From positions 5,148,001-5,212,000 of the forward strand of contig OZ249436.1 of NCBI GenBank assembly GCA_965235115.1: a stretch of DNA of 64,000 nucleotides. Direction: 5' to 3'. This DNA is from Laetmonice hystrix (Eukaryota). Both the position numbers and the translations under genes were made by a program. Below, in pieces: positions 1-64,000 of this stretch; within the stretch, counting starts at the first letter, position 1; every line of letters begins with the position of its first letter. The notes beneath the pieces were generated by a model. That model did not search any database. It was not told where the DNA came from and saw nothing but the letters and a program-made list of their open reading frames with translations.

Positions 1-229
1 TCATGCTGCACAAAACAGACAGATACACTTTTACAACGTTCGAAACGAATTGCCAGGAAAATGGAAAGTAGGAGATCGGTCGAATTGACTCATGGATTGT
101 GAGGCAGGGATAGACGAACATCTATACACACTGACGGACTGCAGAAGGTGTGATACCACAGACACAGGTGTAGTAAGAGTGGGAGTTTAAAGGCACTACA
201 ACTAGGACTAAGACACCACGGCAACCTAC

Positions 230-3200
230 CAAAACTCACCATCGTCCTCTACAACCAGTTCCATCTTCTTCCTGTCTTCCTCGGAGACAGATTTCCATTC
301 ATCGGACCTGCGTTACATCATTATTGTTATGTTTTTATTACAAACCATGATTGCATGGCAAAACAGTCGTTTTAATTTCTTTTAATTTACCCATTGCTCA
401 ATGGGTCATAATATTGTTCTTAAAATATATCATGTTTTTTTGCCTGTGCACATTTTGTCTATGTAAAGGTCTATATACAGCTAGTGTATGACAGACAGGA
501 TTTTAAAGATTGTGTAGGATGGGAGTGGGGGTGGGGGTGGAGGGGGAGAGGGGTAAAAGGCCACAGGCCTTCGATTCATGCTATTCAGTACATCATCCAG
601 GTTTTAGTCCCCTCCCTAGATCCATCATTTCTATAATTATAAGGTTATGCCATCTGATCGGCGTCCTCTCACTCACTCATCACTCCAAGGTCCCGTCCAC
701 TCCGATTTCCCCCATGGATTTCGTAATCGAATCAACTTCACCGACCAACCCTGGATCCGTTGCTGGAAGGCAAGGAAAGGGCTTGCTGAACTGCATCGCA
801 AGATGATTCCAATTGAATAGATAATTGAACGAATTTCATGATGGATTAGAGCAACGATCTCGTCGTGTTGTGAAGAAGGACAATACTCACCTGCATGACA
901 GCGGTGACACTATAGGCATGCCCCTTGTACAGTCCGTTCAATTGACTTACTTGCATGACAGCGGTGACACTATAGGCATGCCCCTTGTACAGTACGTTCA
1001 ATTGACTTACTTGCATGACAGCGGTGACACTATAGGCATGCCCCATGTACAGTACGTTCAATTGACTTACTTGCATGACAGCGGTGACACTATAGGCATG
1101 CCCCTTGTACAGTCCGTTCAATTGACTTACTTGCATGACAGCGGTGACACTATAGGCATGCTCCTTGTACAGCCCGTTCAATTGACTTACTTACATGACA
1201 GCGGTGACACTATAGGCATGCTCCTTGTACAGTCCGTTCAATTGACTTACTTGCATGACAGCGGTGACACTATAGGCATGCCCCTTGTACAGTCCGTTCA
1301 ATTGACTTACTTGCATGACAGCGGTGACACTATAGGCATGCCCCTTGTACAGTCCGTTCAATGGACTTACTTGCATGACAGCGGTGACACTATAGGCATG
1401 CCCCTTGTACAGTCCGTTCAACTGACTTACTTGCATGACAGCGGTGACACTATAGGCATGCCCCTTGTACAGTCCGTTCAATTGACTTACTTGCATGACA
1501 GCGGTGACACTATAGGCATGCCCCTTGTACAGTCCGTTCAACTGACTTACTTGCATGACAGCGGTGACACTATAGGCATGCCCCTTGTACAGTCCGTTCA
1601 ATTGACTTACTTGCATGACAGCGGTGACACTATAGGCATGCCCCTTGTACAGTCCGTTCAACTGACTTACTTGCATGACAGCGGTGACACTATAGGCATG
1701 CCCCTTGTACAGTCCGTTCAATTGACTTACTTGCATGACAGCGGTGACACTATAGGCATGCCCCTTGTACAGTCCGTTCAATTGACTTACTTGCATGACA
1801 GCGGTGACACTATAGGCATGCTCCTTGTACAGCCCGTTCAATTGACTTACTTACATGACAGCGGTGACACTATAGGCATGCTCCTTGTACAGTCCGTTCA
1901 ATTGACTTACTTGCATGACAGCGGTGACACTATAGGCATGCCCCTTGTACAGTCCGTTCAATTGACTTACTTGCATGACAGCGGTGACACTATAGGCATG
2001 CCCCTTGTACAGTCCGTTCAATGGACTTACTTGCATGACAGCGGTGACACTATAGGCATGCCCCTTGTACAGTCCGTTCAACTGACTTACTTGCATGACA
2101 GCGGTGACACTATAGGCATGCCCCTTGTACAGTCCGTTCAATTGACTTACTTGCATGACAGCGGTGACACTATAGGCATGCCCCTTGTACAGTCCGTTCA
2201 ACTGACTTACTTGCATGACAGCGGTGACACTATAGGCATGCCCCTTGTACAGTCCGTTCAACTGACTTACTTGCATGACAGCGGTGACACTATAGGCATG
2301 CCCCTTGTAAAGTCCGTTCAATCGACTTACTTGCATGACAGCGGTGACACTATAGGCATGCCCCTTGTACAGTCCGTTCAATTGACTTACTTGCATGACA
2401 GCGGTGACACTATAGGCATGCCCCTTGTACAGTCCGTTCAACTGACTTACTTGCATGACAGCGGTGACACTATAGGCATGCCCCTTGTACAGTCCGTTCA
2501 ATTGACTTACTTGCATGACAGCGGTGACACTATAGGCATGCCCCTTGTACAGTCCGTTCCATACTCTTTCCTCCTGCGTTTCACCGGTATCATTCTGGAA
2601 AAATGCCATGCAATTTTATCTATATTCCTATCTGTGATCTGTGGGAACCCCATCGACACTAAAGAAGAGGCAGTATATCTATATAGTCTATATGTTCCAT
2701 ATATCTACATGTTCGCTCTAAGAAGAGCTCGACCCCGGCCTCATTAAAGCTAATAATTCATTCGGGGTAATACAGAACCACATGGAATTTGGCCATAATC
2801 TTGAATGACAGGCGGTGATGACTTGTGATACGCCAGCTGTGGGTAGACGGGAGGAGGGGGGCAGGTCAGAGCTTTAATGAGGCCGAGGTCGAGCTCCTCG
2901 TAGAGCGAACAGACTATAGTTAGGCCATAGGATCATTCTCTAGTGGATTTGTTTAATTTTTTTTATTAGGGATGCTAAGGGAATCTGTTAATCTACAATG
3001 TGATTAATGACTTTATTCCCGTGTGTATACTTCTAGTTTTGCTCAATGGTTTGGTATAGTTTACTGATACCACCGTACTCGGATGGAGGCCCCCATCAAG
3101 GAGCCAGCGTTGGTATATACAATGTAGTTGGTATATGGATGGTTCACTGATATCACCGTACTCGGATGGAGGCCCCCATCAAGGAACCAGCGTTGTAAGA

Positions 3201-6200
3201 CTGGAGAACGATATCAAACAGGTCGTCGGGTAGGTCGTCCTCCCGCCGTAGGTTAAAACACTCGGACAATCCACCCGTCAGGTCGACCAGGGCGTCACGG
3301 ATGTGTCCGCTCGAGATCATACCGTAACTACCGTGCAGCCTGCAGTATACAGGAAAGTAAACTTCAAACGAAGGTCCGTGCAGCCTGCAGTATACAGGAA
3401 AGTAAACTTCAAACGAAGGTCCGTGCAGCCTGCAGTATACAGGAAGGAAAACTTCAAACGAAGGTCCGTGCAGCCTGCAGTATACAGGAAGGTAAACTTC
3501 AAACGAAGGTCCGTGCAGCCTGCAGTATACAGGAAGGTAAACTTCAAACGAAGGTCCGTGCAGCCTGCAGTATACAGGAAGGTAAACTTCAAACGGAGGC
3601 CCGTGCAGCCTGCAGTATACAGGAAGGTAAACCAACGAAGGTCCGTGCAGCCTGCAGTATACAGGAAGGAAAACAAACGAAGGTCCGTGCAGCCTGGAGT
3701 ATACAGGAAGGAAATCAAACGAAGGTCCGTGCAGCCTGCAGTATACAGGAAGGAAAACTTCAAACGAAGGTCCGTGCAGCCTGGAGTATACAGGAAGGAA
3801 AACAAACGAAGGTACGTGCAGCCTGCAGTATACAGGAAGGAAAACAAACGAAGGTCCGTGCAGCCTGCAGTATACAGGAAGGAAAACTTCAAACAAAGGT
3901 CCGTGCAGCCTGCAGTATACAGGAAAGTAAACTTTAAACGAAGGTCCGTGCAGCCTGCAGTATACAGGAAGGTAAACTTCAAACGAAGGTCCGTGTAGCC
4001 TGGAGTATACAGGAAAGTAAACTTCAAACAAAGGTCCGTGCAGCCTGCAGTATACAGGAAAGTCAACTTCAAACGGAGGCCCGTGCAGCCTGCAGTATAC
4101 AGGAAAGTAAACTTCAAACGAAGGTCCGTGCAGCCTGCAGTATACAGGAAAGTAAACTTCAAACAAAGGTCCGTGCAGCCTGCAGTATACAGGAAGGAAA
4201 ACTTCAAACAAAGGTCCGTGCAGCCTGCAGTATACAGGAAGGAAAACTTCAAACAAAGGTCCGTGCAGCCTGCAGTATACAGGAAAGTCAACTTCAAACG
4301 AAGGTCCGTGCAGCCTGCAGTATACAGGAAGGAAAACTTCAAACAAAGGTCCGTGCAGCCTGCAGTATACAGGAAGGAAAACTTCAAACAAAGGTCCGTG
4401 CAGCCTGCAGTATACAGGAAGGTAAACTTCAAACAAAGGTCCGTGCAGCCTGCAGTATACAGGAAGGTAAACTTCAAACGGAGGTCCGTGCAGCCTGCAG
4501 TATACAGGAAGGAAAACTTCAAACAAAGGTCCGTGCAGCCTGGAGTATACAGGAAGGTAAACAAACGAAGGTCCGTGCAGCCTGCAGTATACAGGAAGGA
4601 AAACTTCAAACAGAGGAGACCTGCCATGTCGGCATGGTTACAGGAACGTATCATTGGTGCCCGTTTCTTTCCTTGTTCTTAGAGCTTTCTGAGGAAGTCT
4701 CCCAGATTTACACTTTGTTAAGGAAATAATTTGGAGGCTCAGCATGGTCAATTCAGAAAGTTCTATCGGGGAAAAAGAAACATTGGTTGGCAAGGGGCGG
4801 GGGGGGGGGTTAAACCCCTCACCCCCAACACTGTGAGACCATGTCAGGATTTACATTATGTACAGATAGATCTGAAGCACGCTGCGGCCAGTGTCAACTT
4901 AAACCTACTGTGTTGACGCTGATTCAACGAGCGAGTAAAGCTATATTTAGGCCTAATTGTAATCAGTGACATCATTTTGAACCAATCACAGATAGGCACT
5001 GGAACCAATCAGGCCGCAGCGTGAATGAAAGCAGATAGCTGATTGGTTGCTACAAGTGCGGAGTGTGGGCGGGTCGGACAAGTCGGCCATGACGAACATT
5101 CGTCCCACATACGAGTTTACATATCCCTTTAACGCTGGACCAGCGCCTACACCATGGAGTGAGGTGCTGGGCACAGCGTGGATCTGTAGACTTGGGCATG
5201 GACTGACTTGCAATGAAAGTTTGATTATTATACGGTAGCCTACTTGGCGTACGCCTTCTCAAGGAGAGGTGCCCAGAACTCGTTCGGCTGACTCCGGTTC
5301 TGGACAAAGCGCAGCTCGCCGTCCTCATCGACAGGAAGTCTGTCGTCGACCACCACTTCCTCCCATCGTCCGTACCGCCAAATGTTGAACCGGAATGCTC
5401 CTGTATCAAACAACAACCAATCAATCATGTTCGTTATCTGTGGAAAAGCAAAGGCGGTGTCGAGACCAGTTTGATTTCCTAGAAACTCAGACGCTCTCTT
5501 TCCGTAAACAACTTTTGTTCATGCAAGGCCAAAGAAAATGTTTATGTAGGCATGGGTGGCACACCTGGCAAGACTGGGGGGCACACATAAGCCCCGTTTA
5601 CATTACCAAAAAAATAAGGGTGCTCGGTCCGGACCGAGAACGGTAGGCCCCCTACCCCTAAAAAAGTTTGTGTTACATTATCACAAGGTGAGAAATTAAA
5701 CCTTAACTAGGCCAATACATGCATTTTAAACAATGTGCAACATCAATCATACGTAAAGTAGGCTAATAATATAGTGAATATGAACATTTTGAATATGCGT
5801 CTATTCTAATTTAACATACAAGGTAAACGACGTATAGGACTACATGTATATGCGATGTGGAATTGTTAAATTTAATTTTCATGAAGCGTTACGACTGTAG
5901 AGGCCTACCTATGTACTCTGATATGAAGTTCTGCTGAAGTGGCACCACCTGTCGGAATAGTTCGGGTTTGGTGGCCAGGACTGCCGCTGACGCCAAGAAC
6001 CAACAGTCCCCTGAATGATTAAAACAGTATCACCAACTGTGAGATACTATATCAACTGTGATATACACTGTAAAAAAATTCTCAGTAAATTTACGGTAAC
6101 AAGCCTGTGCAGCAATGTTGCCAGCCGAATACTGTAAATTTACATCATACCGTAAAAAAATATCTACCGTCATTTTACGGTGTGAAAATTACGGTGGCCT

Positions 6201-9200
6201 GCCGTAAAAAAATAGTACCGGAATTCCACCGTAATGCCACAGTCATATTCACACCGTAAAATGACGGTAGATATATTTTTACGGTGTACTGTAAATATAC
6301 GGTATTCGGCTGGCAACATTGCTGCACAGTCTCTTTACTGTAAATTTACGTACAGGGTTTCTACCGTAAGGCCTAAACATTTCAACGACCTTCTTTATAC
6401 CGTAGGATTCCATTTATTGTACCGTAAGACAAGAGATTCCTCTACCAGATTTCTACTGTAATTTTACGTGGTAAGCAGTAACTGCATAATGTTACGGTAT
6501 TTTACTGTATATATTAATACAGTTGGTAATCTTGGCAGGGGGCTTCAAACTTTTCATTTGCAAGCTTCGTACTGCTTTCGATGCCATACTCTAACAGGAA
6601 GCACAGTGGTGTCCAAAACAGAATACTTCTTTCTCTGAAAACACTTTAATCAATTACATGATGTAACAGGTGTTACAGGTACAACATGTATAGCTTTCAA
6701 AGTTTAATCCATAAAGGCACAAAAAGGTCTTTCATGATACAAATGCATGACCATGCAATTGGCTTGCTTTGCTAATCACAAAACGTCAAGGCCATTGCTA
6801 AAATTGTTATGCCAAAACAATAAACTTCAACCTCCGGTACATGTGTTACTGGCAATAGTTTTCAAAGTCTGCCTATAAAGGCAAGATAGATCCATAAAGC
6901 CACAAAACAATACAGATAAACGAAAACGAATAATGTCTTAATACAATGTCATGTGTGAATACTGTGTTACTCGTGGGTCATTCCATGTCAAATCGACCAA
7001 TTTTGGAAAATCTTCCCGGGGGACCATCTTCGATTTTTTTCAAATTTGGCATGCAGTTAGACCTGTGTATTTTCAGTACAATCCTAAAATTTTGCTCCAA
7101 AATACCCAACGGTCTCCGAGTTACACCCCGATAAGCGAGGGTGGGGGTACCCCTGAACAAAGCACGTTTAATTCTGAGCCATTTTTAGAGGGCTACCATT
7201 CAGAAACTGTAAGAGCTGGCAACTTGTATTTTTCCCCACTGAAACTTCAATATGTAGAGACCAGGAAAAAGCAATAACATTTTATTTCTTTGCTTATTCC
7301 TTGGAGCACCATGCCCCCCAAAATGGAAAAAAACACATCAGAGAAAAAAAAATTCAATATTCAAACATTTTTCATGCGAAGGTTATTTCTTGTAACTTCT
7401 TGATCTTTGGGGATTTGATTTATGGCTATATGAGGTGCATGCAAACACCAAAATAATCTTCCAAAAATAGACACAGGTGGCGCCACTAGTGGCCAAAGTT
7501 GGCCGATCGCTAAATATGACCCATTTTGAGAGGCCATTTTACCTATGTTGCCAAGGTGGAAGAGCGTTGGGATATTTTTTCTTTGATAGTGCACATTTTT
7601 GCCATTAAAGAAAACTAAGTCCCTAATCCCTTCCATACTTCCTTCCCTGGCAAATAATTTTTCAAATAATATCCATTTTAGTAAAGTTCACGCTGTGACG
7701 GGATATGAGGTACGTTGTTTTTATATCATAAAATTTTTATTATTTGCCAAAGAATTCTTGAAAGTGGTAAATATCCCAAACTGTTGGTCTTTTGTAGATT
7801 TTTGTCTTTAAATTAATTAGTTAATTAATTAATTATAAATAAATTTATAAATTTATTTTAATTAATTAATTTAATTAATTAATTAAATTATTGATTTAAT
7901 AACTTAAAATCATAAAATATAATAATATAAAATAAAATATAAAAATAAATTATAAATTTATTTATAATTAATTAATTACTTTAATAATTAATTTAAATAC
8001 AAAAATCTTCAAAAGACCAACAGTTTAAGCTATTTACCACTTTCAAGAATTCTGTGGCAAATAATAAAAATTTTATGATATAAAAACAATGTACCTCGTA
8101 TCTCGTCACAGCGTGAACTTTACTAAAATGGATATTATTTGAAAAAATATTTGACAGGGAAGGAAGTATGGAAGGGATTAGGGACTTAGTTTTCTTTAAT
8201 GTCAAAAATGTGCTTTATCAAGGAAAAAATATCACAATGCTCTTCCACCTTGGCAACATAGGCAAAATGGCCCCTCAAAATGGGTCATATTTAGCGATCG
8301 GCCAACTTTGGCCACTAGTGGCGCCACCTGTGTCTATTTTTAGAAGATTGTTTTGGTGTTTGCATGCACCTCATATACCCATAAATCAAATCCCCAAAGA
8401 TCAAGAAGTTACAAGAAGGAACTTTTGCATGAAAAATGTTTGAATATTGAATTTGTTTTTCTCCGATGTGTTTTTTTCTATTTTGGGGGGCATGGTGCTC
8501 CAAGGAATAAGCAAAGAAATAAAATGTTATTACTTTTTCCTTGTCTCTACATATTAAAGTTTCAGTGGGCAAAAATACAAGTTGCCAGCTCTTATAATTT
8601 CTGAATGGTAGCCCTCTAAAAACGGCTCAGAAAAAGAAACGTTTTTTTCAGGGGTACCCCCACCCAAACTCATGGGGGTATAACATGGGAACCGTTGGGA
8701 ATTTGGAAGAAAAATTTCAGAAATGTACTTCAGATATATAGATCTAACTACATGCCAAATAAGAAAAAAATTGGAGATGGTCACCCGGGAGCCACTGGTC
8801 GATTTGACATGGAATGACCCTCGTAATACTTTTAAAGTTTGATCCCTTTTAAGGCACAAAAAGGTCTTCCATGATTCGAATGAATATTCATTTTGGCATA
8901 ATTAGCTTCGTTGCTATTAAATGCTAAGGTGGTTGCTAAAGTAATTAATAAGAAAACCATGAACTCAAACTGTAGTACGGGCAATAGTTATCAAAGTTTG
9001 ATCCATAAAAGGCACAAAAAGGTCTTCCATGATACATATGCATGAACATGTAATTTGCTTCATTAATAACAAAACGCAAAGGTGGTTGCGTAATTTACCA
9101 GTACATATGTTACTAGAAATACATGTAAAAATGCTGACAAATGCAGAATTTTCCTCATCCGCCACGTACTTATCAATAAACCATTGGAAGTCCACCCATG

Positions 9201-12200
9201 TAACTATACGTCAAGATTTTTAAATATCAGATCTCTGCTTAAAGTTAAACGTTCTGTATGTCAGTTTTAAATACAATCCAATACGGTATACAATAGTACT
9301 TCACCCACTGGTGTACTACCCACTGGTGCTACGTACTAAGTCCACTCTTCATTTGGAATCTGTAAATACACAAATTCAAAAACAACGATGAACCATTTAA
9401 GACGAAGTTAATGGACAGAATCATGGCGTTTCAGTGTTTGGGTTCAGTTAACCTATTAGTTATCAGAAACAAAATGCTGTCTAATCTAAAAAGATACATT
9501 TTTCATGCTTTGTTCTGAAAGCTAAATAAATAAATTCCTTTGAAGTATACATGTATACTCATAAGCTTACCACATATTTGGGAGCCACTGCTGGTTGGAA
9601 ACTTCATTGATCAGCTTCAAGACCTTTGGGTTGACGGTGTAGGGTTTCTTTCTCCTTTCCACCCTTAAACCCTTTTCTGGGTTAATACCCACAAGGCACC
9701 TGTAATCACATCTCATACATTAGTCAAATGGCACCTGGGAAAAAATTCTTTTTGATTATATTGTTTTGTTACCTTTAAATGAAGTTACTTCAGAAAAAGA
9801 CAAACATAGAAAAAAAAAATCAAAAATACCTTTGGATAAATTCTAGGGTTGCGGCCACTTTGGGGCTGTAGTGGAAATTGAATACGTAAAATGCCCCAAA
9901 CACCATACAAATGGCTTTGGTGAGATCAGTCAGTCTTGTAACTGGCCTGCCCTCAATCACAACGACATACGTGCAATCTAGTGGGTTTCCTGTAAAGAGA
10001 GAAGTAACCTTCATTGTACAAAAGATGTATACTTTCTTCCACGTCAATGCACATTTGACAGAAACCATTAATATGTTTAAATAGTCACGTGTACAATGTA
10101 AGTTATCAAGTCATTATTTTAAAGTCTGGCATTTATAAACACATACCGAGTGCAAGAAGGAAGGGCGTTTTGGGAATTAGTTCATCTTTGAGAACTTCTT
10201 GAACCTTGGCGGAGGCCTTAAAATCGAAGTATGAATGAATAATTTCAAAAACATACAAAAACATAAAAGAAATAACAATAATATAACATTATTACAATAT
10301 ATTTGCTCTACAGCATTTAACCATTACTTGTTTAACTTTCGAGGTAAATGGCCAAGAAGCCCTTTTTAATGAAGGTTTACTGTATGCAATTAACAAGAGT
10401 ACCAATTGATATAAAATAACAAAACTGAGATAATCAACTGAATGTTGGAATATAAAGAAATTGAATAATGTAACATATTGAATCAACATTGGCAAGCTTA
10501 ACAATAAAGTCAAACTGAACAATAAAAGCAGTGTAGGTAAATGGGGTTCAACCAAAACAACAAAGATTATCTCCCTGACCCCCCCCCCCCCCCCCCCCCC
10601 CCACAGATCTTTTGACACTGCAATTCAAAACTAGATCTATAGTTAACGTAACAGTCTAGCCTCCCCGCCCCCCCCCCCCCCCCCTAGTCATGAGTAGGCT
10701 AACCAAGGCATGGGGCCGCACAGCCCCCCCCCCCCCCCAATACTAAGACCTGATTGATATTAGGCCTAGGCCTATAGACATCACATAGTACTATACAGGG
10801 GTGTAGGAAAAGGGGCGGCCAGGGGGGCCATATCCCCCACTTTGAAATGTGAGGGTGGGGCCAGCAGGGGTGTAGGCAGAACTGAGAATATAAGGGGGGG
10901 GGGTTCCAACTGAGATGGGGGGGATCCCAACCATAATATTAGTTATTCATTTAGACAGATCTATTTATTTGGTTATTAAATATTATTATCTATTAGAGTC
11001 TAATCTTTTTAGGGGGAGGGGGGTTCCAGGCAACCGGAAACCCCCGAGATGGGGGGTGGGGGGATCCCACCCATAATATTAGTCATTCATTTAGATCTAT
11101 TTCAGTATTTGGTTATTATCTATTAGAGTCTAATCTTTTTTTTTTTGGGGGGGGGGGGGGGGGATTCGAGGGGGGTTCCAGGCAACCCGGAAACCCCCCT
11201 GGCTACATCCTTGGCCAGAGCATCTTTTGCTCCCTCCCCTTTTTAATCATATAGGCTACCTTAGGCTGATGGACTCATTTGCCTCCCCCCCCCCCCCCCA
11301 TCCCCACCCCACACAGACACTTTTCATGGCCCTCCCTAGTCCCTACGCCCCTGCACTGCTGCAGTAACGGCACTAAATTTTCTAAAAGTTAAAACGATGG
11401 CAGGTATACTCCACATCGTCTACACAAAATAGCCAAGCCAAGCCCCTGAAGTTTCAGCAGGTTGTAGATCTATTAGGTACCCTAATGTTATATAGCCTTA
11501 TAATAGTGGCTTATAGGCCTAACGTTAACGTTCCTCGTTAGCCTACATTCGTTGTGAGTCTGGAACGTACGCAGGCTAGTCTAACGTTAGCCTAGGCCTA
11601 CGTGTTACCAGCCGCTGGTCTAGACACGCGACAGGTTTACCCATCCAGGGCCGGAGCCGGGGGGCACCCCCCCCCCCCCCCTTAGAAAACACAATTAAAT
11701 CTAACTTAAACTTACCACACAATGTCACCGTCGTCCATCTTGCTTCAGTGTGTGCTTGCCTTCGGCTTCACGTCGACTCCAATATGGCCGTTTGAGCGGG
11801 AACTACACTTGTGACGTCACATAAACCCGGATGTAGGCAACGGGGGTCAGTAAAATTACGGTAGAAAATCAGTTGTGACGTCATCGATATCGGCGCTAGC
11901 TAAGACCAAAAAGAAGCGTTTCCTTCCGAAAGATGGCGCTTCACACACCAATGTGACACGCAGCACAGCTGGCATTCTATGAGTATGAAAATGGGGAAAA
12001 GGGGGACATCATGCCCAGCTATGTATAGGCCTATGTATGGCAGCCTAGCCTAGGCTAAGGCCAACTTGGGAGCTCGGCTAGATAGGTCTAGAGGCTGAGC
12101 TAGCTGCGGGCTATCAAAGCCAGGCCAAAGAACTTGGCTATGGGGGGGGGGGGGGGGGCTAGGCCTACTAATCTACGGTAGGTACCTGTAGGCCTATAGT

Positions 12201-14419
12201 ATTAGATGATCGATGATCTATTCTAGGCTAATGCACTCTTTGGCCAGGCTTAGGGCGGACCGGTTAGACTACCTATTAGTAGCCTATAGGCTACGTCTAG
12301 TAGGCCTATAGGCCATCTAGCCAGTGCCTAGATCTAGACTCTATACTATAGTGGAGTGGAGTTTTGCCGTCAAGAACAGTAGGCTATATTATGTCCCTAT
12401 CCTGAATGAGACTCTATGGCCTGTTGTTACGGTAATTTTTGGCTATTTGGTAATTTTACGGGACAACTCCGTAACTTAGTTTAGGCTACCTACTGGGTGT
12501 CTACCGTAAGTCTTGAATATAGGCCGTTTTCAACCTCCAAAACGGCGAAAAAATGGTAAATACGGGGTTTTCCCCGTCAACTCCTAATAACGGTAACATT
12601 CTGTAATACCTTAACGGTATTTTTACTGTAAGTTTGCCGTTAAGAACAGTAAACACGGTATTTTTTGCTTTACGGGACAAGTCAGTAATTTTTTACAGGG
12701 TTTCTACCGTAAATCACGAATTTGGCCCGTTTTCCACCTGCATAACGGTGAATAACACTAGTTACGGGGGGTTTCCCGTTAATTTATACGAACGGTAAGA
12801 TTCCGTAATATTTTAACTGTATTTTTACCGTAAGTCTGCCGTTATTTTTTACAGTGTACCGTATCAACTGTGTTATACCGTATCAACGTGATATACCCTA
12901 ACAATGGTGATATACCATATCAACTGTGATATACCGTAACAGTGGTGATATACCATATCAACGGTTAGATACCGTAACAATGGAAATATAGACTACCATA
13001 TCAACGGTTATAGACCGTAACAATGATGGTATACCATATCAAAGGTGATATACCGTAACAATGGTATACCATATCAACGGTTGGATACCGTAACAATGGC
13101 GATATGACGATTAATGATCTTATTACATCAAATAGAAGTTTCAAGATTGTATTGTCGTGCTTGAACATTGAGTCAGACTTACCCAAACTCCCCTGCGCCA
13201 GGTCGAAGCGCGTCGCCCCATGGACAAAGAATTTTGGTGGCCGTTTGGTGATTTCCTATCATTATAAGAAAATTTCTGATATCACCCTTTTATTGTACTT
13301 TGATTTTGAGATTATGAGGACTTTTTCAGAAACAGGGAAGACCTACAGATTTGAATCGAGATTTCAAGGATTGAGCTGAAGAAACCATTTTTGGGCCTAT
13401 CATAACTGCATGTGATCAACATTATATCATTATATTACACCTAAATAAGACTAGTATTGTAAAGATGCTCCATCTGGATCCATGCACCAAACCTGGCTAC
13501 AGTCTGGGCTACTGCTCAGCGTACTCGGCGCAGCAAGGGCTACGATGTAGTTTTAAAAAAACTCATAATAAATGGCAAATTCTAGCCGGGCATTGGGGTG
13601 AATGGATCGGGCAGACAAGGCGCTGAAGTCTCTGGGAGGTTACCCGCCCCATGGGGTGGTACCCTGACCCTACTCCACCCCACCCAACCCCCAGCTCCTG
13701 GAGCAGTACGGGGACGGGCGCAGGAGATAAACAAAAATATGAATGACTCATCATCTTTTTCCCACCACTGCATGGGAAGGAGAAATCCCCCAGTCTACCT
13801 TTGTTTCTACCCAAAGGTTTCCAACGTGTTATAACGGTTCAGGTATAATACAGAATTATTTTGTAGAAAGTAGCTTAAATATCAAATTTACGTTGAATCA
13901 TGGGTTTTGGGGTAGGGGCCGGTTTTGAGAGGTGCTGAAGGAAGAATTAAAGCCATTAGTTAGAATTCATTCTATTCTCCTATAAATATAGCCTGCTGCA
14001 CGATTATTTTTCCGAAATAAGCCAATGTGGGATATGCTGCCTCAATCACTCCTCATCCTGTGTTATGAACTCAAACAAAACACTAATTAAAAAATTAAAA
14101 GGAGTTTCGTGAAAAACGTGAGCATGCGGCGGGTTACGGTGACGGATCCATGGTGGGAGATTGACTTTTGAGGGGAAATACAGTGTGACAACTCCACTTA
14201 AACGATCTGTCCCCCCTCCCCCCATCTACTCCTGCATTGGCCCATGTCAGGATCGAGTACACCTTGCACACTCACCCTGGGCCTCCTCCACTCCCGGCGG
14301 CCGGGGTCGATGTCGTAGACGGAGATGGACTCGTTCGTAGCTGGGAAGTCTGGATCCTCCCACAGCCGGGCTGTCCGCATAGGCCTACATTTCTCCTTGA
14401 TCTCCTCAAAGGTCGGCAT
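230..14419 (-). CDS. Calpain (CysPc protease domain), 5' part; gene continues beyond the left window edge
   Basis: Manually spliced exons (minus strand, all GT-AG, phases consistent): 14419-14276 (MPTFEEIK...WEDPDFPA...WRRPR), 13255-13183 ([17 protein letters not shown]), 6010-5909 (GDCWFLAS, catalytic Cys), 5400-5244 ([23 protein letters not shown]...[14 protein letters not shown]), 3339-3162 (LHGSY...DLTGG), 2594-2511 (GHAYSVT, catalytic His), 762-677 (RLRNPWG, catalytic Asn), 307-230 (DDGEFW). These are canonical calpain motifs; the subfamily cannot be assigned. Confidence 0.96.
885..2558. repeat. 60-bp tandem array, 28 copies, made of the calpain exon-6 3' end plus its 5' splice site
   Basis: Minus-strand unit GAACGGACTGTACAAGGGGCATGCCTATAGTGTCACCGCTGTCATGCAA|GTAAGTCAATT. 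Variants recur at 660-bp spacing (1161/1821, 1191/1851, 1361/2021). Confidence 0.98.
2682..2918. mobile_element. Small inverted-repeat element (MITE-like)
   Basis: gttcgctctaagaagagctcgaccccggcctcattaaagct (2711-2751) is the near-perfect reverse complement of agctttaatgaggccgaggtcgagctcctcgtagagcgaac (2870-2910); outer ends tagtct/agacta. Confidence 0.6.
3063..3194. repeat. Two-copy duplication (83-bp period) of the calpain exon-5 3' end plus donor
   Basis: actgata(c/t)caccgtactcggatggaggcccccatcaagga(g/a)ccagcgttg at 3063 and 3146. Confidence 0.9.
3331..4611. repeat. 45/42-bp tandem array, about 29 copies, made of the calpain exon-5 acceptor plus first 9 exon nt
   Basis: Minus-strand unit ACCTTCGTTTGAAGTTTACTTTCCTGTATACTGCAG|GCTGCACGG; the copy at 3331 continues into exon 5 (LHGSYG). 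Confidence 0.97.
6975..8820. mobile_element. Foldback element with about 900-bp inverted arms, nested in the CACTA element (Sola2-like by termini and TSD)
   Basis: GGGTCATTCCATGTCAAATCGACCA at 6975 and TGGTCGATTTGACATGGAATGACCC ending 8820; 4-bp TSD TCGT (6971-6974, 8821-8824). Arms mirror each other in to an AT-only centre near 7810-7990. The family call rests on my recollection that Sola2 has GRG termini and a 4-bp TSD. Confidence 0.85.
9571..10216 (-). pseudogene. Spliced C-terminal remnant of a transposon accessory gene (SAMD3-like C-terminus by recollection)
   Basis: Phase-consistent exons 10216-10147 ([23 protein letters not shown]), 9989-9830 (GNPL...[24 protein letters not shown]) and 9699-9571 ([10 protein letters not shown]...[17 protein letters not shown]). 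The stop is formed on splicing to an acceptor at 9360. The N-terminal part is missing. Confidence 0.65.
11760..11945. promoter_or_regulatory. Promoter-like motif cluster inside the CACTA element
   Basis: GGGAACTACA, two TGACGTCA (CRE) palindromes (about 11812, 11876), CCGGATGT (ETS-like) and AAGATGGCG (YY1-like) within about 150 bp; a minus-strand donor TG|GTAAGT at 11715 lies just downstream. Confidence 0.5.
12857..13103. repeat. Degenerate host micro-repeat (ataccgtaacaatggtgatataccatatcaacggt-like), split by the CACTA insertion
   Basis: Repeated ataccgtaaca / ataccatatcaac motifs; matching tatcaactgtgatata motifs at 6028-6065 on the other side of the element. Confidence 0.8.
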
Positions 14420-14879
14420 TCTATGGGTCAATTCTCAGTCCGGAACATGAACTAGGCGCCTTGAATTCCTGGGCTGACAGCGGAGCAAACACTGTGACAA
14501 GGAACTGAGATATAGCAGGTCTAGCCGAGTTCTATTTGGCCTCCCATGGATGCCTGGTTTAGCAATCACTAGATAACCGTAGTTTATGTATTCCTGTAGG
14601 TCCACACAGAGAAACGTGGATCCCGGCCCAGGAGGAATCCTACATAGCAGGAGCTGCAAGTCTGGACTGGTAGTCCTGGAACAGCCGCAAACTTTTGACA
14701 CGTGCGCTTTAATCGCACAGTGTTCACCGAAATAAACAATGCTGGAAGATATTAGACCTGTATATCTCAGTGTACTGGAGGAAAGGCAGACCGTACTCTA
14801 TCGTATACAGGCCAACAAGTCTATAGTGTTAGGGCTATGGTTGACTATATTGAGATGACGTAGGCGTATAGATGTAGGC

Positions 14880-15020
14880 CTGCCCCCAGCCCCCAGCCCC
14901 CCAGCCCCCAGCCCCCAGCCCCCAGCCCCTATACACCCCCCCTCCAGCCCCCAGCCCCCAGCCCCCATACACACACCCAAGCAACGCTCGCTGAGCCACC
15001 AACCCCGCCCGGATATATAG
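14880..15020 (-). promoter_or_regulatory. Candidate calpain proximal promoter: (GCCCCCA)n GC-box tract with adjacent TATA-like and GGGCGGGG motifs
   Basis: About 9 imperfect gccccca repeats, then on the minus strand CTATATATCCGGGCGGGG at about 15003-15020; roughly 0.5 kb upstream of the ATG. Confidence 0.3.
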
Positions 15021-15609
15021 AACCTACATGTGCCCCCGTTCCTCAGCCTTCCCCGGCTGCTGAGGTATACCAGGTGTGTATATACGATTACACCCCACTC
15101 GTTCACGGCTGGGCCCAGACCAACGACAGGGCGGCGGCGGCGGCGGGTCTATGGTAACCATTGTAGGCCTCCCATGATCTAGACGGGGGGGGGGGGGGGG
15201 GGGGGGGGGCATAGGGGCAATCTTCTGGAATGTTGTTCTGTTAATGAAAATTAAGGATCCCTTGCCCCCTGACCTTTTTACTCGCCCGCTCCGACATAAC
15301 GGTGGCGTACAGCGGGTCGGGGGAGGGGGTAGCCTGTCTATATTTGGGTTTAAGAACAAGAACGCAATGTCTCACGTTGTCACCCAGGGACATGATTCCA
15401 ATAGTAGGCTAACCAGCATGAGTGTTTCTGTAGGCGATCTAGGCCAGTAATTTAGGCTACCTCGTAAGCTATGACGAGCAGAACGTATCCCGGCTTAAAC
15501 ACCCCAGATCTATCCAGAAACACTGTTGGAACTATGGCAATCTAGAAAAAATATCGACTAGACTAGACTCGATAGTCCGACCAGAAGGTCCCTTTGATTC
15601 ACAATATAG

Positions 15610-15920
15610 GTTACTTCCGATAGATGCCAGTAGATGGCATCACTTTGTAGCACAAGTATCTGGTAACTTCCGCTATATACCGGTAGGTGGCTCTTATATA
15701 CTTACTAGTAGAAATCGATGATCGAGTTAGCCGATTTGGGAGAAACGATACACAATGTTACCAGTAGGTGGCTCTTTGGTGTGCACAAGGTAGTTTCCGA
15801 AATACGCCAGTAGGTGGCGCTTTCTGTACACCATCAGATTATTTCCGAAATCTGCCAGTAGGTGGCACTTTGATGAGCAGCGTCGGATAAGTTCAGAGGG
15901 ATGCCACTAGGTGGCACTTT
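15610..15920 (+). promoter_or_regulatory. Cluster of six co-oriented CTCF-like motifs (candidate insulator)
   Basis: CCAGTAGATGGCA 15627, CCGGTAGGTGGCT 15680, CCAGTAGGTGGCT 15761, CCAGTAGGTGGCGC 15807, CCAGTAGGTGGCAC 15855, CCACTAGGTGGCAC 15904; compare the CTCF core CCASYAGRKGGCRS. Confidence 0.7.
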
Positions 15921-17143
15921 GAAATAGGCCTACGAACTAGCCTACCTCTAATATACCAGCCATCGGGAATCCTCGGCCAATTCTTCGAAAGTAGCCGCGG
16001 TGGTGAATTCAGCGCCATTTTCAGCATTGCACGGCGGGTAGGCCTACATTGAGCTGGGACTGCCATCATGGAAGTATTTTGTCTGCATCAGGCATGGAAG
16101 CAACACTGAGTATAGGCCTAGTAGGCCTAGCCTACAGGTCCGGATCCAGGATTTCTTTTTAGTTTTTTTTAAAGGATTTCTTGGGGGGGGGGGGGGGCAG
16201 CCTATTGCGACACAAGAAAATCTTTTCTTCGCCCTTCGTCCTTCTCCTTCGTCCCCCACCCCCCGTAGATCCGGGCTGCAGCCCCCCATAGTCTATCAAA
16301 AGTGTGTTTGTTTGTGTTGAACCTTGACTGAGTGTCGTCCCAGTTGCCAGCAGCAAACAGGGACTGACATCGCGGGTCGTTAAAACTATACCTCCAATGC
16401 GAACTCACCGCTGTGTACAATTTGTCGTGAATTATGCCGTTTGATCAAATTGGTGTATTTCTTCTCATCAAAGCGCTCCACTGCTCATTTTTTTCGTTTT
16501 TATCACATATATTTGTAAATCAGACGTTTGAAAATTCGAACCGAGCAGTTTGATTTCCGTTGCCTGCAATGTTGTTAGTCCTAATGTGCATGTGGCCAGT
16601 AGGGGAGCATACCATCACACATTAGGAGCCAAGCACTCCGAGATCCAGGCCCCCTTCTTAGATACTAGCTGCTCCCTTTGTTTATTTAAAATGGCCGCCG
16701 GCCGTGACGTTGAAGTGCCTACTTGGTTTGGAAAATCACCTGAATCTGCTTTGCAGAAGGACTTCAGCTAAATTCATTGGACTCAATGGCTGCAGGTAAA
16801 GGCAAAGCTTCATTTGAAATGAGTGGCTATGTGCGCTATAGCATCCCATTCTGCGCGTTTTAAAATTCTCTCATTTGTGTTACTTTGATAATGGGCCGAG
16901 ATGGGCAACTACGACCATCCTTCCTGTATAGGCCTAGGCCCTAATACAAATAGACATGTAGCCTACAACAAATCGAATTATATTAGTTTTCGGCGTGTCA
17001 GTTTCTTATAGTGTTGACCTGGTAGGAAGAAAACGGAAATAGAACCGGACACAGGTTTTCCTAGCTATAGATGCCGACTGCCACCTTCAACAGAAGGCGA
17101 TCAGATGATGGCCCGTGTATCTGTGAGCAATCCAGGAACTCAT

Positions 17144-17222
17144 CCGTCATCCAATCACAGGGCTGGAACCCTGGGACGGCCGTCATCCAATCACAGGGCT
17201 GGAACCCTGGGACGGCCGTCAT
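17144..17222. repeat. 36-bp tandem duplication containing CCAAT
   Basis: ccgtcatccaatcacagggctggaaccctgggacgg at 17144 and 17180. Confidence 0.9.
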
Positions 17223-18869
17223 CCCGCGCAGTGGAATCTGGGTCACCCTGACGTAAACTATGGACCCGATGACGGGCTCAGCAACCCCCCCCCCCCCCGC
17301 CCGACATCCCCACCTCTGCTCCAGCTCGGCAGTGGGATGTCAACGGGGCTGTAGAGGTAGGCCGTGTTTCAGGCTGCAGGTGTGAGGGCGGGGAGAGGGA
17401 AGGCACAGAGCATTTTGTATAGAAGTAGCTCAGGATAGTTTACACAGCTCATTTATCTCATCCTGGTAAAGGGGTTGATATACTGAATACATCATTATAA
17501 ATCATTATCTCTACATACCCTACATAGCGCCTGAGAACTAGTCGCATATATTCACACACAGAGACGGATCCGGGCGCACCTGGCGAGCTCTTCTCCCCCT
17601 CCCTGAAGACCATATTTTGACGTTAGCAGAGGCAGTACGTAGGGGGTGGGGGCGCGTCGCCCCCTTTCAAAATTCTTTGATCCCCTATCCCCCGAATTGA
17701 GAAGCACTTGTGTGCCCCCTGCCCAGACTGTTTCATTATTCGGATTAGTGCCTGGCAGGATTACCAGAAGCAGCAGAAACACGCCATATACATGTCAGCC
17801 ATGCATGCCCGTATATAATACACCTGAATGTTTGGTATGTCCATAATACATGACAAACACATGTTGGGGGGTTTCCATCCAGTAACCAATGCGCAATCGT
17901 ATGTAGGCCTACAAGGACGCCTGCAGCCTATACACACGGTGTGTACCATCAAAACAAGTGCGTACCATCAAAACAAATAAAATATATAAAATAATTCTTT
18001 TAATGTTTCCGGCCGTCAGCCCCTATAGGTACCCGGGTAGACTATAGAGTAATCAACTCTGGGAGGAGTGTATAATAGGCCTATCCGCAAGCTGGACCTC
18101 TAGCGAGAAAAAGGGTCTGGTGAGCGAGACTAATAGGCCTATCTCAAACCCTACAGGCGCCCTGCATACCATAGAGACTATCATGATGGGTCAGGATGTT
18201 ATATCTGATTTCTTACACAATATATCTTCTTTTAACTTACATCTGATCCCTATGTGACTTAATAAAATATATCTTCTTATATCTTCTATCTGATCTCTAT
18301 GTGACTTATACCATGAATCTTCTTATATCTTACATCTGATCTCTATGTGACTTATTTCGGTCGATGAATCCCCTGACGCGAACCCTGGCAATCTGATGTT
18401 CAACATGTGCACTCGATCTATGTCATTTTAAGCATTATATATTATTTCAATATACACAGTTGCTCTACAAAGCAGGCTGTGGTACAGAGACAACGATAAA
18501 TGGATATGAAACACGCACATAATCCGCTGGCTACACAGATAAATGCGTGCAAGGAGTGCTTTCAGCATTTATGAATTCATTTGGAACAACGACCCAGGTA
18601 CTGCTATCTCAGCCCCATGGTTCGTACCACGCCATCCAAGTATACACGTTTGGTACTGCAATGGGGTCAAGAGCAGGAGGCTTCGCTGTCGATTTTTAGA
18701 AAATAAATTACGTGCTGTGAATAATAGTGACACGGAACTAATGAATCAGTTAAAATGATTCAGTTCGAAGAAATAGGTCATCAATGAGAGCGATACGGAA
18801 GGAAAATTGGCTGCAAGGCGATGGCATCTGTGTGTAGGTTGATAAAATCATTTAATGAATTATTCTCAT

Positions 18870-19260
18870 TCGGGGAGTGAGTGGGGGAGTGAGCGAGTTG
18901 TAGGTTACTCCCTGTCGACAGTGTTTCAGTCATATTCAGGGCGTTATGAACCATTAGCCGAAATACTTCAATCAAGGGACCTATTTTATCCCCGAGTCCC
19001 AGGGGGTGGGTGGTGATGAGGATGAAGTGAGAAAGAAACCTGCCACCGGGAGGCAATTCCCTACTCTTTTTGAAAAATGGCAAGGGTTCTTTTATATGCC
19101 TCGTCACACCGACACGGCTGGACATACCAAAACCGTTGACGACCCAGTTGCCGAGCACTGGGGAGGACCAGTGAGAAATGGTACTGGAAGGCTGGAAATC
19201 CAGCTGTGCCATGCAGATGATTTTGCAATCCGACACTCGACCACTTCCCCATAACAGCCC
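18870..19260 (-). mobile_element. Probable tRNA-derived SINE
   Basis: Minus strand begins with an A-box-like TGGGGAAGTGGT near 19250 and ends in an (ACTC)n-like tail near 18875-18900. The central segment (caagggttcttttatatgcc...gacataccaaaacc...ccagtt...gagcactgg) resembles conserved invertebrate SINE core domains, from memory. Confidence 0.55.
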
Positions 19261-19959
19261 TTTCGCCATTTGTCACCTTTTACGAACAGCCGGGGGTTGA
19301 AGTGAGGATCATTCTTACCTCTGATCCCCAAGGGAGTCTCATTCGGAGATGACTAAACTGCTGGTGATAACTGGGGATAGAAGTAATTATTGAAGAAAAG
19401 GTTGCAATATTTTTTACCGTGCCTGAATTTGTATGGACCTCGAACGTGCAGGTCAATGTTGTGGACGTTAAATAGAATGTATTTTGCCTAATTACGCCAC
19501 GCTGAATCAGCACCAGACGCTGATCGGAGCGTGAATTACGCATGCGCAATGTACCGGTATAGACAAAGCTCTGAAGTTAATATCGATTTTCTGCTTATTT
19601 TCTGGAACAAGTATAAAAGATGGCAACAATAAATGTACAAATTCTGTTACCCATTTTGTATCGGTCCTCTAAGTTGTCGGACGTAAGGAGGCGAAGTTCG
19701 TTTGTGTTCATTTTGTGAGGATACCCAGATGTGATAACTGTCACACCAATGTAGATTTACCAGGGAGAAACAAATCTTAGATTGGATGCGAACTTTCAGA
19801 TGGATGTGTGAGCCAACTCCGCAACGTAATTTGTCGGCGAAACACTTCCCATTTACAGATTAGAGGGACGATACGAACGAGGACAATCGAACACAGGATC
19901 AATATCCGAGAGACGCTCCCTTTGACCTTGACCTCCAGCTTCTGGTCGCCATCCCGTCC

Positions 19960-22900
19960 CCGGTCTGTGACGAGTGAGTCTGAGGGCGGTCAATGGTATC
20001 ATGGACGGGCTGGGGGTCGGGGAAGGCGGCCCCTCGGTCTGTGACGAGTGAGTCTATGGGTGGTCAATGGTATGGACGGGCTGGGGGTCGGGGAAGGCGG
20101 CCCTCGGTCTGTGACGAGTGAGTCTGAGGGCAGTCAATGGTATGGACGGGCTGGGGGTCGGGGAAGGCGGCCCTCGGTCTGTGACGAGTGAGTCTGAGGG
20201 CGGTCAATGGTATGGACGGGCTGGGGGTCGGGGAAGGCGGCCCTCGGTCTGTGACGAGTGAGTCTGAGGGCGGTCAATGGTATCATGGACAGGCTGGGGG
20301 TCGGGGAAGGCGCCCCTCGGTCTGTGACGAGTGAGTCTGAGGGCGGTCAATGGTATGGACGGGCTGGGGGTCGGGGAAGGCGGCCCTCGGTCTGTGACGA
20401 GTGAGTCTGAGGGCGGTCAATGGTATGGACGGGCTGGGGGTCGGGGAAGGCGGCCCTCGGTCTGTGACGAGTGAGTCTGAGGGCGGTCAATGGTATGGAC
20501 GGGCTGGGGGTCGGGGAAGGCGGGCATGGACGGGCTGGGGGTCGGGGAAGGCGGCCCTCGGTCTGTGACGAGTGAGTCTGAGGGCGGTCAATGGTATCAT
20601 GGACAGGCTGGGGGTCGGGGAAGGCGCCCCTCGGTCTGTGACGAGTGAGTCTGAGGGCGGTCAATGGTATGGACGGGCTGGGGGTCGGGGAAGGCGGCCC
20701 TCGGTCTGTGACGAGTGAGTCTGAGGGCGGTCAATGGTATGGACGGGCTGGGGGTCGGGGAAGGCGGCCCTCGGTCTGTGACGAGTGAGTCTGAGGGCGG
20801 TCAATGGTATGGACGGGCTGGGGGTCGGGGAAGGCGGCCCTCGGTCTGTGACGAGTGAGTCTGAGGGCGGTCAATGGTATCATGGACGGGCTGGGGGTCG
20901 GGGAAGGCGGCCCCCGGTCTGTGACGAGTGAGTCCGAGGGCGGTCAATGGTATGGACGGGCTGGGGGTCGGGGAAGGCGGCCCTCGGTCTGTGACGAGTG
21001 AGTCCGAGGGCGGTCAATGGTATGGACGGGCTGGGGGTCGGGGAAGGCGGCCCTCGGTCTGTGACGAGTGAGTCTGAGGGCGGTCAATGGTATGGACGGG
21101 CTGGGGGTCGGCCCTCGGTCTGTGACGAGTGAGTCTGGGGCGGTCAATGGTATGGACGGGCTGGGGGTCGGGGAAGGCGGCCCTCGGTCTGTGACGAGTG
21201 AGTCTGAGGGCGGTCAATGGTATGGACGGGCTGGGGGTCGGGGAAGGCGGCCCTCGGTCTGTGACGAGTGAGTCTGAGGGCGGTCAATGGTATGGACGGG
21301 CTGGGGGTCGGGGAAGGCGGCCCTCGGTCTGTGACGAGTGAGTCTGAGGGCGGTCAATGGTATGGACGGGCTGGGGGTCGGGGAAGGCGGCCCTCGGTCT
21401 GTGACGAGTGAGTCTGAGGGCGGTCAATGGTATGGACGGGCTGGGGGTCGGGGAAGGCGGCCCTCGGTCTGTGACGAGTGAGTCTGAGGGCGGTCAATGG
21501 TATGGACGGGCTGGGGGTCGGGGAAGGCGGCCCTCGGTCTGTGACGAGTGAGTCTGAGGGCGGTCAATGGTATGGACGGGCTGGGGGTCGGGGAAGGCGG
21601 CCCTCGGTCTGTGACGAGTGAGTCTGAGGGCGGTCAATGGTATGGACGGGCTGGGGGTCGGGGAAGGCGGCCCTCGGTCTGTGACGAGTGAGTCTGAGGG
21701 CGGTCAATGGTATCATGGACGGGCTGGGGGTCGGGGAAGGCGGCCCCCGGTCTGTGACGAGTGAGTCTGAGGGCGGTCAATGGTATGGACGGGCTGGGGG
21801 TCGGGGAAGGCGGCCCTCGGTCTGTGACGAGTGAGTCTGAGGGCGGTCAATGGTATCATGGACGGGCTGGGGGTCGGGGAAGGCGGCCCTCGGTCTGTGA
21901 CGAGTGAGTCTGAGGGCGGTCAATGGTATGGACGGGCTGGGGGTCGGGGAAGGCGGCCCTCGGTCTGTGACGAGTGAGTCTGAGGGCGGTCAATGGTATG
22001 GACGGGCTGGGGGTCGGGGAAGGCGGCCCTCGGTCTGTGACGAGTGAGTCTGAGGGCGGTCAATGGTATGGACGGGCTGGGGGTCGGGGAAGGCGGCCCT
22101 CGGTCTGTGACGAGTGAGTCTGAGGGCGGTCAATGGTATGGACGGGCTGGGGGTCGGGGAAGGCGGCCCTCGGTCTGTGACGAGTGAGTCTGAGGGCGGT
22201 CAATGGTATGGACGGGCTGGGGGTCGGGGAAGGCGGCCCTCGGTCTGTGACGAGTGAGTCTGAGGGCGGTCAATGGTATGGACGGGCTGGGGGTCGGGGA
22301 AGGCGGCCCTCGGTCTGTGACGAGTGAGTCTGAGGGCGGTCAATGGTATGGACGGGCTGGGGGTCGGGGAAGGCGGCCCTCGGTCTGTGACGAGTGAGTC
22401 TGAGGGCGGTCAATGGTATGGACGGGCTGGGGGTCGGGGAAGGCGGCCCTCGGTCTGTGACGAGTGAGTCTGAGGGCGGTCAATGGTATGGACGGGCTGG
22501 GGGTCGGGGAAGGCGGCCCTCGGTCTGTGACGAGTGAGTCTGAGGGCGGTCAATGGTATGGACGGGCTGGGGGTCGGGGAAGGCGGCCCCCGGTCTGTGA
22601 CGAGTGAGTCTGAGGGCGGTCAATGGTATGGACGGGCTGGGGGTCGGGGAAGGCGGCCCTCGGTCTGTGACGAGTGAGTCTGAGGGCGGTCAATGGTATG
22701 GACGGGCTGGGGGTCGGGGAAGGCGGCCCTTGGTCTGTGACGAGTGAGTCTGAGGGCGGTCAATGGTATCATGGACGGGCTGGGGGTCGGGGAAGGCGGC
22801 CCTCGGTCTGTGACGAGTGAGTCCGAGGGCGGTCAATGGTATGGACGGGCTGGGGGTCGGGGAAGGCGGCCCTCGGTCTGTGACGAGTGAGTCTGAGGGC

Positions 22901-25402
22901 GGTCAATGGTATCATGGACGGGCTGGGGGTCGGGGAAGGCGGCCCTCGGTCTGTGACGAGTGAGTCTGAGGGCGGTCAATGGTATGGACGGGCTGGGGGT
23001 CGGGGAAGGCGGCCCCCGGTCTGTGACGAGTGAGTCTGAGGGTGGTCAATGGTATGGACGGGCTGGGGGTCGGGGAAGGCGGCCCTCGGTCTGTGACGAG
23101 TGAGTCTGAGGGCGGTCAATGGTATGGACGGGCTGGGGGTCGGGGAAGGCGGCCCTCGGTCTGTGACGAGTGAGTCTGAGGGCGGTCAATGGTATGGACG
23201 GGCTGGGGGTCGGGGAAGGCGGCCCTCGGTCTGTGACGAGTGAGTCTAAGGGCGGTCAATGGTATGGACGGGCTGGGGGTCGGGGAAGGCGGCCCTCGGT
23301 CTGTGACGAGTGAGTCTGAGGGCGGTCAATGGTATGGACGGGCTGGGGGTCGGGGAAGGCGGCCCTCGGTCTGTGACGAGTGAGTCTGAGGGCGGTCAAT
23401 GGTATCATGGACGGGCTGGGGGTCGGGGAAGGCGGCCCTCGGTCTGTGACGAGTGAGTCTGAGGGCGGTCAATGGTATGGACGGGCTGGGGGTCGGGGAA
23501 GGCGGCCCTCGGTCTGTGACGAGTGAGTCTGAGGGCGGTCAATGGTATGGACGGGCTGGGGGTCGGGGAAGGCGGCCCTCGGTCTGTGACGAGTGAGTCT
23601 GAGGGCGGTCAATGGTATGGACGGGCTGGGGGTCGGGGAAGGCGGCCCTCGGTCTGTGACGAGTGAGTCTGAGGGTGGTCAGTGGTATGGACGGGCTGGG
23701 GGTCGGGGAAGGCGGCCCTCGGTCTGTGACGAGTGAGTCTGAGGGCGGTCAATGGTATGGACGGGCTGGGGGTCGGGGAAGGCGGCCCTCGGTCTGTGAC
23801 GAGTGAGTCTGAGGGCGGTCAATGGTATGGACGGGCTGGGGGTCGGGGAAGGCGGCCCTCGGTCTGTGACGAGTGAGTCTGAGGGCGGTCAATGGTATGG
23901 ACGGGCTGGGGGTCGGGGAAGGCGGCCCTCGGTCTGTGACGAGTGAGTCTGAGGGCGGTCAATGGTATGGACGGGCTGGGGGTCGGGGAAGGCGGCCCTC
24001 GGTCTGTGACGAGTGAGTCTGAGGGCGGTCAATGGTATGGACGGGCTGGGGGTCGGGTAAGGCGGCCCTCGGTCTGTGACGAGTGAGTCTGAGGGCGGTC
24101 AATGGTATGGACGGGCTGGGGGTCGGGGAAGGCGGCCCCCGGTCTGTGACGAGTGAGTCTGAGGGCGGTCAATGGTATGGGCGGGCTGGGGGTCGGGGAA
24201 GGCGGCCCCCGGTCTGTGACGAGTGAGTCTGAGGGCGGTCAATGGTATGGACGGGCTGGGGGTCGGGGAAGGCGGCCCCCGGTCTGTGACGAGTGAGTCT
24301 GAGGGCGGTCAATGGTATGGGCGGGCTGGGGGTCGGGGAAGGCGGCCCCCGGTCTGTGACGAGTGAGTCTGAGGGCGGTCAATGGTATGGACGGGCTGGG
24401 GGTCGGGGAAGGCGGCCCTCGGTCTGTGACGAGTGAGTCTGAGGGCGGTCAGTGGTATGGACGGGCTGGGGGTCGGGGAAGGCGGCCCTCGGTCTGTGAC
24501 GAGTGAGTCTGAGGGCGGTCAATGGTATGGACGGGCTGGGGGTCGGGGAAGGCGGCCCTCGGTCTGTGACGAGTGAGTCTGAGGGCGGTCAATGGTATGG
24601 ACGGGCTGGGGGTCGGGGAAGGCGGCCCTCGGTCTGTGACGAGTGAGTCTGAGGGCGGTCAATGGTATGGACGGGCTGGGGGTCGGGGAAGGCGGCCCCC
24701 GGTCTGTGACGAGTGAGTCTGAGGGTGGTCAATGGTATCATGGACGGGCTGGGGGTCGGGGAAGGCGGCCCTCGGTCTGTGACGAGTGAGTCTGAGGGCG
24801 GTCAATGGTATGGACGGGCTGGGGGTCGGGGAAGGCGGCCCTCGGTCTGTGACGAGTGAGTCTGAGGGCGGTCAATGGTATGGACGGGCTGGGGGTCGGG
24901 GAAGGCGGCCCTCGGTCTGTGACGAGTGAGTCTGAGGGCGGTCAATGGTATGGACGGGCTGGGGGTCGGGGAAGGCGGCCCTCGGTCTGTGACGAGTGAG
25001 TCTGAGGGCGGTCAATGGTATCATGGACGGGCTGGGGGTCGGGGAAGGCGGCCCCCGGTCTGTGACGAGTGAGTCTGAGGGCGGTCAATGGTATGGACGG
25101 GCTGGGGGTCGGGGAAGGCGGCCCTCGGTCTGTGACGAGTGAGTCTGAGGGCGGTCAATGGTATGGACGGGCTGGGGGTCGGGGAAGGCGACCCTCGGTC
25201 TGTGACGAGTGAGTCTGAGGGCGGTCAATGGTATCATGGACGGGCTGGGGGTCGGGGAAGGCGGCCCTAGGTCTGTGACGAGTGAGTCTGAGGGCGGTCA
25301 ATGGTATGGACGGGCTGGGGGTCGGGGAAGGCGGCCCTCGGTCTGTGACGAGTGAGTCTGAGGGCGGTCAATGGTATCATGGACGGGCTGGGGGTCGGGG
25401 AA
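19960..25402. repeat. GC-rich 70-bp minisatellite, roughly 77 copies, 5.4 kb
   Basis: Unit cggtctgtgacgagtgagtctgagggcggtcaatggtatggacgggctgggggtcggggaaggcggccct, with 73-bp (+cat) and truncated variants. Confidence 0.98.
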
Positions 25403-28400
25403 CAGTTCGGTCCTCGTCCGAACCCCGCCGCCCCCAATGCCATGGTATTTAACACCTGAATATCAGGCCTTATTGTTTCTTGTCAACTGTCCAGTGCTGC
25501 TATAAGAGGGGCTAATATTCTATCCTGGTGTTTATCCTGGATGGCAGGTGGGTGGGTGGGGGCAGTTTCTAGCAATCTAATATAACTTCGCCCAGTGTCA
25601 TATTTCCCCGGAGGGCTATTCCAGACATAGAAACAGTGAAAGCACCATGAGCAGGCGGACGTAGCCTGTCAAGAATATGAATGGTCAGATGGAAGAAGTC
25701 CCTATACTAAACTACAGGGCGTCTCAGAAAAACCGAAATTCTAAAAATCATCATTTTGTGAGAAAATGATACTAACTAGATACACGTCACCGAGTGTATC
25801 TGATAGGCCTCTTTCCAATGGTGTATCAATTTCCTCAATCGAGTCACAGTTGACCGAATTATTATTTTTTTCCTTCCACAACCCGAATGCAGCCTGGGAC
25901 AAAGTGAATAGGGGCTACGAAAATCAGTGGATGAGATTCAGTTGGAACAAACGGTGAGGACGAAATCCGAATATTAGAAACTCAAATTTTATTCATCATT
26001 TGTCTGCACCAAGCATGTCAATCTTTTCAAATGATGAATACAATGGATTATCTAACATTGATTTACCGGAGCAACTTGGCCTTCGTCCGTGTGGACTAAC
26101 CTCTGAAGAAGAGAAGCGTTAGTAGCTTAAGATCAATACAAACTTTCGTATACAGTAAAGGTTTTTACGATGGTAATGCCATTCGCCAGACATGCCATGC
26201 AACCATTAAACAATTCTCTACTTTAACGCGGACGTGGAACCCAATTTAACCATGTCTCCTGGGCCTGGTTTCTTGGCAGAGCTTGAGTGGAACTTCACAG
26301 CAGAAGCTCACGAGCAGTAAGCTTTAGATGGCTTATTGGATAAAGGGAAGACATTTAAGAAGTCATGAGACTCCTAGGAGGCCAACGCTGGCGTTCGACA
26401 CTTTACTATACAAAAGGAAAACCGTGTTGAAAGTGCAAACACTATTTGGTTAGTCAATATCGGTGCCTGTGTTGTGAAAACAAAAGGGGGAAACTTTTTT
26501 AATTCTTGCGGAGCTGTTTGATGGCAAAGTTCAGCCCCACGGAGGCTTACGCCTAGCCACAGGTCAACCTTATACACCCAGTCCCGTGCCTGATATCATA
26601 GCCGGTGACGTCAGCTAGATACCTCAGATCAATTGTCAACTGATGCAAACTGTATGTATACTGAGTCCATCAGATGTGTGCATGCAAGGCTGCTAAATAC
26701 ACAGTGTACAGGGTGTATATAAAAAGTACTCATTACCGTTTCCTTTTTTAAACCACACATTGGATATAATTATGACGCACCGACATGTTCCTGTCCTGTA
26801 GTCTGCTGTCTGTTGATATTGATTCAGTGCTAATCTAATTCTCCACATGTTTACAATCCTGAGAGGATCAACATTTTGATGGATCCTGTAGACCACCACC
26901 ATATATCACAACGGGTAGAATACTGACAAGGAGATGACGATTGTAGAGATATGTGAGGGAGCCTTCTATCACCAGTGAGCGTCGTATCACTCTGCCTGGA
27001 GAGTGACTGTCGACCATCGATCTCCGTTCACATTCCAATTCCAATTAACGGATATACAGCCGAGCCGGCCGAGCACCCTGCTACACGTGTATAATGTATA
27101 ATTATGTGGTAATAGGAGGGCGTTCAATCCCCGTGTTGCTAATTTAGCTTCATTGTGATCACAGAATTATTATACAGTTTGTGAATAAAAGGTAGCTGGG
27201 GAATGCAGAGAGAGTCAGCCAATCAAAACGATACGGTACCCCACCACCGCCACCGCCACCGCCAACATTCGCTAACAGCAGACTGGTTCAAGTATTACTG
27301 TGCACGTCATGCCTGCCCCCGGGATATATTTCATTGTATTAACAATGCATGGACACACTATATCATAATGAAGGTCCCCAATAAGGAGGTCTTCCTTGTG
27401 GAGAGAAAAAACCTGTTATAGACCTGTGTAACTAGGCAACACCTATGTTCAAACCTTTTAAGTGGCATTCGTATAATATTCTGAGTTCAAGCGCATTGAG
27501 TGGCCTTCTTTCACAAAACGACCATTTACAATCATGACTTTGTGACAATACGGATATTTATTGTTCTCATTTGTCAAAGGTCCTGGTACTTATGGTCTCT
27601 AGATCAAAGGATCTACACCGCGAGTTCCCATTAAAAGTGAATTATTGAGAGGAATTGCCTAAAGTTGGCCAATATCTGTCGCATTCCCTGTATACCTAGA
27701 CCATATGGGCAAGGATTGTCAGAGCTAAAGTATGTGTAAAACCACTGGCAATCGACCTAAAGACGGAGTTGTGCACGTTTAGCTGGTCATTGTGACCGGT
27801 CAGCATACAGCTGGCCACTGGGGCCAGCTGTATGCTGGCTGAGGTCGTAGAACCCACATGTCTTAAAGAGCACATGCTGTTAACTTCAGAAGCCACCTGT
27901 ATGAAATTGTCACCTCATTACCGGGGTAATCCCCTGTTCAACAGCTACAACTATATAAAATAACCAGTTTTTCATAATTACGGAGGTCGGGAAGGCAAAT
28001 ACCCCCTGTCCAATGCCTCTAGCCGCGACTATAGGTACGACCCAAGTCTATGTTAACACAAGGCCAAGTTGTATCCTCGAGTCCCTGCTGACAAAATATT
28101 GACATTACAACGGCAAATTTCCATCAACACGCCGGCCACTGTTCAGCAGACGACGTGCAACCGGGCGCGGCGCTGATACGCTGCCAATACAGAACATGAA
28201 TGCTAACTTTGTGGAAGTAATTTTTTATTGCAAGGATAGATATGCATAATGCTGGCCATGCAAATCCCGATGCATGTGTTTTCGCTCTTTGGACAACGCT
28301 TGGACACATTTTCAAGATAGCTTCCTCTCAAAAAGCCTCATCACAGAAATATCTTGATTCAATGACCCATTAAAACCTGTTGCTGCAAAATTGCATATAA

Positions 28401-28877
28401 CAAATCTCACTGGCATCTAATTGATGGTCTTGTCAAATGTTTATTTTTGACACAGCTAGGTAATAGGCATACTAACTTTAATACTAGGTTGGTTCAGTAT
28501 CCTACAATGATAAGCAGACTGGTGTTTCGAGTCATATTAAAAGGTACAATATTGCATGTTGCATCCCTGGCATATTTCAGGTTGGGTCTATAATCATTGT
28601 TTCTGTTAGCCAATAAGCGAGTTCCGGTTTGCACACCTGTCACATTAATGCCTCTCCACGCGTCTACAAACTGCAAAACCTCACACATCTCGTGCACTCA
28701 TATCCTGACCCCCCCTCCCGGCCTGCGTCCCATTATACAGGCCGAAATATTGATTGTATACACAACATTATAATCAGTAAATACAGTTTTATATGGACAG
28801 CGAGCGAGATTTACTCAGGGAGACAAATCGACTTCCGCTAATTGCTGCTTTGGAGGTCTTACGCGCGCGCACAAAAT

Positions 28878-28941
28878 AAAGAAAGAAAGAAAAAAAAAAA
28901 AAAAGAAGAAGAAGAAGAAGAAGAAGAAGAAGAAGAAGAAG
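28878..28941. repeat. A-rich tract and (GAA)n microsatellite
   Basis: Direct reading. Confidence 0.9.
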
Positions 28942-30277
28942 CTAATAAGGCTCTTCATATCGATCGCTATTAGTGCATAAAAAGCCAACCGGAAGTAAAT
29001 TGTAGATGACCCAAATTAGATGCTAAATCATAAACTGACAAGCAAACATGTACGGTCACCCTGGAAAGATTGAAAATGTTGATAATTGTTTGATTTCAAT
29101 TCGACATCTGATAAAAAAGAATTCAGCGCGAGAACATGCGCCTAGCAATGCAATTAGATTTTGAATAAACACAAAAAAGGCCTTTTGAGCCACCGTAGTC
29201 GCACGTGTGCAGATTAATCAGCCAGACTCTCGTCAACCCCCTTCTTCTGATGTAGTGCCTCTACCCGCCACTAGGATATGGAGGGCCAGGCATACTCGTA
29301 CATACTCACACCTCATACAAGGCGTGCTGATACCGTGTACATCAGCGTAATACTGCAGTACCTGGCTAGACCTCGGTCACTGATGGAGAACACAGGAATG
29401 TAAGAGATCTTGGGGAACTATTGGCCAACATGTGGGCTCGCGTTTTATAATATTGATCGGTAGACGAGCAGAAGGCCCTGTACGCACGCAGTGTGTTGTA
29501 CAACTCCAGTCCGGCTACGGGAGCTTTCCTTCATACAGGACATTGCATACGTATCGGTAAGTGTGCTTCTGACCAGCTTAATTAATATCCCAGTTTAATT
29601 ATGTATGTGGCATCACCTATAAGCTAAATACAACGAGTATGGCCTTCACAGCAATTAGTATCATCAAATTAATTTAATCAAATGTAATGGGAGCATTGAT
29701 AGGGTGCATTGATATGTTCTACGAGGCAGGTGTGTATAACAAGTACGCCTATGTCTGCCCTTGCAGCATCTAGTAGATGTAAAAAGGCTGGGAGGGGGGA
29801 GGGGTATACGTAAGCCGACATTATATCGGATATCTTTGACTATGTTATAACTGTTTCTGCGCGTCTACATACCGTACAGATGTTGCAAGTACTGGTATGT
29901 AGATATCTGTGCCTGTATATACATCAGCATTTCTTGTTTCAACTCACACCATGATCATATATATATCCAGAGTCCACCGACTACTCGTGCATATATCGTC
30001 GACTATATAAACCTCGATATAATCGAACTCATCGATCCCGCATCTTAGATATTTCTGGTGCTAGGCGCCTGGCGCCAGGCGTGCTTCGATCGCAGGATCG
30101 CCTTTGGCGGATGGGGGTTGCATATTGCTATACTTGGTAGGAGAATAACATAAAGACAATATTCATTATGCCTAATAATTAGTGGTACAGACCTAGGCGG
30201 CCGTGACATGCACACGAACAACGCGTCCAATTGTCACCTCTATACTACTGATCATCGAGGAGAGAGAAATAAACTAT

Positions 30278-30325
30278 AGGGGGAGAGAAAGGGAGAGAGA
30301 GGCAGGGAGAGGGGGAATGAGACCT

Positions 30326-30376
<51 letters not shown>

Positions 30377-30436
30377 CTAGGGAGAGGAGAGAGCTAGAGA
30401 GAGGGAGACCTAGGCCTAGTCAGAAAGAGAGAGACA

Positions 30437-30494
<58 letters not shown>

Positions 30495-30550
30495 ACCTAG
30501 GGAGAGAGAGGCCCAGGGAGAGAGAGGGGGAGAGAGGGGGAGACGGAGAG
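30278..30550. repeat. (GA)n polypurine tract with interspersed gacctagg motifs
   Basis: Direct reading; gacctagg occurs four times. Confidence 0.9.
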
Positions 30551-33166
30551 AGCACGCGACACCGTAAGCGTGTGTAGGAGATATTCCCGTTTGTAATGTC
30601 ACAATGATGGAGAGCGTTCGAGCGGCCCCTCGTCCTCCTCTGTTTACTTATGATCGAGGGAGTTGGGATGTACCACCCACCGGGACCTTCTGATCGAGGA
30701 CGTCAGTCTGTGCTGGTATACCACATGATCGAGGGCCTTCCATGTCTGGCCGACCACCCTCTGCACACCGGTGTCAGTATCAAAGCGAAGAATCCTGTCA
30801 CAGCCATGGTGTTGCCAACCTGGGGAATCTCAAAATTCCTGACTCGTTCACGGACGCCGCATTCTGTTCGCGGGCCCATCCTCCGGAAGATACAGGTCTT
30901 TCATTATGATTCAAAAATACATTGATTTTTAAATCAAAGAGTATGAAATAAAGTATGACAAGTCTTTCAGGATGGAAAATACTGAACTCCAGACGTAATT
31001 CCTGGAATTCTGGAGGTTTTCGACGTTTTTTTTTTTTTTTGGTCGGATTCCGGACCTCTTGAAAATGTGGCCTAAAATTCCGGAGGTTTGGGTAATAATT
31101 CCGGATGGCTGGTATCACTGCACAGTGATAACATCAGACGTACTGTTGATATCTCGACGTCATCGGCCTGGCGTGGATCCTCGTGGTCGACCTGCACAGG
31201 ACGAAAAGAAAACGCAAAATGTTGCCAGCTTGATAGAAAATAAAACCTTTTTCGATTATTTATGTCAGTTTATTCATTGTGGCTTCTGATGTTGCTTTCA
31301 GAAAGGTACAGGGGCCTAGAATTTTATTGATACCGGGAGTCACGCAATCAGTCAGTGCAGTCCTGCATGTACGGCCGTTTTACAGCTCAATGCTCAGATA
31401 CAATGTTGTTCGACCTGATGTGTAATGTGTGTAAACCTGAATGGTAGTCTGGGGACACACCCACAGAGAGATCTATCAGACTTGTGTCCCCGAAGGCTCC
31501 TTTGATATACGCCACAGATCAAATGGCAAATGGTTTGGTCCCTCTAATCGGAGCCATATGTAATGTGTCAGTGAAAGACCAGACCATCCGGTTTGATCTG
31601 CCCGTGGGTGAGTACAGGGGTGCGTGTAGATTATATCATTCTGATTTTGTATAATGCAGCCGTCGTACAAGATAATATCTAACCATAGACGTGATCAAAC
31701 CTACCCCTACTACCCCAACGTCACGTGAAACACACAGAGAATCCATCTGCGATTGGAGAGTGGCGGTCAGGAAATCCTCACGACATCGGCCCGTCCCCTC
31801 CACACGTCAATATAACAAGGTTGGCTTCCAGACAGCTGATGGCTAGTTCCACGTCCATTATTGGTAAAGGGGCAAAGTTGACCAGAGTCAATTTTTTAGT
31901 GTCAAGTAGCAATCTCGTTATGTCGAGGGAGGCAGGAACACCCTTGGACAACATGTGCCTTGAATACTGATTGTCGGGTTGGAAGGCCCAAGCAGTAGTT
32001 CCACGATCAGTGGGTGGTGTCGTTGGCTTGGCTAAAGATATCCTGACGCCTCTTTTTTAAAGAAAGCCCTAGCCCCATCCTCCAGGTTACCTACTTCATG
32101 AAGGAAATGACTGACCCCGTATAAACTATATCCACGACCCACCATCACTGACAGACTGAATGCTCTAGCTCGCGTTGAGTAACGGCCGAGATTCACCACG
32201 CATCCCCCAGAAACTTCCCAGAAACAAGCCCTGCAGGGCATAAATGGTTTTTGACCATTTTTAAAGCCACATGGTATATCCTCTTTGCCCCTGCTGCCTG
32301 AGTGGACGACCTTAGCGGAGAAGGTCGATCCAGAGGTCAACTGTGGCCTGCAAGGGACAGAAGCATTTTCAGCAGCAGGAGCCTTGTAACGTCATGAGAA
32401 TATCGCCACCAGCAGGATTAGATTACCTTAGGCCTCTACATATTATACATCTCAAATTGATACGAGTTTGAGTTTGCCCTATACATCTCAAATTGATCTG
32501 AGTCAGGATATATATCATAAAATCATTAGAATTCGTTCCACCATTTCAGTACAAACACACACACACAAAGAATAATTTATTACATGAACCATGGTTTATG
32601 AAAATAGGCCCCGACACCGTACAAGCTGACATAATCAGCCATACATTAAATGGTTGCAGTCCGATTTTTTCAGCAATTGCATCCCCTCTTGTATAATACA
32701 AGTTAATGATTCACGAATATGCCTACAAATCACCATGTTTAAACCACAATAGGGTTTCATATTGACAAGAGTAGAAATTTAAGTTAAAAGGTTTCGGCGG
32801 GAACCAACAACATACTCATTCACTGCTCACCCTCCCAGACACGTAGATAACCCATCCGTACAAAAGTAATATAACCGCTACATTTTCTATTGTATAGATC
32901 TAACCAGAATATATATGTTTTAACTTCAGTTCGTAGTTCCGAACTATTGTTGGCCTGTCGAGTCAACCATCAACGATGTGGAACCTACATATATTAGGAA
33001 AATATTCGCCAACATAGAGCTATCTAGAGATCGATTATTAGTATTAATTAAGGAGACAGGAAAACTCCGGCATAGACCTAGGCCATGCCAAATAATGTGA
33101 TCTGTTCAATTTGTATATTTGTACAGGGTCGACAGATGTTGCAGTACAAATCTCCCGTATCCCAAC

Positions 33167-36100
33167 ATGCACGCCATCATTTTAATAGCCGCACTTGTCC
33201 TCTGTGTCAACTGCACCAACGAGTCGGATTGGTCAGACAGTCACAGCCACAGCGAAGTGTCCTTGGGCATGGCAAAGCTGGCCACCTTCATCGAGTGGTT
33301 TGACCCGGAAGTAAATGGGGAACCATCAGTCTTCCGATTCGCCATCAAGTTCAACTACGACCAAGAATGCTCAAGCAAAGCGCACTTCAAAGAAAACACG
33401 GAATTTTGCTTACGTAAACACGCTATAATATTAGCAGACGATTCGTCAGACTGTAGGATCGTGGTTACCGGCAACCAATGGGTGAACACATACCGCAAGT
33501 TGTTCGTCAACGTCACGTTGCTAGGTAACGACGAGGTTCACTTCTTGCGGGTCAAAACCTGCAACGAAGGATTAGCCATCACCGATTTCATAATTTTGCC
33601 CTCACGGGAGGAGAGTACGTTGAAATACCTGCCCTATGAGTTAAACCACTTTCGGAGGTTGTTTCAGTTCGAAGTCCCCCCTTCCCCGACCTATAATACT
33701 CTTGTAGACATGTCGGTGGACACGTTAGAATCGTGTCTACCTGAACGTGACCGGTTTATTGAAGAATTCGGTAACAACACCTCGCGCTCCTTCCAGTGTG
33801 TCGACGTCACCAAGAAGAGAGTGATGAACAAAATGCTCAACCTTTTGAATAAACGCAGGAAGAACACCACCGACTGGCCGGCAAATCTCTCGGAAACCAT
33901 GGAACACGCTAAGGTGAATTTCATGAAGAATCCTTACCGTAGAAACCCGTATAATAATAACCCAGTGGTTGATGAAGGACGCTGCAAACCTCGCATTCTT
34001 GATGACACGATTGAGTGCAGCGCAGCCAGACATCTTGGTCGGACGAAGCGCCATCTATACATGATTGCAATGTACGTACAAGTCCTTCTTCTGGCTGACT
34101 ATCTTGATGATAAAAGCCTCAATCCGGGTGACTTACAAGTGTGTATAATATCAGACATGAGCCACGTGGGGTCCAGCAAGTGGTTTTACCGGAAGTTGAC
34201 GGCCAGCTTCACCGGACACGGAAACAGCCCCACTTTAGTGGAATGCTGCCGCATGATGCAGAAACTCAAAATATACGGAGTCCCAGGAGAACACAAATTC
34301 CGCTGGCACTGCCATGACCCGTACCAGGTCCCCAACCTCATCCTTCTTTTCGTTAACATCGGAAGTTATCTCATTGTGCTCGTGTTCCCGCTACTCGTTC
34401 GCTTTTTACCGTCGTGCGGTGTGGATATTGAGCGAATTCCGGAATCACATTCTCTGCCCTGCGACACCGAAAGGTATGCTGGCTTTTAACAGCCCCGTCC
34501 ATTTATTTAGCAATGAGCTCACTTTGCACACTGCCCCATCGTATAGCTCTTTGTGCTACCGGACCAACTGCATATCCGATCAGTTGGCCTTTCTGCTCAC
34601 TTAAGTTAAGTAGGTACCTGGTAGTATGAGATAGCTATTTCAAATTGCCCATAGGCAATTTGCCGAGCTGAGGCTATCTAATCTAGTGTACAGGTGGTAT
34701 CGTATTGGAAGCAATACGAATTTTGGTCTGTTGTGAGTGGCAATTATTTTCGTTAGACCGATTTGACTAATCATGGTGGGTGTTTTATAATTAGCCAATT
34801 TTCACTCGTTCACAACGTCAGGGATGTTAAATGACAGTCGTTTCCCGGGTTTAAACGTAGTAGGCCGCTCTATTGAAAAAGTCCGGCGAGAATACCGTCA
34901 ATTAAGCTACCATTTGAAACAATCAACTCTCTAACGATTCATTGCATGATTTAAAACTCCTAATGAGGATACCATTTCTATCTAAGTAGGGAATGCATGT
35001 TTTTGTGGGTAGTTACATTTCTGACCTGAGCTGGAGTCCCTTGTCCGAGCTTTACAGATTTAGAGGAAATCGCCATTTATCTTGTTCAGATAGGCCTAAT
35101 TGCGACTTCATTTTTTTTTAAATGATAGAGAACGTTACATTTGTGTTTGCTGAGGGACTATACCTTTCTATCACTGTAGGGTGTTGCCCAAAATAGGCCA
35201 TTCTAAAAGAAATTACATCTTAATTGACTAATTATGTTTCAGACAAACGGACAGACCAGAAACTCATAGCACAGATACTAAGACTGTAGCACGAAGGCGT
35301 CAGTCAGAGAGGTCTCACCAGAGCTTGGATGACAGACGGCAATCTGTGAGGTCATCAGAACGCAAGGAGTCTGCCCACGACGCTGCAGATGTCAGTAACA
35401 ATAAAGACGATGGAAACCAGAGTAAAACGTTACGTGATGGCGATGGACCGACCAATCACAGTCACACGCCTCATTGTGACGTCAAGGCAGGCGATCTGGT
35501 GTTCCTCGACAGGGATCCTGTGTACCGCTTTGGAGTGAAAACTATCATATCTTATATCTTGCTTTCCCATGTTAATCATCGTTGTATTATTATACTCAGG
35601 CGCTTTCTTTTTCTATACATTGCGTGGATTCTTGTCCACTTTGCTTCATTCCTTGTGAATTTCTTTTATCCTTCCTTGGCAGCTCACTACCAGGTTATAA
35701 CGTATGGTACTCACGAACACTACTACAAACACGGTGCTGCCAACTCGGACTCGTTTTTCAAGACGCTGTATGTCCTAGTTTTGATTCTTCCGCTTATTTA
35801 TGCAACTGTTCATTTCATGTGCTTGTCGCCAGTGCTCTGCAGGAAAGAGTCCATTTCGCAGCTCCTTTATTGGGAGGAATCTGCGACGCAGATTAGCAAA
35901 TATATTGACCTGAAGCCAGACAGTCCTTTCTACGAAAGCCACAAGCCATTTCAGATACGGTTGTACAGAGCTATGCTGCGCCGCCTGCGATTACTGTTTA
36001 GAAAACGATTCTGGCAGTTTATGTTCGAGGAGAGTATGGTCGCAATCCCAGTGAGCAAAGAGGCTCGTGCCAAAAGAAAGTGGTCAAGGAGGACCTGCAC

Positions 36101-36983
36101 AAGCCCTGTTATTTTACTAGCCGCCTGTGTCATCAAATTACCTGCGGTGATTTTCGCCGCACCATTTTATGTTTTTCCATGTTTCACTTTTTTCTATGAA
36201 CTGTTCATGAACCAGGGGAATTTCCTAAAGGTATCTAACTGTAACAGTGCGGGGTGTAGAATTGTCATCTCTTTTATCTTTAGTGTTGGGGTCTTGTTGT
36301 CGCTTGGGTTATGCCTGTCATTTAGCTTTTTGTATGGTAGCATGGTTGTCTTTGCCTTCGTAGACGTTGTCCGTAATCTAAGGACCAACGTCAACCATGG
36401 TGTCCTCTTTGTGTCAGTGTTGCTGTATGTCCAGAACGCATTTGTGAGACTTGAAGACCAGTACAGAACAATGAAGAAGACAATCTTCAAAGTATGCAAA
36501 GAAATTGACGAAGAGATCACATCTCCTGCTGCAGGGCCGAACCGAAACAGACTCATCTGGACGTCAAGGAATGGAGAGAAGGCAGTACCTAAAAACCTTT
36601 TTATAGGAGTTTGCAACCGTCACCGGCCTTATTCCAGCCAGCTGCTGAGAACCTGCTTCATACTTCTTCTCAATCTATCCCTTGTGTTTTTCTTGTACGT
36701 CCTAGTTATTGATTTTCAGGCGCTTGACCAATTTACGGGTATCGGCCAGAGCCTGATGACCATTTTCACAGTCAGTCTTCCAGGACTTATAGGAAAACTG
36801 AGGTCGGAGGCGGCTGCAGCACTGGACGAGGCACGCCTTTTTGGCAAGGTCAAGGCTACCGTCAAGGACATTGTACAAGATCAAAATGAAGACGGTTCTG
36901 AAAATGACGTCGGAAAGAGCAACAGCTTGGGAAATATTTGGCGGCGGGAACCCTTTGAACGTGAGAATCAGGAATGGGTGTGA
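33167..36983 (+). CDS. Uncharacterised multipass membrane protein with signal peptide, about 1015 aa, two coding exons
   Basis: Exon 33167-34473 (donor AG|GTATGC, phase 2) joins in frame to exon 35243-36983 (acceptor tgtttcag|). N-terminal MHAIILIAALVLCVNC signal-like peptide, Cys- and N-glycosylation-site-rich ectodomain, TM LILLFVNIGSYLIVLVFPLL, a polar loop, then about 7 more hydrophobic segments. An acceptor at 33126 implies upstream UTR exon(s). Confidence 0.88.
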
Positions 36984-36992
36984 TTTCCTTAA

Positions 36993-37240
36993 GGGGCGGA
37001 CCATTTCATATATAGGCGGCCTACGGGGGGGGGGGGGGGAGGGGGGAGGGGCTATGGTTTCTCTGCATGAGCAAACTCTCTTTTGCCCCCAGGCCGAAGC
37101 TGCCTTTTTTTGCTATGACCATTAATCAAACTATTTTCCCCCATTTCGACTATACTATATGTTTTTTTTATTTTTTCCCTGTGTTTGGTTAACATTTTCA
37201 AAAAAATCATAGCCCCCCGACTTATAAAATGGTCCGTCCC
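36993..37240. mobile_element. PIF/Harbinger-type MITE just after the stop codon
   Basis: TIRs GGGGCGGACCATTT / AAATGGTCCGTCCC (1 mismatch), TAA on both sides (36990-36992, 37241-37243). Confidence 0.75.
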
Positions 37241-37891
37241 TAATATTTTTTTTTCGATTGTTAGTATCGAACTAATATGCTACACATTGTGATTAACGTA
37301 CAGTATCTGCGATTATCAAGCCGTTATAACAGTAAGTTATGACGTGAAAGCTGCTGGAGCTATCTCATTAATTTATTGACTTTGCTCAACTATATACAAT
37401 TTCACGGATATGACTCTTCGGTGCCGCACATATATAATGACATAGCGGTAATGTTCATTCATCTTCGTCCTATATTTATTATGTAAGCAAATGATGTATC
37501 TGTCTGAAACTTTTCGATCGCAGTCGTTGATAATGCATTGTATTAGCATGATATCTTTATCATCTTGGTCATATTTGTATCACATACAATTAATCATCTT
37601 TGTTACTTCTCTTTATACTATTGTATAAACAGAAAGGTGTATTTAATATTGCACAACATTGAGGTCTTTATACCTTGGCATAATTTTAATATGAACGCAT
37701 ATTTTTACTTGTTCCCGGATACTGTGGTATATTTGACTTAACTTGATTCACAGTTGTTACATTTTAAAGGTGCCTGTATAATTTGGGCATCATAAAGATT
37801 CATTTTTACTGTTACATCGTTACATTTTTGTTCCCTCCCCCCTCCAATCCGTGCCGCACGAAGGCATGATTTTATTGGAAGCTCGTGGCTG

Positions 37892-39020
37892 ATGCCTTAT
37901 AAGGCGGATAGCTCCCCCTGTGAGCGTACGGTGTACGGGAAATCACCCCGGGGACAATCGCCCTGGGGGCAACCACCCGGAAAACAGCCCCGCCCGACAA
38001 CTGCTCTGGAGGCCTTTTACCCCGCCGAAATAATACAGCTGATGGGTTTTATGTGTTCAAACTGTGACGAGTGGAGTACTCGGGAGGTCGTTACGGGTAT
38101 AAGGTGTGCAAGTGGGTCGAGAGAAACGTGAGAAAACACGAGAACAGCCGGGTTTGGTCCAAACGTGTCGTAATCTCGTCACTTGCCACTCCCACAGGAG
38201 TCGGCAACTGTCAACTTCTAATTATTTCATGGTTAGGGCGCTTTTTAGTACCTTAGGGTACCAACCTATTTTACATATGAAAGAATACTTTTCATTTTTT
38301 AGATGTCAAAATTGACAAAAATCTGGTCGATGTGTGAAAGTGTGTTTCCTCATTCTATGTTAAACTAATGCGTTTCGAGGCTATTTTTGCTCATTTACAT
38401 GTCAAGGACATCAGACTTGCACACGGCGGAATTCTTCCACGCCGGTCAGATTACGCTAATCCTCCCTGCAGCCAAGCACATTTCATGACCAGAATACATG
38501 GCTCACAAACAATACGCCGGCAGTGTGCGCTTATCCTGCCGTGCAGCAAACAGGACCAAGTTCCATAATATTTGGCAGTCTATAAGCAAATCGATGTTTT
38601 CTACCAATCTGCACATGTTGTTTGATATTTATGGGGACTATGATTTATTTGGACTGATTTTCTATTTGACTGTCCCATTTTTTGATAATAATTATTTAGC
38701 CATCATGCCCAACTTCCTTTGGCTTCAGCCTCAAACCTTTTGAAGTGTTATTTATATTATCGAAGTTGAATAATGAAGAGGAAATGTTATCTCGACATCA
38801 ACCATTAGCGTACCTACGGGATGTCCTCGTTAATTTGCCCTTTCAACTGGTTCCCTCTGCGTGCTACGAAGAACAGGGAACCAGCAGGCTGAAAATAGCG
38901 TACTGGGAGTTATCCCATGGGCCGTTATGGCACCAGAGATGATTACGAAGAAATCAGGGTCTGGGGACGGGCAATAGTCCTCCGGGGCGTTTTTTCTTGG
39001 GGCGATGGTTCCGAAGTCAT
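37892..39020. mobile_element. Non-autonomous DNA element with 8-10-bp flanking direct repeat (Mutator- or hAT-like)
   Basis: Direct repeat tcgtggctga at 37883-37892 and 39020-39029; weak TIR atgcctt/aagtcat; mirrored ggacaatcgccc-type and gggcaatagtcc-type subterminal motifs. Confidence 0.5.
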
Positions 39021-39028
39021 CGTGGCTG

Positions 39029-39171
39029 AATCTGCCATATAGTGTAAAGTTAACTGTAATCTGCCATATAGTGTAAAGTTAACTGTAATCTGCCATATAG
39101 TGTAAAGTTAACTGTAATCTGCCATATAGTGTAAAGTTAACTGTAATCTGCCATATAGTGTAAAGTTAACT
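39029..39171. repeat. 29-bp tandem repeat, 5 copies
   Basis: aatctgccatatagtgtaaagttaactgt at 39029, 39058, 39087, 39116, 39145. Confidence 0.95.
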
Positions 39172-39414
39172 TGTTTAACCCGTAAGACAAGCGGAACACA
39201 GATTCTACATTATGTCTCACTGGCCATGGCATATTTCGAGCAAGGAAAATGGTCGGGGGGGGGGGGGGGGGAAGAAAACACTTTAATGAATCTTGTCCTT
39301 TTTTGCAGGCCTTCTTTTTGGCCAATAAAATGTGTAACATGTTTTTACAGTTATAGGCCTACTCTTATTATTAGGCCTAAAACTATGTCCTATATTCTCG
39401 GACGAAATAATATT

Positions 39415-39905
39415 GTGTAAATTGGCGAAAATACTGTTTGTATATAGTCTGGTAATTATGTTCCTCAGCACTGCCTACTTGCCTAATTGGATTTCGTGAC
39501 TATTTTTAAAAAAATATTTAAAATTTGGAATGACGCGCGTCTTTTTCTAGACCTGCAGCCCCCCTACGCGATAGAGTTTTGGCCGGGCGACTTTACACCC
39601 TTTTCACAGAACGCGAGTCTATAGCCGCAATCACGTGATCATCTCACCCGTTGCAACGCTATGCCTGCAGGTCAGACATTCCCGATGAAGGAAGGCAGCG
39701 TTGGTTTTGATTGTTCTCGACACGAAATGTGAAATGTGAAGGTGCATTCCGCTGCTGTCTGTTTACAATACATAATGTATATTAAACCTATAGGAAGTAG
39801 GCCTACCTATCCTCGGGACAGAAGGTGCATAGATTTTGACGAGGTAAGCGTGAAACCAGGCCGAACTGGCTTCCCGGAACGCTCAACCAGGGTGCCATGA
39901 TTCCT
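39415..39905 (-). mobile_element. Kolobok-like non-autonomous element, truncated, inverted relative of 40563-40994
   Basis: Ends gccatgattcct|TTAA; 39419-39552 aligns by eye to the reverse complement of about 40797-40938. Confidence 0.55.
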
Positions 39906-40562
39906 TTAAATCTGCTCATACTGATGACATAATACCATGGCACTGGCACGATACGTAAAACAGCTATGGCAAGAACCAACTTCCTCAAAACACCAAATTT
40001 TAAAACATTTTTTTGATGGTTCACTAATTGATCAATAAGAGCTGATATGCCTGACGGAAAGCGATGATACATGGTGACCGTTTCACTTAGATCTATAACA
40101 TATCAGTTAGGGCGAACATTTTTGTATACCATCTCCAGGCACTTTTATTCTTCAAAAGTTCAAAATAGAAGTGATTACACTGGCATACCACAGCCCTACC
40201 CGTTTAGAATATGCCAATCAAAATGCTAAATTGTAACTCGCATAGAAATAACAAAGCAATTTTGTTTCTGTATAAGTCTAGTATACTGTTTTAATGTTTC
40301 TCGATGTGACGTCACTACATCCTGAGACATTGTTCGGTGGTTACAAAGAGACCATCAGCCTTCTTCTTCACCAATAAAACAGTTTTTCTCATTTTATTGC
40401 TGAGGTGCACAATTACGGTTACAATTTCTCATTTCCGTTTCTACTAATGTACCCATTTTCACAAATTCAACTTCAGCTGTATAGTCACATAAACACCATT
40501 GGTATTAAAAAACATTATATGCCTGACCTAAGCGAAATGCAGTTCTGCTTATTCAACCTTAA

Positions 40563-40994
40563 AGGAATCATGTCATGCGACCATGCTGCTTCTTTGCGGA
40601 ACCGTAGTGCACACTGCATGCGCACAACGATGTAGTTCCCCGACGAAACCGTTAATTGCTTTTAACATCCTCACGCGAATAGCTATACAGTACATCGCTG
40701 TTTAAGTCATCATAAAAATCTGCCGAGAAAATAACGAGAGTGTTTTGTTTACTCCGGAGAACTCCGGCTAAAAATGTATTTCGAAGGTGGGGGCGAGTCT
40801 AAGAAAAGACGCGCGTCTTTCCAGATTTTCGGGTTTTCAGATATATTTTTTAAATACTTGGGAAATTCAATCAGTCAAGTAGCCAGAGCTATGGAGCATA
40901 ATTATAATACACTATTCAAGCAATGTTCTGGCCAATTTGTCCAGTGTATCTGGCCAATTTGTCCAGTGTATATGAAATTGTTGACATGATCCCT
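40563..40994 (+). mobile_element. Kolobok-like MITE
   Basis: TTAA|AGGAATCATGTCA ... TGACATGATCCCT|TTAA (13-bp TIR with 1 mismatch, TTAA TSD, purine termini). Confidence 0.7.
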
Positions 40995-41998
40995 TTAAAA
41001 ACAAGGTCTATATGAAAAGCAAATTTTGTACCATGCATGATTGTACGAGTCACGGAACCATGCGAAAAATATTTTGCTTTTGTTGTGGAGACAATGCTGC
41101 AGTTTATATGAAATCTATTACGTAATATTTACTGTATGAAAACCATAAATGATCATATTTACATCATGGCTAAGAATGAAAACGGTGATGGGAGGTATAT
41201 ATCCTCAAATGCAGATTTTCAATGTACATGAAGTGAAACACTTATATGGTGTTTATATAATATACATTGTACATGTATATACGTGTATTCAATCACAGTG
41301 AGTCCCACTATCACATCTAGTGCTGATCTTATACACCAACACAATAGGAACACAATTCTAGAGCCCAGTTGATGGAGTATAATAATAGGAAACTAAACAA
41401 AAGGCATTTGCTATTTGTTTCAATACAGATGGGAAGTAAACAGAACAATATGGATTAGGCCTTACATAAACACACGTTATCAAGTGCGTCGCCAGCATGT
41501 TTCGTGTGTGTGTGAGCGGGGGGGGGGGAGGCGTTTAATAGGATTTGAAACTTTTCACCTCGAAAAGAAAGGAACTAAAATAAAACCAAATACACTGTAA
41601 ATCGTTACACATAGGCGGTTGGGGGGGGGGGGGGAGGGTGTGAATGACATGCCCCAAGTTCCAAGATTTGAAATGCGGATCATGCGAGGGCGAAGCCTGG
41701 AGCGGGGGGTCTGGGGCCCTCTCCCAGTTTAAATTTGAAAATTTGAGTGCCAAATACGCGTGTTTTTCTGGCATCGGGGAACAAAATCCAATTTAAAGGG
41801 TAACGCAGCTTTGCTGCGCAGTGCGACCAATCTTCACCATGCACCCATTGACATTTTGCCAAACAACCAGAATGCATATAAAAAGGGAGGACTTTTTCCG
41901 CCTCAGATTCAGTTTTTTTCTATTTGTTATGTTTTTAATGCGTTTAGGTATTATATGTTGTCCCTAGAGCGGACCTCGCGGGATTTTTTTTTTTTTTT

Positions 41999-42029
<31 letters not shown>

Positions 42030-42667
42030 GTCGGCCCCCCGGCTACGCGCCTGCGTTATGGAGATCATATTTTATACTAAACGTTCACACACTTTTCTCT
42101 CTCTCTGCCGATCGATCGATACATCTTCTAGAACAAAACAAAATATAAACTTCTGATAACACCGTGCTTCCTAGATAACGCCGTTGATGCTGAATTCGTT
42201 TTTAACGTTACTTTGACATTTTATGCAGGGTCGTGTGTGTGAGTTGTGGTTAAAATGTTGATATGAACATCTTGCGAGACCACCTTTCAGATACAGGCCC
42301 AGTATCTCCTATTGGTGTCACCTTCTAGTTGCATGAAGTTGAACTATTATAGATGTATATACGTCAAGAGTTCAATGACATTTACTATCCTGAGTAATAT
42401 GCTCGTATACTGATCACCAGATATTTCCGTGACCAAGGTCGTCCTATGGTCACAGTTGCTGCTCACATGGCATATTTTCATGTAATCATATATAAAACTG
42501 ACAAGAGTATATCAATACATATAATATCGTTTATACTCTATAAAAATAAATGGTAGAAATATATAAATCCGTATATTGCTATTCCAAATAACCTGTAATT
42601 GGATACACATTGTATTGACAGAGAGATAATGTCAGATTCCCGTGAATTGGCTGCTCGCCACGCTGAT

Positions 42668-45600
42668 TTAGAAGTTTTCAAAGTGATGGACGAACAGACT
42701 GCCATGAGATAACTTGTTGACAAAGGCACATGCCTGGTCCACACCGGATGTCAAGGGCGGCGGTCCACAGCTGAAGACGCCGAAAACGTTCACCTGTAAA
42801 CATACAAACAACCTCCGTCAATACAGGCAGCAAGTAAACGATAGGACTTACTCAAACTGATTGCTGCTACAAACAAACAACCTCCGTCAATACAGGCAGC
42901 AAGTAAACGATAGGCCTTACTCAAACAAACTCCGTCAATACAGGCAGCAAGTAAACGATAGGCCTTACTCAAACTGATTGCTGCTACATACAAACAACCT
43001 ACGTCAATACAGGCAGCAAGTAAACGATAGGACTTACTCAAACTGATTGCTGCTACATACAAACAACCTACGTCAATACAGGCAGCAAGTAAACGATAGG
43101 ACTTACTCAAACTGATTGCTGCTACATACAAACAACCTACGTCAATACAGGCAGCAAGTAAACGATAGGACTTACTCAAACTGATTGCTGCTACATACCA
43201 ACAACCTCCCTCAATACAGGCAGCAAGTAAACGATAGGCCTTACTCAAACAAACTCCGTCAATACAGGCAGCAAGTAAACGATAGGCCTTACTCAAACTG
43301 ATTGCTGCTACATACAAACAACCTACGTCAATACAGGCAGCAAGTAAACGATAGGACTTACTCAAACTGATTGCTGCTACATACCAACAACCTCCGTCAA
43401 TACAGGCGGCAAGTAAACGATAGGCCTTACTCTGAGCAAAGCTGAGCTGAGCAGCTTTTTTTCGTTTTTTTGTGTGTTTTCCCCGTGAGGCGCGTGCTCT
43501 CGGAAAATACACGAAAACAGTGAGCATGAGCTGCTCACCCTTGCTCAGCTCAGCTCAGCTCAGCCTTGCTCAGAGTGGAAAAGTAAACAAAAGACCGGGC
43601 CCAGGTTCCGAGGTATACGAGCATAAGCTTGTTCGGAACGTTTTGACACATTCTGGGAAGATATCAGTTATATTTTCCGGATTAAACCAAATTATTACTG
43701 GTCTTACGGCGAGAACATCAGACCAAAACAAAAACGAATTCTACCAGACTGACCACTTCATGGGTACGCCTATATTTAGCAGACAAGGATGGCTTATATG
43801 CTTCACATATCATAAATTAGACCGTGAAGCAGGCAAATCTTATTGACAATCGCGTGCTCACCTTCGAGTGTTCCTGGATAAGGGATTCGAAGAACCCTTG
43901 GAAGTCGGGCCGACCAAAGTGGGTGATTGAGCGAAGACCGGTGAACAGGCTCCGGTTAGAGATCTTCTGGAAGTGCCGCTCACAAATATACTACAACAGA
44001 AACACCAACATGGGCTAAATTAAAAATATGCCACTCGTCTCTCTTCGAAACGTTACGGCTGGGCAAGAGGAGGTAAGATATTGTACTGAAGTGGCCATGA
44101 GAGGACGCGGCGGCTGTGAACACCGGGCCTGATCCCCTACTGCGGCCATCGACACCACGATAACACCTAGCTGTACGTTTCTTACCGCCACCCCACATCA
44201 ACCCGCTTGAGTTCTACTGAGGCTATAGCCTATATTATACGTGGATCTATTTAAAAATAAGTTCGTTTATAATTTTCAAAATCCTTTCACATTAGGGTAG
44301 GCCTAACAGGGTAGTTCCGGATGGATTAGTTGTTAAAGCAGTGGACTTCCTTTGCTTAGTCTCTATAGAATACCCGAGCCATGGAAAGTCGCCTGACCAG
44401 CATAGTTGTCCGGATGTCGAACTTCTCGCGGAACTGCGTGATGAAGATGTGGACAGACACGAGATTGTTGGGGTCGTTCTCCTCCAAGTGTCGTATGATG
44501 TCTGTCATCCACTCGAACTGTTTCTGTGTGCGTGTCACCCACAGAAAGTACACCTGGAACAGGAACAAAGTTTCATATATCACCCGCCAGATGGAGCCAC
44601 AAGACATCAGCTTATACCACTTACACACAAGGCAGGCTAGGAGACAGCCCATCATGTCTCATTTTCCCACCGATTTTTAATTAAAGGGACGCTATTATCA
44701 TAACAGGAATCCCGAAAAAACTGTATATTATAACCCAAACTACGAATAATTGTATAGGTATCACTTTAAGTACCAATGTCCTAAAATATCGAGTCTAAAA
44801 GTTTTGAAAAGTTGGACCTTTTTAAATGGATAGGTTTTTGATGTGATAGTGTCCTGGGCCCGGCCCTTTCCTAACTACGAGCCTACAAGGAAATGTTAGA
44901 ACTACGGAGAAACCTTCACTATAAAAAACATATGATATATACATATTTCACTCACCTTTTGGCAGACAATGCGTCCTCCCAGCTTGGATCGATGTACCAA
45001 ATCCTTCAGAATGGCGGCGAACGGGGTGACACCGATTCCGCCCCCTATGAGCACAGACACGTCATACTTGTGCCAGTCTTGGTGACCTTCACCGTATGGT
45101 CCATCCAAGTAAATCTAGGGAGTAAATCATGTCAGTCAGGATGTGTCCAAGCGAGAGAGGCATGGGCCATGGCCCCTATAGTTTTCAAAGGGGGGGGGCA
45201 TAGCCCCAATAGTTTCCAGGGGGACATGGCCTCTATAGTTGCCAATGGGGGCGCAAAGTGTTCCTTAATCCCTCTCACCTGGACTTTTACAAGCCGGGGT
45301 AGGTAAACTTTTCATTTCAGCCACTGAACAGAGACGGTCATATTTTGGGAACGTTACAAGGTTAAGTGCCCCAAGGTCCAATTTGATGACCTTCCGTCCT
45401 TGCATTGCTCGCCAAAAGCCTGATTCTCCGCTTCCCATAAATAGTCATCAAAGCTACACAGTGATGCCCTTGGACTGACCTTAGGCAGGGCCTGTTCTCG
45501 CACGGTGCTGGGGTCGTAGGTCCGGCGAAGGTTCATAGTCCATGGGCCGACGGCCCGCACGTGGACACTTAGGTTTTCTTCATGGGGTGCTGACGTTAAC

Positions 45601-46051
45601 GTGAACGGATGGTACTCGCTCGAGTTCTGAACAAGGCTTGCAACCCGCACCCATTGACCAGACTTGTACTCAAAGTTTTGCGGCCGCTTAAACTGAATGT
45701 ACGTCACGTCTATAAAAAAAACAACACACACATACATCTCATCATCGGGGTTTAACGTGTTCTGAGGGAGCATGAGTTTCATACAGGTGCTATAGGGGTT
45801 AAGTAGAGGACAATCACGTTCCAAACAATAATTCTTAAAGGGACCAAGCACAGGTCACCAAAGGAGAATTGAAGCCCAAATCAGTTTGACCTCAAAGTGA
45901 ACGTATAGGTCTGTCTATCCGGTCCGTGGATCTCCGCCATATGGCTTCCGTGACGTGTCAGTACACCGGATATGACATGCAGGATAAATAAATAGATCTA
46001 CCCGTGTGGTGAATACTGGTCCCTCTCCTCTCTATCGCACCTCTCTCTCCC

Positions 46052-46087
<36 letters not shown>

Positions 46088-46190
46088 CCTCCCTCTCCCT
46101 TTCTCACTCCTCAATCCTCTTCTGTCTATCTCTGTCTGTCTCTGTCTCTGTCTCTGTCTCTCTTTCTCTCTCCCTCTCAATCCTCCTCCC

Positions 46191-46226
<36 letters not shown>

Positions 46227-49200
46227 TCCCTCTCTTTCTATCTTCTATATGCGTATCTCCCAATCTTATACACAAACCTGAAGGAAGCAGTTCAGCTCGG
46301 ACCACGGCTATCTCTATCATTTTATCCACAAACCTGAAGGAAGCAGTTCAGCTCGGACCACGGCTATCTCTATCATTTTATCCACAAACCTGAAGGAAGC
46401 AGTTCAGCTCGGACCACGGCTATCTCTATCATTTTATCCACAAACCTGAAGGAAGCAGTTCAGCTCGGACCACGGCTATCTCTATCTTTTTGCGGCTGAT
46501 GCTGACCAGTTTATCGAGCGTGAAGAGGATGACGGGTCCGAGGAAGAAATAGTGGAAGAATGGCGCCTGTACAAGTCTGCCAGCGCCGTGCAGGATCATG
46601 AGGATGAAGAAGATAGGATACATGTTGTGGGTGAACCAGAAGGCTCGGAAGGCTGTCCGGCGGGAGTACTCAATGGCGAAGATATACATGATCCCAGCGA
46701 CTAGGGTAATCAACACTCCGCTGAAGCCTGTAAGCGTCATCCAGCACCAATAATGAAACTTGGGCAACTCGTCTGTCCTGTATAGGAGACATTAAATAAA
46801 AATAGAATAAACCAAGGTTTATAGCTTATGATAGGGAAGATAAAGTAGGTTTGTTGGGGGAAGTATATAGAGGACGTTCATGCCGGGATGTTGGTATCTC
46901 TAACTCAGTCAAGGCGTGACGTGTACTTACGCGTGATAGAAGTTCCTGAAGAGACAAGTTAAGTCATTTGCCGTCTGAGTTGAGATGTGATAGAAGTTGA
47001 ACGAATGTCCAAGGATATGGGAAACTGATCAAAAAGAAATTATACCACATATTTTAATTTTCTTATCCTGAAATACATATACTATTTGAGAAAGTAAAAT
47101 ATGCCTTTATTTTCCAACGCAGTCTCAACTCAATGTAGGCTGATGAAACACCTATTTTGGGGGGCTTAAAACTAGAGTTCCCCGTGAGTAACTTGAAATC
47201 TACTCTCCAACTCACTTGTAAATAAGAATGCGAGGAATGCGATGTATTTATGAAATGCGATGGCTGAGTCGAATGGGATGTAGCGATGTAAGAATGTTTC
47301 CCTGAGAAAGGTGATGGTGTTGCGTGCCATGGTCACCAGGAGACTTGAGTAGGTGAACATCATTGCGCTGGCGGCACCGCGGGTGATGGACACCCCGAAC
47401 CCGGCGATCCGGCGCAGGCCCGCGTGCTCACGCTCCACCGAAAAATCTAACCGATACAAAACCAACATTGACGTCAAGAGAAAGATAGGTGGGTGAAATT
47501 ACATGAACACTACTTATTTATTCTCCTTGAAGGCAGGCTTCTCCTTTGGTCCTGCAATAACTTTTCCAATAGGACTAGGCCGAATCCGTGCTTGATGTTA
47601 CCGATGGCTACATAGATTTTATTTTTTTTTGTACCTAATGTGAGCCTCACCAACACAGCGGAGACGCAAGAGCTATACACGAGGAACGGAGAGAAGCGAC
47701 CAAAACGGAGCAACGGAGCTATAAGCAGGGCTACGGCAGCCCATAAGGACATAGACCTTTAGTGCCATCAAAATATCTATGAAAATCAATGTAGAAAGTT
47801 AAAGTGTCTGTGTCCTCGTGGGCCACCGTAGCCCTGCTTCGCTTCAAGCTTGCTGCTTATAGAGCATTTCTGAAACCGGGGCCAGGACGGATATTAAGGG
47901 GAGCTGCCTGTCTGTCAGATATCCGATATTATTCTGTATGCACAACACTTACAATATGCCCTCTCCATAAATATGCCGAAGACAACGAGAGTATACAAGG
48001 TGATCCAGAAGATCTGCAGCCGGTGGTTCTCCATGTAGTTGACGAAGGCGGTCAGGTTAGACTGTACCCGGCCATGGGGAAGTTCACGGGTTTCAGCCTG
48101 AACGTTAATGTTGGCCTGGGTGAAACGCTTCGTACTCGCCAACTCGTCCCTTTCCGACCTGTAGGCCCGATGGAAAGTCTGGCGGGCGCGGGTCGGGACG
48201 TTTTCTCTAGTCTTTGGTTTCCTTTCCACTGTCGTGTCAGGAATTCCTAAAGAAAACATTTAAACATACAGAATACATCGGTATGCCAACGAAGAAGGTA
48301 TTTTGATGCAGACACAATTATTGCAGCAATGTAAATAAAATTGGTAATGCCAAAAAGATGATACCTTCCCAAGACAGAGAGGCAGAGTTGAATTCTCCCT
48401 TGTAGTCATTCATCAGTCGGCTGAAATCTTCGAAGTACACCTCAGACTTCCGGTCCAGACCAGCACTCTTGAACATAGTGTCTATAAGGTCGTCAATGGT
48501 GTCTTCGGAGATCGTCTCACTGGCCAACTCTAACATGGATCTGGAAACAGTAGTAAATGTTGTTACTTTCTGCGCGGAATGAGAAGAGTTATATAATACC
48601 TTAGATACAATGATTAGTGCTGATGTTTTAAAATCACTGATTCACTTTATCGTATATATAATATTTGACTTTTTCAACCTTTGTATGATTACAACATCCG
48701 TTGTGTTTTTCTAATGAAGCCAGTATGAACTACCTGATCATGGCCTTGAATTCTATAGCAGTCAAATACCCAGTGTGTTCAAGATCATACATGTCGAACA
48801 GGAGCCTGGCTTTCTCCTCCCCTGTACCTGTGGATTAACAGTACACACATGCCAGTATTCTTTGTAACAGGGAGGAAAAATATTCATCTACGTCAAAAAA
48901 TGTATTTGTATTATAAATATGCAATCCAATCAGATTTAGGCCTGCAAGCTCTTTTCTGGAAGACATACATGTATCATGTATCCAATACACAACGACCTCA
49001 AATTTGTGTTAAGATCCATATAAAACTACTATAGTTGTTTTTCCCTTTTCAGACCGATGGCAGAAATGTTATTGTAATGATATACCATCATGTCACGAAG
49101 ATCGACTTTAAATGAGTTCATCCAATACATACCCTTTGAGAAGATAACGATGACGTCAAGGAACTCGCGGAAGGAGAGGTAGCCGTCGGCGTTCTTGTCC

Positions 49201-52200
49201 ACCAGTTGGAACATATTCTCGACGAATACGGAGGTTGGTTTCAGGGCAAGGGCCTCAGCGAACTCATGCTTGGTCAGCTCGCACGTGATGATCTCGTGCA
49301 TCTGTTTGCCATCAACCTTCAACCGGCGTAACTCCTCCGGGTCCGACTCGTACTTGAATGCCTTCAAACAGACGCATATGGACTACATCTAGGGGCTGTT
49401 CTTATACAAAATTTCTGTTTCATTGCTAAGGGCCTTTACGGCATAGTTTCTAATTAATTTGAAAACCTATATTTTAAAACGACCCTCACAGATTTAATAG
49501 AGGCGCCCAAAAATTGCTCTTTTGGTCTGCTATGGATCCAAACATAATGCTGAGCATGCTTGCCCAAATGATCTGGCGAGGTACCCGGGGAGTAGAACAT
49601 GCAGAGCTAAGAACACTGATCAAGGGAAAAGTTCACCAGAAACTCGTTTTTCAAAGGTGGAAGGAAACAGGACGTAATAACGTACATATGCAAATGTCAC
49701 ACGGAAGAATCGTTCGAGAAGTTTCCTGCGGGACTCCTTGGTGATGGCCGTTTTGAAGATTTGGCGTTCTGTCATCGGGATAGGCTGACTGACGGAGATC
49801 TGAAGGCGCTCTAGGAACGCTCGGAATTCGGACAGGAACTGTTCTCGGAACTCAAGGTCGTCAAACCTTAAAACCTGCCAGGGCAGAACAAACCATCACT
49901 GGTTGATTTACAATTGAAATGATCAAAACGTTCGATTTATTTGACTGCATTCTTTGAATGCCAAATGCGTTATTCTCAGCTCTATCTATTAATAATTGTT
50001 TTACTTACTAGATCATACTCCTTTGGCACTCGGATACAGCACAGCCTGCTATGCCTGTCAATCGACGTAACGATAGAAATCATGGCACTATCGTCATTGT
50101 CCGACCTCAAGAGAGTGTTGAGATCAATCGTACGCAGAGGTTTACCCCGGGCCGTCTGCACGATCATTAAATGTTTGTTGGTGTCAAACTTGAGGAGAAC
50201 ATCTCGTTCCCCTTCCTTCGGACCCACCCACTCTGAGGCTGAAAAATCACAATGCATAGATTGCTGACACGTGCAGAAACATACTTTGATTCGGGTGGTG
50301 AGGTAAGTCTATGGAGGCAAGGTACTTGGTGAATTAGTTGATTCGCACTGCACCACGTGCAGAGTGGGGGTAACGGAGAAGGGCCCCTCAGTGAAAGTTT
50401 AAACGTTTCAAAATTTAAAGAAAGAGAAAAAAAAAACATGCAGAAAAAACTTTCCACACAGTAAAAATATGACAATTGACATGTCTAAAATGCTTTAAGA
50501 GGACTGCAATGATGGAGCCTTTAACAATGTAAATGAGCTTAAATATAATATCACGGCATGAAATATGATCTTCTCTTCATTATCCTAGCGCTTATGTTAA
50601 GGCAGTTCGTTTTGTGATTCTTCTATACACCTTGAACATTCTCTATACATATATCAATTTACGGATTCATATTAAAAAAATGGCATAACAGCTCACACAG
50701 ATGATTAATGGCTCTGAAATAAGACTGAAACCGCGAGCTGATATAGGAGGAAACTTAACAGAGATGACAGACTGCCATCAATTAAAGGAAAAGGCATGAA
50801 AGAAGGATGAGCAATTCTGTTCGATATTCAAAATCTAAGAAGTAAGGATAAACCTCTTTCATACAGAAAATTAAAACTATACAGCGTGCGCGCGGGTACG
50901 GGCCTATGTATACCGTGAGATTGATGTATTAATGGGGCGACAGATAAAGGGGGTGTCTCTATACAAACTATAGGGGCAAAACATGCAACGTCTTACACCA
51001 ACACACCACACTAAATGATCATACTACATGACTATCCCCAACCACCATTCCAACTAAAACCACAAAACTAATAATATGTCAATGACAGCTAACAATATTA
51101 ACTTGGTAAAAAATTAAATGCTTTGTAACATTATAAAGAAAAATAAAATCACGAAGGCAGCTTGGATGTCTACAAATGGCCAGACCTGGTTCTCTCACGA
51201 TTCACCCAAATGCCACACTTTGTCTCCGAAAAGAAAAGCATCCAGATAGGCATAAAATATTCTGTAACTTCTGACTCAGATAATATCTTATCTGTGAACG
51301 ACTGAACCGGGATGTAAATATACATGTAAATTTTGACGTTTAATCATAGCAATGGACTGTCCAAACGTTCTAAACCACAGAGCCCCTTCAATAAAGGCTA
51401 TAAAAGACAGGCTCTGCTCCAAGCTCACATAAGCCTTTGTTACAAAACAAAGTTGAGATATTGCGGAAAATCTTTGTGGCACTATAGCAAACCTTTCAGA
51501 ATTAAAGCAGAGAAGACGACTTAAATGCCTGCACATGCACGTCAACAACTGAAATTTCGTAGAAGGTCCCGAAGTTATAATATAATTTAACTACCGAAAA
51601 GAAAAACATTGAAAAATCGTAGCTCGTAATTATTTCAAAATGGGGAGGGGGTAGGACCCCTGAGGGGAGAGGTCATAGGGCCAAAGACAAATTTAGCTGT
51701 ATTTCCTAATGTCAGCTGGATATATACGGGAATATGTTATAAAAAATCGATTTGTCTCAATGCTACCCAAATGAATCATACACGTCACCAGAATGAAAAG
51801 CTAGTTAATTCATTTCAACCTGAACAGTGACATAAAATAAATGTTGGTAAATAGAGTGGTAATCATAGAACACGTCATTCTGGTTTACTTCCATTCCTCC
51901 GACAATTTGAGTCTCCAGATCCGTAACGTACGGCCATTTTATTCCGGATATCAAGGTGGCATGCTAGAAACAACTAACAAACCAGCCTAGAGCCTGTAAC
52001 GTCTATAGCGGATCGACAGTGCAAAGCATCGAGGCCAAACGTGAACCGGTGATTGCAACCTATCTGCATGGACCTCCGGCCACCGCGTGCAAGGGTACTC
52101 ATGTCAGCACTGCTGTGGGAGGCCCAACGACCTACACAGCGACACAGCGCACGTCGGCAGAAAACACATCAGATTTATAAACCCCTTATCCAAATTTTGG

Positions 52201-55200
52201 GAGTTTATCCAAAGTTATATTGAATGTTCTTAAACCGGTTTTCATTGCAATCTGCGGACAGTAAATAAAACATGTTTGGAAAACTTTTTTTTCTGCTTTA
52301 TTTTTTACTTGGGGGGGGGGGGGTACTTTGGTTGGTAAGTGCTTTAGGTTTCGGTGTTGGTATACCGACACCATACGAATTGTCACCGGGAGAGGGCTGA
52401 TTGTGAGGGAACGTTTAACCACGGCACTAAGATGAAGCACATTGGGGGATGGCCATGCACCCTATAAACAACAGGGCATTCTATAATTTGTTGCACTCGA
52501 TTTGAAAAGATGCGTAATTGACCGTGGCATAAAAGCCTCTAGACTAGTGGTATGGAAACTCGCCAGACGTAACTGTTAGGAAAAATTTTCCTTATCCAAA
52601 CTAAAATTTCTTCCAGATTAAACAAGTATTATAAGTCTGAGGGGATTTTAAAAATTCCGGCTTTTAATGGAATATCATTTGGCTTTATTTCCATTGCATT
52701 TCCATGATAAAATTACTTGCTTTATAAGTAATTTTGAGTCGGTGAAGATGGAAGATACTTTCCATATGTAGGGATATCATATCCGTAATAGAGCCAATAG
52801 TAAATACATAAATATGACAAGTACGTTAAAAAAGACGAGTGCGAGAAAGTTTAGAATACCCTGTGTCACCTTATCCCAGCGAATATATATATATATATGC
52901 AACGTGGTGGGATATGCAGTAGAAGAAAGGTTACCCCGAATTTTTTTCTTTTTCCGTTTTCTCTTGTACTGCTTTTCATCGATGAAAAGTTGATAATATA
53001 GTCTTACGTGGTTGAGCAGATAGAACACACCGGGAGAGCTGCCTGGAAGTGGGTCAGAGTAAGTATGAATGTATGAATGCATATACCCTGAACACGAGGT
53101 GGCGCAGATAGGGTTGCGGAAGCAGGAAACAAAAGAAAGCAAATAATCTTAACAGACTGATTGGTGCTTGTATGAAAATGGTCTCCATGTGGTTGGTTGT
53201 AACTTGCACCGTTTGGAAATCCTACTTTTGGAAGTCGGTGTGTACCTTGATACTTCTTTCATACCTCAGTTTGTACAGCTAATACATGAGTGATACACAA
53301 TCATTAACCACACCCTCAGGTCCTCGTAGGAAACCGGTAATGGCGGTTATATTTGATAAACAATTATTGTGTTCTGACAACGTCGCAGGTAACCTTTGAA
53401 TGTGTTCTTGAATACATTGTCAGTTCCTACTCCACTACTCATTTAGTGAGTACGTCGTTGGACATTCCTGCAATCATCCTACAGTAGCGCTCAATTAAAA
53501 TGACGAGGGTCCCCAAAAAGTTCCTACAGATTCAAGATCTTGCTTAAGCTTAAGCTTAACGCTTCTGATTGGCTGGTCTACCAGCCAATCAGAAACGTTT
53601 AACTCAAACTTAGACAACATTTTAAGTTTTTAGGAACTGGGCTCAGATATTTAAGGGGAAAGCGCGTTTGAAGGAGCAAATTAACTCTAATATAAGCTAC
53701 TAAACTACATGCTTGCTATGGATATCACTTATAATACTCCAAACCTGGAGTAGTCTCACAGTCGTACGGCATGGTAAGCAGGGATAGAAAAAAGTCCCGG
53801 TGTAACATTCTAAAAGTACGAAATTCCGCGGGCTAAATCTGCGCTTCCATCTGTGGACAGTGTCCGTGAGATACATGTGCAGATCCACGGAACTTCTACA
53901 AAGGAAGAACTTCTAAAGTGCGACAGGTCAGTTTGAAGACCGTGACCACCATTTATACTGTCCCCTGCTATTTCTCCTTGGTCTATTTAGAAAATCTTAT
54001 TAAAATGACAAATAAGAATGACGAGTACCTGTGGCTGCCTTTTGGTATGATACTCACTAGTCCGTGCATTCATTCACAGTCATTCTTACTCGGTCACAAT
54101 GACGGAGCAAGGTGCGGACACAAACACAAAGAGCACTCTGGGCATGACCAAACTATCTCATAGTTGAATTATCACTTACGACTCGAGACTCTCATAAAAA
54201 TCTAAAATCTCATATCAGTAAACGAATACTGTCATGCCATCCAAAATCTCATAACAGTGATAAATCAATCTAATTCCATCGTGAGAGGTGATTCGTAAAG
54301 TCGTGATTCCTGTTACCAAGGCGTATATTCTGTACAATAATACAATTAAGGCAATCTTTAAACATCACATGCTGTGAATTCAAGATCTAAACTTCTAAAA
54401 TCTCTTTGTACAGTTGTTACCGGCATGGTCAAACCCGAGAAGTCCGCTTTGACTCCGTAGAGCTTGCATGGAAAAGCAACGATTATCATATTGAATATCG
54501 ACAGGAGTGCTATGGCAGTGGCTTCATAGTAATTAGTGTTTATCTGGTGAAAGTATGGTGCAGTTCCTGGATATGCATGGCTACTTTCTCATCACTTTAA
54601 GCCACTATTATGAACGGAATAGCTACTCTTGCTGCCATGTCTAACTACGACACTGGGTCTGTGCATACCGACCTCGCGACTAGAGCCAAGCAAGGGACGA
54701 GACATAACATCGAACAATAGAACTTTGTTAGTTAACGATTTCATATGCTGTTTGTCAGGTATCTACATAATGTTGGAATGACGTCACCTACCTGGTGTGA
54801 CTTCACCACGCGATGCGTGTTTGGCACTTTTTGCGCGGACTAAAGCCTTCTCTTTTTGGACTCGTCGTTTTGTCGTCTGCGCCAGACAGAGTAGCAGGAC
54901 GACCATTACTGCAAGGGAGAGCATGCCAGAATATAGACAACGAGTCAATCTCTGCGCTAAACATAGCTTCTGATTTACAGAGATATTCATAATAAAAGAG
55001 AAACTATCATGTCAGTGGGTATTTGAGGTACTCACGGGCAAGGAAGACCCCAATGGCAGCAAAGGTGAGAGCAAAAGCAACCTCACTGCCTGTGAAGTAG
55101 TCGAAGGTCTTCTGCTCTGTGCATTCTTCCATGTGGTCCGGGTTGCTGCCGTTCAGTTGGAATGGTTGTGGGCACGGGTCACCTGTCACCATACCGAATA

Positions 55201-58200
55201 TACTTAGTCTTCCAAAATATCTAAGTAACTCAAAGGACTACGATTTCATATTGTGAGTGGGCATTTCACGCAAGGAGCCAACCAGAAACATTAAGCTAAA
55301 CCAAAATCTTAAATTTCTGAAAACTGGGCCTATATATTTAAATCAGTCCGTTTCTATCTATACGTTGCATGTAGAGACCCTTCTCGTGAGAAGTTCACTA
55401 GAGTACTACCTGCCCGGAAGAAGAACGGATCGTCCTGGATGGCTGTCGTGGGTATATTAGTGACTGCAAGGATGATGTCCTTAATGGTCGTATCGTTAAT
55501 CTCGGTCACCTCCGCCTCCGTGTACAAACTACAAGATAAAACCCCACAATACAATAATACGCGCCTTATACACATGCTTTCTCTTTTTTGATTTCGTCTT
55601 GATATCAATGGAGAAATGTTGGAGAAAGGACTAGCACAGTTTTGATAGTATGGACACTCATGAGACTTTCAGGTCATAAGAAAGTGGACGTGTGGGGACT
55701 TACCCGTTGAGGCGGTAATTCTCGTACCAGAACCGATCTCCGTTCCGTATCCGGTTAAACTGATCTATGATGATAGCAGTGAACGTTGATCCTGGACCGT
55801 CTGCTGTCGTCTCCAGCAAACCTCCCGGCCACAGATCGACGTTGTTAATGTTATCCTCATATACATCTCTCAGTCGGTCAAATATCTGAACAGATAATCA
55901 GGTTAATGTTACACATCTCTCAGTCGGTCAAATATCTGAACAGATAATCAGGTTAATGTTACACATCTCTCAGTCGGTCAAATATCTGAACAGATAATCA
56001 GGTTAATGTTACACATCTCTCAGTCGGTCAAATATCTGAACAGATAATCAGGTTAATGTTACACATCTCTCAGTCGGTCAAAATATCTGAACAGATAATC
56101 AGGTTAATGTTATCTTCATACACATCTCTCAGTCGGTCAAATATCTGAACAGATAATCAGGTTAATGTTACACATCTCTCAGTCGGTCAAATATCTGAAC
56201 AGATAATCAGGTTAATGTTACACATCTCTCAGTCGGTCAAAGATCTGAACAGATAATCAGGTTAATGTTATCATCTCTCAGTCGGTCAAATATCTGAACA
56301 GATAATCAGGTTAATGTTATCATCTCTCAGTCGGTCAAATATCTGAACAGATAATCAGGTTAATGTTGTCATCATACACATCTCTCAGTCGGTCAAAATA
56401 TCTGAACAGATAATCAGGTTAATGTTATCGTCATACACATCTCTCAGTCGGTCAAAATATCTGAACAGATAATCAGGTTAATGTTATCCTCATACACATC
56501 TCTCAGTCGGTCAAAATATCTGAACAGATAATCAGGTTAATGTTATCATCATACACATCTCTCAGTCGGTCAAATACCTGAACAGATAATCAGGTTAATG
56601 TTATCATCTCTCAGTCGGTCAAATATCTGAACAGATAATCAGGTTAATGTTACACATTTCTCAGTCGGTCAAATATCTGAACAGATAATCAGGTTAATGT
56701 TATCATCATACACATCTCTCAGTCGGTCAAATATCTGAACAGACAATCAGGTTAATGTTATCCTCATACACATCTCTCAGTCGGTCAAAATATCTGAACA
56801 GATAATCAGGTTAATGTTATCCTCATACACATCTCTCAGTCGGTCAAATATCTGAACAGATAATCAGGTTAATGTTACACATCTCTCAGTCGGTCAAATA
56901 TCTGAACAGATAATCAGGTTAATGTTATCATCTCTCAGTCGGTCAAATATCTGAACAGATAATCAGGTTAATGTTATCGTCATACACATCTCTCAGTCGG
57001 TCAAAATATCTGAACAGATAATCAGGTTAATGTTATACATCTCTCAGTCGGTCAAATATCTGAACAGATAATCAGGTTAATGTTACACATCTCTCAGTCG
57101 GTCAAATATCTGAACAGATAATCAGGTTAATGTTATCCTCATACACATCTCTCAGTCGGTCAAATATCTGAACAGATAATCAGGTTAATGTTGTCATCAT
57201 ACACATCTCTCAGTCGGTCAAAATATCTGAACAGATAATCAGGTTAATGTTATCGTCATACACATCTCTCAGTCGGTCAAAATATCTGAACAGATAATCA
57301 GGTTAATGTTATCATCTCTCAGTCGGTCAAATATCTGAACAGATAATCACGAGTATTGAACGTGATAATGTTTCTTTCGTTGACCTTTTCAAATATACTA
57401 GTAAACTTCAAACTATTTGTTGGGTTTATCAAATCTGTTCAGATCTATGCTTGAATATCTGCGAGTTAGATGTAGGCCGAGCCCCTAATCGTTTTTTTTA
57501 TTGCATGTTAAATTTAAAGCGAGGATTTCGTAAACGGTACGATGACCTTTCCTGGTGTAACTTACTTCCGGTTCGTCGGCATACAGGGTCGGGTTGATGT
57601 CTTCCCACCTCGTGATGGGGTCAAGGCCGTAGTGCATGCGCACTGTGTTGTAGTCCGGCAGACCGTGATCTCTGCCTCGCTGAATGTTTACGGCCATCAG
57701 ATCACGGCGAGAAAACTCCAGTGGACCAAAAACAAAACCTAAACCAAACAGAGGTCTTCTTACTGCTGTTGTAATCATTACAAATCCATTCAGTGTTGAG
57801 TGACACTCGTTGTATGATAATAGCAGGCACGTGTCCAGGATTTTCAGCAGCGGGGGGGGGTCTCAGAATTTTGCTCTGAAACGCGATTCCCCCGCCATTT
57901 TACTTTACATTTTGTAGATTCATCGCTCAACAGGTTCAAAACGGCGGAAATGCTTAGAAAAAATCGCTGAACGGGTTCAAAACGGTGGGAATGCTTAGAA
58001 AAGATCTATGCTCTGTGGGATCAGGTGGGGTCCGGACTCCCTGGACCCCCCCCCCTCTGGACACGCGCCTGAATAGGCTACTCCTTTAAAACAATATAAC
58101 AACAATTTAAAGTGAGCATTATTCCATGAGTTGGGGCACACCAGTACAAACACTGTCCTCTCATAAACTAATATGATAAACACGTAACGGGATGAGGGCC

Positions 58201-61200
58201 CTTCACGGTAGGAAAGCATGGAACGAGATGCCTGGAGCATGAATACGGCACGACACCGGGAGCATCGAGTTCCATACTTTCCCGCCATGGAGGAGCCGAA
58301 TCCTCTTAAGTATGTGCTTGGATTAGTTCTAATTTTAGGAAAACAGACAACATCCTCCCGATCGTGAAAGGCTGTCATTCTTGTTTACGAACCGCGGATG
58401 GCCTGATTTATAATACATGTTTCTGTGCGTCCATAGGGCCCCATACTTAACGTGGCGCTGCCCCAAAACGTGTATCATAAAAACAGTCCATATGGCGCCA
58501 GAGAGCCTGAACAAACTCTAAGCTCTTTGATGGAACACACAATGCCATACGGACCACCATATTGCAGCCCCTGAATGACACTGGCAGATAGAATGCGCAT
58601 ATAATAATAAATATAAGATGTATAGATCTATACTTGTATAGTGTGTCGGTGGGCGACTTACTCACCTCGTAAGTCGGGCGTGATGATATTGTCTTCTCTC
58701 TCTGTCACCTGGGAGGCCATTCCCATCAGGAGCTCGTCAATATCATACTCATTTACGCCCTCCTGCACCAGGCATTCAGGGGGAATACATATGTATATCA
58801 ACAATGTATCTCTCTACATATAACAGGCGCGGAGTTCTTACAGGCCAACTATACCGAATTTGACCTTTTATCTCCGACGAGCTAAATGATGCCCTTTAGG
58901 ATATAACATCACCCCCTCCCAAATATAACCCAGAAAAATTAAATTAAAATACGAAATGTTTAAGGTTATGTTGGACATTGTGGTGTATTTTCTACTTAGA
59001 TTTAGTTTATATTTAAAGCCTATTGTGTTTCCATATCTGTCAATAAAACAATACTACTACTACTACTACTACTACTCTACTACTACTACTACTACTACTA
59101 CTACTCTGTGTACAGGCCTGTCTGGTATTCTGGCGTCATTCTTACCTGAGGATTCCAATAAACATTGCAGGTCCGCAGCGCCGCCCTGCCGGCGTAGAGT
59201 GTAGCCCGACTTGTATTCCGGAAGTTACAGTTAGCGTCTCTGAAATGAAGCACATTTGGTCAGTACAAAAAAAGGAGAAGAAAATAACGTTCTGAAACCT
59301 GTCCTACTGTTCAATGAGTAAGGGAAAACATTAGCCATGTTATTTTACAATTACATTAAATGCAAACGCCACCGGGATGGGAGAAAATGACGATTACAAA
59401 AAGGAAGATCAGTACCTTCTGAAGACACCAGGGGGCACTAGTGTATGGCCGAATCTCATGGCTGCTGATTGGAACACATGAGCGATCCCTGGATGGACGG
59501 TGTTGTCATATCCTGTTGAAAATGTAGTGCAGTAATATCACGGTTATAACGTGCGCAACACTTGTGAATTTTGTTACTCTTCTGTTCATGAAAGCAGGAA
59601 CTTGAAGGTACTGTCCTGTGTAAATCATATACTCGTTTTCGTAGGAATACCTTTATATTATACATATCTACAAATATTTACAAATAGACCATTGATCTAC
59701 ATTGTACACTACTATATCTATGTATATCGGGTGGATAAAAAAAACGCCCCGAACTTTAAACTTCAATATTTCAAAAAGCAATGATTGTAATTCAATGAAA
59801 GTTTTCTTCATATCACTTCATGATGTTGTCTCTTAGTTGTTAATGTTACAAGTCAATAGCTTGGATAATATTTCCGTGGGGCTAAAAACAAAAATCATTG
59901 TACAAAAGCGCAATGCCGTGCTAAAGCGACGTGTAGTCGCACCCAGAGTGCCTGGCATCACACTCGAGTAGGTGGTCAATCGGTCCCCCGTTTTCACTTC
60001 ATACTGCTCTCAGTCTCTTTTTCCATGAGCCAATGCACTTCCTGATCTCTGATAGGGAAATATCTTCCCAACATTGGGAAATATGCAACGTTCTGAATGT
60101 GTTGCTAAACGTGATAATGATACGATTTCCCTTGAACTTCTGGTTACAGTCATATCGTCCTAATGTTGCAGTTTCTCTGTAGGGTTTGGCACATTAAATA
60201 TCTGTTTTTCTTTAGAAGTACTAGGAATAGCACATAATTTATTATATCTAGTGGTCCACAACATTATACATATTGTAAAACATGCAAAAACTAAATATTG
60301 AAATGTTTTTACCCAAGGTACAACGCGGTGCATCAAACAGGTATCAAATTGGACACCTGGCAGCTGCATGATATTTGACCTAATTCCGGCATTGCGTTTT
60401 TAGACACTGATTTTTGTTTTTAGCCCCACGGGATTAATATTAAAACTATTGAGCTGAAACTTTAACATACCAGAGATAATATCATGAAGTGGTATTAAGA
60501 GAAATTTTATTGAATTATAATGCATAGTTTTTGAAATATTAAAGTTTAAAGTTCGGGGCGTTTTTTTTATCCACCCGATATAACATAGAGGGTACTATAT
60601 AGCCCAAGGCGGATATGTCTCATGTTGTCAGACCCAGTAAAATACCTATAGGTAATCCATTCTCAGTACGATATATTCACTCGAGAGGAACGTTTAGCTG
60701 TCAAACCAAAGAGCGACTTTGAACCGTTGTGATCCCATGTGTAAGACTCACCTGGGTAGGGTGGGAGTGGCCGACTTACCCAGGCAGGCAACCAGTCGTA
60801 CGCTACTAGTTTCTGGTAAAACAAAGAAAGAACACTCTCACTCACACACATCTCATCTCGAGGTTATATCCCCTGTGCCTTTTTTGGGTTATAGATTGCA
60901 ATGACCCTTCAGTAAGGTGCTGTCTGAAACAGATATATCCCTTATAGTGAGAACTAAGATGGTCTTCAGGAAGGGCAAGATAACTGGGGCCTGAAGGCTT
61001 CCGGTCGCCCAGTGGTTCCGACTGGGTTTATCATAGGGCGGGGGTGGGGTGGGGGGGGGGCCATTTTCATCATCGTCATCATCACTCACAATGGACTGAA
61101 TAAATGAAAATTATTTGTTCCTCTCCTGAAGACTGCCAACAGCTGCCGACGGAATGTAAACCACGAAAAATGTCGCAACCGCGAGAAATGTCCCAAGAGG

Positions 61201-63853
61201 ACAATAGATAGGGCTATATCTTTAAAACGGTCAACATAGTTACTATTAATGTTAAAACTATAGAAACCCATGTACGATTTATTAATTGCCATATGCCATT
61301 ACGTATCAAGACGTAATTAAATCAATAGCTGTGTCTCGGAAAATATGAGCCATAAGTGCGTAGTTACTATTGAACTTGAATGGGAACCCAGTTATGTCAT
61401 ATTTTCGGAGGTATAGCCATTACGTCTTGATTATACGTCATGGCATATTGTGGCAGTTGAAAGCTCATACATGAGTTCCGATTCAAGTTAATCCTGGTCC
61501 CAAGAGTAGGGCTCCTCTCTATGATCTGGGCACCGTACCTGATGGACAGCAATAACCCAGCTCCGTGCCGCCACAAACAGCTGTTCGTCCGTCCAGTCTG
61601 GGTTGTTGGCCTTGAATTGACGCGCCTTGAAGTTATGATACCGGAACCACAGCACGCCGAACGTCAACAGAAACGTGTTCTCGTTTCCGCGGGGGTTCCC
61701 GATTTCTGTTAACATAAGGTAGGCCAACGGCATTAAACACATCTCGGCTAAAGGCTATGTAATATAATGTATATATTTTAATGATGTAACCGTTATCAGA
61801 CCCTAATGTAACTTATTTCCACGAGTGTGCTATCGTAGATATTGCATTCGTAAGTCTCATTCTCGTGCTTCATATTAAAGAAGCTCCGTTTCGAACCTAT
61901 TATAAAGGCATAAAGCATTGGAGCCTTCCCTCCGATATGCAATACCTATTATGTTATTATCTGTTATCCGTTTATCTCTTAATGAAGTATTTTTTTATCC
62001 TAAAGGATGCTCGGGGTTCTCCTGATGTTCTGGATCTCGAGCCTTGAGTTTAAAAACTGTTCGTATATCCAAAATAAAAGATATATCCCATTCCAGGTGT
62101 ACGTACTGTAAAAACGGTTAACTGGTTTCAGATAATGATCACGTGGAGGCGGAGGGTTAGCAAAGGGTAGACGGATCTGGTTGTTGGCAGGGTAATAACC
62201 CGGGTCATCACCCGTCCCATCGTAACTGTCGTTAGTGGCCGCTAGGAGGCCATCCTCAAACCTCCTCAGAGCGTCAGTCCACGACTTGGCCGGACCGTAC
62301 ATTAACGTTCCGTCGATAAAGGACGAGATCTCATTGATCTACAAAAGATGATAGGTCCACGTGGTTATTGAATAGAAATACACGTGTGTAAGTGAGGAAA
62401 AGTGACACGGTACAAGGGGTATAGTAAGATATATGCAGTTCCAGCAAAAAACCTCTTCTGACGTTTCTTCATTACGAAATTAGAAACGTGTGTACTCAAT
62501 TGAGTAACATAACTATCCTTAAAGTCTATATTTCAAACAATCTCTGATCTCCTCGCATGACGAAAACTGTTCTCCTTTATGTGAGCTACCTGTTGTCTTG
62601 GGTTGTTGGGAGAGAAGCCAGTCCTCTGATCGTAGCGGGACCGGAGCAGTGGCAATTCCTTGCCGCCTACATCCTCCTGGTCATAGAGAGGGTGCCCACG
62701 TGGAATCTTGATGTTGAAGTATTCAGGCGGGCACCCTGGACGTTGGGCATCGAGAACCTCCTCCACTACTTGCTGACCTGGCAAGGTCAAGCACCAATAC
62801 GAGATGTTCATGTCATCATTAAAATTGAGGTATAGGGCCTACTACTTGCTGACCTGGCAAGATCAAGCACCAATAGGAGATGTTCATGTCATCATTAAAA
62901 TTGAGGTATAGGGCTTATGGGGGCCTACCGTGACCGCAGTCTTTCAAGGCAGAAAATAGTAGGCCTATTGACCACAATATTTATATCAATGTTATATGTA
63001 CGGTAAATTTGTTACCCTTGAACCCAGTATTTGAAAAATTGAGATCTTGTTTGCGCTTGGCGTTCCTGTTTGGCTGGTCTATTCAGGACCGTACCCTATT
63101 CAGGGGACACTGCTTTAAGCTTGAGAAGAGGTTATGGTTTCCAAAGAAAGAATATCTGAACTTGTTTCTATATATCTGATAGATAGCCAGTTACTGTTAC
63201 ACACATAGATAGATACATAGATACTGTCACACACATAGATATCCAGTTACTGTCACACACTTACCAAAGAAAACAAGCAGCGCTGTTCTGCCCCTGTATG
63301 ATGGGAACCCCGTCGATCCATTCATGACACTTTCACTGATGGTGATCGGGTTTGGACGACTTGTTCCGGCTGGCTCGTACACACCATCACTGTACACAGG
63401 GGGTACCCGACGGTAGAGCTGTGTCTCTGCATCAAAGTTATACCCAACGTCTTCACAGTCAGCAAGGAAACAGGTCAGCACGATCATAAAGGATAGCTTG
63501 TTGTAAATCTGATGTTGTATTAAACATAGGCGCCCGAACATATTCAGAGTTTGGGGACCAACTATATCCAATGTGCCCGAGGGGACGAAGCCGAAAGATA
63601 TACTTGCAGGGTTACTCCGATGACCAGTCAAAGCCCACCCTCTCCGCATACAGCTTTACAGCTGGGAGGGCCTTGTTAACAATCTTTGTGATCGGCCATT
63701 CAGTTTGATAGGCATCAATGTATATTATATGGGTCCCACTTTAGCTTCCCTATAGCAGGGACTGGCGCTCACCTGAAGCACCCCAGTCTGGGTGAGCAAA
63801 GTTGTTGAAATATCCATCATATGGACGGTCTTCGATGTATTCATGGTGCTGAC
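42668..63853 (-). CDS. Duox: Dual oxidase (peroxidase-like ectodomain, TM, EF-hands, NOX ferric-reductase/FAD/NADPH domains); signal-peptide exon not identified in window
   Basis: 28 phase-consistent GT-AG exons: 63853-63773, 63426-63265, 62777-62590, 62338-62107, 61705-61539, 60812-60752, 59512-59416, 59239-59146, 58762-58666, 57738-57566, 55885-55704, 55528-55410, 55182-55036, 54908-54792, 50238-50009, 49874-49686, 49361-49133, 48827-48734, 48540-48365, 48246-47953, 47446-47216, 47024-46931, 46777-46446, 45709-45480, 45114-44956, 44553-44398, 43990-43862, 42793-42668 (4586 nt). Motifs: [73 protein letters not shown]-stop. Confidence 0.98.
42800..43431. repeat. 69/48-bp tandem array, 10 copies, abutting the last Duox acceptor
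   Basis: gtaaacgatagg recurs with spacings 69,48,69,69,69,69,48,69,69; the array stops about 5 nt from the AG at 42794-42795. Confidence 0.95.
43429..43575. mobile_element. Hairpin MITE-like element
   Basis: actctgagcaaagctgagctgagc ... gctcagctcagccttgctcagagt inverted ends, plus an internal stem gtgtgttttcc/ggaaaatacac. Confidence 0.55.
46021..46245. repeat. (CT)n-rich microsatellite
   Basis: Direct reading. Confidence 0.9.
46271..46486. repeat. 56-bp tandem array, 4 copies, made of a Duox exon 3' end plus donor
   Basis: Minus-strand unit GATAGAGATAGCCGTGGTCCGAGCTGAACTGCTTCCTTCAG|GTTTGTGGATAAAAT; copies at 46271, 46327, 46383, 46439. Confidence 0.97.
53519..53644. mobile_element. Palindromic MITE-like element
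   Basis: Central palindrome tctgattggctggt-ct-accagccaatcaga with agttccta/taggaact ends; a related half-copy lies at about 55275-55331. Confidence 0.5.
55843..57349. repeat. 49-60-bp tandem array, about 28 copies, made of a Duox acceptor plus exon start
   Basis: Minus-strand unit CTGATTATCTGTTCAG|ATATTTGACCGACTGAGAGATGTGT(ATGAGGAT)AACATTAAC; the last copy runs into exon 55885-55704 ([19 protein letters not shown]). Confidence 0.97.
57824..58071. mobile_element. Short CAGG...CCTG-ended MITE
   Basis: caggcacgtgtccagg ... ctggacacgcgcctg inverted ends, with aatag on both flanks. Confidence 0.55.
59053..59105. repeat. (TAC)n microsatellite
   Basis: Direct reading. Confidence 0.95.
59725..60580. 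mobile_element. Tc1/mariner-type MITE with about 190-bp TIRs
   Basis: TA|tatcgggtggataaaaaaaacgccccgaactttaaactt ... aagtttaaagttcggggcgttttttttatccacccgata|TA; inverted similarity extends to gtggggctaaaaacaaaaatca / tgatttttgtttttagccccac. Confidence 0.85.
61287..61455. mobile_element. Small inverted-repeat element
   Basis: tgccatatgccattacgtatcaagacgtaat versus attacgtcttgattatacgtcatggcatattgtggca. Confidence 0.5.
62765..62914. repeat. Two-copy duplication (76-bp period) of a Duox acceptor plus 13 exon nt
   Basis: actacttgctgacctggcaag...aaaattgaggtatagggc at 62765 and 62841; AG dinucleotides at 62778-62779 and 62854-62855. Confidence 0.93.
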
Positions 63854-64000
63854 CTACAATATACAATATACAACATTAATTCACATGAGTCCCGGAGGAA
63901 CCTGAGCCTGCAACAGATAGTGCCTTTGTTACCCTTCAAAACGGCGTAAAATTAGGCCAAATCCCATATTATATATAGCAAGAGGAACAGCAACTCCAGA

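Follow-up and report, generated by a model that had tools for sequence, protein, structure and literature searches.

Junction-copying minisatellites in calpain and dual oxidase genes of Laetmonice hystrix: probable mirage-type arrays with spanning at chance frequency in unselected loci

Tandem repeats whose unit spans an exon-intron boundary have been described in lancelets as mirages: in the cited passages of PMC3087553 and PMC3902484, boundaries are affected at both 5' and 3' ends, splicing is undisturbed, the units measure from tens to ~160 nt, and the copies undergo concerted evolution from which those at the edges escape. The same passages carry the authors' suspicion that the phenomenon is general in the lineage, and point to Canestro et al. 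2002 as the founding paper. For humans, the cited part of PMC1557585 describes a 37-bp VNTR in intron 7 of F7 that begins with a monomer straddling the exon-donor boundary, with identical pseudo-donors following downstream (of all these donors, the most upstream one alone is used), and names similar donor minisatellites in IFI6 (6-16), CBS, LMNB2 and PDGF. A passage of PMC3087553 also cites the Rogers model, in which an intron is gained when an exon segment containing AGGT is duplicated in tandem, and the work of Gao and Lynch 2009 on internal gene duplications. An earlier note on the DNA analysed here had known of no description of such arrays as a systematic feature, an impression overtaken by the lancelet mirages and the five human genes already published in these sources (PMC3087553, PMC3902484, PMC1557585; passages cited above). 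The minisatellites of earthworm metallothionein and C. elegans CeRep25B were considered as precedents and set aside, as they are intronic repeats for which junction spanning is not reported. By title or abstract, no publication was found on a genome-wide test of minisatellite-junction overlap.

The analysed stretch of 64,000 nt (hereafter the window) harbors two genes, which, like all features located below, lie on the minus strand. The calpain gene (1..14446, its 3' part lying beyond the window start) was identified by the catalytic motifs GDCWFLA, GHAYSVT and NPWG in its ORFs and by tblastn with named calpains, which mapped exon blocks at approximately 240-310, 676-777, 2511-2594, 3162-3339, 5244-5410, 5907-6010, 13180-13245 and 14276-14446. 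The dual oxidase (Duox) gene (42671..63851, ~28 exon blocks) was mapped by tblastn with named dual oxidase proteins; the encoded protein is 54-60% identical to the Duox of annelids, echinoderms, a hemichordate and Branchiostoma (59-60% to annelids vs 54.5% to B. floridae), and joints with GT..AG ends were recovered from RNA contigs in its 3' part. Arrays were called with Tandem Repeats Finder (TRF), and junctions were read on the minus strand against the tblastn exon maps. Automated splice-site refinement left many exon edges unresolved, so the maps consist of merged HSP blocks with array-adjacent edges fixed by eye, and some exons are probably missing from them. The minisatellite load is considerable, at ~0.44 arrays per kb (110 arrays with a period >=15 nt in 270 kb of independent sequence); the window alone holds 21 arrays, whose extra copies make up 11.3 kb.

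Six tandem duplications with junction-containing units, as claimed in the earlier note, were recovered (five by TRF and the sixth by repeat search), in agreement with the exon maps. In calpain, the largest donor array (885..2559; TRF: 60 nt x27.9, 97% matches) has a unit in which the last 48 nt of the exon are joined to 12 nt of intron (GTAAGT..), with the authentic exon end at 2511 and the GT at 2510-2509. Its first and internal copies read CAA|GTAAGT, so that identical pseudo-donors follow the exon-donor boundary in the manner of F7, while the most distal copy retains a donor of its own, CAG|GTGAGT. With 20 codons per unit, the repeat is in frame (2 of 28 copies have an in-frame TAA), and the array shows an 11-unit higher-order period (identity 98.65% at lag 11 vs ~97.4% at other lags). 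The second donor array (3056..3195) was missed by TRF and consists of two copies of 57 nt each (3056-3112 and 3139-3195; 93% identical) that combine ~33 nt of exon with intron (..ASIR|GTACGG); the exon ends at 3162 (..ATCCGA|GTACGG), and the period is 83 nt because the copies stand 83 nt apart. On the acceptor side, an array at 3331..4611 (TRF: 45 nt x28.9, 93% matches) repeats the last 36 nt of the intron (..cctgtatactgcag, ..ctgcag) together with 9 nt of the exon, whose authentic start is 3339; the array is open in the exon's frame within a 494-aa ORF (3153-4637).

In Duox, the donor array at 46266..46491 (TRF: 56 nt x4.0, 98% matches) is built from units of 40 nt of exon and 16 nt of intron, with the exon end at 46446 and CAG|GTTTGT in all four copies, again as identical pseudo-donors of the F7 kind. 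The longer of the two acceptor arrays (55844..57349; TRF: 50/59 nt x27.8/18.6, 89-90% matches) comprises ~28 mixed units (58-59 nt or 50 nt), each with 16 nt of intron (..ctgattatctgttcag, ..tgttcag) and 42 nt of exon; TRF also reported a 433-nt higher-order period for it. The authentic exon starts at 55885, and the upstream copies meet an in-frame TGA. The shorter one (62765..62914; TRF: 76 nt x2.0, 97% identity) repeats 63 nt of intron and 13 nt of exon, with the exon start at 62777. Branch-point-like motifs (CTAAC, CTGAC) in the acceptor-side units are short enough to turn up by chance in 40 nt, and the point was dropped.

These arrays resemble the lancelet mirages of the passages cited above in that the unit spans the boundary, both 5' and 3' ends are affected and edge copies escape homogenisation. 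All are head-to-tail repeats of 2-29 copies (TRF periods of 45-76 nt with 89-98% matches, the sixth array being the one found by repeat search), and base-level reading places a real exon-intron boundary inside the unit in 6 of 6. They differ in that the host is not a lancelet, that copies number up to 28-59 here (vs 2-6 in the lancelet globin of those passages), and that a chance expectation is provided below, which the lancelet passages do not contain. The human cases listed in the cited part of PMC1557585 all concern donors, whereas in three of the present six arrays an acceptor is copied, for which the usable copy must be the last and not the first; moreover, the human cases are isolated, while here such arrays occur at ~2-8% of the junctions that were mapped (5 of 208 in the paralogue sample described below, 6 of ~72 in the window). 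With the Rogers model the arrays share a tandem duplication that adds donor-acceptor signals within a gene; it was rejected as an account of them, as the paralogues have the same intron positions between conserved exon blocks. The junctions K|LHGSY and ..DGEFW| are present in paralogues without these arrays too, which means that an existing intron was lengthened and none was created. Tandem splice sites of the NAGNAG type have a spacing of 3-12 nt, originate from point mutations and frequently serve as alternatives to one another. The likeness to them is confined to competing splice sites close together, since here whole units of 45-83 nt are repeated in up to 29 copies. A dispersed satellite or transposon-borne family was likewise discarded: the units tested match their own locus only, as a lower bound on locus number.

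Evidence for the use of individual copies in RNA, for which the earlier note had called, was obtained at one of the six arrays. An assembled RNA contig (contig 25 of run X4, depth 89.8) contains the joint 45709|46446, which skips 736 nt with GT..AG on the minus strand and corresponds to the exon-proximal donor of the four-copy Duox array. Hence, the most upstream donor is used there, as in the cited F7 case, in this one contig; the other donors may see minor use, because contigs drop rare isoforms. Run X4 behaves as RNA and is not recorded as such, and its cover over 55.9-63.9 kb is little or none.

Five further junction-spanning arrays were found in other calpain and Duox paralogues, so the phenomenon recurs in this genome. 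The view of the earlier note that the units are unrelated was borne out, and the arrays are independent events: a cross-blast of 14 units gave a single trivial 12-nt match, and the homologous K|LHGSY junctions of two paralogues carry unrelated units (45 nt vs 64 nt) at very different copy numbers. The two-copy and ~30-copy arrays plausibly belong to one process. The earlier note is also right that the copy next to the exon restores a normal protein and that additional ones sit on the intron side, yet every junction-crossing tandem duplication has this property.

The frequency of spanning was compared with a null in which each array was collapsed to one unit and placed at random, either at gene level or conditional on the intron. 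In the window, 5 spanning TRF arrays were counted among 14 intragenic ones, vs 1.49 expected at gene level (p=0.009) and 2.39 conditional on the intron (p=0.05); the window was chosen for junction-spanning arrays, and this excess is an upper-tail case. The comparison sample consisted of 10 calpain/Duox paralogue loci picked by gene family regardless of repeats. There, 3 of 36 intragenic arrays were spanning, vs 2.85 expected at gene level (p=0.56) and 3.16 conditional on the intron (p=0.66). With one more calpain locus (calpC10) the count became 5 of 38 vs 3.65 expected (p=0.29), and window and sample pooled gave 10 vs 5.14 (p=0.024); the sample is small (10-11 genes of 2 families, 36-38 arrays). 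Thus, the junction enrichment over random placement that the earlier note had anticipated is seen in the window and vanishes in unselected loci. Its premise, that junctions take up little of an intron's length, does not withstand the collapse of the arrays: the host introns in the window shrink to 118, 668, 566, 224 and 355 nt (and that of a 59-copy array in the paralogue calpC20 to 156 nt before expansion), and a random 45-76-nt unit in its own host intron spans a junction with a probability of 0.12-0.67. Present-day intron length is a misleading premise because the arrays themselves inflate the introns. The main scientific result is therefore negative: with arrays collapsed and real intron geometry used, spanning arrays occur at chance in unselected loci, and neither the junction-targeted duplication nor the selected decoys that the earlier note had put forward are needed to account for them.

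We reason that the arrays are most probably mirage-type minisatellites, that is, ordinary local tandem duplications (~45-125 nt) in a repeat-rich genome, whose endpoints happened by chance to flank junctions. A small duplication would arise via replication slippage or template switching, and a sizeable share of intragenic duplications would straddle a junction because the host introns were then short and the genes compact. The array structure shows that the pair subsequently expanded and was homogenised by unequal exchange into 2 to 59 near-identical copies, with higher-order periods and less homogenised edge copies; signs of it are the 11-unit period and deviant distal donor of the 28-copy calpain array and the 433-nt period of the 28-copy Duox array. 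The exon-proximal site would then be spliced, the other copies would leave as intron and the gene would survive, which was seen at one donor array and is otherwise suggested by the lancelet and human precedents. Mis-splicing to other copies would mostly lead to premature stops, the exceptions being two calpain arrays, because their units are multiples of three. Neither a junction-seeking mechanism nor a function of the extra sites is required by this account of chance duplication.

Arrays that lie beside junctions without copying them follow a different pattern. The earlier note had listed three such repeats in the window, two of which stand, at 5-6 nt from the junction: the array at 42800..43432 (~9 units of 69/48 nt), which stops 6 nt short of the AG that precedes the last Duox coding exon (start 42793), has its own GTAAGT and AG-like motifs in each unit and is single-locus in the genome, and the Duox array at 63178..63260 (26-30 nt x2.9), which begins at intron position +5 after TTTG|GTAAGT (exon end 63265). 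The third, in calpain (6028..6065; 19 nt x2), is weak, falling below the TRF threshold at 17 nt upstream of the acceptor 6010/6011. It belongs to one repeat family (shared ATATCAACTGTGATATAC) with a 19/38-nt array at 12857..13105, ~75 nt downstream of the ..AQGSLG exon's donor, and the two stand at opposite ends of one ~7-kb calpain intron; they were probably a single old array, divided by ~6.8 kb of insertions. In the unbiased loci, 5 arrays end <=15 nt from a junction vs 1.14 expected (p=0.005) and 10 end <=50 nt vs 3.9 expected (1 of the 10 being an HSP-edge artefact), an over-representation of 2.5-4x at 15-50 nt (p ~0.005), with cut-offs that were set post hoc. The excess persists over cut-offs of 10-50 nt, and spanning plus abutting arrays taken together number 8 vs 4.0 expected (p=0.037).

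This near-junction excess bears on the possibility that minisatellites start preferentially at or next to junctions (through polymerase pausing, R-loops or splicing-coupled repair, or low-complexity intron ends, as possible causes) and that arrays copying splice sites are partly purged by selection, which would leave spanning at an apparent chance level. We regard this as rather unlikely, although the excess runs across the cut-offs, the abutting arrays are specific to their locus (4 of 4 tested match their own locus only, which speaks against mobile repeat families) and spanning in the window reaches 5 vs 1.5-2.4 expected. Against these stand spanning arrays at chance (3 vs 2.85), the post hoc cut-offs with 36-37 arrays from two gene families, and the low-complexity nature of 2 of the 5 abutting arrays, which are the purine-rich or T/G-rich runs expected near splice sites. 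Later insertions also inflate introns, such that old arrays come to seem too near to exons: young multi-copy elements are present in 2 of the 4 introns tested (multi-copy DNA amounts to ~420/1907, 760/1561, 58/1182 and 0/1339 nt in four introns with near-junction arrays), and in the 7-kb calpain intron each end bears one half of the same repeat. Transposon inflation was rejected as the full cause, as it accounts for a part of the excess only. The DNA search behind the own-locus matches, in which the unit of the four-copy Duox array likewise matched its own locus only, passes over very common words, and its locus counts are lower bounds. What is left of the earlier note's idea, in a weaker form, is a hint of clustering near intron ends without splice-site copying.

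Far more doubtful is a scenario in which selection keeps the arrays as decoy or alternative splice sites that tune expression (unproductive splicing followed by decay) or calpain protein length. In its favour, two units have lengths divisible by three (60 nt and 45 nt) and a largely open frame, the pseudo-sites are identical in sequence to the authentic ones, and human IFI6 and CBS employ two additional pseudo-donors according to the cited part of PMC1557585. However, multiples of three make up 2 of the 11 spanning units of window and paralogues, which is not above the one-in-three expectation, spanning is at chance frequency, and an in-frame insert would double the loop of the calpain catalytic histidine, with stops in 2 of 28 copies. 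Furthermore, the sole RNA contig uses the authentic donor only, and the arrays at homologous junctions of paralogues are unrelated, with very different copy numbers. Least credible of all is an origin of the arrays, or of their copy numbers, in faulty assembly. One lancelet globin mirage was indeed misassembled in a draft genome (PMC3087553, cited passage), and here the Logan DNA contigs (four runs of one sample) break at the arrays without bridging them; contigs fitting two places were skipped, so their depth is uninformative on copy number. Yet the arrays contain structured variants (the 11-unit period, the mixture of 50-nt and 58-nt units), the same architecture recurs at >=13 independent loci of a 35-contig assembly, and the four-copy array agrees with the RNA joint. 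The copy numbers of the arrays may still be inaccurate.

As a single-locus phenomenon, the duplication of a junction is a known curiosity, to which the window adds density and variety, with six spanning arrays in two neighbouring genes, two 28-29-copy acceptor arrays and two in-frame units. Such a genome would be a good natural test bed for splice-site choice, especially at acceptors, where the last of many copies must serve, and it could reveal the load of decoy sites that genes tolerate. Were minisatellites to nucleate preferentially within a few tens of bases of junctions through splicing- or transcription-coupled instability, with splice-site copies partly purged by selection (to which we give a low probability), mirages would be the visible survivors of junction-focused mutation. 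Some ten thousand affected junctions could then be extrapolated, on an assumed figure of ~400,000 junctions genome-wide, and they would constitute a natural genome-scale experiment in which the spliceosome picks one among dozens of identical sites, acceptors included. For gene prediction, exon fragments and splice signals repeated within introns are liable to mislead annotation. A separate 52-nt repeat family is dispersed in the same genome.

Two host genes lie on the minus strand of the window, delineated exon by exon through tblastn of named proteins of both families: a calpain gene (8 exon blocks), which extends from ~14.4 kb to beyond the window start, and a dual oxidase gene (Duox; ~28 exon blocks, 63.85-42.67 kb). 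The calpain motifs GDCWFLA, GHAYSVT and NPWG and the Duox peroxidase, EF-hand and NADPH-oxidase segments are present in the window ORFs, and overall identity to the best relatives is only 54-60% (by protein comparison, 59-60% for annelids vs 54.5% for Branchiostoma), so that the source is an invertebrate other than a lancelet. Between the two genes sits a 5.4-kb G-rich minisatellite (19961-25402; 70-nt unit, ~77 copies, 280-nt higher-order period, GC 0.60-0.67, GC skew +0.35 to +0.44). Four Duox intron segments (47320-47983, 53296-53959, 57280-58607 and 59272-60599) have contig word depths in the thousands to hundreds of thousands, vs ~60 in their flanks. They are high-copy repeats, presumably transposons; the DNA contigs that link 47881 to 53549 are probably explained by two copies of one element rather than by a deletion.

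The six arrays described in the earlier note as spanning exon-intron junctions (i.e. with the junction inside the repeat unit) proved real. TRF reports five of them at the positions given in the note, a repeat search resolved the sixth (calpain donor x2, 3063-3194) as two 57-nt copies 83 nt apart, and on the gene strand (minus throughout) every unit contains the true junction. The exonic and intronic parts of the unit measure 48 and 12 nt in the calpain donor x28 array (885-2558), 9 and 36 nt in the calpain acceptor x29 array (3331-4611), 40 and 16 nt in the Duox donor x4 array (46271-46486), 42 and 16 nt in the Duox acceptor x28 array (55843-57349), and 13 and 63 nt in the Duox acceptor x2 array (62765-62914); in calpain donor x2 the exon contributes ~33 nt and the intron the rest of the 83-nt period. 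Cross-comparison found no sequence common to the units, in agreement with the note. From the three repeats said to abut a junction without copying it, two (63178-63260 and 42800-43432) end 5-6 nt from the junction, whereas the third, at 6028-6065, is a weak repeat 17 nt away. The calpain units of 60 and 45 nt are multiples of three and mostly open, with an in-frame TAA in 2 of the 28 copies of the donor array. Long imperfect (CT)n/(GA)n tracts were seen at 30283-30552 and at 46023-46243, the latter in the same intron as the Duox donor x4 array and immediately downstream of it.

Higher-order periodicity was found in the calpain x28 array (11 units; identity 98.65% at lag 11 vs ~97.4% at other lags) and, by TRF, in the Duox acceptor x28 array (433 nt), and the distal edge copy of the former retains a different donor (CAG|GTGAGT). 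Such periods, together with a divergent edge copy, are characteristic of unequal exchange with concerted evolution. Contig 25 of run X4, a run that behaves as RNA, joins Duox exons with GT..AG ends and shows that the exon-proximal donor of the x4 array is used (joint 45709|46446) and the three pseudo-donors are skipped; for the acceptor arrays we infer the choice of acceptor copy.

The impression that such arrays had gone undescribed did not hold. Two publications (PMC3087553; PMC3902484) document lancelet 'mirages', minisatellites with units across 5' as well as 3' exon-intron boundaries, in Adh3, the globin genes BflGb6 and BflGb9, troponin C and PGBD5, describe their splicing as regular, and suggest that they are possibly general in cephalochordates. 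In humans, according to PMC1557585, minisatellites in F7, IFI6, CBS, LMNB2 and PDGF have their first monomer across the exon-donor boundary, and the most upstream donor of F7 is the only one used. The window arrays are a new, dense set of cases of this known kind (mirage or F7-type) in an animal that is neither lancelet nor vertebrate. At title and abstract level, the literature searched yielded no genome-wide statistical test of minisatellite-junction overlap. The Rogers model of intron gain does not fit these arrays, because the introns pre-exist at positions common to paralogues.

Calpain and Duox paralogues were located in the assembly (627 Mb, 35 contigs), and 280 kb were fetched around 11 of them. 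These loci hold five further spanning arrays: donor arrays in calpC20 (80 nt x59), calpC1b (76 nt x2) and duoxC21 (41 nt x5), and two acceptor arrays in calpC10 (124 nt x3.8 and 64 nt x3), the second at the junction homologous to that of the window's x29 array and with an unrelated unit. LIG1, 4.8 Mb from the window, has a donor-spanning unit confirmed in DNA (53 nt x22). Minisatellites make up about half of the 10-kb stretch fetched at LIG1 (C1:319001-329000). Apart from the donor array, they include one deep inside an intron (42 nt x28), two that end 14 nt (45 nt x12) and 31 nt (61-nt composite, 1.5 kb) before acceptors, and a further array (40 nt) that runs past the stretch end.

The earlier note proposed junction-targeted duplication or selection for decoy splice sites, on the premise that junctions are a small fraction of intron length. 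Present intron lengths mislead, because they consist mostly of the arrays themselves: with each array reduced to a single unit, the window host introns measure 118, 668, 566, 224 and 355 nt (156 nt for calpC20 x59), and a random 45-80-nt unit would straddle a junction with probability 0.12-0.67. This genome is also crowded with minisatellites, at 0.44 per kb (110 arrays with period of at least 15 nt in 270 kb). As a null, each array's unit was placed randomly on collapsed gene coordinates, wholly exonic placements excluded, either across the whole gene or inside its own intron. Across the 10 unbiased loci 3 of 36 arrays are spanning, with 2.85 expected at gene level (p=0.56) and 3.16 conditional on the intron (p=0.66), so that the proposed enrichment over shuffled placement is not seen at these paralogue loci. 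Adding calpC10, left out of the strict sample because it was prioritised after suspicious matches had been seen, gives 5 of 38 (3.65 expected, p=0.29; 3.79, p=0.31), and the window's two genes give 5 of 14 (1.49, p=0.009; 2.39, p=0.05). The window is therefore an upper-tail example chosen by its reader for this feature. Overlap in unselected genes is as geometry predicts, and for the spanning arrays neither a junction-targeted mechanism nor a decoy function of the extra copies finds support.

The unbiased loci have an excess of arrays with an edge near a junction that the unit does not copy: 5 have an edge within 15 nt (1.14 expected, p=0.005) and, by automatic distances, 4 within 10 nt (0.86), 7 within 30 nt (2.4) and 10 within 50 nt (3.9), with cut-offs picked after data inspection and one automatic case an HSP-edge artefact. 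Later transposon insertions, which make old arrays seem too close to exons, account for part of this excess, not all, and young multi-copy elements occupy 2 of the 4 introns tested. The 7-kb calpain intron has one 19-nt repeat family (common ATATCAACTGTGATATAC) at each of its ends (6028-6065 and 12857-13105), which suggests an old array of a once short intron, later split by ~6.8 kb of insertions. As the insertions explain the excess incompletely, a modest but genuine tendency of minisatellites to arise near intron ends is conceivable, and we consider it unlikely. Abutting arrays as mobile repeat families were ruled out, the four tested being locus-specific.

The interior of the 7-kb intron carries large inverted repeats with mirrored ORFs (7361-7687 and 8117-8443). 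A very young element of ~760 nt (at least 45 genomic copies at 95-99% identity) lies in a calpain paralogue intron (4050-4820 of C10:24128001-24138000), and a MITE-like element of ~420 nt with inverted ends (at least 40 copies) at 7360-7780 of fetched stretch L030. Unlike the junction arrays, a 52-nt satellite is a dispersed repeat family, with ~12 copies at each of two sites (20304-20938 of merged L011-L014; 20923-21554 of merged L015-L018, C1:7207001-7247000) in intronic or flanking sequence of two calpain paralogues that lie on separate contigs. The latter stretch also holds, downstream of its calpain paralogue, a macro-satellite (22260-39449; period ~850 nt, ~20 repeats) with an identical pair of 18-nt mini-repeats in each unit.

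Follow-up and report, generated by a model that had tools for sequence, protein, structure and literature searches.

Here we show that the end of a calpain exon carrying the catalytic His motif, together with its splice donor, is repeated in tandem into the following intron, so that 28 donors stand 60 nt apart on the minus strand of the stretch of DNA that was analysed (64,000 nucleotides, hereafter the window). The array is a large and clear instance of an already known class of repeat. With a probability of roughly 0.78 we read it as a splice-junction minisatellite ('mirage') of the human F7 IVS7 type, a tolerated by-product of repeat instability in which the first donor gives the main mRNA. 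An earlier sequence-only reading of the same DNA had offered either a tunable or decoy array of donors or a neutral expansion tolerated as the proximal donor wins, and the second of these options gives the best fit to the evidence presented here.

Read runs and simulations

Four read runs (X1-X4) of one heterozygous sample, none of them recorded as RNA, were compared as contigs over positions 2451-3400. Across this interval X1-X3 behave as DNA. X4 is taken as RNA-like because it contains a spliced joint and gives no cover of unique intron; the joint runs from 3162, the end of calpain exon 5 (3162..3339, minus strand), to 2594, has CT..AC ends, and occurs in one contig and only in X4 of the four runs. 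It is important to note that X4 represents a single sample and that the depth of its contigs says little about expression. Simulations of the X4 pattern assumed the read length, the fragment size, a bubble rule, and the haplotype of the window only.

The calpain gene

Coding exons 1-8 of the gene (the protease core) occupy 230..14419 on the minus strand, and the gene continues past the left end of the window. The eight exons (14419-14276, 13255-13183, 6010-5909, 5400-5244, 3339-3162, 2594-2511, 762-677, and 307-230) are flanked by AG and GT and, once joined, read as an open frame of 300 codons, in which the Cys, His, and Asn motifs of calpains follow in order at residues 69, 236, and 260. The best matches of the gene are calpains, with exon 4 at 60-72% identity and none of the hits being a close orthologue; matches of exon 6 in the PDB are calpain-9, -5, -1, and -2, the best of them at E 0.072 for a short piece. 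Exon 6 (2511..2594, minus strand, 84 nt, phase 0/0) carries the catalytic His motif, is open in the joined frame, and ends at donor 1, CAA/GTAAGT (the slash marks the exon border). Exon 7 (677..762, minus strand, 86 nt) carries the catalytic Asn motif. Exons 7-9 of human CAPN3 are 84, 86, and 78 nt long, and the same sizes in exons 6-8 here would presumably make intron 6 ancient.

Two further exon borders of this gene are duplicated. The exon 5 donor has a second copy (3061..3161, minus strand, x2 with an 83-nt period), and exon 5 is preceded by an array of 29 acceptors (3340..4611, minus strand; units of 45/42 nt), all of them in frame and with no stop. The fully open frame of this acceptor array over 1.2 kb is perhaps due to chance.

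Several other features within the calpain gene were recorded. Positions 2707-2930 in intron 5 belong to a high-copy interspersed element, whose depth in X1-X3 exceeds that of single-copy sequence by a factor of thousands and which also occurs in X4. Heterozygous sites occur in and near exon 5 (3153-3312) in X1 and X2, and the X4 contig carries the window's allele. Within the 7.2-kb intron 2, and on the same strand as calpain, lie pieces that resemble exons in their AG/GT borders and short open frames (9300-11780, minus strand); they may represent a nested or transposon-borne gene. By eye, 6980-8820 is a long and imperfect inverted repeat whose centre (7807-7999) is AT-rich; it resembles a foldback or MITE-like element.

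Structure and sequence of the donor array

The last exon bases preceding the 28 donors lie at 2511, 2451, and so on at 60-nt steps to 891, and TRF reports a repeat at 885-2559 with a period of 60, 27.9 copies, 97% matches, and 0% indels. The sequence-only reading had described 28 in-frame donors at this spacing, and all of its coordinates hold. Exon 6 is followed by 27 additional units of 60 nt (891..2510, minus strand), and a donor stands at the end of every one; unit contigs exist in X1-X3 and in X4. The units are head-to-tail and of minisatellite size, and the end unit spans the true exon 6/intron 6 border; each combines 11 nt resembling the intron start with a copy of the final 49 nt of exon 6. 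The donor is GTAAGT in 27 of the 28, and the distal one is CAG/GTGAGT. The catalytic-His peptide recurs with each donor, as first proposed, but its sequence varies among units (G>E in four, G>V in two, K>M in one, Q>P in two, and Q>R in one). The distal copy adjoins the unique part of intron 6 (763..890, minus strand), which begins GTGAGT, measures 128 nt to the exon 7 acceptor (890-763), as previously noted, and is the probable pre-expansion intron.

A transcript spliced at any of donors 1-11 would contain no stop within the array, one spliced at donors 12-22 would contain one, and one spliced at donors 23-28 would contain two. As had been recognised from the sequence, the first in-frame stop is a TAA variant before donor 12 (1851..1853, minus strand), a second TAA copy follows 11 units away (1191..1193, minus strand), and the more distal donors would accordingly produce premature stops. 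The two stops represent one mutation, later duplicated, because three marker variants (TAA, CC, and E/GGG), each present twice, recur together at an 11-unit (660-bp) spacing. The units have evolved in concert, with the distal edge unit left out of the process, as it differs at position -1 and in its intron start.

These features bear on a reading in which the array is a selected, tunable ladder or decoy, extra His segments tuning or poisoning the protease and the TAA units sending longer forms to decay. The in-frame unit, the lack of indels in 28 copies, the 11 stop-free donors, and an apparent change of the unit from 58 to 60 nt all speak for such a ladder. Set against them, the His peptide and the open frame in the units are largely inherited, because 49 of the 60 nt are a copy of exon 6, and the two stops amount to one event. 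On this and the evidence given below we hold a selected ladder to be quite improbable. The same low standing applies to its specific form, in which donors 2-11 would be used at a regulated, measurable rate, the resulting calpains would contain the catalytic-His strand in 1-10 additional copies, and the TAA units would route longer forms to decay. The minisatellite would then work as a length dial for the active site of the protease, and in other tissues the in-frame acceptor array of this gene might act alongside it.

Donor strength was scored with a matrix built from 34 donors of the window (range 3.3-11.7 bits), on which the array copies reach 11.3 bits and the distal donor 11.7. Folding of exon 6 with three units showed no sign of an RNA structure masking the donors (z -1.46). 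A search among three candidates, itself a weak one, returned no protein with tandem His segments at E<=0.001.

The read runs also speak to whether the array could be an artefact of assembly. The copy number of 28 is a count in the assembly, the contigs of the reads (from one sample) are collapsed, and no read contig spans the array. Against an artefact, the units carry ordered variants, and in the DNA-like runs X1-X3 the unit contig stands at 11-22 times the depth of nearby single-copy contigs, a rough figure and not a copy number. A contig with the TAA variant is present in each of X1, X2, and X3 at about a tenth of the unit depth, near the 2/27 expected. An artefact is thus extremely unlikely.

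Sites used in the RNA-like run

The spliced contig of X4 (contig 26) is 509 nt long and matches the window at 3339-3162 and 2594-2530; by length, its remaining 266 nt would fit exons 4 and 3 plus 7 nt. Its match to the window stops precisely at position 3339, the exon-proximal acceptor, and exon 5 is spliced from its first donor (3162). X4 gives no cover of the acceptor array at 3347-3400 or of 2931-3154, and the second copy of the exon 5 donor is likewise uncovered. At both other calpain duplications, therefore, it is the exon-proximal site that gives the mRNA in X4. Since an array of 29 in-frame, stop-free acceptors is nevertheless uncovered over the part compared (3347-3400), such an architecture does not imply use. 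A selected ladder could draw on the neighbouring acceptor array being likewise in frame and open, and on the presence of donor-array sequence in RNA (see below), but the absence of RNA-like cover from that acceptor array counts against it.

At the donor array the X4 contig graph breaks. A 49-nt shared contig (2511-2559) has a depth of 40.9 by bin arithmetic, an exit contig at 2451-2480, which extends past the edge of the compared interval, has a depth of 36.3, and a unit contig has a depth of 10. The unit contig ends at 2540/2470 in X4 and at 2541/2452 in X2 and X3. With k=31, and hence 30-nt overlaps, these ends mean that the RNA path diverges downstream of the -1 A, whereas the DNA path diverges upstream of that base, at the point where the G of the distal copy leaves the repeat. 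If the contig overlaps are read in this way, they imply that RNA leaves the array through a CAA donor and not through the distal CAG; the exit contig would then join exon 7. Because the 49-nt segment is shared, the exit is not assignable to donor 1 among the CAA donors.

The branch point weighs directly on the idea that the distal CAG/GTGAGT donor is the one normally used, which would render the array exonic and the gene dead or decayed. While the distal donor scores slightly higher (11.7 against 11.3 bits) and is probably the old donor, its product would carry two stops, the RNA branches after the -1 A, the eight exons show no other break in their frame, and a spliced contig is present in X4. 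We find normal use of the distal donor highly improbable.

Exclusive use of the donor at 2511, which the sequence-only reading had named as the observation that would dismiss a functional ladder, was not obtained. X4 contains an array-junction contig (2470-2540, depth 10), while the calpain acceptor array is uncovered, and a ladder is to that extent not refuted. Inclusion of array sequence in RNA is therefore not nil, and it is specific to intron 6. DNA carry-over into X4 looks too small to account for it, as the X4 to X2 depth ratio is 0.002 in the lowest repeat-element bin, a rough value. The array RNA represents intron retention or minor use of further donors; the contigs separate neither from the other and do not give levels, and the balance leans towards a minority share. 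The X4 junction is of the CAGTT type, found at 7 of the 27 junctions, the majority (17 of 27) being of the CAATT type. The TAA variant was not seen in X4, where only about 1x depth would be expected of it.

In the simulations, the X4 pattern was reproduced in about 6% of 600 runs by whole-intron retention at 2-3%, in 28% when 10% of transcripts made spread use of donors 2-11, in 16% when 5% of transcripts made spread use of donors 2-27, and in at most 1% by a ladder restricted to next neighbours. A retention level of 2-3% suffices to explain the observed depth, since every molecule that keeps the intron contributes 27 junctions.

These results bear most directly on a leaky but unselected ladder, in which donors 2-11 would serve in more than about 20% of transcripts and add useless 20-residue inserts, and donors 12 and beyond would lead to NMD. 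Such leakage would agree with the array-junction contig of X4 being of the variant type enriched among junctions 2-8, and with all copies being strong donors at 11.3 bits; there is also human precedent for it (see below). Its next-neighbour form is poorly matched by the simulations, however, the other two calpain duplications show use of the proximal site only, and the observed depth is accounted for by 2-3% intron retention. A leaky ladder on this scale is unlikely.

Border duplications in the rest of the window

Border duplication is not special to the His exon, as other exon borders in the window are duplicated as well. Duplicated borders make up 6 of the 68 homology-supported exon borders of the calpain gene and a DUOX gene. 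The latter (dual oxidase; 42667-63853, minus strand) has at least 28 exons, of which 27, from 63450 to 42667, join into an open frame of 1509 codons. It contains a donor array (46266-46491, minus strand; 56-nt x4), an acceptor array (55844-57349, minus strand; 50-59-nt x28), and an acceptor duplication (62765-62914, minus strand; 76-nt x2). Two further arrays in DUOX end within 7 nt of a border (42800-43432 and 63178-63260). In addition, a GC-rich array of about 78 copies of a 70-nt unit (19961-25402, plus strand) begins at the putative donor GA/GTGAGT of an exon near 19860-19974, an exon without homology support.

Among TRF arrays with a period of at least 25 in calpain and DUOX, 5 of 11 straddle a border, compared with 1.3 expected (P about 0.005), and with calpain intron 2 left out the figure is 5 of 9 (P 0.007); the test is post hoc, its period threshold having been picked after the data were seen. 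Enrichment was assessed at the level of arrays because the per-position test is weak (6/68 borders against 51/1221 intron positions outside border arrays, or 324/1500 with them included). Unit lengths of the border repeats are 60, 83, 45, 56, 50, 76, and 70 nt, of which two of seven are in frame (P(>=2)=0.74). An excess of frame-keeping units, which would be a sign of selection, is thus not seen in this small sample, which includes the 70-nt array lacking homology support. The proposal of a tunable ladder as a selected feature therefore fares poorly: five of the seven units in the window are out of frame, the calpain acceptor array is uncovered in X4, and the stops are one duplicated mutation.

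The best matches of DUOX are in Capitella and Owenia, and it is 49% identical to the Branchiostoma protein. In a quick tree of 28 rows it falls in a four-row group with Capitella and two other proteins (SH-aLRT 99), with Owenia outside. Judged by its DUOX sequence, the host lineage is annelid-like and not lancelet. Elsewhere in the window, 33101-34489 and 35232-36983 (plus strand) are open frames of 462 and 583 codons from stop to stop; the second has several hydrophobic stretches, and the two are probably large exons of one membrane-protein gene.

Origin and maintenance of the array

The unique intron start and exon 6 share a 6-nt word at a distance of 58 nt, and a match of 6 nt was reached in none of 186 control donor-by-register trials. 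This suggests a microhomology-seeded duplication of 58 nt that later gained 2 nt. It also lends support to the earlier proposal that the distal copy is the ancestral donor: that copy probably keeps the old intron start, in which case the array would have overwritten the donor that is used today.

The events leading to the present array may then be reconstructed as follows. The 6-nt microhomology probably seeded a short tandem duplication spanning the exon 6/intron 6 border; this would have produced a unit of about 58-60 nt, which unequal exchange would have amplified and homogenised, the 11-unit block duplication being visible in the sequence. Presence of the His peptide and a donor in every copy would be a by-product of a unit that ends in the last 49 nt of the exon. 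The spliceosome would mostly take the first donor after the exon's acceptor, as F7-type precedent and the contig pattern indicate, so that the main mRNA would encode a normal calpain and array sequence would reach a minority of RNA, either because the intron is retained or because splicing leaks to donors beyond the first. On this account the array is tolerated rather than selected.

Relation to known systems

The closest precedent is the 37-bp VNTR in intron 7 of F7, in which repeated identical donors are present and only the most upstream is normally used, by oriented scanning (Borensztajn et al. 2006, PMC1557585, from the part of the text available). As in calpain, the first F7 unit spans the exon/intron border and the donor is repeated down the intron, and according to the same portion of that source the normal restriction to the most upstream donor extends to cases in which splicing at further sites would leave the frame intact. 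The F7 array comprises 5-9 units, each with 4 exon bases, compared with 28 units and 49 exon bases each here. Unlike in F7 as described there, the calpain unit is in frame, contains a catalytic residue, and contributes array sequence to an RNA-like run.

Other human donor arrays of 10-25 copies resemble the one reported here and differ in how strictly the first site is used. In the available part of PMC1557585, human 6-16 (25 pseudo-sites) and CBS intron 13 are cited as also using two further sites, and the minisatellites of lamin B2 and PDGF intron 4 as confined to the first site. The precedent for leak referred to above is this splicing of 6-16 and CBS at the one or two pseudo-sites that come next. 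In human ABCA7 the intron 18 VNTR also adjoins a donor, and transcripts that read through it are spliced at donors within the intron and acquire premature stops; unlike the calpain array, it has a 25-bp unit and is described as adjacent, not as copies of an exon end, in the accessible text (PMC13747324).

Lancelet 'mirage' minisatellites are reported in Adh3, troponin C, and the globins BflGb6/9 (PMC3087553) and in PGBD5 (PMC3902484), with splicing undisturbed according to the accessible portions of these papers. As here, they are tandem copies of a border on either the donor or the acceptor side that evolve in concert with the edge units left out, and those of PGBD5 include 60-bp and 108-bp units at 5' splice sites (PMC3902484, same portion). 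Their host is a lancelet, unlike the annelid-like host of the calpain array. That the class is documented as splice-neutral, in the available parts of PMC3087553, PMC1557585, and PMC3902484, is a further point against a selected ladder. A literature search that covered few subscription papers found no annelid splice-junction minisatellite in print, and the accessible part of a paper retrieved for annelids and minisatellites (PMC12783039) contains no border-spanning donor array. A gene-name search for human VNTRs that modify splicing likewise returned no papers.

Implications

Within its class the calpain array is set slightly apart by an in-frame unit with a catalytic residue and by the presence of array sequence in an RNA-like run. 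It is a convenient natural setting in which to examine, in a non-mammal, whether the 'first donor wins' rule holds: 27 strong donors of nearly identical sequence compete with the first, their use would read out in frame, and a stop is present as an internal marker. Because the coding end of exon 6 appears to be homogenised with the array, that process could transfer array variants, the TAA and G>E units among them, to the true exon, and splice-border arrays could in this way be a local source of null alleles. Were the ladder both real and regulated, it would represent a new way to vary the active site of an enzyme.
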